NCBI GenBank assembly: GCA_964188305.1
Contig: OZ076903.1
Source of the DNA: Podarcis bocagei
Lineage: Eukaryota
Length of the DNA: 64,000 nt
Reading direction: 5' to 3' (one strand)
Below are positions 1 through 64,000 of the stretch, piece after piece. The stretch's first letter is position 1. Each line of letters starts with the position of its first letter. Under the pieces are notes generated by a model, which had not been told where the DNA came from, did not search any database, and saw only the letters and a list, made by a program, of their open reading frames with translations. A program made the translations under genes and the position numbers.

Positions 1-671
1 CCTCTGTTCTTCCCCTGAGCAATGGGATCAAGGATTTGATTTGAAAAGCATCATAGTATGACATTAACTTAGGCAATTCCCATTCCTTCTTTTGTTCTAT
101 GTCCATAGAGAGTTTTCTTGCTTATCCTAGATTTTTGCATCCCAACACAAATGCATTGAGTTTGTTTTGCCATCTCTTTTGCTAAAGAGGAGGGATAGGG
201 ACAGGCAGAACTTGGAAAAATGTAAGAACTTAGGTAACATTTACATTTTTACCATGGCTGTTCACCAAAGCCAGCTAAGGCCCTGCTGGGTGTCCCTTAA
301 GAGGTCAAAACCTGAGCATCAAATCCATTGATTGCTTAAAGAGGGGCAAGAACATAGAAAACAATGAATCAATTCTTTAATTTAATAGACACAATTAAAC
401 ACCCTGTTTTATTTCTCTGACCAATTAGAAACACATCCCTCGCAAACACAATAAATTTATGAAATCATTTGATAGAAATCTCTGTTTACAGATGGATGAA
501 AAATAATCATACTGGTGAACAAACATTAAACAAACATCAAAATAAACAAATCCTAAAAGAATCATGTATCCCTGTTCGTCAAACCAGATGCAAAGATAAT
601 ATTTAGCACCAGTGTCGAATTTGCAAATATGACAGCAGATTATATGATATAGATTTAGTAGTGGAATCTTC

Positions 672-789
672 CAGATGTGATTTGCATCTCAACAGAATCA
701 ACAAATGAAAATAGCTCGCTCCCCTCCCTGCAAGTTTCTCTATTCTGGAAAGAAGGCAGAAGTATTCTGCTCCCCACTGGTCATATAAA
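672..789 (+). promoter_or_regulatory. Putative TAS2R proximal promoter: E-box CAGATG (672-677), octamer ATTTGCAT (680-687), TATAAA (784-789)
   Basis: Motifs seen directly; octamer at equivalent position upstream of all 10 copies that retain a 5' flank; function inferred. Confidence 0.55.
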
Positions 790-853
790 GAGCAGCATCA
801 GCATCAGCCTGTGCTAATATTACACATTACACTGGAAGGAACGCTTCTATTTC

Positions 854-1777
854 ATGCTCAGAAAGATGCCTACCTTATTTGAATTGTTTGGCTTCGTTCT
901 TCTGGTGATTGAAACCCTCATAGGAATGGTGGGGAATGGATTCATTGCTATCGTTAACTGCATTGACTGGTTTAGAAGCCGAAAACTCTCCCCGGCTGAC
1001 ATGATCCTAAGTTGTCTTAGCTTGTTCAGATTTGCATTTCTTGCCACTGTGATACAGACTGCAATAATAAACCTCTTTTTTGTCGACCCTTTTCTGATGC
1101 TGAAGATAAAAATTGCATATGATTCCTCGTGGGTATTTCTTAATACGGCTAACCTTTGGTTTGCCTCTTGGCTCAGTGTTTTGTACTGTGTGAAAATCGT
1201 TAACTTCTCCCACCCTCTCTTCCTGCAAATGAAGCGGAGATTCCCTGGGCTGGTGCCTTGGCTGCTTCTAGGGACTGTGGTCTTCTCTGCAATCACCACC
1301 ACTGTGGCAATAATAGGCAGTAACATTGTGTCTAAATGTAATCTACTTGACTCACATCTAAACAATAACAATGACTCAGCAATTAACACGATCAGTTCCT
1401 GTAAGTTTCTTAACCTTCTATATGTTGTTCCAGATTTCTTTCCCTTCACAATATTTTTGTTCTCATCCATTTTATTACTAATGTCTCTGTGGAGGCACAA
1501 AAATCTTCTACAAAACAGTGCGAGGGATGTCAGCATAGAAGCTCACCTGAATGCCATCAAAGCCCTGGCTTCTTTCTCCATTCTCTACATATCTAACATT
1601 TTTGTGGAAATTTTGTCAATAGTTTTGTTTCGGGTGGGCATTTACGACATTGGAGTGCATTTCATTTTTTTAAATGTGATGGCTGCATATTCCTCTGGTC
1701 ATGCTCTTATCCTGATCTTCATCAGTCCGAAATTGAAACAGGCATCAGTAAGGATGTTACATCAACTAAGATGCTGA
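854..1777 (+). CDS. TAS2R: Bitter taste receptor type 2 (TAS2R family), copy 1, intact, 307 aa, single exon
   Basis: 7 hydrophobic segments, very short N-terminus, TAS2R motifs GNGFI, [67 protein letters not shown]; ECL2 N-glycosylation NDS. True start may be the second ATG (866). Confidence 0.95.
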   Translation: [307 protein letters not shown]

Positions 1778-1786
1778 ACGAAGCAT

Positions 1787-1824
1787 TGAATGAATGAATG
1801 AATGAATGAATGAATGAATGAATG
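1787..1824 (+). repeat. (TGAA)n microsatellite just after TAS2R stop (also after most other copies; (GGAA)n variant after copies at 26178, 29669, 52533)
   Basis: Direct tandem repeat. Confidence 0.9.
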
Positions 1825-2329
1825 CACTATCGTGTCAAGACTGGACAGCAAGTGTTCTACCAATGTAGGTTCCTTCTTAGTTCTGAGCTTTACTTTCATA
1901 TATACATATTAACTTCCTCCCCGTTATTTACACAGCATTGTGAGGTGGCTGGTATATGGTTAATCAGAGCTCTGAAGATGCTGATTTTTTATTAATGGCT
2001 GCAGCTCTTTCCTTGAATGCGCAATTCACCTGTATGTTATGTGCCTCAGAGAGAGCAAGGAGCATTGAAATGGGAATGAACAGAGACGAAATAAGCTGAA
2101 AGTAGAGAATCCAGCATTTCTGGGGAGAATCTTCTGCCTGAAGTAGGAGATAATCTTCTGGGACACTTTCCAATCCTGTAATTTTAAATGTGGGATCTGC
2201 TAAAACCAGTCTAACTAGGTAGAATGTTGAAGATTACTTTCGTAGACATATCGTTTGTTACAATGTTTGCAGGTAGATAACAGAGTATGACTAAGGAATA
2301 TACAGATATTGTACCTGAAAACCTGGGAC

Positions 2330-2750
2330 GGGGGGAACGCACATCACTTGCAGCTCGTCTAAGTACCTGGCTCTCGCTCCGGTATGGATTGTAGGAGGCA
2401 GGGAGGCACTCAGTGCAAAAGCACTTTGCCTGCCGATAATCCTCCCATGCTGCCATTAAGAAACAGAGGTTCTCTTGTTAATTAGAGCTTAATTTGGACT
2501 AATGTACATGCACATGTGAGAAGAGATGAGATCATAAACTGCGGAACTGGACCAGCTGCAAGGTCTTTAAGGTCTGAACTTGAGAGAAGATGACGTCATT
2601 CAGTACAAAAGGCGGTGGGGGGAGGGGAGCCTATGGCTTCTTTATATGAAGTTTTCTTCTATACGTTTATGATTTGACAACCCTCCCTTGAATGCTAGTT
2701 CAGATTGTATATGTGCAAGTGAGGAGGGATGAAACTGGATTGTAGATATG
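2330..2750 (-). repeat. Diverged ~420-bp repeat arm, inverted relative to the arm at 8025-8460
   Basis: Reverse complement aligns by eye with 8025-8460 (e.g. ccttgcagctg, agaacctctg-ttcttaatgg, caggcaaagtgcttttgcact); further copies at ~30255-30680, 42285-42700, 53110-53500. Confidence 0.75.
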
Positions 2751-3689
2751 GAATATAACATTAAATGGAACTGTGTGTGTGTAAAAAAACAACAAGGAAA
2801 AAGGGAGGGAAGCTCACTGTTGCAAGAGGTTTACGATGGAAGCTTAAAGCTGACTCTTCCCCAACCTTTATTATTTACGGACTGAAATTAATAAGATTTT
2901 GGAACGCAGAAATAAAGAAAACCATCAAACCATCAATTCTAGCAAGTGGGGGGGGCCACCTAAATGATGTAATTTTGTATTTGAATGATTTGTATTAGTA
3001 ATTCTGTTATAATTTGGAATTGTTATAATGAGGCTTTTATTGGACTATAATAGAAAAATAATTAAAACTATTATCAAAAAGAAAGAAAAGTCTGGTGTCT
3101 GCTCCGTTTCCTGTGAAAGCCTGCTAGTGATGGATAGTCTTAATTCCCATTAAAGTGGTACCTCGGGTTACAAATGCCTCAGGTTCCAAACGCTTCAGGT
3201 TACAAACTCCACTAACCTGGAAGAGTTACCTTGAGTTGAGAAATCCACTTTCGAGCTAGGGAGGAGGTGGGGTTGCGGGCTTCACGCCCCTCCCCACACT
3301 CGCGGGGGCTGGCTCCACCCCCACGCGATAGCAGGGAATCCTCGGCCACGTCATACCCCGTGCCAACCAATTGGCGGGCGTGGGGGCGTGGCCTCGCCTA
3401 CTTAGGTCTGGCGCAGCCGAGGACCGCCCTCTTTCCTGCACCGCAGCTGACCCGGTTTGTATTTGGTTTGTATCTCAGATTCTGCGGCTTTGTTCCCTGG
3501 TCTCTGCTCGGCCTTCTTTCGTTACCTTTAGGCAATACCCTTCTCTGTGCTTGTTGGAAGAGCAAAGCGGGTGGAAACACTGCGGTTGCTTCGGCTCTCC
3601 AGCAGCCATCAGGTAGGAGGACCAGGGGTTTCGCCGCGGTGTCAGTCTCTCAATCAGCAGTCCCTCAGAAGGGGGTGGTTTCAGCAACT

Positions 3690-4133
3690 TATCCCAAACG
3701 CGCAATGCATCTCATAGCGCACATGGCACATGTGAGAAGGGCCTTTGCGCTGGCAGGGGAGAGTGCTGCCTTATCTTATGACAAAGATTTCCGTAGAAAT
3801 GCATCACTTTTGCCATTCACTCGCTGGGACCTGAGGAACCAGAATTATTGGATGGAACACGTAGGTCCCTATGTTGAAAAGAAATCTCAGGACTCTGCAA
3901 AAGCAGGGAAGGCGGAGCCAAAACAGTGTCGGCAATGCTGGGATTTCAACAGGGCGGTCTGTTCCCATCCAGCGTGTAAGTATGCCCACGAATTTGAAAG
4001 GTGCCTCAGTAATCACCCGGCCTCTGCTTGCTTGAAAGGAAAGCAGCCCTTTCGGGGCGGCAGGGGGTACTCACACCAAGGATCTAGGGGTCCCCCCAGA
4101 CATCCACAAGGGACTTTCGGGAACTGCCAGTAA
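3690..4133 (+). pseudogene. Ngaro gag C-terminal remnant with zinc finger
   Basis: ALSYDKDFRRNAS..RWD..YW and Cys/His cluster; N-terminal part appears deleted. Confidence 0.7.
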
Positions 4134-4149
4134 TGTGGCCCTCGGGCTA

Positions 4150-5700
4150 GCGGTTTCACCTATCAAATTACACCCGTTAAAAGCCCTACTTGATATATAC
4201 CCCAATGAAACAGCAGCCAAATATCTCTGGGATGGGTTTTCCTCAAGCTTTAGAATCCCGGTCTCTTTCCCACCCAGCCCGTGCAATCCTCCCAATCAGA
4301 AATAAGTTAGAGAAATGCCAGAGATAGCTGTAAAGAAAATTCAAAAGGAAATTGCAGCTGGGAGGGTGGCCGTCCCTTCAGCCAGCCCCCTATCAAAGGG
4401 TTACACATATCTCCCCTGGGCATTGTCCCTAAAAAAGCACCTGAGGAGTTCCGCATGATCCATAATATTTCCTACCCAAGGGGTGGTTCCGTCAACGATG
4501 CCATACCACTGGAGCTTTGCTCAGTGAAATATGCTTCATTTGACCAAGCTGTTAAACTGATTCGTAAATTCGGAAAGGGGGCGCTGCTCGCCAAATGCGA
4601 TATAGAATCAGCCTTCCGCCTCCTCCCAGTGCACCCTGAGGATTTTCGATGGTTAGGCTTTAGATTTGAAGGATCGTACTTCATTGACAAAGCTATGCCC
4701 ATGGGCTGTTCGGTGGCTTGTGCAGCCTTCGAATCTTTCAGTACATTCCTGGATTGGGCGCTTCAATTTAAAACAGGTTCCATCGGGGTCACGCATTACC
4801 TCAATGACTTTATTCTCGTTGCAGCTATAGAACCCCAGTGCACCAATTTGCTGAGGTCATTTTTCTCCTTACCTGAGGAACTCGGAGTCCCGTTGGCGGC
4901 AGACAAATCCGATGCAGCAGGTTCACTAGAGTTCGGGGTTTATTTCAAGGGTCAGTGGTGCGCTCAGCACTGGCCCCCCGATTGGCAGGGAAAACCCATC
5001 ACACGTGACCTCACCTTTTTAGAATTCTTTCCTATCGTAGTGGCAGTTCATTTATGGGGGGAGGTATTTAGTAACCACAAGGGACGCGGGTGGCGCTGTG
5101 GGTAAAACCTCAGCACCTAGGACTTGCCGATTGCATGGTCGGCGGTTCGAATCCCCGCGGCAGGGTGAGCTCCTGTCATTCGGTCCCAGCTCCTGCCCAC
5201 CTAGCAGTTCGAAAGCACCCTTAAGTGCAAGTAGATAAATAGGTACCGCTTTATAGCTGGAAGGTAAACGGTGTTTCCGTGTGCCGGAAACGCCAGAGCA
5301 GCTTCGTCACGCTGGCCACGTGACCCGGAAGTGTCTGCGGCTCCCGGGTCACGGGCTCCCGGGTCACTGGCTCCTGGCCTCTAGAGTGAGATGAGCACAC
5401 AACCCTAGAGTCTGTCAAGACTGGCCCGTACGGGCAGGGGTACCTTTACCTTTACCTATTTCGTAACCACAGGGTGTGCTTTTAAACCGACAATCAGGCA
5501 GTAGTATCAGTCCTATCAACACAATCTTCATGCTCCCCAAGGGTCGGTAGCCTCCTACGTTCCTTTGTCCTTCTATGTCTGGAGCGGAACATCTATTTTT
5601 CTGCCAAGTTTGTGCCAGGCGTTAATAATGACATCGCGGATGCTCTGTCTCATTTCCAAATGGATTGCTTCCGCTCGTTAGTGCCAGAGGCACAACAATT
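4150..5700 (+). pseudogene. Ngaro RT/RNase H remnant (stop, frameshifts, internal deletion at ~4908, SINE insertion)
   Basis: ORF 4455-5105 joins RT (LGVPLAADK) directly to RNase H (SDAAGS); YLDD degraded to YLND. Confidence 0.85.
5081..5456 (+). mobile_element. Sauria SINE inserted in Ngaro RNase H
   Basis: tRNA-like head with box B (ggttcgaatcc), (ACCTTT)n tail, 15-bp TSD tattt(a/c)gtaaccaca at 5065-5079 and 5457-5471. Confidence 0.9.
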
Positions 5701-5732
5701 GCTGCAGCCTTTCCCGGAGCATCTCTGGAGCC

Positions 5733-6635
5733 TTGGGAACGCGAAGTGATGAAGGAAGTATTGGCTGTGTTAGCACCTTCCACACTAAGATCATACAAAA
5801 AGGCGTGGACTTTTTGAAGTTCCATAACAGGGCAGGCAACGCTAACATCGCATCCCCTCCCTCAAAGGCTGAGGTCTTAAAATACTTGGTGCACTTAAAA
5901 AGCTTAGGCAGAGCTGCAAAGACCCTAAATATTCAGTCGGCTGCAATATCCTTCTTTTGTGAGGCGGTTCACTCCGCCGACCCTTGTGCGGACTTTGTTG
6001 TCCTCAAAGCGCTGGAAGGGTGGTGTAGGCTACAGCCCCCTAGTAATGACAAAAGGAAGCCCATAACATTCAACATCCTAAGCCAAATTCACAGAAAATT
6101 GAGAACCATCTGTTGGTCAAAATTTGAAGCCCAACTATTCTCAGCAGCCTATTCCATCACAGTTTTTGGAGCGCTCCGGATAGGGGAGGTGGTATGTGAA
6201 GGAGGCCAGGACAATGCTCAATGAGGTATTTTGTTGAATGATCTGACCCTTTCGCGCTCAGATTTGATTTTGCAGGTGCGCAGTTCAAAGACCGACCAGC
6301 AGGGGAAAGGGGCCCTCATTAGATTATTGCCAACAAGGAAGGCTGGGCCCTGCCCGGTAAAGGACACCAGGCGTTTCCTTTACCTGAGGCCGAGTTTCCC
6401 TGGCCTCCTATTAATTCACCGCGATGGGTCTCTCCTCACTAGGCACCAATTCACACGTGTGATGCGTATGGCAATCGCGGCTTGTGGCCTCAACGCAGCA
6501 GAGTTCGCATCCCATTCCTTCAGGATTGGGGCGGCTACCACGGCCGTACACCTGGGCCTCTCAGCGGAAAGAATTAAGGACATGGGGCACTGGAAATCTG
6601 ATGCTTACAAAACCTATGTTAGAAATAATCAATGA
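5733..6635 (+). pseudogene. Ngaro tyrosine recombinase, interrupted by TGA at 6222-6224
   Basis: R..K..HxxR..W..Y catalytic residues in ORFs 5733-6224 and 6231-6635 (same frame). Confidence 0.9.
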
Positions 6636-7257
6636 CTACTTTCTCTATACCTGATCATATCTTGTCATTTCATTCCCCTTTAGGAAACACGAGAATTCGG
6701 ATATGGATCGTGGGCCACAGTATCGTTCATTGGGCTGCTAAGCGGGCTGTCGTTACTGGCATGGGGCCAGGCTGGGTTTACCCCCAAACATAGATGTGAC
6801 TTGGATGGCTAGGAGGGGGGTGCGATGGGCCGAATTCATGCCAATGGTCAGGAACAGAGCCGCGATTGAAGGCCCACCAGACGCCTTAATTACACAGCTT
6901 GGGGAGAATGACTTAGCCTATAGAAAAGCTGTAGATTTACAGTGGAATATATTCAGAGACTTTGAAGGGCTACTTACCTCTTACCCCAGTGTTAGCATTC
7001 TGCAGTCATCTTTGTTGGAAAGGCGCACTTGGAGAGATTGTCGCTCCCCCATTGCAGTGAACAGAGCCCGAAAGTCCCTACAATGTACTGTGGCACATAG
7101 AGTGGCAGCTCTGGAGGGCAGGGTCATTAACCACCCCAATATCCAGTATGCCAAAGTGGCCCTCTACAGAGATGATGGCGTGCATCTTTCTGATGCTGGA
7201 AATGATGTGTGGCTGAATGATATCACTTTAGGGATTAGGGATTGGTTACAGGCTTGA
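6632..7257 (+). pseudogene. Ngaro SGNH/GDSL hydrolase ORF, frameshifted near 6770
   Basis: IVGHS, LGEND, DGVH motifs; ATGA overlap with YR stop; intact counterpart at 33689-34315. Confidence 0.85.
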
Positions 7258-8024
7258 GGGTATTGGCGGGGAGCCTGGGCTCGAGTGGCGGTAGGCATTG
7301 GTGGGGGTACAGTCTATTGTTATGCAGATGAAGGGGGAGAGGGAGCGTCATCACCTTCTCCCAAATAAAGGGTAGTCCGGCAAAGGATTCCAGGGGGTGT
7401 GGCCTCATCCTAAGCCTATGGAGGTGTGGGCCCATGGCACGCCCCCACGGGGTGACCCCGGGGGAGGCCCTAGTTGACGTGCCTCGGCAGGACTCCTCCC
7501 ACTGGTGGTTAACCCTCACCGGCCAGGCCGGTTAGTAGTAGGACAAATGCCTAAGCCAATACCACTCAATTACTGTAATCAATAAAGTTGTGGCCTAATT
7601 TGACCCATTAACTCGAACTCTTGTGTCCTGTGTCTTTATTTCTATGGGGGGAGGCGGGAACTCATCACGCAACTTTGCCCCAGGATGAGAATGGAAATCG
7701 TGTGCCGGCAGCACAGCTGAAGCTAGAGTCCCCAGTAGCAAAAGCACGCCTCTAGTTGAGAACAGTTTCAGGTTAAGAACGGACCTCCGGAACAAATTAA
7801 GTACTTAACCCGAGGTACCATGCTAAGGAAATAAGAATCATCTCCTCAGTGCGGCACTTCCATTCCTTTGTTTTGAACGTGTTCTGCCCTCTCTTTTGCT
7901 CAGCTGAATAAACGAGTGTTTGTTGGATCTCTTCTGTCTCTGGCGATTATTGATTTTCTGTGCCAAAGACAGCTGAGATTCGAATAGCGCAGCAAACAAC
8001 AGTTTCTTTTTTAAAATTTGTAAA

Positions 8025-8460
8025 CCATATCTATCATCTAGTTCGCTCCCTCTCTGCTTGTTGCTTTAAAATATTAATTTGGCTTCTAGGGGGTTTGCTG
8101 AGTCAGTTATGAAAATAAATATATATACATATATATAGAATCCATTTTTAGGCTCCCCCCTCCATATACCGTCTTTTACATTGAATGAAGTCTTCTTTCT
8201 AATTCACATCTTAACAACCTTGCAGCTGTTTCAATTCAGTAGTTTGTAACCTTGCCCAGACTGGTCTAGCATGCGTCTATACATTAATCCTAATTAAACT
8301 TTTAATGAGCAGAAGAACCTCTGCTTCTTAATGGTGGCGGAGGAGGGTTACCAACAGGCAAAGTGCTTTTGCACTCAGCACCTCCCTGCCTTACGCATTC
8401 CATATTGGAGCGAAAGCCAGGTACCGAGACAACCTGCAAGTGAAGTCCGCTCCCCCCTGG
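8025..8460 (+). repeat. Forward arm of array-wide ~430-bp repeat upstream of TAS2R units
   Basis: Copies (some partial) at ~24060, 27315, 35530, 43845, 47210, 50470, 62905. Confidence 0.75.
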
Positions 8461-9480
8461 CTCGGTGGGGGACAGGAATTGCAAGTATAATTACCCTCAA
8501 TCATCCTTGTTTTCTCCTTCGCCAACGATCTCCCATTGTCATGGGAGCTGTCTCCATTAAGGCAGCCAGAACTGGAAGCCGTGTCTGCAGTGAAGTTAAT
8601 ACCTAACTACTTAAATGAAGAGTGCCATAGTGCTTCTTGTAGTGCTTCTAAATTGATAGGAAGGAGCACAGATTTAGAGTAGTTGATTCGCAATCCTGCT
8701 ACCCTGTGATACATTTCTAACTGCCGCCTAGGTGACTAAAGGCTGTTATTGGATTTTGCAAAGATAAAGGGGTGTCATCTGCCAACATACTCACTTTGTG
8801 TACCTCATCCTGCACAATGACACCCTCTGTAAAAGGCGTCTTTGCGTAGTTGGATGCCTAGTACCTCCATGAACAATGCAAACAGCAATGGCAACAGAGG
8901 GCAGCTCTGCTGGGTGTCCCTTAAGAGGTCAAAACCTGAGCGTCAAATCCATTGATTGCTTAAAGAGGGGCAAGTACTACATAAACAATGAATCAATTCT
9001 AAAAAAAAAAAAATCTTCTATTGGCATGCACTATTGAACACCCTGTTTTATTTCTCTGACCAATTAGAACCACGTTCCTCACAAACACAATAAATTTATG
9101 AAATCATTTGATAGACATCTCTGTTTTCAGATGGATTAAAAATAATCATACTGGTGAACAAACATTAATCAAAATAAACAAATCCTAAAAGAATCATGTA
9201 TCCCTGTTTGTCAAGCCAGAAGCAAAGATGATATTTAGCTCCACTGTCAAATTTGCAAATATGACAGCAGAATATATGATATAGATTTAGTAATTGAATC
9301 TTTCCAGATGTGATTTGCATTTGCACAGAATCAACAAATGAAAATAGCTCGCTCCCCTCCCTGCAAGTTTCTCTATTCTTGAGAGAAGGCAGAAGTATTC
9401 TGCTCCCCACTGGTCATATAAAGAGCAGCATCAGCCTCTGCTAATATTACACATTGCACTGGAAGAAACGCTTCTATTTC

Positions 9481-10416
9481 ATGCTTAGAAAGATGCCTAC
9501 CTTATTTGAATTGTTTGGCTTCTTTCTTCTGGTGATTGAAACCCTCACAGGAATGGTGGGAAATGGATTTATTGCTATCATTAACTTCATTGACTGGTTT
9601 AGAAGCCGAAAACTATCCCCAGCTGACATGATCCTCAGTTGTCTTAGCTTGTTCAGATTTGCATTTCATGTTGTTTTGATACAGGCTGAAATATCCAACC
9701 TCTTTTTCGTGGACCCTGTAAATATGCTGAATCTAAACATTTCATCTGATTTCTCATGGCTATTTCTTAATACGGCTAGCCTTTGGTTTGCCGCTTGGCT
9801 CAGTGTCTTGTACTGCGTAAAAATTGCTAACTTCTCCCACCCTCTCTTCCTGCAAATGAAGCGGAGATTCCCTGGGCTGGTGCCTTGGCTTCTTCTGGGG
9901 ACAGTGGTCTTCTCTGCAATCACCACCACGGTAGCAATAACAGGCAATAACATTTTTTCTAAATGTAATCTATATGAATCACATCTAAACAAGAACAATG
10001 ACTCAGCAATTAACACATCCAATTCCTGTGAGTTTCTTATCCTACTATATATTTTTCTAAATCTCTTTCCCTTCACGATGTTTTTGATCTCATCCATTTT
10101 ATTACTAACTTCTCTGTGGAGGCACAAAAATCTGTTACAAAACAAAGCGAGGGATGTCAGCACAGAAGTTCACCTGAATGCCATCAAAGCCCTGACTTCT
10201 TTCTTCGTTCTCTACGTAACTAACGTTTTTGTGGAAATCTTGTCAATAGTTTTGTTTTGGAAGGGCATTAATGTCAAGGGGGTGAATTTAATTGTTTATA
10301 ATGTGATTGCTGCTTATTCCACTGGTCATGCCGTTAGCCTGATCTTCATGAGTCCCAAACTGAAACAGGAATCAATCAAGATGCTACATCAGCTAAAATG
10401 CTGTATGAAGCATTGA
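9481..10416 (+). CDS. TAS2R: TAS2R copy 2, intact, 311 aa (stop shifted 4 codons: KCCMKH)
   Basis: Same motifs as copy 1; ATG at 9481 (track start 9454 is a TTG); octamer 9313-9320, TATA 9417-9422. Confidence 0.95.
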   Translation: [311 protein letters not shown]

Positions 10417-10490
10417 ATGAATGAATGAATGAATGAATGCACTATCATGTCAAGACTGAACAGCAAATGTTCTACCAGTATAGTTTCCTT

Positions 10491-10871
10491 ATTGATGCTT
10501 TTGAATTATGGTGCTGGAGGAGACTCTTGAGAGTCCCATGGACTGCAAGAAGATCAAACCTCTCCATTCTGAAGGAAATCAGCCCGGAGTGCTCACTGGA
10601 AGGACAGATCGTGAAGCTGAGGCTCCAAGACTTTGGCCACCTCATGAGAAGAGAAGACTCCCTGGAAAAGACCCTGATGTTGGGAAAGATGGAGGGCACA
10701 AGGAGAAGGGGACGACAGAGAATGAGATGGTTGGATGGTGTTCTTGAAGCTACTAGCATGAGTTTGATCAAACTGCGGGAGGCAGTGGAGGACAGAAGTG
10801 CCTGGCGTGCTCTGGTCCATGGGGTCACGAAGAGTCAGACACGACTAAACGACTAAACAACAACAACAACA
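10491..10871 (+). mobile_element. Bov-B (RTE-clade) LINE, 5'-truncated 3' end
   Basis: IDAFELWCWRRLLRVPWTARRSN...LEKTLMLGK..G.RRRGRQRMRWLD, (CAA)n tail, 11-bp TSD atagtttcctt (10480-10490, 10872-10882). Confidence 0.93.
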
Positions 10872-11707
10872 ATAGTTTCCTTCTTAGTTCTGTGCTTTCC
10901 TTTCATATATCCATATTAACTTCCTTCAAATTATTTACACAGCATTGTGAGGTGGCCTGTATATGGTTAATCAGAGCTCTGAAGATGCTGTTTTTTTCCT
11001 TAATGGCTGCAGCTCTTTCCATGAATGGTCGATTCTCCTGTATGTTATGTGCCTCAGAAAGAACAAGCAGCACTGCAATGGGAATGAACAGAGACTTGAG
11101 AATGAACAAAAGTAAGCGGAAACTAGAGGATCCAGCTTTTGTAGGGGTAATCTTCTGCCTGAAGTAGGAGATAATCTCCTGCGGAACTTTCCAGTTCTGT
11201 GGTTTTAAGTCTGGGATCCGCTAAACCGCTTTAACTAGGAGGAACGTTGAAGATTACTTTCATAGATGTATCATTTATTCAAATGTTTGCAGGCAGATGA
11301 TAGAGAGTGACTAAAGAATATACAGATACTGTTCCTGAAAAGCAAGTGCTGCCAGCAAGGGATCTGTATAAATAACAAAAGCCCGACAGTTTTGACTCAG
11401 GCTGTGTACGCATTTCCATTTTCCCCCAGCTCTAATTCTAGCGCACTCCCACCACTTGTGTTTGAATCCAAGCACACGTGACTTAAGCCACAGTCCTTAT
11501 GTGTCCTGCAGCATCTTGAGAAATGCTGGTGTTCAATGTCTTTCCCCTCAAACCAGCTTCCATCTCATAGAAAGCTATACATTGCAGCATTTTTTAAATT
11601 TTATTCAGCTATTATGTTTGCTAGTCCGTTTCCTTACCAAGTAATTCAGAGAGACTTACACTAAAAAAACCCTCAAACTAAAGCCCAGGCGCAAAGAAAA
11701 GACTTTA

Positions 11708-11933
11708 CAGTGGTACCTTGGGTTAAGAACTTAATTCGTTGTGGAGGTCTGTTGTTAACCTGAAACGGTTCTTAACCTGAAGCACCACTTTAGCTAATGG
11801 GGCCTCCTGCTGCCGCTGTGCCGCCGCTGCATGATTTCTGTTCTCATCCTGCAGCAAAGTTCTTAACCCAAGGTAATATTTCTGGGTTAGCAGGGTCTGT
11901 AACTTGAAGCATATGTAACCCGAGGTACCATTG
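11708..11933. mobile_element. Tigger/mariner-like MITE
   Basis: TA-CAGTGGTACC...GGTACCATTG-TA termini; paralog at ~38867-39087. Confidence 0.8.
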
Positions 11934-11954
11934 TACTTCGGGGCTAAAACTGGG

Positions 11955-12090
11955 TGGTGGTGGTGGCAGGCCTGCCTGCCTGGGGAGAGCATTCCACAAG
12001 TGAGGGGCCACCACTGAGAAGGCCTGTTCTCATGTCACCACCCTCCAAAGCTCCATGGAGGAGAAGCACAAATAAGGGCCTCGGATGATG
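11955..12090 (-). mobile_element. Probable L2 LINE fragment
   Basis: Resembles antisense squamate L2 ORF2 3' part (gcattccacaa..gccaccactgagaaggcc); recognition only. Confidence 0.4.
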
Positions 12091-12587
12091 ACAACATGAT
12101 CCACTTTGATTCTCCTGGGAAGAGGCAGCTAAGCTGAGATGTATATTTTTCGAACAGCTCTTCAGCATGCACACGACACCCCACTGAATTGGAGTTGGGG
12201 GCGATGCAGGTGCAGGAAAACAAATCAGGTTATGAAAGACATCTCCACCCGCTTTTGATTTGAGATGTAGCAGTGCGAGTGAGGGACAAACCACTAATTT
12301 GTACCTTGCTCAAGTCTAGGAAATGAGAGCGAAAGAGTGCTGAATTAATTTCTAAAAGGATCAGATGGTGCTGGCTGTCTCTCTGAAAATCTGATGGGGG
12401 AGCCGAGAGCTATTAGACATCTGTTGGAGTGCTTAATGCTAAATTTTCACCTGTCTTCTACTTGTATATTTCTAAGTAAGCACAACTATTTCAAAATGCC
12501 ATCAAGCATCCCTCTAAGCCTATTCCAAAGGAAACCAAATGTCTGAAACTTCTCACTGCTTAGAGACTTTGTGTGTTCTTAACAGTA

Positions 12588-12933
12588 TAAGGTAAAGGTA
12601 AAGGGACCCCTGACCATTAGGTCCAGTTGTGACCGACTCTGGGGTTGCGGCGCTCATCTCACTCTATAGGCCGAGGGAGCAGGCGTTTGTCCGCAGACAG
12701 CTTCCGGGTTATGTGGCCAGCATGACAGAGCTGCTCATAGTGAACGAGAGCAGCGCACGGAAATGCCGTTTACCTTCTCACCAGAGCGGTACCTATTTAT
12801 CTACTTGCACTTGGACATGCTTTCGAACTGCTAGGTTGGCAGGAGCAGGGACTGAGAAACGGGAGCTCACCCCGTCGTGGAGATTCAAACCGCCAACCTT
12901 CTGATTAGCAAGTCCTAGGTTCTGTGGTTTAAC
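12588..12933 (-). mobile_element. Sauria SINE (minus strand)
   Basis: (AAAGGT)n tail and reverse-complement homology to SINE at 5081; paralog at ~39748-40094. Confidence 0.9.
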
Positions 12934-13022
12934 TAGCTATTGCAAAATCACTAAGTTCCTAGTGGTGGTTGCTTTTTGGGGTGTCAGGGTTGTTGTTGTT
13001 ATTATTATTATTTCTATCCAAT

Positions 13023-13803
13023 AGAAGCCGAAAAGTATCCCCGGCTGACATGATACTGAGTTTGCTTGGTTTGTTCAGATTTGCATTTCATGCCATTTTG
13101 ATACAGGTTGCAATAATAAACGTCTTTTTTGTTGACACCTTTCAGATAAGGAATGTATATATTGCATACAATGGCTAGCCTTTGGTTTGCCGCTTGGCTC
13201 AGTGTCTTGTACTGCGTAAAAATTGCTAACTTCTCCCACCCTCTCTTCCTGCAAATGAAGCAGAGATTCCCTGGACTGGTGCCTTGGCTGCTTCTGGGGA
13301 CTGTGGTCTTCTCTGCAATCACCACCACTGTGGCATTAACAGGCAGTAACATTTTTTCTAAATGTAATCTATATGAATCACATCTAAACAAGAACAATGA
13401 CTCAGCAATTAACACATCCAATTCCTGTGAGTTTCTTATCCTACTAGATATTTTATCAAATTTCCTTCCTTTCAAGATATTTTTGATCTCATCCATTTTA
13501 TTACTAACTTCTCTGTGGAGGCACAAAAATCTGTTACAAAACAGTGCAAGGGATGTCAGCACAGAAGTTCACCTGAATGCCATCAAAGCTCTGGCTTCTT
13601 TCTCCATTCTCTACGTAACTAACGTTTTTGTGGAAATCTTGTCAATAGTTTTCATTTGGATGGGCCATAACAACAATGGGGTGCATTTAATTCTTCTTAA
13701 TGTGATTGCTGCATATTCCTCTGGTCATGCCATTATCCTGCTCTTCATGAGTCCCAAACTGAAACAGGAATCAATCAAGATGCTACATCAACTAAAATGC
13801 TGA
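13023..13803 (+). pseudogene. TAS2R: TAS2R copy 3: promoter and first ~40 codons deleted, plus 23-nt frameshifting deletion at ~13173
   Basis: Starts abruptly at agaagccgaaaa (RSRK); compared with the copy at 46457 it lacks the ALWLYLN segment. Confidence 0.9.
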
Positions 13804-15665
13804 ATGAAGTATTGTATGAATGAATGCACTTTCATGTCAAAACTGAAAAGCAAGTGTTCTACCAATGTAGGTTCCTTCTTAGTTCTGTGCTTTACTTTCA
13901 TATATCCATATTAACTTCCTCCACATTATTTACACAGCATTGTGAGGTGGCTGGTATACGGTTAATCAGAGCTCTGAAGGTGGTGTTTTTTTCTTAATGG
14001 CTGCAGTTCTTTCCTTGAATGGTCAATTCACCTTTATGTTATGTGCCTCTGTAAGAGCAAGCAGCATTGCAATGGGAATGAACAGAGACAAAATAAGCTG
14101 AAAGTAGGAGATGTAGCCTTTGTGGGTAGAATCTTCTGTTTGAAGTAGGAGATAATCTTCTGGGACACTTTCGAATCCTATAATTTTAAATGTGGGGTCT
14201 GCTAAACCAGTTTAACTAGGTAGAATGTTGAAGTTTACTTTCGTAGACCTATCGTTTGTTACAATGTTTGCAGGTAGATAACAGAGAATGGGACTTCCGG
14301 GGTGGTGCCATCGGCAATGGCGGACTCCCTCTGAACCGGAGGGACCAGCTCCGCGTGAAACGGGTCCTTTCCGCTGTGGCGAAGGGGACCCTTTTAGAAA
14401 TCACAGGCGGATGAAGCCTGTGACCGTGGGACTCGGTACGCACCCTTAGCACCCCCCCAACCCCCAAAGGAACCCACTAATGGGCTCCGAAGCGAAGAGG
14501 GGGAAGTGGCGCGGTGCTGTTAGTCAATTGCTTTTTCCGCGGAGCAAAGCCGCATAGCTGTTGCCGGAGAGCACTGCCTTTTTCCTGGGACAATTTGGCA
14601 TCTAAAATAATCACCCGTGAGTACTTAAACATTGAACAATTGGTCTGCGAATAACAACTGGCGATTAGAAAGGAATTGGACTTAAAAATTCACCTTAATT
14701 TGGTACTGAAATGGGAAGGTCTAAACAGAAAGTCAGCCTTCCGTTTCCTTGTAGTTAGAAGAAAGCAAAGATAACGTACACTAGAGCTTAGAAAATCACT
14801 TTTAAAGGATCTGTTTTCACCATTTAAAATTGTTGAACCCCCCCCCTCCGGTAGCAGGAGAAGAAGGGGGATCTTTTTTGGACTGTTTAAACCTGCAGAA
14901 GTGAGTTTAAAGTAAAGTAACTTTCCACCGTCCTGACCCTGGAGCGGGGTGTCAGAATTGACGTTTTGAAGCTCATTGACCAGAGACAAATGTTTTTGAC
15001 AGAATAGTTAAAAGAAGAGTAACATTGTGATTCCACTGTTTCCTTTCACATTTTAAAGGAACAAATATTGACAAAATATCTTAAAAAAAGAAACTTTGTT
15101 GCTATTGTCCTTAAAAGAAAGAACATCCAGAAGTTTTCCCCCTAGAGGGGGACTGTGAAACTGTAACCAATTCTAGGGAGCTTGCAGCTGCCACAGATTA
15201 CAACCGTGGGAAAGGACTTGTGACCTTGCAGGACAATGTTTTCAGAAGCACTGTTGGGTGCTTTCTGTAAAATAAATGCCCTATTGGATCAGTTAAGTCA
15301 GAAGACAGATTTGATGACTAATGCGGCCAGAGCATTTGAACAGGTAGTGGGAAATTATATGGAGCCCACCCAGGAACTTAAACAGGGGTGTGTCCTGACA
15401 GAGCAGATGAGAGAAGAGGATGTTGCAGAATCTTGGGCGCCAGAGATGGAGGGACTTTTGGCCCAGCAGGAAAATGAGCCTTTGGATTTGACAAATGAAC
15501 TTGGAAAAAACCAGATTTGGAAAGACAAAGTTTGGATTGATTTGGAAATGGGGGTTGGACTGACCCCCCTATGCAGGGATGTTTGGACTTTCCGAGTCTG
15601 GCAATGGGCCGTCAGAGGTTTGGAGCTGTTGGGACTTCCAATTTTGGAGGGAATTTGAAACATGT

Positions 15666-16491
15666 TGTCAGGGGCTCAGGAACAGAGGTACAGGGGAGAG
15701 AGGAAATGGAGAGCGAAGGGGAAGAATCTGAGGGCAGCATAGGGGAGTATGACAGTGGCCCGAGAGATTCCATGAGCTTCTCCAGCGAATCAGAAGATTC
15801 CCAGAAGGAGGCGCCGATGGTCAGGGCAAGGGGGGTCCCAGGGGAGACACACCAGAAACAAGGGGCCAGCGGGGACTCCCAAAGCAGCAGCGGGAGATCA
15901 GGACCAGCTTCCCCACCAGAGCGTAGTGGGGGGGGAAGAGTCCCATGTGTCAGGGCCAGTGTCTCCTCCAGCAGGGAGAGAAGATGAGTCAGGGCTGACC
16001 ACGCCTCTATCGGAGAGTGGGGGAACGGAGGGGAGGTCAGGTCCAGCTAGCCTCCCGAAGGGGGAAGCAGTGACAGGAGCAGTGTAACAGTCAGGAGGAA
16101 GGTTGCCGGCTGGGCGCGCGCGCCAAGTTCAAATGTACAGGCGTGTGGGACAGCAGAAAACCCAGATTGGGAACCAGGTCCTAAAGCCCGCCGGAGGCAG
16201 GGGGGAAGACTCAGGGGACTCGGCATCAGAAGAGTCTAGGAAGGGCGAGACCCCAGCTGACAGGCGGAGCCAGAGGAGGAAAGAGCAAAGGAAGAGGTGG
16301 AGCAAGGCTAGAGTCTTAAACTGGTGTCTGGGGGGAGGAGATTCAGACGGAGCCTCGGCGGTCTAGAGTTTCAGATGTAGAGCTGCACGCTGCGGCTGTG
16401 AAAGCGAAAATGAATTTCAATAAAGACTTTTGTATATAACAACGAACTGGCGTTGGTCCTTTGTGAGCTGGGACCTCGGGCAGCTCTGACA
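15666..16491 (+). repeat. 5' LTR (826 bp)
   Basis: Direct repeat of 21492-22288; contains AATAAA. Confidence 0.95.
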
Positions 16492-16545
16492 GTAAGCTCT
16501 GTCTCAAAAAAAATTTTTTTTGCGAGCTCACGAAGATAGGCAAAG

Positions 16546-17625
16546 ATGACTACAGAGGAGAAGGTGACAGAACTGCAAGAAGCAGTCACGAGGCTTTACG
16601 CAGAAGTAGCAGCATCCAGAAAGAGAGAAGAGGAAGCAGAAGCGCTCTGCCGAGATCTGCAAACCAGGTGGGAACGTTTGGGCAAGGAGGGGCTGCCAGG
16701 ACCCAAGCCAGAGGGAGTTGGCCTCGGGAAGAGGGGGGGGCAGCATCGTAGCCCACTTCGACGGGAGCCTGCAGCAGTATCCTAACTTCAGAGCAGACAT
16801 AGTTTTCGCGCTCAATTTGCTTCGGAAAGACTTTAGAGATGAGGAGGAGAAAGTAGGGTTCATAATAACTCATCTGCATGGGGAAGCTAAAGCGTGGCTG
16901 CGCAATTTATGGTGCGAAAATGATCCCGCCCTTCAAGACTCAAAAGCATTTATCAAGGCTATGGACGATTGTTTTCAATCAACGGTAGATGTGGATGTGG
17001 CCAGGAGGGAAATGCACGGGCTGAAGCAGGGCAAAGCCACGGTGAGACCATATCACTCCCGCTTTTTTGCGTTAGTAAATGTGCTGGGCTGGGAGAAGGA
17101 CTCCGCTGCCGTAAGGGATCTGTTCTGGGAGGGGCTAAATTGGGCCGTGAAAGATGAGCTGGCGAGGGGGGAGAGACCTAACAGTACCACAGAAGTCGTC
17201 CAGAGAGCGCTGGCGATAGGGGTACGCCTGGAAGAACACCCTTGGAGCAGGGATGAGGGACGTATGGCACGCACACCAGCCAGAACAACTCCCTTCGTAC
17301 CCAGAGAGACAGGGCGCGCACAATCCACGCCTCCACTGGGGGGGGGGGAGAAGAGCCGATGGAGATAGGTGGTGCCAGGGCTCAGACAGCGACCAGAGCC
17401 CAAACACCAGGAACAGTCAAGACGAAGGCTCCTAGAGGGAGCAGGAAGTGTTACATCTGCGACAGTGCACAGTACATGGCCAAAGAGTGTCCCCAGAGGA
17501 TCCAGAAGCACACTGCAGCCTCAGCAACAGTAAGGGGAGCAGTGCAGCAGGGGGAACAGCTACAGGGAAACGACGAAGCCTGGTTGGAGGCACAGGCACT
17601 TGGGCCCAGCCAGGTGAGTCAGTGA
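16546..17625 (+). pseudogene. Gypsy gag (frameshifts in G-runs at ~16735 and ~17342)
   Basis: N-terminal coiled-coil-like segment, FDG..KVGFIITHLHGEAKAW, LKQG, PMEIG, CxxC....Y....C knuckle (His to Tyr). Confidence 0.88.
17565..17614 (+). promoter_or_regulatory. -1 programmed ribosomal frameshift signal gag/pol
   Basis: G GGA AAC in gag register, pol in -1 frame, 7-nt spacer, then stem cctggttgg (17579-87)/ccagccagg (17606-14). Confidence 0.8.
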
Positions 17626-20600
17626 AGCAGTCCCCAGAGATTTTGCAGCCCACAGACCCCCTCCCACCCAAACCAGTGGTGCAACTCACCGCATCACTCC
17701 AGCTGCCCAATGGACTCACCCTGGAAGTCCCTATTACCATTGACTCTGGTAGTAATGCAGACTTTGTAGGAGTGGACTTCATCAGGCAACATCGCATAGC
17801 GCTCCTACCAGCCACGATGCCCCTAAACGTCGTCACGGTCGATGGCCGAGAGCTACTGGGTTGACAGGTGGTACAGCAAACACCGCCTATGGTAATGCAA
17901 ATTGGAAATCACCACGAAGTCATCAGCTTCAACGTCACCCACCTGTCGGACACGCCCATAGTGTTGGGCATGAGTTGGCTGGATAGGCACAGCCCGGCAT
18001 TAGCATGGTACCAGCGGCAATTGACCTTCTGCTCCTCCTACTGTGCAGAACACTGCATCCGGACCAGCCAGGAAGAGGAGGGGCAAGAGGATGAACAGCA
18101 GCTACACCTAGGCATGGTGCAAGCGGTACCCAACAAGTACAAGGTGTTTTTGGAGGTCTTCTGCGAGAAGGAAGCGGACAAGCTGCCTCCCCACAGGCCC
18201 TACGACTGCATGATTGACCTCCTACCGGGGGCGACGCTGCCAACTGGAAAACTGTATTCCATGTCTGAAGACAAACTGCAAGAACTCAGGGAGTTCATAG
18301 ATCACAACTTGAAGTGGGGATTCATCCAGGAATCCAAAGCAGTGGGGGGCAGTCCCGTGTTTTTCGTGAAGAAGAAAGACGCGCCCCAACGGAGACTGGT
18401 AGTTAATTACAGGATCATCAATTCCAAGACAAAGCCCACAGCATTCCCCATGCCCAAGATCGACGACCTGCTCGCGACAGTGAGGAAGGGACGAATCTTC
18501 ACCAAGTTGGATCTACGAGGGGCATATAACCTTATACGCATGCGGGAGGGCAATGAGTGGAAGACGGCCATGTTTACGCCTTTAGGCACCTATGAATATC
18601 GTGTTATGCCGTTTGGTCTGCAAAATGGCTCCCATTGTTTCCAAGCCTTCATGCACCACGTGTTAGCGGGCCTCCTCTACAAGAAGTGCGTATGCTTCCT
18701 AGACGACATCCTGATCTTCTTGGAATCGCAGGAGGCTCATGAGGGAGACGTCAAGGAGGTCCTGCAGAGACTACGGGAGCACAGACTTTACGCCAAACTG
18801 GAGAAGTGCCAGTTCGACGTGACGGAGGTGGATTTCCTGGGCTACAAGCTGTCCGACAAGGGACTCGCCATGGACAGCACCAAGGTCCGCTCGGTGTTGG
18901 ACTGGAAGAGCCCGTGCAATCGGAAGGAGGTCCAGAAGTTCGTCGGCTTCGCCAACTTTTATCGCAAGTTCATCAAGGGGTTCGCGAAGGAGACGGCGGC
19001 CATCACGGACACCCTCAGCTCCAAGAGGAAGAAGTTCACCTGGACGGACCAGGCGGAACAGTCTTTTCGGAGACTCAAGCGTCTCTTCGCGTCCAAAGAA
19101 CAGCTGCTACACGTGAACCCCAGCAAACCAATGAGGGTTGAAATGGACGCCTCGGATAGAGCGGTGGGGGCGGTCCTGTTGCAGCAAGATCCGCAAGGGA
19201 ACTGGAGGCCCTGCGCATTCTACTCCAGGAAACTCAGCAAGTCGGAACAGAACTACACCATGTGGGACAGGGAGTTGCTGGCCATTCATGCAGCCTTCAA
19301 GGCGTGGCGGCACTTCCTCACCGGAGCCAGACACACTGTGCAGGTCTGCACGGACCATAAGAATCTGGAGTACTGGCACACGGCGCGGTTCCTCAACCAG
19401 AGACATATCCGCTGGGCGGAGTTCTTTGCGGATTTCGACTTCCGGATAGAATACATCCCGGGGGACAACAACGTCATGGCAGATCCAGGAAACCGCAGTA
19501 TCTCGAGGAAGCGGCACCGGTGGCAGCCAAACACATTTTTGCACCGAAAGCGTGGGCATGCGCGTCAGCCACCGTGGACCTGGACGCAGTGCGTCGCACG
19601 CTGCAGACGGATTCGCACAATCCAAGATGGAGGAGGTGCGAAGAGGCACAGCGAAGGACGACGAGTTCCAGATACGCGACGGACTGCTCACCCGCAAAGG
19701 GGCTCTCTACGTGCCGGGAGACGACCTCCGCGTGAAAGTCCTGCAGCAGTTACACGACGCGCCCAGTGCTGGGCACTTCGGCGAGGACAAGACGGCGGAA
19801 TTAGTAGCCAGAGACTTTTGGTGGCCCCAGATGAGGGGAGAAGTCGCGGATTACATCTCTAGGTGTGACACATGCCAACGGGCCAAACCAGTGCACAGGA
19901 AGCCAGCGGGACAGCTAGAACCGCTACAGACGCCGCTCGAACCGTGGGAGAAAGTGGCCCTGGACTTTGTCACAGATCTGCCCAGCTCGTGAGGCAAAAC
20001 AGCGGTACTAGTGGTCGTAGACCTGTTCACCAAGATGGCGCACTTCATTCCTTGCGCGAAGGTGGCCACAGCGGAACAGACCGCCAAGCTGTTCATAGAC
20101 CACGTGTTCAAAGTTCACGCCTTACCATGGTCCATCCTGTCCGACCGGGGTCGCCAATTCATCTCGAGCTTCTGGCAGAAGCTGCTGGGCATCCTGAACG
20201 TCAAGATCAACTTAGCGTCGGCACGACACCCGCAGACCAACGGACAAGCGGAGAGGGTCAGCGCCATCATGCAGCAGTACCTGCGATGCTACGCGAATCA
20301 ACAGCCCTCGACCTGGGTGGACTACCTGCCGCTGGCCGAGTTTGCCTACAACAACACGAAGCACGGGTCTACAGGGGTGACACCGTTCTTCGCCAACAAT
20401 GGGCGGCATCCCAGAACCTTCCCGGGGTTAGAGACGAAGGGGGAGGGGGAGCCACGAGGGGGAGCTGAGCACTTGGCAGCAGAGTTACAGGAGGTCCACG
20501 AGCAACTCCGAAGGCACTTGGACCTAGCAAAACACGCCTACAAAATGCAGGCAGGCAGACAGGCACAGGAGAGTCGGGGAAGACATCCAGGTGGGGGACT

Positions 20601-21220
20601 GGGTCTGGTTAGCAGCCCAGGCAGTGCCGGCCAGAACATTAGCTAAGAAGAAGCTCAGACACAAGCAGCTAGGGCCTTACCAAGTCAAGGCACAGATCAA
20701 TCCAGTGGCCTTCCGGTTGACACTCCTGGAGGGCTCCAGAATGCACCTGGTCTTTCATAGGTCAGTGCTCACGCCCTACAAGGAACCCCACAGGTTTCAG
20801 GCGCCAGGGACCGCACCACACCCACTCAGAAAATCGCCAACGGGGGAGGAGTCACCGAGGGCGGCGCAACTCAACGAGGCCACGGAGATTTTAGACTCGA
20901 GATGGGGGGAAGAGGGAGTTGAATATCTCCTCGCCAGGGAAGGTACCCCGGCCAGCGCCAACAGGTGGGTACCGTACTATACCGTGGAGGAGCACTACCT
21001 CAAAGACGAGTTCCATGCACTCTTCCCACACAGACCTATGCTGGCAGATTATTTCGACGACTGGCTTTTCACACCCACACTTTCAGCCAGGGATTCTCAT
21101 CAGCTGAGGAAACGGCGCCAGAAACAAGCTCCCCAGAGGGATCACTCTCAGGGTTTGCCACAGACCGCTCTTATTGGTGGGACAATCAACCGGAGGTGGG
21201 GTGGAGCGGGGAACTGCTAA
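17568..21220 (+). pseudogene. Gypsy pol: protease (IDSG), RT (FLDD), RNase H (MDASD, DRELLAI, TDHKNL), integrase (HHCC, LDF/SDRG/QAE), chromodomain
   Basis: ORFs 17448-17864, 17868-19862, 19552-19992, 20011-20646, 20591-21220; stops at 17862 and 19990, several frameshifts. Confidence 0.93.
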
Positions 21221-21491
21221 GGGGGCCCTTACACACAGCATCACCCGAGGTAACAGGGGGAGGGAAGGACATGGACACGTTGGGGGAGGATCCTGGGTTC
21301 GAGCATGAATGCAGAGAGATGGAAGCAGAGGAGATCGACGTCGACGAGCCCATTACGGGCTGGCAGGATCCAGCTGGTCAACTGCACACCAGGGGGAAAG
21401 AACGGTATCCCGCACTCACCCCCACAGCACTGGAGCACCTGGAACCCGCACCCGAAGAGGGGGAGGGGGAGGGGGGCTTCGAGGGGGTGGA

Positions 21492-22288
21492 TGTCAGGGG
21501 CTCAGGAACAGAGGTACAGGGGAGAGAGGAAATGGAGAGCGAAGGGGAAGAATCTGAGGGCAGCGTAGGGGAGTATGACAGTGACCAGAAAGATTCCATG
21601 AGCTTCTCCAGCCGATGGTCAGGGCAAGGGGGGGTCCCAGGGGAGATGCACCAGAAACAAGGGGCCAGCGGGGACTCCCAAAGCAGCAGCGGGAGATCAG
21701 GACCAGCTTCCCCACCAGAGCGTAGTGGGGGGGAAGAGTCCCATGGGTCAGGGCCAGCGTCTCCTCCAGCAGGGAGAGAAGATGAGTCAGGGCTGACCAC
21801 GCCTCTATCGGAGAGTGGGGGAACGGAGGGGAGGTCAAGTCCAGCTAGCCTTCCCGAAGGGGGAAGCAGTGACGGGAGCAGTGTAACGGTCAGGAGGAAG
21901 GTTGCCGGCTGGGCGCGTGCGCCAAGTTCGAATGTACAGGCGCGTGGGACAGCAGAAAACCCGGATTGGGAACCAGGTCCTAAAGCCCGCCAGAGGCAGG
22001 GGGAAGACTCAGGGGACTCAGCGTCAGAAGAGTCTAGGAAGGGCGAGACCCCAGCTGACAGGCGGAGCCAGAGGAGGAAAGAGCAAAGGAAGAGGTGGAG
22101 CAAGGCTAGAGTCTTAAACTGGTGTCTGGGGGGAGGAGATTCAGACGGAGCTTCGGCGGTCTAGAGTTTCAGACGTAGAGCTGCACGCTGCGGCTGTGAA
22201 AGCGAAAATGAACTTCAATAAAGACTTTTGTATATAACAACGAACTGGCGTTGGTCCTTTGTGAGCTGGGACTCAGGCAGCTCTGACA
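21492..22288 (+). repeat. 3' LTR (797 bp)
   Basis: Roughly 20 substitutions (mostly CpG transitions) and a 28-bp deletion relative to 5' LTR, counted by eye. Confidence 0.95.
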
Positions 22289-22991
22289 CATGTCTTAAAA
22301 TACCACATGGAGTCTAGTCTGGACAATGGGAAAGGGGCTGATTTGTTGAAAAGGGTCAAAAACACTACCAAGCTGGAGTTCCCATGAGTGAAAGGAAAAT
22401 ATGAAGAAGAGCTGCGGAAGGGACATGGAAGAGATTTGACGGCCTCGTATATAAGATCACCAGGTTAATGTGCCAGACTAATGGGATAAAACAGACTGAC
22501 AATCCCGGGACCGGGGGGAGGGGACACTGGAAGAAGACTGGGTTGTTTTTATTTTTATTTTTATCATTAGAAATGTTTTATGAACGTTGGAAAAATGTTG
22601 AAATGAAATTACTTGGCTCTTGTAAAAATGTTTAAAGAATTAGGTAAAAAGGTAATGGTTATGAGAAGCTGGTAAAAATAAGATTTAAGTCTTAAGTTTT
22701 AAGGTTTTTTATAAGATAAGATGAAAATAGAATAAGGTAATGTAATGAAAGAATATTGTGAATTATGGAAAGGATTTGCTGTGACAATTATTAATCAAGA
22801 TACAAGAGATGGGAGGATGAGGAGGTCATGGAAAGAAGGTAATGAAAGTGGAGAATTTGAAAATGATGGTTTTATTTTTTCATTTTATTTTTCTGTTTTT
22901 GTCTTTTTTCTTTGTAATTTTTAAAACAAATTCTTTTTCAATAAATATCATTTTTAAAAAAAAAGATAACAGAGAATGGTTAAGGAATATA

Positions 22992-23264
22992 CAATGGCAC
23001 CTCGGGTTAAGAACTTAATTCGTTCCAGAGGTCTGTTCTTAACCTGAAACTGTTCTTAACCGGAGATACCACTTTAGCTAATGGGGCCTCCCACTGCCGC
23101 TGTACGATTTCTGTTCTTATCCTGAAGCAAAGTTCTTAACCCGAGGTACTATGTCTGGCTTAGCAAGAGGCCCCATTAGTGAAAGCACGCCTCTAGTTAA
23201 GAACAGTTTCAGGTTAAGAATGGACCTCCGGAATGAATTAAGTTCATAACTAGAGATACCACTG
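22992..23264. mobile_element. Tigger/mariner-like MITE with long inverted arms
   Basis: TA flanks, ~100-bp imperfect inverted arms; paralog at ~49836-50107. Confidence 0.75.
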
Positions 23265-23311
23265 TATTAGCTTTCGCACTTGCTGAAGAATGGAACAGAG
23301 AAGGTGTCTAT

Positions 23312-23745
23312 TGTCAGGGAACTGCCATCGGTGCCAGAGGGAGAGAGCAAGCTGCAGAGGGATTCCAGAGAGCGTCCCGGGATTGGGAGAGGCAGCCCAT
23401 CTTCTGGGGAAGAGAATCAGCGTAGCACCAGTGGAGAAGGGGGGCAGATGGGGGAATCGACGAGGCGGTCCCATGACTCCTTTCCGGGGACCAGCGGGGA
23501 GAGTAAGGGTCCTCCGCTGCCTACGCCCTCCTTGCGCAGAAGGCTTTTGAGCAGAGAGAGTAGGAGGAGACTAGGCGTCAAAGAGCTTCTTTGCTGGAAG
23601 AAGTTTAAGAAACGCCACTGACGGATTCTGCCAGCGTTTGAGACAGCCATGGGTGAGTGGCTGTCCGGACAGAAAAGGTTCACTCAGGCAACCCAGCCAG
23701 GTGTCGGCACCGGCTTGCGCACGAGCAACCCCTAGAACCATTACA
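23312..23745 (+). mobile_element. Solo LTR of a second LTR (probably Gypsy) family (434 bp)
   Basis: TGTCA..TTACA ends, TSD (t/c)ctat; empty sites gtgcctatgttagg at 34921 and 50147. Confidence 0.85.
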
Positions 23746-25254
23746 CCTATGTTAGGATAGAATAATAGTATTCAAACAGGCATGGAGGAGTTTCCTTCCT
23801 GTGTCTGGTCAGCTTGCTCAAGGTCTGAAGTTAGGCTGGTCTGATTACAGCCAGGAGACCCCGAAAGGGAGGGGGAAAGAGGGAAGGGCGAAAAGAAAGG
23901 GCTTATAAAGAAATAAGAATCATCTCCTCACTGCGGCACTTCCATTCCTGTGTTTTTGACGTGTTCTGCCCTCTCTTTTGCTCAGCTGATAAATGAGTTG
24001 GATCTCCTCGGTCTCTGGCTATTATTGATTCTCTGTGCCAAAGACAGCTGAGATTCGAATAATTAAACTTTTAATGAGCAGAAGAACCTCTGCTTCTTAA
24101 TGGTGGCAGAGGAGGGCTACCAATAGGCAAAGTGCTTTTGCACTCAGCATCTCCCTGCCTCCTGCATTCCATATCGGAGTAAAAGCCAGGTACTGAGATG
24201 ATCTGCATGTGAAGTCTGTCCCCCCCCCTGCCCCGGGGGCGGGGGGACTTGAAAGTATAATTACCCTCAATCATCCTTGTTTTCTCCTTCGCGAACGATC
24301 TCCCATTGTCATGATAGCTCTCTCCATTAAGGCAGCCAGAACTGGAAGCCGTGTCTGCAGTGAAATTAATACCTAACTACTTAAATGGAGAATGCCATAG
24401 TGCTTCTTGTAGTGCTTCTAAATTGATAGGAAGGAGCACAGATTTAGAGTAGTTGATTCGCAATCATGCTACCCTGTAGTACATTTCTAACTGCCGCTTA
24501 GGTGGCTAAAGGCTGTTATTGGATTTTGCAAATATAAAAGGGTGCCATCTGCTAACATACACACTTTGTGTACCTCATCCAGCACAATGACACCCTCTGT
24601 AAAAGGTGTCTTTGTAGAGTTGGATGCCTAGTACCTCCATGAACAATGCAAACAGCAATGGCGACAGAGGGCAGCCCTGCTGGGTGTCCCTTAAGAGGTC
24701 GATAACCTGAGTATGAAATCCATTGATTGCTTAAAGAGGTTCAAGAACTTAGAAAACAATGAATGAATTCTAATAAAAATTCTTCTATTGCCCTGCACAA
24801 TTAAACACCTTGCTTTATTTCTTTGAGCAATTAGAACCACTTCCCTCACAAACAGAATAAATTTATGAAATAAATTTGATAGACATCTCTGTTTTCAGAT
24901 AGATTAAAAATAATAATACTGGTGAACAAACATTAATCAAGATAAACAAATCCTAAAGGAATCGTGTATCACTGCTTGTTAAGCCAGATGCAAAGATGAT
25001 ATTTAGCCCCACTGTCGAATTTGCAAAAATGGCAGCAGAATATATGATATTTATTTAGTAATGGAATCTTTCCAGATGTGATTTGCATCTGAACAGAATC
25101 AACAAATGAAAATAGCTGGCTCCCCTCCCTGCAAGTTTCTCTATTCTGGAAAGAAGGCAGAAGTATTCTGCTCCCCACTGGTCATATAAAGAGCAGCATC
25201 AGCATCAGCCTGTGCTAATATTACACATTACACTGGAAGGAACGCTTCTATTTC

Positions 25255-26178
25255 ATGCTCAGAAAGATGCTTACCTTATTTGAATTGTTTGGCTTCATTC
25301 TTCTGGTGATTGAAACCCTCATAGGAATGTTGGGAAATGGATTCATTGCTATCGTGAACTGCATTGACTGGTTTAGAAGCCGAAAACTATCCCCGGCTGA
25401 CATGATCCTCAGTTGTCTTAGCTTGTTCAGATTTGCATTTCATGCCGTTATGATACAGATTGCAATATTCAAACTCTTCTTCGTGGACCCTTTTTTGATG
25501 CTGAAGCTAAACATTTCATCTGATTTCTCATGGCTATTTCTTAATACGGCTAGCCTTTGGTTTGCCGCTTGGCTCAGTGTCTTGTACTGTGTAAAAATTG
25601 CTAACTTCTCCCACCCTGTATTCCTGCAAATGAAGCGGAGATTCCCTGGACTGGTGCCTTGGCTGCTTCTGGGGACTGTGGTCTTCTCTGCAATCACCAC
25701 CACTGTGGCAATAACAGGCAGTATCATTGTGTCTAAATGTAATCCTTTTGAATCACATCTAAGCAATAGCAGTGACTCAGGAATTAACACATCCAATTCC
25801 TGTGAGTTTCTTATCCTACTATATATTTTTCCAAATCTCTTTCCCTTCACGATATTTTTGATCTCATCCATTTTATTGCTAACTTCTCTGTGGAGGCACA
25901 AAAATCTTCTACGAAACAGTGCGAGTGATGTCAGCACAAAAGTTCACCTGAATGCCATCAAAGCCCTGGCTTCTTTCTCCGTTCTCTACGTAACTAACGT
26001 TTTTGTGGGAAATTTGTCAATAGTTTTTTCTCGGATGTTCATTTACGACATTGGAGTGCAGTCCATTTTTTTAAATGTGATTGCTGCATATTCCTCTGGT
26101 CATGCTCTTATCCTGATCTTCATGAGTCCCAAACTGAAACAGGAATCAGTAAAGATGTTACATCAACTAAGTTGCTGA
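25255..26178 (+). CDS. TAS2R: TAS2R copy 4, intact, 307 aa
   Basis: TAS2R motifs; octamer 25081-25088, TATA 25185-25190. Confidence 0.95.
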   Translation: [307 protein letters not shown]

Positions 26179-26724
26179 ATGAAGCACTGAATGAATGAAT
26201 GAACATACGCATGAATTAATGAAGGAAGGAAGGAAGGAAGGAATGCACTATCGTGTCAAGACTGAAGAGCAAGTGTTCTACCCGTATAGGTTCCTTCTTA
26301 GTTCTGTGCTTTACTTTCATATATCCATATTAACTTCCTCCACATTATTTACACAGCATTGTGAGGTGGCTGGTATATGGTTAATCAAATCTCTGAAGAT
26401 GCTGATTTTTTCCGTAATGACTGCAGCTCTTTTCTTGAATGCACAATTCACCTGTATGTTATGTGCCTCAGAGAGAGGAAGCAGCATTGAAATGGGAATG
26501 AGCTGAGACAAAATAAACTGAAAGTAGAGGATCCAGCCTTTCTGGGGAGAATCTTCTGCCTGAAGTAGGAGATAATCGTCTGGGACACTTTCCAATCCTG
26601 TAATTTTAAATGTGGGATCTGCTAAAACCAGACTAACTAGTTAGAATTTTGAAGATTACTTTTGTAGACCTATCGTTTGTTACAATGTTTGCAGGTAGAT
26701 AGCAGAGAATGGCTAAGGAATATA

Positions 26725-26955
26725 CAATGGTACCTTGGGTTAAGAACTTAATTCGTTCTGGAGGTCCGTTCTTAACCTGAAACTGTTCTTAACCTGAGGT
26801 ACGACTTTAGCTAATGGGGCCTCCCGCTGCCACCGCACGATTTCTGTTCTCATCCTGAATCAAAGTTCTTAACCCTAGGTACTATTTCTGGGTTAGCGGA
26901 GTCTGTAACTTGAAACGTCTGTAACCTGAAGCGTCTGTAACCCGAGGTACCACTG
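26725..26955. mobile_element. Tigger/mariner-like MITE
   Basis: TA-CAATGGTACC...GGTACCACTG-TA. Confidence 0.8.
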
Positions 26956-28745
26956 TACAGCTATTGTACCTGAAAACCAGGGACAGGCAGGAATGCGCTT
27001 CACTCACAACTCGTCTGAGTAACTGGCTCTCGCTCCAGCAGGGATGTTGAAGAATGCTGAAGATTACTTTCGTAGACGTATTGTTTGTTACAATGTTTGC
27101 AGGTGGATAGCAGATAATGACTAAGGAATATACAGATATTTTACCTGAAAACCAGGGACTGGCAGGAACGCACATCACTCGCAGCTCGTCTAAGTATCTG
27201 GCTCTTCCTCCGGTATGGACATCTATCTCTGACTGTTATTGATTTTCTGTGCCAAAGGCAGCTGAGATTCGAAAAGCAGAGCCAACAACAGTTTCTTTTT
27301 TAAAATTTGTAAACCATATCTATCATCTAGTTCGCGCCCACTCTGCTTGTTGCTTTAAAATATTAATTTGGCTTCTAGGGGGTTTGCTGAGTCAGTTATG
27401 AAAATAAATATATATATATGAAGAATCCATTTTTAGGCTCCCCCCTCCATATACCGTCTTTTGCATTGAATGAAGTCTTCTTTCTAATTCACATCTTAAC
27501 AACCTTGCAGCTGTTTCAATTCAGCAGTTTGTAAACTTGTCCCGACTCTTCTTGCATCCATCTATACATTAATCCTAATTAAACTTTTAATGAGCAGAAG
27601 AACCTCTGCTTCTTAATGGTGGCAGAGGAGGGTTACCAACAGGCAAAGTGCTTTTGCACTCAGCGCCTCCCTGCCTCCCACATTCCATATCGGAGTGAAA
27701 GGCAGGTACCGAGACAACCTGCAAGTGAGGTCCCTCAATCATCCTTGTTTTCTCCTTCAACAACGATCTCCCATTGTCATGGGTGCTGTCTCCATTAAGG
27801 CAGCCAGAACTGGAAGCCGTATCTGCAGTGAAGTTAATACCTAACTACTTAAATTCTGGCAAGTTATGGCAAGTGGAGAGTTAGCTAGTAACCAGCCTCT
27901 TGTAGTGCTTCTTAATTGATAGGAAGGATCACAGATTTAGAGTAGTTGATTCGCAATTCTGCTACCCTGTGATACATTTCTAACTGCCGCTTAGGTGGCT
28001 AAAGGCTGTTATTGGATTTTGCAAAGATGCAAGGGTGTCATCTGCCAACATACGCACTTTGTGTACCTCATCCTGCACAATGACACACTCTCTAGAAGGC
28101 CTCTTTGTATAGTTGGATGCCTAGTACCTCCATGAACAATGCAAACAGCAATGGCAACAGAGGGCAGCTCTGCTGGGTGTCCCTTAAGAGGTCAAAACCT
28201 GAGCGTCAAATCCATTGATTTCTTAAAGAGGTGCAAGAACTTAGAAAACAATGAATCAATTCTAATAAAAATTCTTCTCTTGGCCTGCACAATTAAACAC
28301 CTTGCTTTATTTCTTTGACCAATTAGAACCACGTCCCTCACAAAGACAATAAATTTATGAAATCATTTGATGTACATCTCTGTTTTCAGATGGATTAAAA
28401 ATAATCATACTGGTGAACAAACATTAATCAAGATAAAACAAACCCTAAAAGAATCATGTATCACTGTTTGTCAAGCCAGATGCAAAGATGATATCTAGCA
28501 CCACTGTTGAATTTGCAAAAATGACAGCAGAATATATGATATAGTTTTAGTAATGGAATCTTCCAGATGTGATTTGCATTTGCACAGAATCAACAAATGA
28601 AAATAGCTCGCTCCCCTCCCTGCAAGTTTCTCTATTCTGGAAAAAAGGCAGAAGTATTCTGCTCCCCACTGGTCATATAAAGAGCAGCATCAGCATCAGC
28701 CTGTGCTAATATTACACATTACACTGGAAGAAACGCTTCTATTTC

Positions 28746-29669
28746 ATGCTCAGAAAGATGCCTACCTTATTTGAATTGTTTGGCTTCGTTCTTCTGGTGA
28801 TTGAAACCCTCACAGGAATGGTGGGAAATGGATTCATTGCTATCGTGAACTGCATTGACTGGTTTAGAAGCCGAAAACTATCCTCAGCTGACATGATCCT
28901 GAGTTGTCTTAGCTTGTTCAGATTTGCATTTCTTGCCACTGTGATACAGACTGCAATAATAAACCTCTTTTTTGTGGACCCTTTTCTGATGCTGAAGATA
29001 AAAATTGCATATGATTCTTCGTGGGTATTTCTTAATACGGCTAGCCTTTGGTTTTCCGCTTGGCTCAGTGTTTTGTACTGTGTGAAAATCGTTAACTTCT
29101 CCCACCCTCTCTTCTTGCAAATGAAGCGGAGATTCCCTGGGCTGGTGCCTTGGTTGCTTCTGGGGACTGTGGTCTTCTCTGCAATCACCACCATTGTGGC
29201 AATAATAGGCAGTAACATTGTATCCAAATGTAATCTACTTGACTCACATCTAAACAATAACAATGACTCAGCAATTAACACGACCAGTTCCTTTAAGTTT
29301 CTTAACCTTCTATATGTTGTTCCAGATTTCTTTCCCTTCACAATATTTTTGATCTCATCCATTTTATTACTAACGTCTCTGTGGAGGCACAAAAATCTTC
29401 TACAAAACAGTGCGAGGGATATCAGCATAGAAGCTCACCTGAATGCCATCAAAGCCCTGGCTTCTTTCTCCATTCTCTACATATCTAACATTTTTGTGGA
29501 AATTTTGTCAATAGTTTTGTTTCGGATGGGCATTTACAACATTGGAGTGCATTTCATTTTTTTAAATGTGCTGGCTGCATATTCCTCTGGTCATGCTCTT
29601 ATCCTGATCTTCATGAGTCCCAAACTGAAACAGGAATCAGTAAAGATGTTACATCAACTAAGTTGCTGA
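28746..29669 (+). CDS. TAS2R: TAS2R copy 5, intact, 307 aa (closest to copy 1)
   Basis: TAS2R motifs; octamer 28572-28579, TATA 28676-28681. Confidence 0.95.
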   Translation: [307 protein letters not shown]

Positions 29670-32600
29670 ATGAAGCACTGAATGAATGAATGAACAAACG
29701 CAGGAAGGAAGGAAGGAAGGAAGGAAGGAAGGAAGGAAGGAAGGAATGCACTATCGTGTCAAGACTGAACAGCAAGTGGTCTACCAATGTAGGTTCCTTC
29801 TTAGTTCTGTGCTTTACTTTCAGATATCCAAATTAACTTCTTCCCCATTATTTGCACAGCATTGTGAGGTGGCTGGTATATGGTTAATCAGAGCTCTGAA
29901 GATGCTGATTTTTTCTTGATGGCTGCAGCTGTTTCCATGAATGGTCAATTCACCTGTATGTTATGTGCCTCAGCAAGAGCAAGCAGCATTGAAATGGGAA
30001 TGAACAGAGACGAAATAAGCTGGAAGTAGAGGATCCAGCATTTTTGCGGAGAATCTTCTGCCTGAAGTAGGAGATAATATTCTGGGACACTTTCCAATTC
30101 TGTAATTTTAAATGTGGGATCTGCTAAAACCAGTCTAACTAGGTAGAATGTTGAAGATTACTTTCGTAGACATATTGTTTGTTACAATGTTTGCAGGTAG
30201 ATAACAGAGTATGACTAAGGAATATACAGATATTGTACCTGAAAACCTGGGACAGGGGGGAACGCACATCACTTGCAGCTCGTCTAAGTACCTGGCTCTC
30301 GCTCCGGTATGGATTGTAGGAGGCAGGGAGGCACTCAGTGCAAAAGCACTTTGCCTGCCGATAATCCTCCCATGCTGCCATTAAGAAACAGAGGTTCTCT
30401 TGTTAATTAGAGCTTAATTTGGACTAATGTACATGCACATGTGAGAAGAGATGAGATCATAAACTGCGGAACTGGACCAGCTGCAAGGTCTTTAAGGTCT
30501 GAACTTGAGAGAAGATGATGTCATTCAGTACAAAAGGCGGTGGGGGGAGGGGAGCCTATGGCTTTTTTATATGAAGTTTTCTTCTATACGTTTATGATTT
30601 GGCAACCCTCCCTTGAATGCTAGTTCAGATTGTATATGTGCAAGTGAGGAGGGATGAAACTGGATTGTAGATATGGAATATAACATTAAATGGAACTGTG
30701 TGTGTGTAAAAAAACAACAAGGAAAAAGGGAGGGAAGCTCAATGTTGCAAGAGGTTTACGATGGAAGCTTACAGCTGACTCTTCCCCAACCTTTCTTATT
30801 TACGGACTGAAATTAATAAGATTTTGGAACGCAGAAATAAAGAAAACCATCAAACCATGAATTCTAGCAAGTGGGGGGCCATCTAAACGATGTAATTTTG
30901 TATTTGAATGATTTGTATTAGTAATTCTGTTATAATTTGGAATTGTTATAATGAGGCTTTTATTGGACTATAATAGAAAAATAATTAAAACTATTATCAA
31001 AAATAAAGAAAAGTCTGGTGTCTGCTCCGTTTCCTGTGAAAGCCTGCTAGTGATGGATAGTCTTAATTCCCATTACAGTGGTACCTCGGGTTACAAATGC
31101 CTCAGGTTACAAACGCTTCAGGTTACAAACTCCACTAACCTGGAAGAGTTACCTTGAGTTGAGAAATCCACTTTCGAGCTAGGGAGGAGGTGGGGTTGCG
31201 GGCTTCACGCCCCTCCCCACATTCGCGGGGGCTGGCTCCACCCCCACGCGATAGCAGGGAATCCTCGGCCACGTCATACCCCGTGCCAACCAATTGGAGG
31301 GCGTGGGGGCGTGGCCTCGCCTACTTAGGTCTGGCGCGGCCGAGGATCGCCCTCTTTCCCGCACCGCAGCTGACCTAGTTTGTATTTGGTTTGTATCTCG
31401 GATTCTGCGGCTTTGTTCCCTGGTCTCTGCTCGGTCTTCTTTCGTTACCTTTAGGCAATACCCTTCTCTGTGCTTGTTGGAAGAGCAAAGCGGGTGGAAA
31501 TGCTGCGGTTGCTGCGGCTCTCCAGCAGTCATCAGGCAGGAGGACCAGGGGTTTCGCCGCGGTGTCAGTCTCTCAATCAGCAGTCCCTCAGAAGGGGGTG
31601 GTTTCAGCAACTTATCCCAAACGCGCAATGCATCTCATAGCGCACATGTGAGAAGGGCCTTTGCGCTGGCGGGGGAGAATGCTGCCTTATCTTATGACAA
31701 AGATTTCCGTAGAAATGCATCACTTTTACCATCCACTCGCTGGGATCTGAGGAACCAGAATTATTGGATGGAACACGTAGGTCCCTAAGTTGAAAAGAAA
31801 TCTCAGGACTCTGCAAAAGCAGGGAAGGCGGAGCCAAAACAGCGTCGGCAATGCTGGGATTTCAACAAGGGGGTCTGTTCCCATCCAGCGTGTAAGTATG
31901 CCCACGAATTTGAAAGGTGCCTCAGTAATCACCCGGCCTCTGCTTGCTTGAAAGGAAAGCAGCCCTTTCGGGGCGGCAGGGGGTACTCACACCAAGGATC
32001 TAGGGGTCCCCCCAGACATCCACAAGGGTCTTCAGGGAACTGCCAGTAATGTGGCCCTCGGGCTAGCGGTTTCACCTATCAAACTACACCCGTTAAAAGC
32101 CCTACTTGATATATACCCCAATGAAACAGCAGCCAAATATCTCTGGGATGGGTTTTCCTCAAGCTTTAGAATCCCGGTCTCTTTCCCACCCAGCCCGTGC
32201 AATCCTCCCAATCAGAAATAAGTTAGAGAAATGCCAGAGATAGCTATAAAGAAAATTCAAAAGGAAATTGCAGCTGGGAGGGTGGCCGTCCCTTCAGCCA
32301 GCCCCCTATCAAAGGGTTACACATATCTCCCCTGGGCATTGTCCCTAAAAAAGCACCTGAGGAGTTCCGCATGATCCATAACATTTCCTACCCAAGGGGT
32401 GGTTCCGTCAACGATGCCATACCACTGGAGCTTTGCTCAGTGAAATATGCTTCATTTGACCAAGCTGTTAAACTGATTCGTAAATTCGGAAAGGGGGCGC
32501 TGCTCGCCAAATGCGATATAGAATCAGCCTTCCGCCTCCTCCCAGTGCACCCTGAGGATTTTCGATGGTTAGCTTTCGATTTGAAGGGTCGTACTTCATT

Positions 32601-32995
32601 GACAAAGCTATGCCCATGGGCTGTTCGGTGGCTTGTGCAGCCTTCGAATCTTTCAGTACATTCCTGGATTGGGCGCTTCAATTTAAAACAGGTACCATCG
32701 GGGTCTCGCATTACCTCAATGACTTTATTCTCGTTGCAGCTATAGAACCCCAGTGCACCAATTTGCTGAGGTCATTTTTCTCCTTACCTGAGGAACTCGG
32801 AGTCCCGTTGGGGGCAGACAAATCCGATGCAGCAGGTTCACTAGAGTTTGGGGTTTATTTCAAGGGTCAGTGGTGCGCTCAGCACTGGCCCCCCGATTGG
32901 CAGGGAAAACCCATCACACGTGACCTCACCTTTTTAGAATTCTTTCCTATTGTAGTGGCAGTTCATTTATGGGGGGAGGTATTTAGTAACCACAA

Positions 32996-33479
32996 GGGAC
33001 GCAGGTGGCGCTGTGGGTAAAACCTCAGCGCCTAGGACTTGCCGATCGCATGGTCGGCGGTTCAAATCCCCGCGGCAGGGTGAGCTCCCGTCATTCGGTC
33101 CCAGCTCCTGCCCACCTAGCAGTTCGAAAGCACCCTTAAGTGCAAGTAGATAAATAGGTACCGCTTTATAGCTGGAAGGTAAACGGTGTTTCCGTGTGCT
33201 GCTCTGGTGCCGGTTCGCCAGAGCAGCTTCGTCACGCTGGCCACGTGACCCGGAAGTGTCTGCGGCTCCCGGGTCACGAGCTCCCGGGTCACTGGCTCCT
33301 GGCCTCTAGAGTGAGATGAGCGCACTAGAGTGAGATGAGCACAGCTTCGTCATGCTGGCCACATGACCCGGAAGTGTCTGCGGACAGCGCTGGCTCCCGG
33401 CCTCTAGAGTGAGATGAGTGCACAACCCTAGAGTCTGTCAAGACTGGCCCGTACGGGCAGGGGTACCTTTACCTTTACC
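32996..33479 (+). mobile_element. Sauria SINE with internal tandem duplications
   Basis: Same site and same mismatched TSD as 5081-5456. Confidence 0.9.
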
Positions 33480-33688
33480 TATTTCGTAACCACAGGGTGT
33501 GCTTTTAGACCGACAATCAGGCAGTAGTATCGGTCCTATCAACACAATCTTCATGCTCCCTAAGGGTCGGTAGCCTCCTACGTTCCTTTGTCCTTCTATG
33601 TCTGGAGCGGAACATCTATTTTTCTGCCAAGTTTGTGCCAGGGGCACTGGAAATCTGATGCTTACAAAACCTATGTTAGAAATAATCA

Positions 33689-34315
33689 ATGACTACTTTC
33701 TCTATACCTGATCATATCTTGTCATTTCATTCCCCTTTAGGAAACACGAGAATTCAGATATGGATTGTGGGCCACAGTATCGTTCATTGGGCTGCTAAGC
33801 GGGCTGTCGTGACTGGCATGGAGCCAGGGCTGGGTTTACCCCAAAACATAGATGTGACTTGGATGGCTAGGAGGGGGATGCGATGGGCCGAATTCATGCC
33901 AATGGTCAGGAACAGAGCCGCGATTGAAGGCCCACCAGACGCCTTAATTACACAGCTTGGGGAGAATGACTTAGCCTATAGAAAAGCTGTAGATTTACAG
34001 TGGAATATATTCAGAGACTTTGAAGGGCTACTTACCTCTTACCCCAGTGTTAGCATTCTGCGGTCATCTTTGTTGGAAAGGCGCACTTGGAGAGATTGTC
34101 GCTCCCCCATTGCAGTGAACAGAGCCCGAAAGTCCCCACAATGTACTGTGGCACATAGAGTGGCAGCTCTGGAGGGCAGGGTCATTAACCACCCCAATAT
34201 CCAGTATGCCAAGGTGGCCCTCTACAGAGATGATGGCGTGCATCTTTCTGATGCTGGAAATGATGTGTGGCTGAATGATATCACTTTAGGGATTAGGGAT
34301 TGGTTACAGGCTTGA
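33689..34315 (+). CDS. Retrotransposon-encoded SGNH/GDSL-like hydrolase, open ORF, 208 aa
   Basis: Blocks I (IVGHS), II (G), III (LGEND), V (DGVH); expression unknown. Confidence 0.7.
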   Translation: MTTFSIPDHILSFHSPLGNTRIQIWIVGHSIVHWAAKRAVVTGMEPGLGLPQNIDVTWMARRGMRWAEFMPMVRNRAAIEGPPDALITQLGENDLAYRKAVDLQWNIFRDFEGLLTSYPSVSILRSSLLERRTWRDCRSPIAVNRARKSPQCTVAHRVAALEGRVINHPNIQYAKVALYRDDGVHLSDAGNDVWLNDITLGIRDWLQA

Positions 34316-35085
34316 GGGTATTGGCGGCGAGCCTGGGCTTGAGTGGCGGTAGGCATTGGTGGGGGTGCAGTCTATTGTTATGCAGATGAAGGGGGAGAGG
34401 GAGCGCCATCACCTTCTCCCAAATAAAGGGTAGTTTGGTAAAGGATTCCAGGGGGTGTGGCCTTGTCCTAAGCCTATGGAGGTGTGGGCCCACGGCACGC
34501 CCCCACGTGGTGACCCCGGGGGAGGTCCTAGTTGAAGTACCTCAGCAGGACTCCTCCCACTGGTGGTTAACCCTCACTGGCCAGGCCGGTTAGTAGTAGG
34601 ACCAATGCCTAAGCCAATACCACTCAATTACTGTAATCAATAAAGTTGTGGCCTAATTTGACCCATTAACTCAAACTCTTGTGTCCTGTGTCTTTATTTC
34701 TATGAGGGGAGGCAGGAACTCATTACGCAACTTTGCCCCAGGATGAGAACGGAAATCGTGTGCCGGCAGCACAGCTGAAGCTAGAGTCCCCAGTAGCAAA
34801 AGCACGCCTCTAGTTAAGAACGGTTTCAGGTTAAGAACGGACCTCCAGAACGAATTAAGTTCGTAACTAGAGGTACCACTGTACCAGCTTTCGTACTTGC
34901 TGAAGAATGGAACAGAGAAGGTGCCTATGTTAGGATAGAATAATAGCACTGAAACAGGCGTTAAGGAGTTTCCTTCCTGTGTCTGGTCAGCCTGCTCAAG
35001 GTCTCTAGTTAGGCTGGTCTGATTACAGCCAGGAGGCCCCGAAAGGGAGGGGAAAAGAGGGAAGGGGGGGGAGAAAAAGCTTATA

Positions 35086-35326
35086 CAGTGGTACCCCGGG
35101 TTACATACGCTTCAGGTTACATATGCTTCAGGTTACAGACTCCTCTAACCCAGAAATAGTGCTTCAGGTTAAGGACTTTGCTTCAGGATGAGAACAGAAA
35201 TCGTGCTCCGGCGGCACGGCAGCAGCAGGAGGCCCCATTAGCTAAAGTGGTGCTTCAGGTTAAGAACAGTTTCAGATTAAGAACGGACCTCCGGAACAAA
35301 TTAAGTACTTAACCCGAGGTACCATG
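35086..35326. mobile_element. Tigger/mariner-like MITE
   Basis: Starts TA-CAGTGGTACC; empty site gcttataaagaaataag at ~23903. Confidence 0.8.
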
Positions 35327-36987
35327 CTAAGGAAATAAGAATCATCTCCTCAGTGCGGCACTTCCATTCCTTTGTTTTGGACGTTTTCTGCCCTCTCTTT
35401 TGCTCAGCTGAATAAACGAGTGTTTGTTGGATCTCTTCTGTCTCTGACGATTATTGATTCTCTGTGCCAAAGACAGCTGAGATTCGAATAGCGCAGCAAA
35501 CAACAGTTTCTTTCTTAAAATTTGTAAACCATATCTATCATCTAGTTCACTCCCACTCTGCTTGTTGCTTTAAAATATTAATTTGGCTTCTAGGGGGTTT
35601 GCTGAGTCAGTTATGAAAATAAATATATATACATATATATAGAATCCATTTTTAGGCTCCCCCCTCCATATACCGTCTTTTGCATTGAATGAAGTCTTCA
35701 TTCTAATTCACATCTTAACAACCTTGCAGCTGTTTCAATTCAGCAGTTTGTAAACTTGCCCAGACTGGTCTAGCATGCGTCTATACATTAATCCTAATTA
35801 AACTTTTAATGAGCAGAAGAACCTCTGCTTCTTAATGGTGGCGGAGGAGGGTTACCAACAGGCAAAGTGCTTTTGCACTCAGCACCTCCCTGCCTTACGC
35901 ATTCCATATCGGAGTGAAAGCCAGGTACCGAGACAACCTGCAAGTGAAGTCCGCTCCCCCCTGGCTCAGTGGGGGACAGGACTTGCAAGTATAATTACCC
36001 TCAATCATCCTTGTTTTCTCCTTCGCCAACGATCTCCCATTGTCGTGGGAGCTGTCTCCATTAAGGCAGCCAGAACTGGAAGCCATGTCTGCAGTGAAGT
36101 TAATACCTAACTACTTAAATGAAGAGTGCCATAGTGCTTCTTGTAGTGCTTCTAAATTGATAGGAAGGAGCACAGATTTAGAGTAGTTGATTCGCAATCC
36201 CGCTACCCTGTGATACATTTCTATCTGCCACTTAGGTGGCTAAAGGCTGTTATTGGATTTTGCAAAGATGAAAGGGTGTCATCTGCCAACATACTCACTT
36301 TGTGTACCTCATCCTGCACAATGACACCCTCTGTAAAAGGCGTCTGTGCATAGTTGGATGCCTAGTATCCCCATGAACAATGCAAACAGCAATGGCGACA
36401 GAGGGCAGCCCTGCTGGGTGTCCCTTAAGAGGTCGATAACCTGAGAATGAAATCCATTGATTGCTTAAAGAGGTGCAAGAACTTAGAAAACAAGGAATCA
36501 ATTCTTTAAAAAATTCTTCTATTGTCCAGCACAAGTAAACACCTTGCTTTATTTCTTTGAGCAATTAGAACCACGTCCCTCACAAACATAATAAATTTAT
36601 GATATCATTTGATAGAAATCTCTGTTTACAGATGGATTAAAAATAATAATACTGGTGAACAAACATTAATCAAGATAAACAAATCCTAAAAGAATTATGT
36701 ATCACTGTTTGTCAAGCCAGATGCAAAGATGATATCTAGCACCACTGTTGAATTTGCAAAAATGACAGCAGAATATATGATAAAGATTTAGTAATGGATT
36801 CTTTCCAGATGTGATTTGCATCTGTACAGAATCAACAAATGAAAATAGCTGGCTCCCCTCCCTGCAAGTTTCTCTATTCTGGAAAGTGGGCAGAAGTATT
36901 CTGCTCCCCACTGGTCATATAAAGAGCAGCATCAGCATCAGCCTGTGCTAATATTACACATTACACTGGAAGGAACGCTTCTATTTC

Positions 36988-37911
36988 ATGCTCAGAAAGA
37001 TGCCTACCTTATTTGAATTGTTTGGCTTCATTCTTCTGGTGATTGAAACCCTCATAGGAATGGTGGGGAATGGATTCATTGCTATCGTGAACTGCATTGA
37101 CTGGTTTAGAAGCCGAAAACTATCCCCAGCTGACATGATCCTCAGTTGTCTTAGCTTGTTCAGATTTGCATTTCATGTTGTTTTGATACGGGCTGAAATA
37201 TCCAACCTCTTTTTCGTGGACGCTGTCATTATGCTGAACCTAAACATTTCATCTGATTTCTCATGGCTATTTCTTAATACGGCTAGCCTTTGGTTTGCCG
37301 CTTGGCTCAGTGTCTTGTACTGTGTAAAAATTTCTAACTTCTCCCACCCTCTCTTCCTGCAAATGAAGCGGAGATTCCCTGGACTGGTGCCTTGGCTGCT
37401 TCTGGGGACAGTGGTCTTCTCTGCAATCACCACCACTGTGGCATTAACAGGCAGTAACATTTTTTCTAAATGTAATCTATATGAATCACATCTAAACAAG
37501 AACAATGACTCAGCAATTAACACGACCAGTTCCTGTGAGTTTCTTATCCTACTATATATTTTTCCAAATCTCTTTCCCTTCACGATGTTTTTGTTCTCAT
37601 CCATTTTATTACTAACTTCTCTGTGGAGGCACAAAAATCTGTTACAAAACAGTGCAAGGGATGTCAGCACAAAAGTTCACCTGAATGCCATCAAAGCCCT
37701 GGCTTCTTTCTTCGTTCTCTATGTAACTAACATTTTTGTGGAAATCTTGTCGATAGTTTTCTTTTGGAAGGGCATTTACGACATTGGGGTGCATTTAATT
37801 CTTTTTAATGTGATTGCTGCATATTCCTCTGGTCATGCCGTTAGCTTGATCTTCATGAGTCCCAAACTGAAACAGGAATCAATCAAGATGCTACATCAAC
37901 TAAGATGCTGA
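36988..37911 (+). CDS. TAS2R: TAS2R copy 6, intact, 307 aa (closest to copy 2)
   Basis: TAS2R motifs; octamer 36814-36821, TATA 36918-36923. Confidence 0.95.
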   Translation: [307 protein letters not shown]

Positions 37912-39747
37912 ATGAAGCATTGAATGAATGAATGAATGAATGAATGAATGAATGAATGAATGCACTATCATGTCCAGACTGAACAGCAAGTGTTCTACCA
38001 ATATAGGTTCCTTCTTAGTTCTGTGCTTTACTTTCATATATACCTATTAACTTCCTCCCCGTTATTTACACAGCATTGTGAGGTGGCTGGTATATGGTTA
38101 ATCAGAGCTCTGAAGATGCTGTTTTTTTCTTAATGGCTGCAGCTCTTTCCATGAATGGTCGATTCACCTGTATGTTATGTGCCTCAGAGAGAGCAAGCAG
38201 CATTGAAATGGGAATGAACAGAGACTTGAGAATGAACAAAAGTAAGTCGAAAGTAGAGGATCCAGCTTTTGTGGGGGGAATCTTCTGCCTGCAGTAGGAG
38301 ATAATCTCCTGCGGCACTTTCCAATTCTGCGGCACTCTCCTGCGGCACTTTCTAATTTCCAAGTCTGGGATCCGCTAAACCGGTTTAACCAGGAGGAATG
38401 TTGAAGATTACTTTCATAGACGTATCATTTATTCAAATGTTTGCAAGTAGATAGTAGAGAGTGACTAAGGAATATACAGATATTGTTCCTGAACAGCAAG
38501 TGCTGCCAGCAAGGGATCTGTATAAATAACAAAAGCCCGACAGTTTTGACTCAGGCTGTGTACGCATTACCATTTTCCCCCAGCTCTAATTCTAGCGCAC
38601 TCCCACCACTGGTGTTTGAATCCAAGCACACGTGACTGAAGCCACAATCCGTATGTGTCCTGCAGCATCTTGAGAAGTGCTGGTGTTCAATGTCTTTGCC
38701 CTCAAACCGGCTTCCATCTGATAGAAAGCTGTAAGTTGCGGTATCTTTTTAAATTTTATTCACTTTTTATATTTGCTATTCCGTTTCCTTATCAAGTAAT
38801 TCAGAGAGACTTACACACAAAAAAAAACCCCTCAAACTAAAGCCCAGGCGTAAAGAAAAGACTTTACAGTGGTACCTTGGGTTAAGAACTTAATTCGTTG
38901 TGGAGGTCTGTTCTTAACCTGAAATGGTTCTTAACCTGAAGCACCACTTTAGCTAATGGGGCCTCCTGCTGCCGCTGTGCCGCCGCTTCATGATTTCTGT
39001 TCTCATCCTGAAGCAAAGTTCTTAACCCGAGATAATATTTCTGGGTTAGCAGGGTCTGCAACCTGAAGCATATGTAACCCGAGGTAGTATTTGGCTAAAA
39101 CTGGATGGTGGTGGTGGCGGCAGGCCTGCCTCCCTGGGAAGAGCATTCCACAAGTGAGGGGCCACCACTGATAAGGCCTTTTCTCATGTCACCACCCTCC
39201 AAAGTTTCCATGGAGGAGAAGCACAAATAAGGGCCTCGGATGATGACAGCATGATCCACTTTGGTTCCCCTGGGAAGAGGCAAATAAGCTGAGATGTATA
39301 TTTTTTGAACAGCTCTTCAGCATGCACACGACACCCCACTGAATTGGAGTTGGGGGCGCCGCAGGTGCAGGAAAACAAATCAGGTAATGCAAAACGGTTG
39401 AAAGACATCTCCACCCGCTTTTGATTTGAGATGTAGCAATGTGAGTGAGGGACAAACCACTAATTTGTACCTAGCTCTAGGAAATGAGGGCGAGAGAGTG
39501 CTGAATTGATTTCTAAAAGGATCAGATGGTGCTGGCTGTCTCTCTGAAAATCTGATGGGGGAGCCAAGAGCTATTAGACATCTGTTGGAGTGCTTAATGC
39601 TAAATTTTCACCTGTCTTCTACTTATATATTTCTAAGTAAGCACAACTATTTCAAAATGCCATCAAGCATCCCTCTAAGCCTATTCCAAAGGAAACCAAA
39701 TGTCTGAAACTTCTCACTGCTTAGAGACTTTGTGTGTTCTTAACAGA

Positions 39748-40094
39748 ATAAGGTAAAGGTAAAGGGACCCCTGACCATTAGCTCCAGTCGTGACCGACTC
39801 TGGGGTTGCGGCGCTCATCTCACTCTATAGGCCGAGGGAGCAGGCATTTGTCCGCAGACAGCTTCCGGGTTATGTGGCCAGCATGACAGAGCTGCTCATA
39901 GTGAACGAGAGCAGCGCACGGAAATGCCGTTTACCTTCTCACCAGAGCGGTACCTATTTATCTACTTGCACTTGGACGTGCTTTCAAACTGGTAGGTTGG
40001 CAGGAGCAGGGACTGAGAAACGGGAGCTCATCCCGTCGTGGAGATTTAAACCACCAACCTTCTGATTAGCAAGTCCTAGGCTCTGTGGTTTAAC
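39748..40094 (-). mobile_element. Sauria SINE (duplicate of 12588-12933)
   Basis: Near-identical sequence and flanks. Confidence 0.9.
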
Positions 40095-40798
40095 TAGCTA
40101 TAGCAAAATCACTAAGTTCCTAGTGGTGGTTGCTTTTTGGGGGGTCAGGGTTGTTGTTGTTGTTTTATTATTATTATTATTATTTCTATCCAATGTGAAC
40201 AGCAATGGCAACAGAGGGCAGCCCTGCTGGGTGTCCCTTAAGAGGTCGAAACCTGAGTATCAAATCCACTGATTGCTTAAAGAGGTGGAAGAACTTAGAA
40301 AGCAAGGAATCAGTTTTTTAAAAAATTCTTCTGCTGGCATGCACAATTGAACACCCTGTTTTATATTCTGACCAATTAGAACCACGTTCCTCACAAACAC
40401 AATAAATTTATGAAATCATTTGATAGACACCTCTGTTTTCAGATGGATTAAAAATAATCATACTGGTGAACCAACATTAATCAAAATAAACAAATCCTAA
40501 AAGAATCATGTATCACTGTTTGTCAAGCCAGATGCAAAGATGATATTTAGCACCACTTTTGAATTTGCAAATATGACGTCATAACTGATGCTATAGATTT
40601 AGTAATATACTCTTTCCAGATGTGATTTGCATTTGCACAGAATCAACAAATGAAAATAGCTCACATCCCTCCCTGCAAGTTTCTCTATTCTTGAGAGAAG
40701 GCAGAAGTATTCTGCTCCCCACTGGTCATATAAAGGGCAGCATCAGCATCAGCCTCTGCTAATATTATACATTGCACTGGAAGGAACGCTTCTATTTC

Positions 40799-41722
40799 AT
40801 GCTCAGAAAGATGCTTACCTTATTTGAATTGTTTGGCTTCGTTCTTCTGGTGATTGAAACCCTCATAGGAATGGTGGGAAATGGATTCATTGCTATCGTT
40901 AACTGCATTGGCTGGCATAGAAGTCGAAAACTATCCCCGGCTGACATGATCCTGAGTTGTCTTAGCTTGTTCAGATTTGCATTTCATGCCGTTACGCTAC
41001 AGATTGCAATATTCAAACTCTTCTTCGTGGACCCTTTTCTGATGTTGAAGCTAAACATTGCATATGATTTCTCATGGCTATTTCTTAATACGACTAGCCT
41101 TTGGTTTGCCGCTTGGCTCACTGTTTTGTACTGTGTGAAAATCGTTAACTTCTCCCACCCTCTCTTCCTGCAAATGAAGCGGAGATTCCCTGGACTGGTG
41201 CCTTGGCTGCTTCTGGTGACAGTGGTCTTCTCTGCAATCACCACCACTGTGGCAATAACAGGCAGTATCATTGTGTCTAAATGTAATCCTTTTGAATCAC
41301 ATCTAAACAATAGCAGTGACTCAGGAATTAACACGACCAATTCCTGTGAGTTTCTTACCCTACCATATATTTTTCCAAATCTCTTTCCCTTCATGATATT
41401 TTTGTTCTCATCCATTTTATTGCTAACTTCTCTGTGGAGGCACAAAAATCTTCTACGAAACAGTGCGAGTGATGCCAGCAGAGAAGTTCACCTGAATGCC
41501 ATCAAAGCCCTGGCTTCTTTCTCCATTCTCTACGTAACTAACGTTTTTGTGGCAATTTTGTCAATAGTTTTGTCTCGGATGGGCATTAACGACAATGGAG
41601 TGCATTTCATTTTTTTAAATGTGATTGCTGCATATTCCTCTGGTCATGCTCTTATCCTGATCTTCATCAGTCCGAAATTGAAACACGCATCAGTAAGGAT
41701 GTTACATCAACTAAGATGCTGA
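40799..41722 (+). CDS. TAS2R: TAS2R copy 7, intact, 307 aa
   Basis: ATG at 40799 (track start 40772 is TTG); octamer 40625-40632, TATA 40729-40734. Confidence 0.95.
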   Translation: [307 protein letters not shown]

Positions 41723-44594
41723 ACGAAGTATTGAATGAATGAATGAATGAATGAATGAATGAATGAATGAATGCACTATCGTGTCAAGGCTGAAGAGCAA
41801 GTGTTCTACCAATGTAGGTTCCTTCTTAATTCTGTGCTTTACTTTCATATATACCTATTAACTTCATCCCCGTTATTTACACAGCATTGTGAGGTGGCTG
41901 GTATATGGTTAATCAGAGCTCTGAAGATGCTGATTTTTTCTTAATGGCTGCAGCTCTTTCCTTGAATGGTCAATTCACATGTATGTTATGTGCCTCAGAG
42001 AGAGCAAGCAGCATTGAAATGGGAATGAACAGAGACGAAATAAGCTGAAAGTAGAGAATCCAGCCTTTCTGGGGAGAATCTTCTGCCTGAAGTAGGATAT
42101 AATCTTCTGGGACACTTTCCAGTCCTGCAATTTCAAATGTGGGATCTGCTAAAACCAGTCTAACTAGGTAGAATGTTGAAGATTACTTTCGTAGACGTAT
42201 CGTTTGTTACAATGTTTGCAGGTAGATAGCAGAGAATGACTAAGGAATATACAGATATTGTACCTGAAAACCAGGGACAGGCGGGAACACACATCACTCG
42301 CGGCTCATCTACGTACCTGGCTCTCGCTCCGGTATGGATTGTGGGAGGCAGGGAGGCGCTAAGTGCAAAAGCACTTTGCCTGCCGATAATCCTCCCCTGT
42401 TGCCATTAAGAAACAGAAGTTCTCCTGTTAATTAGAGCTTAATTTGGACTAATGTACATGCGCATGTGAGAATAGATGAGAGCATAAACTGCGGAACTCA
42501 ACCAGCTGCAAGGTCTTTAAGGTCTGAACTTGAGAGATGATGTCATTCAGTACAAAAGATGGGGGGAGGGGTACCTATGGCGGCTTTATATGAAGTTTTC
42601 TTCTCTACATTTATGATTCGGCAACCCTCCCATGAATGCTAGTTCAGATTGTATATGTGCAAGTGAGGAGGGATGAAACTGGATTGTAGATATGGAATAT
42701 AACATTAAATGGAACTGTGTGTGTAAAAACAACAACAAGGAAAAAGGGAGGGAAGCTCTGGAAACATGCGATGGAAACTTAGAGCTGACGCTTCCCCATC
42801 CTTTATTATTTACGGACTGAACTGAATAATGTTAAAAGGACTTGGAATTCAATATAATTCGAAGTACAACTGCTCAGTTATCTCCAGCCTGGCTGATAGA
42901 CGAAAGGAATCTGCAAACTTGCCAAGGAACTGATAAGGTTCATTACTTGGACAGTGTGATTTTTGCAGCTTTTGTCATAGTCGCAAAACAACGAAGCATG
43001 GGACGGAACAATGGAGCAATTTCTGACACAACAATGGGATATTAGCTCCACCCAAGGCATGATGGAGAACAGCAACAACCGGGAAAAGAGAGGCATAACA
43101 TTTTACAAGGACAGGAAGAAACATCACGGACAGAATAATTGTCACACACGAAGAACAAGGATATAGTTTGAGTGCCTCACTTGTAGTTTCATAAATCATT
43201 TAATGTGTCAACATGAATAGAAATAATTAATACTGCAGCTGTTGTATTATTATTTTGATTGGAATGCAATTGAAATTAATAACATATTGGAAGGCAGAAA
43301 TAAAGAAAATCATCATACCATCAATTCTAGCATGGGGGGGTACCAATCATTTGGTATTTGAATGATTTGTATTAGTAATTGTATTATACTTTGGCATTGT
43401 TATAATGAGGCTATCATTGGACTATAATTGAAAACTAATTAAAATTATTATCAGAAAGAAAGAAAGAAAAGTCTGGTCTCTGCTCTGTTTCCTGTGAAAG
43501 CCTGCTAGTGATGGATAGTCTTAATTGCCATTACAGTGGTATCTCAAGTTTCAAATGCCTCAGGCTACAAACTCCACTAACCTGGAAGAGTTACCTTGAG
43601 TTGAGAACTTTGCCCCAGGATGAGAACGGAAATCGTGTGCTGGCGGCACAGCGGCAGGAAGAGGCCCCATTAGCGAAAGCACGCCTCTGTTTAAGAACAG
43701 TTTCTGTCCTCTCTTTTGCTCAGCTGAATAAACAAGTGTTTGTTGGATCTCCTCTGTCTCTGGCTATTATTGATTCTCTGTGCCAAAGACGGATGAGATT
43801 CAAATAGCGGAGCCAACAACAGTTTCTTTTTTTTATTTGTAAACCATATCTATAATCTAGTTCACTCCCACTCTTCTTGTTGCTTTAAAATATTAATTTG
43901 GCATCTAGGGGGTTTGCTGAGTCAGTTATGAAAATTAAAAAAAATAAATGAAGACCCATTTTTAGGGTCCCCCCCTCCACATACTGACCATTGCACTGAA
44001 TGAAGTCTTCTTTCTTATTCACATCTTAACAACCTTGCAGCTGTTTCAATTCTGCAGTTTGTAAGCTTCTCCCAACTCTTCTAGCATGCATCTATACATT
44101 ACTCCTAATTAAACTTTTAATGAGCGGAAGGATCCCTGCTTCTTAATGATGGTGTAGGAGGGTTACCAACAGGCAAAGTGGTTTTGCACTCAGCATCTCC
44201 CTGCCTCCCGCATTCCATATTGGAGCGAAAGCCAGGTACCGAGACGATCTGCAAGTGAAGTCTGTTCCCCCCTGGCGCTGGGGGGACCTTGCAAGGATAA
44301 TTACCCACAATCATCCTTGTTTTTTTCTTTGCCAACAATTTCCCATTGCCATGGGAGCTGTCTCCATTAAGGCAGCCAGAACTGGAAGCCGTGTCTGCAG
44401 TGAAGTTAATACCTAACTACTTAAATTCTCCATGCGCTATGGCAAATGGAGAGTTAGCTAGTAACCAGCCTCTTGTAGTGTTTCTAAATTGATAGGAAGG
44501 AGCGCAGATTTAGAGTAGTTGATTTGCAATCCTGCTACCCTGTGATACATTTATAGCTGCCACTTAAGTGGTTAAAGGGCTGTAAATGGATTTT

Positions 44595-45722
44595 AGCTCT
44601 GCTTTTAACACTATCCTCCCCCATAGACTGGTGTCCAAGCTAGAGACGATTGGACTCCCCAACTCCACCTGTCTCTGGGTTTTGGATTTTTTGTCAGAAC
44701 GTTCTCAGAGGGTTAGAGTAGGGTCACATGTGTCCACAGCCCTTAGCCTTAACACCGGCTCACCACAGGGTTGCGTGTTGAGTCCCCTGCTCTATGCTCT
44801 CTATACGTATGACTGTACAGCCATCTACTCCAGCAACAAAATCATCAAGTTTGCTGATGATACTACGGTGGTGGGGCTCATTTCAGGAGGGGATGAGTCC
44901 GCCTATCGGGACGAGGTGGAGCGGCTCTGTGTTTGGTGTGGAGAGAACAATCTGGCTCTTAATACGGCTAAGACCAAGGAATTGGTGGTGGATTACAGGG
45001 GAAAAAAGGCGGACATTCAGCCCTTGTATATCAACGGGGAACGGGTGGAGAGGGTGGCGGAATTCAGGTTTTTGGGAGTGATTATGGATCAGGGCATGAC
45101 TTGGAGCGCAAATACCACTGCTCTGGTGAAGAAGGCCCAGCAGAGAATTTATTTCCTCAGACTTTTAAAAAAGAACAATCTGAGTGAGAGACTGCTGGTG
45201 TCCTTCTACCGAGGCTCCATAGAGAGCATACTCACATACTGTATTTGTGCTTGGTTCTCCGGTTGTACAGCTAGGGAGAGGAAGGTGCTCCAGAAGGTCA
45301 TAACCACAGCCCAAAGGATTATTGGTCATCCTCTCCCATCTTTGGAAGAACTGTACGGTTCCCGTTGCCTTAGGAAAGCAAACAACATCCTGCAGGATCC
45401 ATCTCACCTGGGATACAGTCTGTTTGCACTACTGCCTTCTGGCAGGAGGTATAGAAACATCAAGTCAAGGACAAATAGACTGAAAAACAGTTTCTATCCA
45501 AGAGCTGTGGCCTTTTTGAATGCTGTAACTCGATAGTGAGATCTGGGAGTTTTTGGGGGTGGGTGTGGGAGTGGTTGGAAGGTGGTTTGGTTGGTTGTTG
45601 TTGTTGTTTTGCTTTTACTGTTTTTAAGGGATGGCATCCAATTTCGTTGCACTTGTGCAATGTTGCACTAGTGTAATGACAATAAAGAATCTATCTATCT
45701 ATCTATCTATCATCTATCTATC
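44595..45722 (+). mobile_element. Rex1/Babar-clade LINE, 5'-truncated, RT C-terminal part uninterrupted
   Basis: DFSSAFNTI, GSPQGCVLSPLLY, FADDT, FRFLG, KKAQQRIYFLR, LLPSGRRYR, NSFYPRA; AATAAA plus (TATC)n tail; 12-bp TSD taaatggatttt (44583-44594, 45723-45734). Confidence 0.9.
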
Positions 45723-46456
45723 TAAATGGATTTTGCAAAGATAAGAGGGTGTCATCTGCAAACATACTTTGTGTACCTCATTCTGCACAATAACACCGTC
45801 TGTAGATGCATCTTTGCATAGTTGGATGCCTAGTACCTCCATGAACAATGCAAACAGCAATGGCAACAGAGGGCAGCTCTGCTGGGTGTCCCTTAAGAGA
45901 TCAAAACCTGAGCGTCAAATCCATTGATTGCTTAAAGAGGGGCAAGTACTACAAAAACAATGAATCAATTCTTTTTTAAAAAAATCTTCTATTGGCATGC
46001 ACAATTGAACACCCTGTTTTATTTCTCTGACCACTTAGAACCACTTTCCTCACTAACAAAATAAATTTATGAAATCATTTGATAAACACCTCTGTTTTCA
46101 GATGGATTAAAAATAATCATACTGGTGAACCAAAATTAATCAAAATAAACAAATCCTAAAAGAATCATGTATCCCTGTTCGTCAAGCCAGATGCAAAGAT
46201 GATATTTAGCACCACTGTCGAATTTGCAAATATGACAGCAGAATATATGATATAGATTTAGTAGTGGAATCTTCCAGATGTGATTTGCATCTGAACAGAA
46301 TCAACAAATGAAAATAGCTGGCTCCCCTCCCTGCAAGTTTCTCTATTCTGGAAAGTAGGCAGAAGTATTCTGCTCCCCACTGGTCATATAAAGGGCAGCA
46401 TCAGCATCAGCCTGTGCTAATATTACACATTACACTGGAAGAAACGCTTCTATTTC

Positions 46457-47099
46457 ATGCTCAGAAAGATGCCTACCTTATTTGAATTGTTTGGCTTCAT
46501 TCTTCTGGTGACTGAAACCCTCACAGGAATGGTGGGAAATGGATTCATTGCGATCGTTAACTACATTGACTGATTTAGAAGCCAAATAGTATCCCCGGCT
46601 GACATGATACTGAGTTTGCTTGGCTTGTTCAGATTTGCATTTCATGCCGTTTTGATACAGGTTGCAATAATAAACGTCTTTTTTGTTGAGACCTTTAAGA
46701 TAATGAATGTATATATTGCATACAATGCCCTGTGGCTATATCTTAATAAGCCTAGCCTTTGGTTTGCCTCTTGGCTCAGTGTTTTGTACTGTGTAAAAAT
46801 TGCTAACTTCTCCAACCCTCTCTTCCTGCAAATGAAGCAGAGATTCCCTGGGCTGGTGCCTTGGCTGCTTCTGGGGACTGTGGGCTTCTCTGCAATCACC
46901 ACCACTGTGGCACAAACAGCCTTTATTATGACTAAATGTAATCGTGATCTATTTGAATCACATCTAAACAATAACAATGTCTCGGCAACTAACACGACCA
47001 ATTCCTGTGCGTTTTTTATCCTACTTGATATTTTATCAAATTATCTTCCTTTCATGATATTTTTGATCTCATCCATTTTATTACTAACTTCTCTGTGGA
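46457..47099 (+). pseudogene. TAS2R: TAS2R copy 8: Trp39 to TGA (46571-46573) and 3' truncation after TSLW
   Basis: 5' flank with octamer 46283-46290 and TATA 46387-46392; fused at ~47100 to MITE sequence. Confidence 0.92.
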
Positions 47100-48396
47100 A
47101 GGTACTATTTCTGGCTTAGCAAGAGGCCCCAACTGAATAAACGAGTGTTTGTTGGATCTCCTCTCTCTCTGGCTATTATTGATTCTCTGTGCCAAAGACA
47201 GCTGAGATTCGAATAATTAAACTTTTAATGAGCGGAAGAACCTCTGTTTCTTAATGGTGGCAGAGGAGGGCTACCAATAGGCAAAGTGCTTTTGCACTCA
47301 GCATCTCCCTGCCTCCTGCATTCCATATCGGAGTGAAACCCAGGTACTGAGATGATCTGCATGTGAAGTCTGTCCCCCCCCCCTTGCCCCGGGGGCGGGG
47401 GGACTTGCAAGTATAATTACCCTCAATCATCCTTGTTTTCTCCTTCCCTAACAATCTCCCATTGTTGTGGGAGCTGTCTCCATGAAGGCAGCCAGAACTG
47501 GAAGCCGTGTCTGCAGTGAAGTTAATACCTAACTACTTAAATGGAGAGTGCCATAGTGCTTCTTGTAGTGCTTCTAAATTGATAGGAAGGAGCGCAGATT
47601 TAGAGTAGTTGATTTGCAACTCTGCTACCCTGTGGTACATTTCTATCTGCCACTTAGGTGGCTAAAGGCTGTTATAGGATTTTGCAAAGATGAAAGGGTG
47701 CCATCTGCCACCATACTCACTTTGTGTACCTCATCCTGCACAATGACACCCTCTGTAGAAGGCGTCTTTGTATAGTTGGATGCCTAGTACCCTCATGAAC
47801 AATGCAAACAGCAATGGCGACAGAAGGCAGCCCTTCTGGGTGTCCCTTAAGAGGTCGATAACCTGAGCGTCAGATCCATTGATTGCTTAAAGAGGTGCAA
47901 GAACATAGAAAACAATGAATCAATTCTAATAAAAATTCTTCTATTGTCCTGCACAATTAAAGACCTCACTTCATTTCTTTGAGCAATTAGAACCACGTCT
48001 CTCACAAACATAATAAATTTATGAAATAAATTTGATAGACATCTCTGTTTTCAGAGGGATTAAAAATAATAATACTGGTGAACAAACATTAATCAAGATA
48101 AACAAATCCTAAAAGAATCATGTATCACTCTTTGTTAAGCCAGATGCAAAGATGATATTTAGCACCACTGTCGAATGGCAGCAGAATATATGATATAGAT
48201 TTAGTAATGGAATCTTTCCAGATGTGATTTGCATGCAAACAGAAATAAAAAATGGAAAAAAACTCGCTCCCTTCCCTGCAAGTTTCTCTATTCTGGAAAG
48301 TAGGCAGATCAGTTCTCCACTGGTCATATAAAGAGCAGCATCAGCATCAGCCTGTGCTAATATTACACATTACACTGAAAGAAACGCTTCTATTTC

Positions 48397-49314
48397 ATGC
48401 TTAGAAAGATGCCTACCTTATTTGAATTGTTTGGCTTCGTTCTTCTGGTGATTGAAACCCTCACAGGAATGGTGGGAAATGGATTCATTGCTATCGTTAA
48501 CTGCATTGACTGGTTTAGAAGACATAAACTATCCCCGGCTGACATGATCCTAAGTTGTCTTAGCTTGTTCAGATTTGCATTTCATGCCGTTCTGATGCAG
48601 GCTGAAATATCCAACCTCTTTTTCGTGGACCCTTTTCTGATGCCGAAGATAAAAATTTCATCTGATTCCTCATGGATGTTTCTAAATACAGCTAGCCTTT
48701 GGTTTGCCGCTTGGCTCAGTGTTTTGTACTGTGTAAAAATTGCTAACTTCTCCCACCCTCTCTTCCTCCAATTGAAGCGGAGATTCCCTGGGCTGGTGCC
48801 TTGGCTGCTTCTGGGGACTGTGGGCTTCTCTGCAATCACCACCACTATGACAATAACAGGCATTATGACTAAATGTAATATATATGAATCACATCTAAAC
48901 CATAACAATGTCTCAGCAATTAACACGACCAATTCCTGTGTGTTTTTTATCCTACTTGATATTTTATCAAATTTCCTTCCTTTCATGATATTTTTGATCT
49001 CATCTATTTTATTACTAACTTCTCTGTGGAGGCACAAAAATCTTCTACGAAACAGTGCAAGGGATGTCAGCACAGAAGCTCACCTGAATGCCATCAAAGC
49101 CCTGGCTTCTTTCTCCATTCTCTACGTAACTAATGTTTTTGTGGAAATCTTGTCAATAGTTTTATTTTGGATGGGCATTAACGACAATGGGGTGCATTTA
49201 ATTTTTTTTAATGTGATTGCTGCATATTCCTCTGGTCATGCTCTTATCCTGCTCTTCATGAGTCCCAAACTGAAACAGGAATTAATCAAGATGCTACATC
49301 AACTAAAATACTGA
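48397..49314 (+). CDS. TAS2R: TAS2R copy 9, intact, 305 aa
   Basis: TAS2R motifs; 2-codon shorter ECL2; octamer 48227-48234, TATA 48327-48332. Confidence 0.95.
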   Translation: [305 protein letters not shown]

Positions 49315-49835
49315 ATGAATGAATGAATGAATGAATGAATGAATGAATGAATGAATGCACTATCGTGTCAAGACTGAACAGCAAGTGTTCTACCAATGTA
49401 GGTTCCTTCTTAGTTCTGTGCTTTACTTTCATATATACCTATTAACTTCCTCCCCGTTATTTACACAGCATTGTGAGGTGGCTGGTATATGGTTAATCAG
49501 AGCTCTGAAGATGCTGATTTTTTCTTAATGGCTGCAGCTCTTTCCTTGAATGGTCAATTCACCTGTATGTTATGTGCCTCAGAGAGAGCAAGCAGCATTG
49601 AAATGGGAATGAACAGAGACGAAATAAGCTTAAAATAGAGGATCCAGCCTTTCTGGGGAGAATCTTCTGCCTGAAGTAGGAGATAATCTTCTGGGAAACT
49701 TTCCAATCCTATAATTTTAAATGTGGGATCTGCTAAAACCAGTCTAACTAGGTAGAATTTTGAAGTTTACTTTCATAGACGTATCGTTTGTTACAATGTT
49801 TGCAGGTAGATAACAGAGAATGGCTAAAGAATATA

Positions 49836-50107
49836 AATTGGTACCTCAGGTTAATAACTTAATTCGTTCCGGAGGTCCGTTCTTAACCTGAAACCGTTCT
49901 TAACCGGAGGTACCACTTTAGCTAATGGGCCTCCCACTGCTGCCGCACGATTTCTGTTCTTCACCTGAAGCAAAGTTCTTAACCCGAGGTACTATTTCTG
50001 GCTTAGCAAGAGGCCCCATTAGTGAAAGCACGCCTCTAGTTAAGAACAGTTTCAGGTTAATAACGGACCTCCGGAATGAATTAGGTTCATAACTAGAGGT
50101 ACCACTG
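49836..50107. mobile_element. Tigger/mariner-like MITE
   Basis: Paralog of 22992-23264. Confidence 0.75.
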
Positions 50108-51615
50108 TATCAGCTTACGTACTTGCTTAAGAATGGAACAGAGAAGGTGCCTATGTTAGGATAGAATAATAGTATTGAAACAGGCGTTGAGGAGTTTCCT
50201 TCCTGTGTCTGGTCAGCCTGTTCAAGGTCTCCAGTTAGGCTGGTCTGATTACAGCCAGGAGGCCCTGAAAGGGAGGGGGAAAGAGGGAGGGGGGGAAAGA
50301 AAGAGCTTATAAAGAAATAAGAATCATCTCCTCTATGCGGCACTTCCATTCCTTTGTTTTGGACGTGTTCTGCCCTCTCTTTTGCTCAGCTGAATAAACG
50401 AGTGTTTGTTGGATCTCCTCTGTCTCTGGCTATTATTGATTCTCTGTGCCAAAGACAGCTGAGATTCGAATAATTAAACTTTTAATGAGTGGAAGAACCT
50501 CTGCTTCTTATTTGTGGTGGAGGAGGATTAACAACAGGCAAAATGCTTTTGCACTCAGCATCTCCCTGCCTCCCGCATTCCATATTGGAGTGGAAGCCAG
50601 GTACCGAGACGATCTGCAAGTGAAGTCAGTTCCCCCCTGGCCCGGGGGGGGGGGACAGACTTGCAAGTATAATTACTCACAATCATCCTTGTTTTCTCCT
50701 TCGCCAACGATCTCCCATTGTCATGGGAGCTGTCTCCATTAAGGCAGCCAGAACTGGAAGCTCTGTCTGCAGTGAAGTTAATACCTAACTACTTAAATGG
50801 AGAGTGCCATAGTGCTTCTTGTAGTACTTCTAAATTGATAGGAAGGAGCACAGATTTAGAGTAGTTGCTTTGCAATCCTGTTACCCTGTGATACATTTCT
50901 AACTGCCGCTTAGGTGGCTAAAGGCTGTTACTGGATTTTGCAAAGATGAAAGGGGGTCATCTGCCAACATACTCACCCTCTGTAGAAGGCGTCTTTGTAT
51001 AGCTGAATGCCTAGTATCCCCAGCAATGGCGACAGAGGGCAGCCCTTCTGGGTGTCCCTTAAGAGGTTAATAACCTGATTATGAAATCCATTGATTGCTT
51101 AAAGAGGTGCAAGAACTTAGAAAACAAGGAATCAATTCTTAAAAAAATTCTTCTATTGTCCTGCACAAGTAAACACCTTGCTTTATTTCTTTGAGCAATT
51201 AGAACCACGTCCCTCACAAACAGAATAAATTTATGAAATCATTTGATAGAAATCTCTGTTTGCACATGGATGAAAAATAATAATACTGGTGAACAAACAT
51301 TAATCAAGATAAACAAATCCTAAAAGAATCATGTATCACTGTTTGTTAAGCCAGATGCAAAGATGATATTTAGCACCACTGTCAAATTTGCGAATATGAC
51401 AGCAGAATATATGATATAGATTTAGTAATGGAATCTTTCCAGATGTGATTTGCATCCGAACAAAATCAACAAATGAAAATAGCTCGCTCCCCTCCCTGCA
51501 AGTTTCTCTATTCTTGAGAGAAGGCAGAAGTATTCTGCTCCCCACTGGTCATATAAAGAGCAGCATCAGCCTGTGCTAATATTACACATTACACTGGAAG
51601 AAACGCTTCAACTTC

Positions 51616-52533
51616 ATGCTTAGAAAGATGCCTACCTTATTTGAATTGTTTGGCTTCTTTCTTCTAGTGATTGAAACCCTCACAGGAATGGTGGGAAATG
51701 GATTCATTGCGATCGTTAACTGCATTGACTGGTTTAGAAGCCGAAAACTATCCTCAGCTGACATGATCCTGAGTTGTCTTAGCTTGTACAGATTTGCATT
51801 TCATGCCGTTCTGATGCAGGCTGCAATATTCAAACTCTTCTTCACGGACTCTTTTCTGATGCCGAAGATAAAAATTTCATCTGATTCCTCATGGATGTTT
51901 CTAAATACAGCTAGCCTTTGGTTTGCCGCTTGGCTCAGTGTTTTGTACTGTGTAAAAATCGTTAACTTCTCCCACCCTCTCTTCCTGCAAATGAAGCGGA
52001 GATTCCCTGGGCTCGTGCCTTGGCTGCTTCTGGGGACAGTGGTCTTCTCTGCAATCACCACCACTATGACAATAACAGGCATTATGACTAAATGTAATAT
52101 GTATGAATCACATCTAAACAATAACAATGACTCAGCAATTGACACTACCAATTCCTGTGAGTTTCTTATCCTACTAGATGTTTTTCCAAATTTCCCTCCT
52201 TTCATGATATTTTTGATCTCATCCATTTTATTACTAACTTCTCTGTGGAGGCACAAAAATCTTCTACGAAACAGTGCGAAGGATGTCAGCACAGAAGCTC
52301 ACCTGAATGCCATCAAAGCCCTGGCTTCTTTCTTCATTCTCTATGTATCTAACGTTTTTGTGTTAATCTTGTACATAGTTTTCATTTGGATGGGCTTTAA
52401 CAACAATGGGGTGCATTTAATTTTTCTTAATGTGTTTGCTGCATATTCCTCCGGTCATGCTCTTATCCTGATCTTCATCAGTCCGAAATTGAAACAGGAA
52501 TCAGTAAGGATTTTACATCAACTAAGATGCTGA
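51616..52533 (+). CDS. TAS2R: TAS2R copy 10, intact, 305 aa
   Basis: TAS2R motifs; octamer 51448-51455, TATA 51552-51557. Confidence 0.95.
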   Translation: [305 protein letters not shown]

Positions 52534-54985
52534 ACGAAGCATTGAAGGAAGGAAGGAAGGAAGGAAGGAAGGAAGGAAGGAAGGAAGGAAGGAATGCACT
52601 ATCGTGTCAAGGCTGAAGAGCAAGTGTTCTACCAGTATAGGTTCCTTCTTAGTTCTGTGCTTTACTTTCATATATACCTATTAACTTCATCCCCGTTATT
52701 TACACAGCATTGTGAGGTGGCTGGTATATGGTTAATCAGAGCTCTGAAGATGCTGATTTTTTCTTAATGGCTGCAGCTCTTTCCATGAATGGTCAATTCA
52801 CCTGTATGTTATGTGCCTCAGAGAGAGCAAGCAGCATTGAAATGGGAATGAACAGAGACAAAATAAGCTAAAAGTAGAATATCCAGCCTTTCTGGGGAGA
52901 ATCTTCTACCTGAAGTAGGAGATAATCTTCTGGGACACTTTCCAATCCTGTAATTTTAAATGTGGGATCTGCTAAAACCAGTCTAACTAGGTAGAATGTT
53001 GAAGATTACTTTCGTAGATGTATCGTTTGTTACAATGTTTGCAGGTAGATAGCAGAGAATGATTAAGGAATATACAGATATTGTATCTGAAAACCAGGGA
53101 CAGGCGGGAACACACATCACTTGCAGCTCTCACTCCGGTATGGATTGTGGGAGACACAGAGGCACTGAGTGCAAAAGCACTTTGCCTGCCGATAATCCTC
53201 CCATGCTGCCATTAAGAAACAGGTTGTCCTGTTAATTAGAGCTTAATTTAGACTAATGTACATGATTGTGCTAGAAGAGATGAGATCATAAACTGCGGAA
53301 CTGAACCAGCTGCAAGGTCTTTAAGGTCTGAACTTGAAAGAAGACGTCATTCAGTACAAAAGGCGGTGGAGGGGAGGGGAGCCTATGGCTTCTTTATATG
53401 AAGTTTTCTTCTCTATATTCATGATTCGGCAACCCTCCCTTAAATGCCAATTCAGATTGTATATGTCCAAGTGAGGAGGGATGAAACTGGATTGTAGATA
53501 TGAAATATAACATTAAATGGAACTGTGTGTGTAAAAAAAAAAGAAAAAGGGAGGGAAGCTCTATGTTGCAAGAGGTTTACGATGGAAGCTTAGAGCTGAC
53601 TCTTCCCCATCCTTTATTATTTACAGACTGAACAATGTTAAAAGGACTTGGAATTCTTTTAACTGGAAGTACAACTGCTCCGTTATCTCCAGCTGAACGG
53701 AAGGATGAAAGGAATCTGCAAACATGCCAAGGAACTGATAAGGTTCATTACTGGGACAGTCTGATTTTTTTGCAGCTGTTGTCATATTTGCACAACAACA
53801 AAGTGCGGGATGGAGCAATGGAGAAATTTCTGAAACAACAATGGGATATTAGCTCCACCCAAGGCATGAGGGAGAACAGCAACAACCGGGAAAAGAGAAA
53901 CATAACATTTTACAAGGACAGGAAGAAACATCACAGACAGAATAATTGTCACACACAGGAAGAACAAAGATATAGTTTTAGTGCCTCACTTGTAGTTTCA
54001 TAAATCATTTAATGTTTCAACACAAATAGAAATTAATAATGCAGTTATTGTATATGGGATTATTATTGTGATTGTAATGTAATTGAAATTAATAAGATTT
54101 TGGAATGCAGAATTAAAGAAAATCATCAAACCATCAATTCTAGCATGCATTAGACCACCTAAATTATATCATTTGGTATTTGAATGATTGGTACTAGTTA
54201 TCGTATTATAATTTGGCATTGTTATAATGAGGCTATTATCGGACTGTAATTGAAAACTAATAAAAATTATTATCAAAAAGAAAGAAAGAAAAGAAAAGGA
54301 GGTGCTGCAAGCAAGGGATCTGTATAAATAACAAAAGCCCGACAGTTTTGACTCAGGCTGTGTACGCATTACCATTTCCCCCCAGCTCTAATTCTAGCGC
54401 ACTCCCACCACTGGTGTTTGAATCCAAGCACACGTGACTGAAGCCACAATCCGTATGTGTCCTGCAGCATCTTGAGAAGTGCTGATGTTCAATGTCTTTC
54501 CCCTCAAACCAGCTTCCATTTGATAGAAAGCTTCAAGTTGTGGTTTCTTTTTTAATTTTTTTCATTTATTATGTTTGCTAGTCCACTCTCTGGAGGAGGA
54601 ACGGGGCTATGGAGAGCGTGGACCGCCCCCGGCACCACTATTCCAGTAGGGTGCCATCGGGGCGGCCTTGCTTCCAGACCTGGATTTTCAAACTTTCTGT
54701 CTGGGATGGGTGTGGGGGGAGAGAGAGATATCTCTACCACATTATTGCATGCATCCAGACAACAGTGCCTACCTACCTACCTACCTACCTCTCTGCACTG
54801 GCGTACGAAGGCAGGGCAGTGGAGCGCACTGACCCAGGCACCATTTGGGGAAAGACTGCCATCGCGGCCACCCCCCTGGGACATGTGCCACATGCCGCGC
54901 CCTCCTGGGATGCATGTCACGCCCCCGGGATGTGCGCCAACCACGCCCCCGCCTGTTCTGGGTCTGGGGGCTGCAGCATTTTGCT

Positions 54986-55442
54986 CCGCCACTGCCACTC
55001 TTCCACCACGGCCTCCTCTTCCACCTCTCGGATGTCCTTTTTCACCTTGGGGCCTTGGCAAAAATCTCTGCAGAGGGAGCAATTTTGCTGAATCGATAGA
55101 AAACTTTTGCAACTTTTTGAAGGAAGCAGCTTTCATGTTTTCCGACAATTTGACTGAAAAATAAAAGTCTCTGAGCTGCCCAAAGATTTCATCCACTTTC
55201 CCAATCTGTTCCTTATTTTCTAAATAGACGGGTGCATTGAAATAAGGTACTTTGCTCTCCTAAGTTACACATTTGCAAACAATGTCATCTTCACAGGGGT
55301 GCATAAACTCTCCCAGGATGGCTACACTTTCTGGAGGTCCTTGGTCATGTGATCTGTTTAAGCCTCCTCGTCCACCACCTCCATGGCAAAATCCACCTCT
55401 CCCACCACCCCATCCAACTCTACTGAAGACCCCACCGCCACC
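54986..55442 (-). pseudogene. GAR1: GAR1 (H/ACA snoRNP subunit 1) processed pseudogene, partial
   Basis: Minus-strand translation [115 protein letters not shown]; intronless; stop at 55260-55262. Confidence 0.92.
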
Positions 55443-55650
55443 TATAACGCAAACACATTATCCATCTATAAAACTTGGGGTGGGGGGTTCTTGGAATCCT
55501 GCCACAAAATGAATAAAAACAATTTCAAAAAAATTCCCTGATGCTTTATTGGCTTACCCCACTTCCCAGTTCAGAGGACTGGCTGGCCCAGCAAATATGT
55601 TCTAGGGGTTGAAAAGCTGATTAGCCAAGAAAGCCTTTGAATCAAGCTTA

Positions 55651-55652
<2 letters not shown>

Positions 55653-55708
<56 letters not shown>

Positions 55709-55825
55709 TTATTATTTACACACCCAGCCACTCTGTATGGCTTCCAACAAAGTATTAAAAATACAGTAAACCACCCGACATTTAAAATTTCCCTAAACAG
55801 CCTTCAGATGTCTTTTAAAAGTCAT
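55653..55825 (-). mobile_element. L2 LINE 3' end (minus) with (AAT)n microsatellite tail at 55653-55708
   Basis: Reverse-complement homology to 60428-60545 (ccctaaacag, cagccactctg, cttccaaca). Confidence 0.65.
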
Positions 55826-56767
55826 TTAACATTTTGTGGCAGCAATAAGAACTACAGAAGGAAGGACTGTGTTAAAGGATTTTGTGAGCCCATTCAAAGT
55901 GAGTCCCAGATGAGATGGGAAGGGTGATGATGAGACAAATAACAAACACCACAACAGATATTTGGAATTGAAAATGTCCACAATTTTATTGATTACAGAT
56001 GATGGTAAGTATTGGTGCAGGCACTGGATGTGTATCCTAAACCAGCCTTGTTCCAGAAGGGTGGTGTTAAACAGGGTCATGGCTGGGTTAAGGGTCACCA
56101 AAAGATGCAGGTCCACAGTTGTGGAAACCCCCCCCCCACCAGGCCACCACTGGGAAGATCTATGGCCCGTCTGCTCTGGACAGATTCTTCCGCCCAGACC
56201 CCTTTACTAGGGTACCTTGAATATCGTCCTCCTTGTAATGGGAGGAGGGAGATACACCATCTCACCACCCATCCAGGAATAGACTAAGAGTTCCACCCAA
56301 AGCCTTAACTGCCAAAGTTGTGACTATTGCTATGAGGAAGATAAAAACCTCCAGACAGGCCCGATTTTTCTGCAGGCGCAATTCCTTCACAGCCCCTAAT
56401 ATGGTGACCAATGATCTCCACAGCAAGGTCTTTAAGACAAGCAACCTACAGAACCAGAAGGCACAGCCCACATACAAGGTGGGCAGGCGGGTTGACCTGC
56501 CGCTGACTGCACTGCGGGTGTCCAGCTTAAATACCCCATTAGTGGACCAGAGTGAAGACTTGCTCCCTCCGGTTGGCCTCTGAAGCCCTGCCTCTCATGT
56601 TGCCCCCTCACTGGACAGTTTAAATCTTATATTTTGGCAGCGTATCCTGTCGTCCTCAGCGGCAGGCTGGCGCTTCAAGAAACAGCCAGCCATGAATACG
56701 GACGGGCCACCTTCTGTGGGGTGTGAAACACAGAGCGGTCAAATACAACATTACTAGAGTGGACATG

Positions 56768-57245
56768 TTTAGACATGGGGAGGGATGTTTGTTCAGCCGG
56801 TAGATAGACTTACTGTTTCCTCCTGGGCTGGGACAAACTTCCTCTACATGTGGCCAGAGGTGGGCGTGACTTCACCTGTGCAGGTAACAAAAGTACAGGA
56901 CTGGAAAGTACATCTCCCTCTTTTCCATTTTGCTTTCATCAAAGAAGCATCAGCCTGAGATGCTGTCTTGGCTGGAAGCTGGAAGTTCCAATGGAACTAT
57001 CCCATTATGGGATAGATTCCAGGTGTATATATTTTGTAAGTTAAGTCTGCCTTCTGAGATCCTTCTGTGAACAGAATGTGAGTAAACTATTTTATATACT
57101 TTTATATTCCTTTTGAGGAGGGAATAAAGGGGAATTACAAGAAAACTTATTTTAGAAGCATGTACAATCCTGGCAAATACATTATCCGCTGTGCATGTTT
57201 AAAAAGGGGGAATGTTACTCTGCTAAATTATAGAACTTGTTAACA
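56768..57245 (+). mobile_element. Possible solo LTR
   Basis: Ends ..TTAACA followed by catg, which also precedes the left edge; AGTAAA/AATAAA inside; left TG not intact. Confidence 0.35.
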
Positions 57246-58110
57246 CATGTTGGGAAGGATATAATTGATCAATATATCCTCTCCTGCATCCTTGAACATT
57301 CCCACACCTTTCCACTCCCCAAACCCAATAAGCCATGCCAGGTCACAACCATTAACCTCCCCAAGAAGGGTGTAAGTGATTTTTCTCCCCTATCCTGTCT
57401 CTCATGGTGCAGGCTACTGCCTGTGCTGTCATAGGTAACATGAAACTTCACATCCCTAGATGATGCTATAGGGCAAGGACCTCCAAGGCCACCTTCTGGA
57501 ATCCATACACCACCACCCCCAACAAAAATGGAACAAAACACAGTGCTCCCAAAGACGATATTTAGCACCTATGTGGATGTTGCTGTCACAGTCTTTTTAA
57601 TGTGAGCTATATACAAGTATTTACAAAAGCAGTTAATACAGAGTACCTGCACCTTAAGGCAAACGAATATTCTCCACCACAGCACCACCACACTACAGCA
57701 CAACCACAATTACTGTTGAACAGGCTTTCCTTTTAAAACAGGTGATAGCCAATCACATTCCTGCTGAGTCATTCTGACCCAGCACTTCACAGAGTATTGC
57801 ATCAGCCTGTTGAAGCCTGCAGACTTACTCGTCATCCTGCGAATCCCAACAGTTGCAACTATGACATCGGAACACATGATATTGATTTAGTAAAAGAATC
57901 TTTCCAGGTGTTGTCTTGGTTGTCTTCAATCCTGCCCTGGTTATATTCTTAAGGGGTTGAGGTTGTGCTAGATGATCTCCTTTGATTTTTAAGAGTGGGA
58001 TCTGCTAAACCAGTTGAAGCAGTCAGAATGCTGGGTGTTACTTTCATAGAAGTATCCCTTTTGTATACAGTTTGCAGGTAGGTAGCAGAGAATGACTAAG
58101 GAATGTGTAA

Positions 58111-60149
58111 ATTGGGTCCTCCTCCCAGAGGGCACATATTGTGGTGAGATCATCAGGACTGACCTCACCGCTGTGGTTGGGAATGATTGGGCAGCCACAA
58201 TGACCCAATTGGAAGTCCCAGGTTGCTAAGCAGATCTGGCCAATTCACTCAAAAATGTTGGCAAACTGTTGCAAACGATCCCCTGAAATGTTTTTCGGTG
58301 GAAACAGATGGGTTGAATTAACTGGGGACCTTTTATATACCGCTGCACTTTGCATTGAGCTTCCTCTTTTCACTTTGTGCACCAGACCTGAGATGGAGCT
58401 CAGTGAGAGAGAAAGAGTTCTTAAAAACTGGTTGAATATTTTCCTTTTATTACCCCTGTTCTTAGCTTAGAGGCTTTCTTTGCCCTTTCCCCTCTTTTCT
58501 GCCTCCCCCCTTTAATCCTCTTTCTCCCCCCTTCACCTTCCCCTCTCCCCTCTCCCCTATTTCTTAATTCTCCCCCATTTTAGAGCCTCCCTGGGATCGC
58601 CTGTTGCCTTGCCCCTCCAGCGCAGATTGCTCCTGTTTTCTGTGGCTGGGAGCCCATTGTTTTAATTCCCCCTTTTAGGAGGGCTGCACCCAGCTCGTTT
58701 TCCTTGGCAACACAGGTGTTTTTTTGGGGGGGGCTTTCCCTTCTCAGGAGGATTTGGCTGGCCTGATTGTTAATGGACGTTCTTCCTTAGCCCAGGAGCA
58801 TTTTTCTGGGTGCATGCATTTATTTTACCTGCCCTCTGAGGAGGTGGGGGGTGCCTGTTTAGTGCCTTAACTTTCATTGGAACGCCTATTTCTTGCACAA
58901 AGCGGCAGATACCATTTGTGGGAACCCCTGATTTTGGCGGGAGCACCATCTTGGATTGCTTGAGAGCGACAGATGCCATTTTGTGTGCTTCTAGTTTTGG
59001 CTCAAGTGCTATTTTGAATCCCCTTTAGGCAGCAGTCACCATCTTGGGGCCTTGGAATTTTAGTTTCATTGCCTTACTACTAGCCCCTCCTCAATTGCTT
59101 AAGCTTAATGCCTCCTAAGAGGATTTCAGTGTCCGCTGATGTTGCCTTGCCTCCTAAAAGAGCCATTAGAGGGCTTTTGAAATCCTTGAGATCGGATCGG
59201 TCATCCTTACCACCTGGCCAGGTGTCTAGCCAACTAGAGTCCATTATGTCGTGCTTGGCTGGGGACCCTCGGGCCTTGTCATGTTTTTATGCAGAATTCG
59301 ATGACCTACTGCAGCGTTTTAGTTCTGCTGGTGATTCTTACCCAGGGCCTTCCTCATCTATGGTCCTTGAGGCCCATGGTCCTTCTGATTCCAGTGAGGA
59401 AGGGGAGGGATTTCCACCATCCAGTCCTCTATTTAATGAGTCTCAATTTTCACGTATTCTTGTGCCTCCGCTTTATGCGGGCGCCTTAGGAGCCTGGATG
59501 TCCCCAGACAGCAGTGGGATGAGGGGTCTGAGTTGCCCTCCTGTATCTGTCCCCCAATCCAGGTCTTCGGAGGCTGGGAATTCTGCTGGGCCAGGGCCAG
59601 TCAGTCACTCACGCTCTTATAGTTCTTTGCAAACAATGGCTGGATCTTCCATCCAGGCACCCCCTCTGGCTTCCTCTGAGGAAGACAGTTTGCCGATTTC
59701 TAAGCAGCCTTCCACTGTGGGGAAGCATCACCGGAGGAAGCATTAAAAAAGCGTGCCAGGAGGTATCGAGATGGAGACCCCTCTTCTTCCACAGGTTCGT
59801 CTTCCTTGAGCACTGAGGAGGAGGAGGAAGCCTCCATGAATTTCTATTGGGGCTTTGGAAAGGCCATTCCTGGCCTCCCGAAATGGGCCTGGGACCGCAG
59901 GGCCAGTTCACATAGGGGCCTGGTTCAGGGCAACTCAGGAGTGCAAAGATGGTGCTCTGGTTGAGGAAGTTGAAATCTTCACCAACTCTGCCAGCCTAGT
60001 CGAACAAATGCCTAAACAAACCACTCACTTTCTGTAATCAATAAAGTTGTGGCAATAAACTTTAAAATTATGCCAATAACCTAAAACTAAATTCCATATC
60101 ATGTGCGAATTTATTTATTGAGGTGGCTCCTGGGGGTCTTCACGTGCAA
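58111..60149 (+). mobile_element. Second YR (Ngaro-like) retrotransposon family, internally deleted (5' region, gag-like ORF 59108-59746, 3' terminus)
   Basis: 3' end shares acaaatgcctaa..accactca..ctgtaatcaataaagttgtggc with 7543-7594; ends cacgtgcaa; interrupts TAS2R 3'-flank-like sequence without a TSD. Confidence 0.7.
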
Positions 60150-60427
60150 ATACTGTTCTGAAAAGAGGACGCTGCAGGCAAGGGGTTTGTATATAGAACA
60201 ATAGACTGACAGTTCCGAATCTGGCTGCCCATACGTTAGCATTCGCTCTGGTTAATGTGGTTTGAATCCCACGACCAAAGGTAGAGGCTGAGACATCTCC
60301 CCCAGCCGTTGGGTGCCCAAGAATGGTGGCCGGGCTGTGCCACACTGCAACAGACACATCACAATTCAGGTCAGGGAACAGGTGCATGGAATGGAAGGGG
60401 AAAGTCATTTTGGACAACAATTGTTGT

Positions 60428-60580
60428 TCCCTGTTTAGGGAAGCTTTTAATATCTGAAGGACTATCGTATTTTAATATTTTGTTGGAAGCTGCCCAGAGT
60501 GGCGGGGGGAACCCAGCCAGATGGGCAGGGTATAAATATATTATAACAACAACAACAACAGCAACAACAACAACAACAAT
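60428..60580 (+). mobile_element. L2 LINE 3' end with (ACA)n tail
   Basis: ccctgtttagggaag..gttggaagctgcccagagtggc..cagatgggcagggtataaat. Confidence 0.65.
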
Positions 60581-60888
60581 TTTTATATGCCTCCCATCTG
60601 ACTGGGTTGCAAGATTTCTCTATAAAAGCAGAAAACCTGGATAAAGTATTTTAATTTCATTAACCATATATTATGTTGAATGTACACATTCAGTTTCGGG
60701 GTTTTTAATTCTTCTAGCTTCTGCCTTTTTATGGAATACCACTCTATTGGTCTACATAATGTAACATCCCACTTTAATTATCCAGCTAATTAGAACAAAT
60801 ACCCATTTGATAAAGACATATGTTTTCAAATTGATTAATAATAATAATAATGGTAATACTGGTGGACAAAGATTAATCAAAATCAGCA

Positions 60889-60890
<2 letters not shown>

Positions 60891-60934
<44 letters not shown>
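60891..60934. repeat. (GT)22 microsatellite in upstream region of divergent TAS2R
   Basis: Direct. Confidence 0.95.
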
Positions 60935-60936
<2 letters not shown>

Positions 60937-61221
60937 CCAGATTCAAATATGATAATCAGCATGTCTATGGAATTTGCACACATGACATCAGAAGAGGCAA
61001 TATCGATTTAGTAATAGAATCCTTCCAGGGTTGATTTGCATCTGAACAGAATCAACAAATGAAAATAACTCCTCAGCTCTCTAAAACCTTTTCTGTCCTA
61101 GATAGAAGGCAGAGGTATTGTCCTCCACACAACTCAAATACATACAGTGTGGTGGCAGCAGCAGATGGTGCAAATATTACACATTACAACAGAGTTGACA
61201 TTCTCCTTCACGCTCAGAAAG

Positions 61222-62151
61222 ATGCCTAATTTATCTGAATTGTTCTGCTTCATTCTTCTGGTGGTTGTGACCCTCACAGGATTGGCAGGAAATGGATTTA
61301 TTGCTATCGTTAACTGCATTGACTGGTTTCGAAGCAGAAAACTATCCCCAGCTGACATGATCCTGAGCTGTCTTAGCTTGTTCAGATTTGCATTTCTTGC
61401 CATTGTGATACAGACTGCAATTTTTATCCTCTTTTTTGAGGACACTTTTCAGAAGAGGGACCTAAGCATTGCATATGATACCTCATGGCTATTTGTTAAT
61501 ACTGCTGAACTTTGTTTTGCCGCTTTGCTCAGTGTTTTGTACTGTGTAAAGATTGCCAACTTCTCCCACCCTCTCTTCCTGCGAATGAAGTGGAGATTCC
61601 CTGGGCTGGTGCCTTGGCTGCTTCTGGGGACTGTGGTCTATTCGGCACTCGCCAGCATTGTAGCAACAATGGACATTACACTCACATCTGAATGTAGTTC
61701 ATATGAATCACTTCTCGGCAATAACACTGACTCAGGAATTAAGACATCTGACTTTTGCAAGTATTCCATCTTTCTATATGTTGTTCCAGATTTATTTCCC
61801 TTCATGATATTTTTGTTCTCATCCATCTTACTACTAACTTCTCTGTGGAGCCACAAAAATCTTCTACGAAACACTGCAAAGGATGTCAGCACAGAAGCTC
61901 ACCTGAATGCCATCAAAGCTCTGGCTTCTTTCTGCATCCTCTACGTATCTAGCTTTTTTGTGGAAATTTTGGATGATGTCCTGTCCTGGATGGACACTGG
62001 GGACCTTTGGGTAACAATATTTTTTTTTAATGTGATTGCTGCATATTCCTCTGGCCATGCCATTATCCTGATCTTCATTAATCCCAGACTAAAACAGGAA
62101 TCAGTAAGGATTCTACATCAGCTAAAAAGCTGCATGAAGACACCATCTTAA
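61222..62151 (+). CDS. TAS2R: Divergent TAS2R copy 11, intact (309 aa from ATG 61222; in-frame upstream ATG at 61165)
   Basis: All TAS2R motifs; ATG homologous to the first ATG of other copies is ACG (61210-61212); octamer 61034-61041. Confidence 0.9.
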   Translation: [309 protein letters not shown]

Positions 62152-63467
62152 AGGCCATCAAGTCATCATGGAAGTGTCATCCACTTTTGCAGGCACAAAA
62201 TCTTCTGTCTGAGAACCGCCTAGAAGAGGTTCTCCTGCACAAGACTGCCCAACCACTGCAGAGTGGTTTGCATAGGAGAATATTGTACAATATTGTCTGT
62301 CCCTGGGTTTGCAGGTGCCCACACGCTCTGAGGACACAACCTAGGAGATGTTCTCCTGCACAAAAATGCCCAGCTATCGCAAGGAGGGTTGCACAGAAGA
62401 ACTTTCCGTTGGGTATGCCCTTGAATTCTGTAGTAGTATATTATACAAACCTCCATAGACTCACGCATGGCTATGAAGAGGGCATTTGTCTTTCCACCAA
62501 CAGATTCTCCTTTTTCCTGCACTTGACATGTTAAATATTGTTCTCCTCCCTAACCAATTGATCCTTTTTGCTGTTGTAAATGATGCTTTTGATCTCATTT
62601 CTATCTGATGTTGATTTGCAGTTGTAATTGCAATATAAATACATCAGCCTAGGGAAAGAGTTAACTGGCACCCCGACAAAGTCCTGGCAGGTATCCAATT
62701 TCTCTTCCTTTGTCCGTCCAGCCTTGCCAAAGCCTTACCATGTCTCCAAACTCCCATCTTGTCCTGCCATCCAAGATAACAACCCCTTTTTCTTCTCCCA
62801 AGTAATAATTGACTCAGACCAGCTTATTAATTCCAGATCCATTTAAAATTATTCTCTTTGTTTTATATTCCATACACACAGTTCATTTTTTTATTATTTG
62901 TAAACCATATCTATAATCTAGTTCCCTCCCACTCTGCTTGTTGCTTTAAAATGTTAATTTGGCTTCTAGGGAGTTTGCTGAGTCAGTTATGTAAATAGAA
63001 AAAATAAAAAAAATCCATTTTTAGGCTCCCCCGCCCCATACCGTCTTTTGCACCAAATGAAGTCTTCTTTCTCATTCAAATCTTAACAACCTTGCAGCTG
63101 TTTCAATTCAGCAGTTTCAATTGCAGCTGTTTCAATTTCAGCATGCATCTATACATTTATCCTAATTAAACTTTTAATGAGCAGAAGAACCTCTGCTTCT
63201 TAATGGTGGTGGAGGTGGGTTACCAACAGGCAAAGTGCTTTTGCACTCAGTGCCTCCCTGCCTCCCGCATTCCATATCGGAGCGAAAATCAGGTATCAAG
63301 ACAATCTGCAAGTGAAGGATAATTACCCTCAATCATCCTGGGGGGAACTTGCAAGCATAATTATCCTCAATCATCCTTGGTTTTTTCCTTCGCCAACAAT
63401 CTCCTGTTGTCATGGGAGCTGTCTCCATTAAGGCAGCCGGAACTGGAAGCCGTGTCTGCAGTGAGGC

Positions 63468-63634
63468 AGGAACGTGGGTGGCACTGTGGTCTAAACCACT
63501 GAGCCCCTTGGGCTTGCTGATCAGAAGGTGGTGGTTCGAATCCCTGCAACGGGGTGAGCTCCCGTTGCTCTGTCCCAGCTCCTGCCAACCTAACAGTTCA
63601 AAAGAACAGCAGTGCAAGTACATAAATAGGTACC
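63468..63634 (+). mobile_element. Sauria SINE 5' half
   Basis: Homology to 5081-5250 including box B. Confidence 0.85.
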
Positions 63635-64000
63635 TTCAATATGGGGTTCTGCAGGGCTCAATTCTATCCTCCATGTTGTTTAACATCTATATGAAAGTGC
63701 TGGATGGGATTATGCAGAGGTTAGGAGTATGTCATCAGCAGTATGCTGATGACACTCAGCTCTATTTCTCCTTCACATCTGCAGTGAGGCGGTAGAAGTG
63801 CAGGACCAATGTCTTGCCTCAGTAATGGACTGGATGAGAGCCAACAAACTAAAGTTCAATCCCGATAAGACTGAGGCACTGTTCATGGGTGCTTCCTCAG
63901 ACAGGATGGTTGGGAGGTCACCTGCTCTTGATGGGGTTACGCTGCCCCTAAAGGAGCAGGTTTGTAGCTTGTGTGTACTCCTGGATCCTTTGCTGTCGCT
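63635..64000 (+). mobile_element. L2-clade LINE RT fragment, runs off window
   Basis: GVLQGSILSSMLFNIYM..QQYADDTQLY, then WMRANKLKFNPDKTE in another frame. Confidence 0.85.

What the first reader, a model, noticed from the sequence alone, without database searches (positions are those of the whole stretch)
854..52533. Combinatorial patchwork of TAS2R paralogs: cassette-like shuffling of pocket and loop segments
Seen: short variant blocks assort independently among copies. TM2 end: AEISN in copies 2,6,9 vs AIFK in 4,7,10. ECL1/TM3: ISSDF in 2,4,6; ISSDS in 9,10; IAYD in 1,5,7,11. ECL2: NIFSKCNLY in 2,3,6; IIVSKCNPF in 4,7; IMTKCN in 8,9,10. TM5: LDILSN in 3,8,9; YIFPNL in 4,6,7; YVVPD in 1,5,11. 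The intracellular segments ([43 protein letters not shown]) are almost invariant. No single tree explains these patterns. Inference: recurrent interlocus gene conversion or unequal crossover is generating a combinatorial ligand-binding repertoire, with pseudogenes 3 and 8 as possible donors.
Basis: partly seen in the sequence, partly recalled or inferred. Interest (0 to 1): 0.72.

Follow-up and report, generated by a model that had tools for sequence, protein, structure and literature searches.

The report
Gene conversion among lizard bitter-receptor genes
A tandem array of eleven bitter-taste receptor genes in a wall-lizard-like genome has swapped short stretches of DNA between copies, a known process in such gene families that an earlier study did not detect in two other lizards; there is no evidence that it is a purpose-built shuffling system.

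Summary
Eleven TAS2R (PF05296) copies lie head-to-tail on the + strand: nine intact and two pseudogenes (c3, c8). Copy 11 lies outside the stated range, at 61210-62151.

The mosaic is more than chance:
- PHI test p<=0.0005, and about 0.001 on third codon positions alone; p=0.0002 in the non-coding upstream region.
- An exhaustive exact 3SEQ-type scan leaves two events after correction. c3 carries a c2/c6-like tract (13174-13446, corrected p=4e-6). c10 carries a c1/c7-like 3' tract (52455-52526, corrected p=0.016).
- The 3' 127 nt reject the whole-gene tree (AU p=0.011).
- Inside a young 12.7-kb segmental duplication, receptor units are 1.6-4.4 times more diverged (3.5-9%) than the spacer (2.2%).

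"No single tree" is overstated. Most of the coding sequence fits one backbone of four gene pairs, with tracts of 45-280 bp laid over it. The invariant intracellular segments have normal synonymous divergence, so purifying selection keeps them, not homogenisation. Exchange also reaches flanks and a pseudogene acceptor, so it is ordinary ectopic conversion with unequal crossover, not a targeted cassette system.

The syntenic Podarcis muralis array, an independent assembly, shows the same signal. Verdict: a new member of a known kind; moderate interest.

The parts
854..1777 (+). c1, intact TAS2R (307 aa); recent duplicate of c5
   Evidence: Pfam PF05296 E=3e-68; 94% aa identity to c5
9481..10416 (+). 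c2, intact TAS2R; canonical stop lost, 4 extra codons; recent duplicate of c6
13022..13803 (+). c3, pseudogene (5' 119 nt and promoter region deleted, 23-nt deletion); backbone of c8/m5 type
13174..13446 (+). c2/c6-like converted tract inside pseudogene c3 (about 250-275 bp)
   Evidence: exact 3SEQ-type p=1.2e-9, corrected 4e-6; run of 26-31 identical polymorphic sites, global p=0.0005
25255..26178 (+). c4, intact TAS2R; closest P. muralis copy is m2
25507..25640 (+). c2/c6-like tract in c4 (carries ISSDF); absent from the P. muralis copy m2
   Evidence: triplet m2/c2/c4 p=4e-4, chosen test; nearest-neighbour windows
28746..29669 (+). c5, intact TAS2R
29579..29669 (+). c4-identical 3' tract in c5 (91 bp; continues into the c4-type microsatellite)
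   Evidence: 24 consecutive identical polymorphic sites, global p=0.0005-0.011; c1/c5 differences cluster here; downstream alignment
36988..37911 (+). c6, intact TAS2R
37722..37828 (+). stretch where c6 has left the c2/m4 state and taken states present in c1, c4, c5
   Evidence: triplet c6/m4/c2 p=0.008; 20 of 25 c6-derived states are already present in another paralog
40799..41722 (+). c7, intact TAS2R; c4-like body, c1-like 3' end
46457..47101 (+). c8, pseudogene (stops, 3' third missing); a LINE RT fragment lies in its upstream region
48397..49314 (+). c9, intact TAS2R; mosaic of m6-like, m7-like and c8-like parts
48922..48967 (+). c8/c3/m5-type tract in c9 (LDILSN, outer TM5)
   Evidence: 8 consecutive sites, p=8e-5 for the chosen triplet; not significant after correction over all triplets
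51616..52533 (+). c10, intact TAS2R; orthologue of P. muralis m7
   Evidence: (c10,m7) bootstrap 100; flanking synteny at 95%
52455..52526 (+). c1/c7-like 3' tract in c10, absent from orthologue m7
   Evidence: exact p=4.7e-6, corrected 0.016
61210..62151 (+). c11, divergent TAS2R (about 70% aa identity to c1); orthologue of m8; serves as outgroup
280..13022 (+). block A of a young segmental duplication (c1, retroelement, c2, spacer)
28167..40194 (+). block B of the segmental duplication (c5, retroelement, c6, spacer); 2.2% diverged from A in the spacer, 3.5-9.0% in the TAS2R units
36447..36527 (+). non-coding upstream tract shared by c6 and c10 (51081-51161)
   Evidence: 27 consecutive identical polymorphic sites, global p=0.01

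Best explanation
This is a birth-and-death tandem array of single-exon TAS2R bitter-receptor genes in a lacertid lizard close to Podarcis. Each copy sits in a repeat unit of about 2.1-3.1 kb, and the units are 87-91% identical. Misalignment between units has produced duplications, including a 12.7-kb block duplication about 2% diverged. It has also produced many short ectopic (non-allelic) gene-conversion tracts of roughly 45-280 bp. These tracts copy sequence from one unit into another, in coding and non-coding DNA, and in intact genes and pseudogenes alike. Shown: the mosaic, its statistical excess, tract locations, and the polarity of some events relative to P. muralis orthologues. Inferred: the molecular mechanism (repair of double-strand breaks templated on a misaligned paralog), and that the process itself is untargeted. 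The amino-acid patchwork shows only in the outer TM2/TM3/ECL2/TM5 segments because these evolve at omega about 1-1.6. The intracellular segments are held by purifying selection (omega 0.13-0.19) even though their synonymous divergence is normal.
For: Clustered incompatibility: PHI gives z=-5.7, p<=0.0005 on 9 intact coding sequences, p about 0.001 on third positions only, and p=0.0002 on the non-coding upstream region. Pairwise run-length (GENECONV-type) tests with global permutation p<=0.011: c4-c5 nt 836-926, c2/c6-c3 nt 427-569, c2-c5 and c6-c10 upstream. Exhaustive exact 3SEQ-type scan of 3,366 triplets: c3 mosaic corrected p=4e-6, c10 3' tract corrected p=0.016. Tree conflict: the 3' 127 nt give ((c1,c7),c10),(c4,c5) and reject the whole-gene tree (AU 0.011); every other segment rejects that 3' tree (AU 1e-9 to 0.012). 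Internal control: within the A/B duplication the spacer, which has no paralogous donors, differs at 123/5578 sites (2.2%), while the TAS2R-unit parts differ at 3.5-9.0% (Fisher p from 0.026 down to 4e-15). Polarised with P. muralis outgroups, 17/31 (c1/c5) and 30/44 (c2/c6) post-duplication changes take a state already present in another paralog, against about 17% expected for point mutation (p=2e-6 and 1e-13). pS is roughly uniform (about 0.10-0.18 in most windows) along the gene, including codons 101-150. Independent assembly: the syntenic P. muralis array keeps orthologous block combinations (m7 matches c10, m2 matches c4, m5 matches c3/c8, m6 carries AEISN+ISSDS like c9). It gives a significant PHI of its own, p=0.0002.
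Against: Only two events survive strict correction over all triplets. Most other tracts are individually modest (p 1e-3 to 1e-4 in tests chosen after looking at the data). Downstream non-coding DNA gives no PHI signal (p=0.70). Outgroup copies used for polarity can themselves be converted. Donors may lie outside the 64-kb window. Short conversion cannot always be told from unequal crossover within a gene; c7 and c9 may be crossover hybrids. Public reads were available only as short unitigs of 100-430 nt from related organisms. These cover the c4-c5 region at 97% identity or more but cannot bridge paralog-specific markers on both sides of a tract.
Confidence: 0.85

Rival explanations
1. Selected cassette shuffling. 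Conversion tracts that recombine pocket and loop segments, some drawn from a pseudogene reservoir, are preferentially retained because new combinations widen the range of bitter ligands detected. This would be analogous to templated diversification at MHC or chicken Ig loci.
For: Variable segments map to outer TM2, TM3, ECL2 and TM5 and evolve at omega 1-1.6. c9 carries a c8/m5-type outer-TM5 tract that neither m6 nor m7 has. c4 carries a c2/c6-type outer-TM3 tract that the closest P. muralis copy, m2, lacks.
Against: Exchange is equally evident in non-coding upstream DNA and at third positions. The strongest event converts a dead gene, c3. Three of the clearest tracts are in the C-terminal helix 8 and tail region (nt 836-926), not in the pocket. 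No ligand data, population data or site-model test is available. Power to see tracts is confined to variable segments, so any apparent enrichment there is an ascertainment effect.
Confidence: 0.12
2. Assembly chimeras. The patches are artefacts of collapsing or mis-joining reads from 88-91% identical tandem units.
For: Tandem arrays are error-prone in assembly. No read set from the source individual could be laid across the junctions.
Against: The window has no N. Tracts of 45-280 bp are far shorter than the read lengths that would cause mis-joins between units differing every 10 bp or so. The independently assembled P. muralis array shows orthologous combinations and its own recombination signal. 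Unitigs from four runs in three studies cover all 30 bins of 25200-30300 at 97% identity or more, except one bin in one run.
Confidence: 0.03
3. No exchange at all. A rapid burst of duplications plus parallel substitutions at a few hypervariable pocket codons mimics a mosaic.
For: Deep nodes of the gene tree are poorly supported (39-67%). Pocket codons have omega of 1 or more.
Against: Parallel amino-acid change cannot explain runs of 24-31 consecutive identical polymorphic sites that include silent sites, or the signal in third positions and non-coding DNA. It also cannot explain units 1.6-4.4 times more diverged than the spacer inside one young duplication.
Confidence: 0.02

Closest known systems
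Ectopic gene conversion among primate TAS2R paralogs (e.g. chimpanzee cTAS2R haplotypes, 133-bp tract in cTAS2R64; PMC3420883)
   Same: Same gene family, tandem clusters, short tracts of about 100 bp, and pseudogenes included among the loci compared.
   Different: There it was seen as segregating haplotypes within a species. Here it is seen as fixed differences in one assembly, in a reptile-specific expansion, with a cross-species comparison giving polarity.
Non-allelic gene conversion proposed for amphibian and other vertebrate TAS2R clusters (PMC11798467)
   Same: Clustered TAS2Rs whose nearest relatives lie in the same cluster. The authors propose conversion as an important force.
   Different: That paper infers it from clustering and orthology patterns. 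Here tract-level tests, a within-duplication control and orthologue polarity are given for one array.
Lizard Tas2r repertoires (green anole, Japanese gecko), GENECONV negative (PMC5564386)
   Same: Squamate Tas2r expansions by lineage-specific tandem duplication.
   Different: [quoted passage not shown] This lacertid array and its P. muralis counterpart do show it, probably because these paralogs are much more alike (about 88-95% nt identity).
Pseudogene-templated diversification (chicken Ig V genes; MHC class II exon 2 micro-conversion), from general knowledge
   Same: Short patches copied between paralogs can create new combinations in ligand-contacting segments. A pseudogene-lineage tract may sit in c9.
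   Different: There is no dedicated donor array, no unidirectionality (pseudogene c3 is an acceptor), no restriction to variable segments, and the changes are germline and fixed rather than programmed.

Membership tests
TAS2R bitter taste receptors (Pfam PF05296) | Significant match to the TAS2R profile over its full length | tested here: met
   E=1e-66 to 2e-70, profile positions 1-303 of 303, for c1, c6, c10 and c11
TAS2R bitter taste receptors (Pfam PF05296) | Single-exon ORF of about 300 aa with seven transmembrane helices and a short N-terminus | tested here: met
   Uninterrupted ORFs of 305-312 aa; the AlphaFold model has 7 helices plus helix 8, pTM 0.76
TAS2R bitter taste receptors (Pfam PF05296) | Sequence relatives with solved TAS2R structures | tested here: met
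   phmmer against PDB: TAS2R4 E=4.5e-33, TAS2R14 E=2.6e-32, TAS2R46 E=1e-27
TAS2R bitter taste receptors (Pfam PF05296) | Responds to bitter ligands and is expressed in taste cells | not testable with these tools
   No expression or ligand data were obtained
Interlocus (ectopic) gene conversion | Similarity tracts between paralogs that are longer than chance, on a backbone of different ancestry | tested here: met
   (c3 corrected p=4e-6; c10 corrected p=0.016; c4-c5 global p<=0.011)
Interlocus (ectopic) gene conversion | Signal includes silent and non-coding sites (so it is not convergent protein evolution) | tested here: met
   PHI on third positions p about 0.001; on upstream non-coding DNA p=0.0002
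Interlocus (ectopic) gene conversion | Patch is internal: both flanks keep the original ancestry (distinguishes conversion from a single crossover) | tested here: inconclusive
   Met for c3 (13174-13446), c4 (25507-25640) and c9 (48922-48967). For the 3' tracts of c5, c10 and c1 the right edge falls at or in the post-stop microsatellite. c10 keeps m7-orthologous DNA further downstream, which favours conversion.
Interlocus (ectopic) gene conversion | Non-reciprocal transfer with an identifiable donor and acceptor | tested here: inconclusive
   Polarity was inferred from P. muralis orthologues for c10, c4 and c6, but the outgroups can themselves be converted and donors may lie outside the window
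Programmed or selected cassette diversification system | Dedicated silent donors feeding expressed acceptors in one direction | tested here: not met
   The best-supported event has pseudogene c3 as acceptor, with c2/c6-type sequence as donor
Programmed or selected cassette diversification system | Exchange confined to ligand-contacting segments | tested here: not met
   Tracts occur in upstream non-coding DNA and in the C-terminal tail region

The most novel reading that the evidence does not exclude
Conversion in this array is not merely tolerated. Selection retains it as a way to recombine outer-TM and ECL2 pocket modules among paralogs. Decaying copies of the c8/c3 lineage, which is still an intact gene (m5) in P. 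muralis, would serve as a reservoir of pocket variants for live genes such as c9. The post-stop tetranucleotide microsatellite would act as a fixed boundary or initiation site for 3' tracts.
Probability: 0.12. Interest if true: 0.7.

Novelty: new member of a known kind. Interest (0 to 1): 0.4.

Why it matters
TAS2R repertoires are usually analysed as simple gene trees, by birth-and-death reconciliation and by dN/dS site models. In this array a tree-based reading would mis-date duplications. For example, (c9,c10) appear as a young pair at 98% bootstrap, although the P. muralis array already holds separate c9-like (m6) and c10-like (m7) copies. Such a reading would also inflate apparent positive selection. 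The published statement that conversion played no role in lizard Tas2r evolution (PMC5564386) does not hold for lacertids. The array also supplies natural chimeras, such as c9 against c10 and c4 against c7, that could be used to map ligand specificity to outer TM2, TM3 and TM5 segments.

Tried and rejected
1. Homogenising conversion as the cause of the invariant intracellular segments: rejected, because pS there (0.12-0.17) matches the rest of the gene.

2. Read-level validation: the only runs served were Logan unitigs of 100-430 nt from related organisms, holding at most 0.48 of the sampled words. They show that the region exists at 97% identity or more but cannot bridge tracts.

3. PHI on downstream non-coding DNA gave no signal (p=0.70, 28 informative sites).

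4. Coarse five-segment AU tests found conflict only at the 3' end. Segments A-D do not reject the whole-gene tree, so 'no single tree' was toned down.

5. Using downstream flanks to decide whether c9 is a crossover hybrid of the m5 and m6/m7 lineages: the flanks of all units are about 94% alike to several P. muralis units, so they are not diagnostic.

6. The unit-wide multiple alignment downstream of the stop codon was too gappy, so that region was re-aligned separately.

7. The PDB search printed an alignment to a human TAS2R4 chain. Only the names and E-values were used. Those letters were not saved, compared or searched further.

8. The two earlier notes on this window (a POU octamer, a retroelement PBS) do not bear on this finding.

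Full report
WHAT IS THERE

The window has no N. It carries eleven TAS2R copies, all on the + strand. Nine are intact ORFs of 305-312 aa:
- c1 854-1777
- c2 9481-10416
- c4 25255-26178
- c5 28746-29669
- c6 36988-37911
- c7 40799-41722
- c9 48397-49314
- c10 51616-52533
- c11 61210-62151

Two are pseudogenes. c3 (13022-13803) lacks its upstream region and the first 119 nt, and has a 23-nt deletion. c8 (46457-47101) has in-frame stops and lacks the 3' third.

Four tested copies match Pfam TAS2R end to end (E 1e-66 to 2e-70). c1 matches solved TAS2R structures (E 4.5e-33). That output printed a human chain; I used only names and E-values and did nothing further with it.

The best protein relatives are from Podarcis muralis (86-88% identity to c1, up to 96-97% for c6 and c7), then other lacertids. 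The genome is therefore a lacertid close to Podarcis.

Each gene sits in a repeat unit running from about -600 to +570 around the coding sequence; units are 87-91% identical. Retroelements lie between units: Ty3/gypsy gag-RT-RNaseH at 16.7-22 kb and a LINE RT at 44586-45536.

THE OBSERVATION

An AlphaFold model of c1 (mean pLDDT 78, pTM 0.76) puts the variable motifs at outer TM2, outer TM3, ECL2 and outer TM5. It puts the near-invariant ones at inner TM3/ICL2/inner TM4, inner TM5 and inner TM6. The one correction is that copy 11 lies beyond the stated end coordinate.

IS IT MORE THAN CHANCE?

Yes, by several approaches.
- PHI test. On the nine intact coding sequences incompatible sites are clustered (z=-5.7, p<=0.0005). 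This holds for third codon positions alone (p about 0.001) and for the non-coding upstream region alone (p=0.0002). Downstream DNA gives no signal (p=0.70).
- Run-length test. A GENECONV-type test with global permutation picks out c4-c5 at nt 836-926 (24 consecutive identical polymorphic sites, global p 0.0005-0.011). It also picks out c2/c6-c3 at nt 427-569 (p=0.0005) and upstream tracts c2-c5 and c6-c10.
- Triplet scan. I wrote an exact 3SEQ-type test (maximum descent of the hypergeometric walk). I ran it on all 3,366 parent-parent-child triplets from the window copies plus eight P. muralis copies. After Dunn-Sidak correction, two events remain. c3 is a c8/m5-type backbone with a c2/c6-type tract at 13174-13446 (p=1.2e-9, corrected 4e-6). 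c10 is an m7-type backbone with a c1/c7-type 3' tract at 52455-52526 (p=4.7e-6, corrected 0.016).
- Chosen triplets add further candidates:
  - c4, with a c2/c6-type tract at 25507-25640 (p=4e-4)
  - c9, with a c8-type tract at 48922-48967 (p=8e-5)
  - c5, with a c4-type 3' tract (p=0.003)
  - c6, departing from c2/m4 at 37722-37828 (p=0.008)
  These were picked after looking at the data and are not individually corrected.

TREES

The whole-coding-sequence ML tree has four well-supported pairs: (c1,c5) 99, (c2,c6) 100, (c9,c10) 98 and (c4,c7) 96. Its deeper nodes are weak.

Of five segments, four do not reject this tree. The last 127 nt give ((c1,c7),c10),(c4,c5) and reject it (AU 0.011, delta lnL 35). 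All other segments reject the 3' tree (AU 1e-9 to 0.012). 'No single tree' is therefore true but overstated. The pattern is a backbone with short overlaid tracts, not free assortment of cassettes.

AN INTERNAL CONTROL

Blocks 280-13022 (c1, retroelement, c2, spacer) and 28167-40194 (c5, retroelement, c6, spacer) are a young segmental duplication. In 5.6 kb of spacer, which has no other paralog in the window, the blocks differ at 2.2% of sites. The TAS2R-unit parts differ much more:
- c1/c5 coding sequence: 3.5%
- c2/c6 coding sequence: 5.3%
- downstream parts: 6.1-6.4%
- upstream parts: 8.3-9.0%

Fisher p against the spacer runs from 0.026 down to 4e-15. The extra differences come in clusters in which one partner matches a third copy.

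I polarised the changes with P. muralis outgroups. 17 of 31 (c1/c5) and 30 of 44 (c2/c6) post-duplication changes take a state already present in another paralog. About 17% is expected for point mutation (p=2e-6 and 1e-13).

CROSS-SPECIES CHECK

I fetched 39 kb of the syntenic P. muralis array (GCA_964188315.1, OZ076971.1). Intergenic identity to the window is 93-96%. The copy order there is m2 (c4-like), m3 (c1/c5-like pseudogene), m4 (c2/c6-like), m5 (c3/c8-like but intact), m6, m7 (c10 orthologue) and m8 (c11 orthologue).
- Several block combinations are shared between species. m7 matches c10. m2 matches c4 for ECL2 and TM5. m5 matches c3/c8. m6 carries AEISN+ISSDS like c9. These combinations are therefore old and are not artefacts of one assembly.
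- Others differ from the closest P. muralis copy and mark changes in one of the two lineages since their split:
  - c10's 3' end
  - c4's outer-TM3 tract
  - c9's LDILSN tract, which neither m6 nor m7 has
- The P. muralis copies give their own PHI signal (p=0.0002).
- The (c9,c10) 'pair' is partly a product of concerted evolution. In the joint tree c10 pairs with m7 at 100%, while c9 floats between m6-like and m7-like segments.

SELECTION VERSUS HOMOGENISATION

Nei-Gojobori windows show pS roughly uniform (about 0.10-0.18 in most windows), including the 'invariant' codons 101-150 (omega 0.13-0.19). The variable segments, codons 51-100, 141-210 and 241-280, run at omega about 1-1.6. The intracellular blocks are therefore conserved by purifying selection on the protein, not by conversion. 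The amino-acid mosaic is visible only where amino acids are free to differ.

INTERPRETATION

The best explanation (confidence 0.85) is ordinary ectopic gene conversion, with some unequal crossover, in a birth-and-death tandem array.

It is not a targeted cassette system, for three reasons. Exchange reaches non-coding DNA. The strongest event converts a dead gene. Three clear tracts lie in the C-terminal tail region.

The pseudogene-donor idea survives only as a possibility for c8 to c9.

The adaptive reading (about 0.12) cannot be tested without ligand or population data.

Assembly chimeras (about 0.03) are unlikely given the tract sizes and the P. muralis concordance. They are not formally excluded. 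The only public reads served were short unitigs from related organisms, which cover 25200-30300 at 97% identity or more but bridge nothing.

WHAT IS KNOWN

Ectopic conversion among TAS2R paralogs is documented in chimpanzees, for example a 133-bp tract (PMC3420883). It has been proposed as a general force for amphibian and other vertebrate clusters (PMC11798467).

For lizards, the one published GENECONV test (anole and gecko) found none and concluded conversion may have played no role (PMC5564386).

I found no paper on lacertid Tas2r conversion in the library. This is therefore a new member of a known kind, of moderate interest.

Noticed in passing
1787-1824, 10414-10439, 29702-29746, 37909-37962, 41732-41773, 49312-49357, 52544-52594: The copies examined downstream (c1-c7, c9, c10) each have a tetranucleotide microsatellite starting 0-35 nt after the stop codon. 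It is (TGAA)n in c1, c2, c6, c7 and c9 (short in c3), (AGGA/GAAG)n in c5 and c10, and mixed in c4. Several 3' conversion tracts end at it, so it may act as a tract boundary or initiation site.
   Followed up: partly
10402-10416: c2 has lost the canonical stop (TGA to TGT) and reads four codons further (..CCMKH*). The same tail occurs in a P. raffonei protein (P0007), and P. muralis m4 shows the same stop loss (its ORF also reads ..KCC past the usual stop).
   Followed up: partly
13022-13803 and 46457-47101; L001/L002 (merged coordinates 20784-21710): The window's two pseudogenes c3 and c8 are sisters, and their P. muralis orthologue m5 is an intact ORF. The lineage was therefore lost recently in this species, after being duplicated.
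   Followed up: partly
protein P0015 (P. muralis, UniProt): This annotated protein is a chimera. Its N-terminal half is like P0005/c10 and its C-terminal half is like c11/m8. It is either a real unequal-crossover hybrid or an artefact of the older assembly.
   Followed up: no
61210-61224; also m1, m2, m8 in L001/L002: c11 and three P. muralis copies lack the first ATG of the MLRKM start (ACG, TCG or GTG instead). The functional start is probably the second Met (MPTLFELF...), as in the NCBI models.
   Followed up: no
16310-22200; 44586-45536; 3267-6224 and 31294-34315: A Ty3/gypsy element (gag, RT, RNase H) lies between c3 and c4. A LINE RT fragment is inserted in the upstream region of c8. An RT-bearing element was duplicated along with the c1/c5 block.
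   Followed up: no
26568-27080: Unitig depth in four runs rises to between 1e4 and 1e6 here, with many joints and loose ends. This is a very high-copy dispersed repeat (SINE-like) just downstream of c4; copies also lie at about 23000, 34800, 38900 and 49900.
   Followed up: no

Follow-up and report, generated by a model that had tools for sequence, protein, structure and literature searches.

The window analysed here (64,000 nucleotides of Podarcis bocagei; contig OZ076903.1 of assembly GCA_964188305.1) harbours at positions 15666-22288 a decayed copy of a Ty3/gypsy (Metaviridae) retrotransposon lineage of lacertid lizards. This assignment is based on direct long terminal repeats (LTRs) with TGTCAGG..CTGACA ends, on the target-site duplication CATGT and on the order of the encoded domains (Pfam Retrotrans_gag/Ty3_capsid, RVT_1, RT_RNaseH, Integrase_H2C2, rve and SH3_Tf2-1). 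No Pfam match to a protease was obtained within the element. The following features were assigned, all on the forward strand:

15661-15665 (+): target-site duplication CATGT, 5' copy (read directly; the same 5 nt recur at 22289-22293)
15666-16491 (+): 5' LTR, TGTCAGG...CTCTGACA, 826 nt (blastn and MAFFT against the 3' LTR)
16718-17368 (+): gag (capsid) ORF (Pfam Retrotrans_gag, E=8e-09, and Ty3_capsid)
17868-21086 (+): pol, in at least four frame pieces (Pfam and ORF list)
17868-19862 (+): reverse transcriptase and RNase H piece of pol (Pfam RVT_1, RT_RNaseH)
19552-19992 (+): integrase zinc finger piece of pol (Pfam Integrase_H2C2)
20011-20646 (+): integrase core piece of pol (Pfam rve, 26.5 bits, under its 32.6-bit cutoff)
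20591-21086 (+): SH3-like and chromodomain-like piece of pol (Pfam SH3_Tf2-1)
20885-21035 (+): divergent chromodomain-like segment at the integrase C-terminus (3-sequence profile against PDB)
21455-21491 (+): polypurine tract region, abutting the 3' LTR on its 5' side and lying within the ORF described below (sequence)
21492-22288 (+): 3' LTR, 797 nt (blastn and MAFFT)
22217-22222 (+): AATAAA polyadenylation signal, in R (alignment of LTR copies)
22289-22293 (+): target-site duplication CATGT, 3' copy (read directly)

The limits of both LTRs differ by one base from a first estimate, and the two repeats diverge by 2.8 % (22 mismatches in 795 aligned nt). The polypurine tract region contains a GAGGGG repeat at 21457-21475 (TRF). 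CAATAAA is invariant in every LTR whose sequence reaches the site, L004 being unalignable there. The chromodomain-like segment was not matched by Pfam Chromo even at E up to 10; a profile of three sequences retrieved HP1/CBX chromodomains as all of its 12 best PDB matches (CBX5, E=0.006). In this profile alignment, the aromatic-cage positions (Trp and Phe of LKWKGF) are occupied by Arg and Thr.

Downstream of this segment an ORF of 399 codons (20965-22164, forward strand, codon starts congruent to 1 mod 3) passes through the purine run at 21455-21491, enters the 3' LTR at 21492 in the phase xxT GTC AGG and stops at 22162-22164, just as described in the first-pass annotation. Its codons 1-41 (20965-21086) represent an out-of-frame overlap with pol; from 21087 on, the ORF is the natural continuation of pol and can be divided as follows:

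21086-21087 (+): frame break of the window copy (DNA alignment and protein alignment)
21087-21491 (+): internal portion of the integrase tail; about 135 codons with a net charge of -25 (reading frame shared with the chromodomain-like segment in relatives)
21493-21879 (+): acidic, Ser/Glu/Gly-rich portion of the tail within U3; 129 codons with a net charge of -15 (composition, dN/dS)
21880-22161 (+): conserved module at the C-terminus, also within U3; 94 codons with a net charge of +7 (dN/dS; alignment A2)
22112-22118 (+): TATA-like TCTTAAA, putative promoter element, within Val-Leu-Asn codons
22162-22164 (+): stop codon TAG of the tail ORF (alignment column of 13 LTR copies)

Within the internal tail the polypurine tract is translated as Glu/Gly codons. 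A patch of the acidic part (21611-21634) is read in a shifted frame in the window copy, where a 28-nt gap and one extra G are found, both private to this 3' LTR; the frame is kept downstream because the two changes sum to -27. The C-terminal module contains the motif at 22048-22122 and most invariant residues of alignment A2, which supports the proposal of a conserved basic module at the end of the tail. The stop codon is located 44 nt 3' of the TATA-like site (conserved as T[CA]TTAA[AG] in 13 of 13 LTRs) and 53 nt 5' of the AATAAA signal. Compared to 2000 dinucleotide-preserving shuffles, the ORF is longer than expected (P=0.001 for 21221-22288; P=0.006 for the LTR alone).

A single frameshift near 21090 had been suspected to separate this tail from pol. 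Such a break is real: 10 nt present in L004 and L006 are missing from the window copy at 21086/21087, so that pol (frame 2) and tail (frame 1) are disconnected. In L004/P0004, chromodomain-like segment, tail, polypurine tract and U3 all form one frame with the same C-terminus, i.e., pol reads without interruption past the polypurine tract and into the 3' LTR, as it does in the window copy except for the break at 21086/21087. ORF 9406-10083 of L006 links the chromodomain-like segment with the tail in one frame, and UniRef protein P0007 (Podarcis muralis, 701 aa) covers everything between the integrase zinc finger and the edge of the LTR, tail included. These three cases of frame continuity support the earlier suggestion that a putatively chromovirus-type element encodes a long integrase tail in U3. 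The window copy and L006 each have several pol frameshifts, and L004 has two stops just 5' of the chromodomain-like segment, at the contig start; a fully intact element was not seen. Overall, it appears highly probable that pol of this lineage extends into the 3' LTR and that U3 encodes a conserved tail.

Selection was assessed with 13 LTR copies, dN/dS (NG86) being calculated for 8 representatives (28 pairs for the acidic part of U3). The 5' and 3' LTRs of the window element were discarded as a pair for this purpose, since post-insertion differences are neutral whatever the ORF did; the listed variant sites, which mainly mark departures of the window copy from most copies, are unusable for a test of codon phase. 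The frame of the U3 ORF yielded a dN/dS of about 0.27, i.e., not the value near 1 that had been named as an argument against coding, versus 0.75-1.6 in the other two forward frames. By segment, dN/dS amounted to 0.12 for the chromodomain-like segment, 0.50 for the internal tail, 0.28 (median; range 0.16-0.35) for the acidic part of U3 and 0.26 (median) for the C-terminal module; extending the frame beyond the stop gave 0.78, and periodicity was absent. Substitutions in U3 are twice as common at third codon positions (P=0.003, 1e-5, 4e-6 and 3e-6 in four disjoint pairs), and collection of some homologues as open ORFs creates a bias against stops, not toward such an excess. Invariant columns are distributed over the three codon positions as 107/93/35. 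All nine indels of 3n length lie in the coding part (54, 6, 3, 3, 3, 45, 63, 3 and 6 nt), six of them separating families, and each non-3n indel in this part is private to single copies or to one subfamily. R-U5 displays none of these signals: the third-position excess is absent (0 of 4 disjoint pairs) and 8 of 8 indels are non-3n. The counter-indications named beforehand were thus not observed: dN/dS is low, indels between families are in phase, and all 13 LTR copies share one stop column, employing TAA, TAG or TGA. The U3 frame is shown to be under purifying selection with a fixed stop position. Three LTR copies of one subfamily, at two loci (L005d, L006_3 and L006_5), carry the same two 1-nt frameshifts in the tail, indicating that this lineage spread with a broken tail, presumably in trans.

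A second LTR, 3' of the element, had been thought to encode a related product:

23312-23745 (+): solo LTR of another family, TGTCAGGG...CATTACA (flanks TCTAT/CCTAT; empty site)
23313-23618 (+): open frame of the solo LTR, 102 codons, stop at 23619-23621 (ORF list; length within chance)

In one contig of a related species (X1), 23306 is followed directly by 23746, the arrangement expected of an empty site. The first-pass annotation had described this LTR as open from its first base in the same phase and as containing a gap-free 25-aa match to the tail motif. Coordinates, phase (xxT GTC AGG) and the 102 codons were reproduced, but neither the length of the frame nor the match exceeds chance: the length is ordinary for the composition (P=0.28, shuffles), and the strings at 22048-22122 and 23523-23597 share 9 identities with a BLOSUM62 sum of 40 versus 32.2 +/- 5.3 for shuffled residues (P=0.096). 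The same match was not significant in BLASTP (E=78), hhalign of tail against solo ORF returned a probability of 1.2 %, and, in a search of 1262 six-frame pieces from the window, the protein profile of the tail family gave the solo ORF an E-value of only 2. At the DNA level the solo LTR was not detected by an nhmmer profile of the tail family, and its global alignment compared to shuffles was uninformative. No ORFs related to the solo ORF were found by a homologue search of the protein collection, no family by Pfam, and no further copy of the LTR by blastn against L005, L006 and the window. In about half of the contigs of the solo-LTR family, one inserted nucleotide follows 23614, shortly ahead of the stop. 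The claim that two LTR families carry a homologous U3 ORF with a shared motif is therefore not supported, with length and motif at chance level and no related ORFs.

As proposed in the first-pass annotation, the solo LTR might belong to a second Gypsy family with a U3-encoded integrase tail and a related basic, Arg-rich C-terminal module. Both LTRs begin with the same 8 nt (TGTCAGGG) in the same phase, the solo ORF has a similar layout (a Ser/Gly/Glu-rich part followed by a basic end of +11), the stop is located exactly 124 nt from the LTR end in both (22164 to 22288; 23621 to 23745), and no other gap-free 25-aa pairing of the two ORFs scores better than the motif, whose alignment is also the one chosen by hhalign. 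Against these parallels stand the chance-level statistics given above (ORF length, motif, BLASTP, hhalign and profile HMM), the lack of DNA similarity between the two LTRs (nhmmer, shuffles), the lack of relatives of the solo ORF in the protein collection and the 1-nt insertion in about half of the family contigs; moreover, only 6 of the 15 motif residues invariant in the tail family are matched. A second coding family is hence considered rather unlikely.

The idea that solo LTRs scatter coding cassettes is not supported in view of the frameshifts observed in the 5' LTR of the window element and in several solo copies. In the former, three private 1-nt indels leave ORF pieces at 15571-15987 and 16103-16366. 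Where the LTR is a 5' or solo copy, its open frame already comes in from the flanking sequence, and an ATG within the LTR is absent in two of the four families compared (L001, L003). Four independent solo-LTR insertions are present in one telomere-like array of 12 kb (L005).

For the tail itself, an alternative would be a separate accessory protein (ORF3) with its own start or a spliced RNA. In MMTV and HIV-1, sag and nef are located in or overlap U3 as separate accessory ORFs expressed from spliced mRNAs. The lizard LTR resembles these cases in that U3 of the 3' LTR would be both coding and promoter/enhancer and in that every LTR copy carries coding sequence; it differs in that its U3 codons form the in-frame end of pol. 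Constraint falls from the chromodomain-like segment (dN/dS 0.12) to the internal tail (0.50), and some copies possess a Met codon just inside or before the LTR (MESE.., MDVRGSG). However, in three relatives the tail follows on from the chromodomain-like segment or integrase in one reading frame, uninterrupted by stops, and the in-LTR ATG is missing in L001 and L003; thus, the frame is joined to integrase and its ATG is not conserved, rather than forming an independent ORF with its own start. RNA-seq reads are far denser on the LTR (90-160) than on the internal tail (0-5), but this excess parallels the higher DNA copy number of the LTR; since coverage roughly follows copy number, it is not a sign of full-length element expression. 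Piles of transcript starts or ends were not seen at the element in these reads, so that the transcription start, the poly(A) site and, with them, the position of the U3/R border are putative. First mates show a strand asymmetry in the LTR. Altogether, an accessory protein is very unlikely.

Alternatively, the ORF could be a compositional accident, i.e., a purine-rich, T-poor stretch of non-coding promoter/enhancer DNA in which stops are rare. The U3 ORF indeed contains only 12 % T, and the window LTR has a second open stretch of 223 codons on its antisense strand, but this antisense frame is not maintained in relatives, whose longest open stretches vary between 35 and 223 codons. Moreover, composition cannot yield a twofold third-position excess, a dN/dS of 0.16-0.35 in one frame only, between-family indels exclusively of 3n length, a fixed stop column and the loss of signal right after the stop. 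Compositional accident is therefore contradicted for the family of the 3' LTR, where it is extremely improbable; for the solo LTR, whose 102-codon frame it fully explains (P=0.28), it is the leading reading. That the antisense ORF 21378-22103 (241 aa) is the selected frame and the sense signal its mirror is extremely improbable: the antisense frame sharing wobble positions also has a dN/dS below 1 (0.33-0.44), but this exceeds that of the sense frame (0.20-0.31) in 6 of 6 pairs, and the sense frame carries on from pol and ends at a conserved stop, whereas the antisense frame is interrupted in most relatives.

A U3-encoded extension of pol, as preferred here, has a counterpart in the plant CRM group A chromoviruses, in which the polyprotein ORF crosses the polypurine tract into the 3' LTR and a putative targeting domain at the C-terminus of integrase is thereby LTR-encoded (PMC3059260). 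The lizard element shares with them the affiliation to Ty3/gypsy, putatively the chromovirus type, and the extension of pol into the 3' LTR. It differs in its vertebrate hosts (lacertid lizards), in the size of the LTR-encoded part (about 223 codons, essentially all of U3), in keeping a chromodomain-like segment upstream and in a tail without detected similarity to any known family. Membership in the CRM clade is unlikely because the host is a vertebrate and is not claimed; by analogy, the lizard element would work like CRM group A.

In the preferred reading, pol continues for about 360 codons beyond the chromodomain-like segment of integrase, about 135 of them internal, including the polypurine tract, and about 223 corresponding to the whole U3 of the 3' LTR plus probably the first bases of R. 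Because the genomic RNA extends to the R/U5 border of the 3' LTR, the 3' U3 lies in the mRNA and can be translated. Translation is predicted to yield an integrase whose long acidic tail, rich in Ser/Glu/Gly and probably disordered, terminates in a conserved basic module (..VRRKV.GWARAPSSN..EPGPKAR..SASEESRK..RR[ST].R....RKRWS.A..LNWC). The last 60-100 nt of U3 may serve a dual use as coding sequence and core promoter, and the ORF copies in 5' and solo LTRs would be untranslated, decaying by-products.

As judged from other LTR-retrotransposon integrase C-termini, the tail may function in nuclear import and/or in tethering the integration complex to chromatin. The integrases of the yeast elements Ty1 and Ty5 offer a functional analogy: the C-terminus of Ty1 integrase is described as a large disordered module that includes a small targeting domain, and for Ty1/Ty5 a long disordered C-terminus is described that bears a nuclear localisation signal and, close to its end, a short targeting domain (PMC8487063, PMC7459421). 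These elements belong to Ty1/copia, their module is encoded in the internal region, not in the LTR, and there is no sequence similarity to the lizard tail. Pfam assigned no family to the tail or P0004, and an ESM Atlas search with the C-terminal module returned no usable match and no cluster. The AlphaFold2 model of P0004 (9-row alignment) has a mean pLDDT of 46 and a pTM of 0.18 with short helices only, at 113-122 and 396-403; it is too poor for a fold search and compatible with disorder without being evidence for it. Given this pLDDT, the proposed function of the tail rests on analogy.

Viral proteins are known to bind the nucleosome acidic patch by means of an arginine anchor (PMC10606924). 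The lizard tail resembles such binders (HMGN2, the CENP-C motif, KSHV LANA, PFV Gag) in pattern only, with a short Arg-rich RR[ST]xR followed by basic residues and a Trp at the end of a probably disordered region of a protein that has to act on chromatin, and Pfam yielded no match. That the U3 module (RR[ST]xR...RKRWS.A..LNWC) acts as a chromatin tether of arginine-anchor type, taking over target choice from a chromodomain that lost its aromatic cage, and that several unrelated lacertid Gypsy families independently acquired such modules in U3, is unlikely. Were it true, LTR sequence, promoter and integration-site preference would co-evolve as a unit, and the four insertions in the L005 array would represent a targeting footprint.

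An integrase extension encoded in U3 has, in the literature searched, been described only for the plant centromeric CRM elements; the present lineage is one of vertebrate retrotransposons in which essentially the whole U3 serves this purpose. Codons, putative promoter, att site and polypurine tract jointly constrain the evolution of its U3, and LTR-based dating and family classification are affected by codon selection. Every 5' or solo LTR contributes an open or near-open frame of 200 codons that gene predictors pick up, and false gene models are indeed present in an NCBI lizard assembly (P0005, P0006) and in UniRef (P0007, named integrase-like protein). The conserved basic end of the long acidic tail offers a defined module with which to study how a vertebrate integrase might enter the nucleus and be targeted to chromatin.

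The element in the window is enclosed by two LTRs, and the tail examined here, i.e., the continuation of pol into U3 of the 3' LTR, follows a chromodomain-like segment of the integrase:

15666-16491, + strand: 5' LTR (direct repeats and alignment)
20885-21035, + strand: integrase C-terminal chromodomain-like segment (small-profile match to HP1/CBX chromodomains)
21492-22288, + strand: 3' LTR (direct repeats and alignment)

Each LTR begins with TGTCAGG and finishes with CTCTGACA; CATGT is duplicated on either side of the element. The order of Pfam domains between them (gag/Ty3 capsid, RVT_1, RNase H, integrase zinc finger, integrase core, Tf2-type SH3 domain) identifies the element as Ty3/gypsy. 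Its pol is broken over at least four frames, and its two LTRs show 22 mismatches over 795 aligned positions, plus five indels (28, 1, 1, 1 and 1 nt) in the ORF region.

The ORF at 20965-22164, present as stated in the first-pass annotation, runs across the purine tract into the LTR, which it reads in the phase xxT GTC AGG, and stops at 22162-22164. Open frames are cheap in U3, since its T content is only 12 %; the tail frame exceeds the length found in dinucleotide shuffles (P=0.001 to 0.006). In the window copy, agreement with the relatives is in the pol frame as far as ..DDWLFTPT.S and in the ORF frame from ..GFSSAEE onwards, and DNA alignment with both L004 and L006 (loci with related copies) reveals the absence of 10 nt at 21086/21087, so that the frame change predicted near 21090 was correct. 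A single frame in L004 (protein P0004) covers the chromodomain-like segment, some 130 codons of the tail, the purine tract (read as codons for Gly and Glu) and the LTR, with the C-terminus ..LLNWCRGGTDSEGTSNI. Segment and tail are likewise joined in the L006 ORF (9406-10083), and P0007 (701 aa) runs from the integrase zinc finger via core, SH3 and chromodomain-like segment through the tail to the LTR edge. As judged from these sequences, pol is continuous with the tail in the relatives.

When the part of the ORF beyond pol was used as query, a word-indexed protein search yielded three ORFs on short Logan contigs (P0001-3, loci L001-3; 52-65 % amino-acid identity in A2, the alignment of tail ORFs). 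P0004, P0005 and P0006 came from a profile search of 1.84 billion representatives, in which LTR copies were the only relatives of the tail; the DNA behind P0001-P0006 corresponds to related LTRs. In L002 and L003, a 5' LTR precedes the primer-binding region and gag; L004 comprises chromodomain-like segment, tail and an LTR. The chromosome-scale assembly GCA_947686815.1 provided L005 (four solo LTRs) and L006 (a full element and one further LTR), and a third search provided P0007, a UniRef protein of Podarcis muralis. P0005 and P0006 (NCBI, GCA_947686815.1), P0007 and P0008 (NCBI/UniRef, Podarcis lilfordi) are public gene models or protein entries built from LTR and tail ORFs, one of them named 'Gypsy retrotransposon integrase-like protein 1'; these entries are transposon fragments, two being frameshifted LTR frames.

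Selection on U3 was assessed with 13 LTR copies (both window LTRs, L001-L004, four of L005, three of L006). Codon columns were scored on unrepaired sequences, skipping gapped codons and removing private 1-2-nt insertion columns.

dN/dS (Nei-Gojobori, 8 representatives)
Chromodomain-like segment: 0.12
Internal tail: 0.50
Acidic U3 part: 0.28 (range 0.16-0.35, 28 pairs)
C-terminal U3 module: 0.26
Other two + frames: 0.75 to 1.6
Same frame beyond the stop into R-U5: 0.78 (differences by codon position 267/250/286)

Third-position excess occurred in U3 in all four disjoint pairs (P=0.003, 1e-5, 4e-6 and 3e-6) and in R-U5 in none of the same four; invariant columns numbered 107 at first, 93 at second and 35 at third codon positions. 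All nine 3n indel events fall in the coding part (54, 6, 3, 3, 3, 45, 63, 3 and 6 nt), six of them separating families, and each non-3n event of this part is private to one copy or one subfamily. The R-U5 events are non-3n throughout (8/8). A stop (TAA, TAG or TGA) occupies one alignment column in 13/13 copies. Nothing in dN/dS, codon positions, indel phase or stop column thus speaks against the coding U3 proposed in the first-pass annotation. An antisense frame sharing the wobble positions of the selected frame scored worse in every pair and is interrupted in most relatives. The lower dS of the C-terminal module (0.82; acidic part 1.24) and a nearly invariant DNA run around the TATA-like TCTTAAA agree with the overlap of coding sequence and core promoter suspected earlier; they fit a putative promoter constraint that would add to the codon signal without replacing it.

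Three private 1-nt indels interrupt the U3 frame of the 5' LTR, a decay expected of an untranslated copy. Two private changes set the 3' LTR apart from every other family: a 28-nt gap after 21610 and, 18-24 nt later, one additional G within the run 21628-21634, a G that nearly all family contigs and reads lack. Both sum to -27, so that only 21611-21634 is misread and the downstream frame stays open in an otherwise decaying copy; this restoring pair may reflect coincidence or gene conversion. Three LTR copies at two loci (L005:15486-16243(-), L006:4202-4956 and L006:10006-10760) have two 1-nt frame changes of the U3 ORF in common, indicating that this subfamily multiplied while its tail was broken, presumably through mobilisation in trans. 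A CCCTAA telomere-like array of about 12 kb at L005:7500-19500 (OX395127.1, ~3.95-3.97 Mb) harbours four independent solo LTRs of the lineage, from at least two subfamilies, in both orientations and with their own 5-bp duplications (CTAAC, CTAGC, GTAAC, CCAAC). Arrays of this type may be targeted by the elements or may tolerate their insertion; other copies lack telomere-like flanks.

The chromodomain-like segment had no Pfam Chromo match, and the best PDB matches of its small profile were only HP1/CBX chromodomains (CBX5, E=0.006). In the CBX5 alignment, Arg and Thr occupy what we take to be the aromatic-cage positions (Trp and Phe of LKWKGF), and the segment may therefore not read methyl-lysine.

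Downstream of the element, an AT-rich low-complexity stretch (22540-22980; 25-36 % G+C, short T-rich tandem repeats) leads to a very high-copy short interspersed repeat (22937-23324; summed contig depth 10 to 100x that of the LTRs, >1000 RNA-seq reads per bin on both strands), whose 3' edge reaches the insertion site of a solo LTR of another family at 23312. This solo LTR (23312-23745) is a genuine insertion with TCTAT/CCTAT at its borders; in a contig from a related species, 23306 is joined to 23746. That it also encodes a related U3 tail appears unlikely. It shares the first eight bases and phase with the element LTR, has a similar acidic-then-basic layout, and in both LTRs the stop lies exactly 124 nt from the end. 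However, its 102-codon frame is within chance length (P=0.28), and the 25-aa motif claimed to be common to both did not hold up: BLASTP gave E=78, hhalign the same alignment at a probability of only 1.2 %, and the gap-free score of 40 lies 1.5 SD above the residue-shuffle null (P=0.096). The tail family HMM scored the solo ORF at E=2, DNA similarity to LTRs of the tail family was not found, and a homologue search returned no related ORFs. In about half of the contigs of the solo-LTR family, a C is inserted after 23614, five bases upstream of the ORF stop.

Retroelement genomic RNA extends from the U3/R border of the 5' LTR to the R/U5 border of the 3' LTR, so that it includes the 3' U3, readable by ribosomes translating pol. 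With the invariant AATAAA (22217-22222) 53 nt downstream of it, the stop falls within the transcript, and ribosomes translating pol would continue through the 3' U3 to 22162-22164. In RNA-seq run X23, first mates at 21482-22257 were mostly + strand in several LTR bins (e.g., 88.7 vs 5.6), which suggests one-sided transcription of LTR copies, from one strand or the other. The tail has a stretch of about 260 residues, acidic and rich in Ser, Glu, Gly and Pro (net charges of -25 and -15 in its two parts), before a basic module of 94 residues (net +7) at its end, where clusters such as RRSQRRKEQRKRW occur. Acidic tail and basic end may form an integrase C-terminal module with a putative role in nuclear localisation or targeting. 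This layout resembles disordered C-terminal modules of other integrases, which combine a nuclear localisation signal with a short targeting domain (PMC8487063 and PMC7459421), and the LTR-encoded putative targeting domain of plant CRM group A (PMC3059260). In their genomic organisation, the elements of this lineage extend the tail into U3, and the U3 frame is under selection.

Outside LTR retrotransposons, retroviruses are known to encode proteins in U3, there as separate genes. In the literature searched, a coding region extending into the LTR of an LTR retrotransposon was found only for plant CRM (PMC3059260). The class of mechanism thus has precedent; new here are the vertebrate host, the use of the whole U3 and the tail sequence itself, and the result is solid and of use to transposon biologists and annotators.
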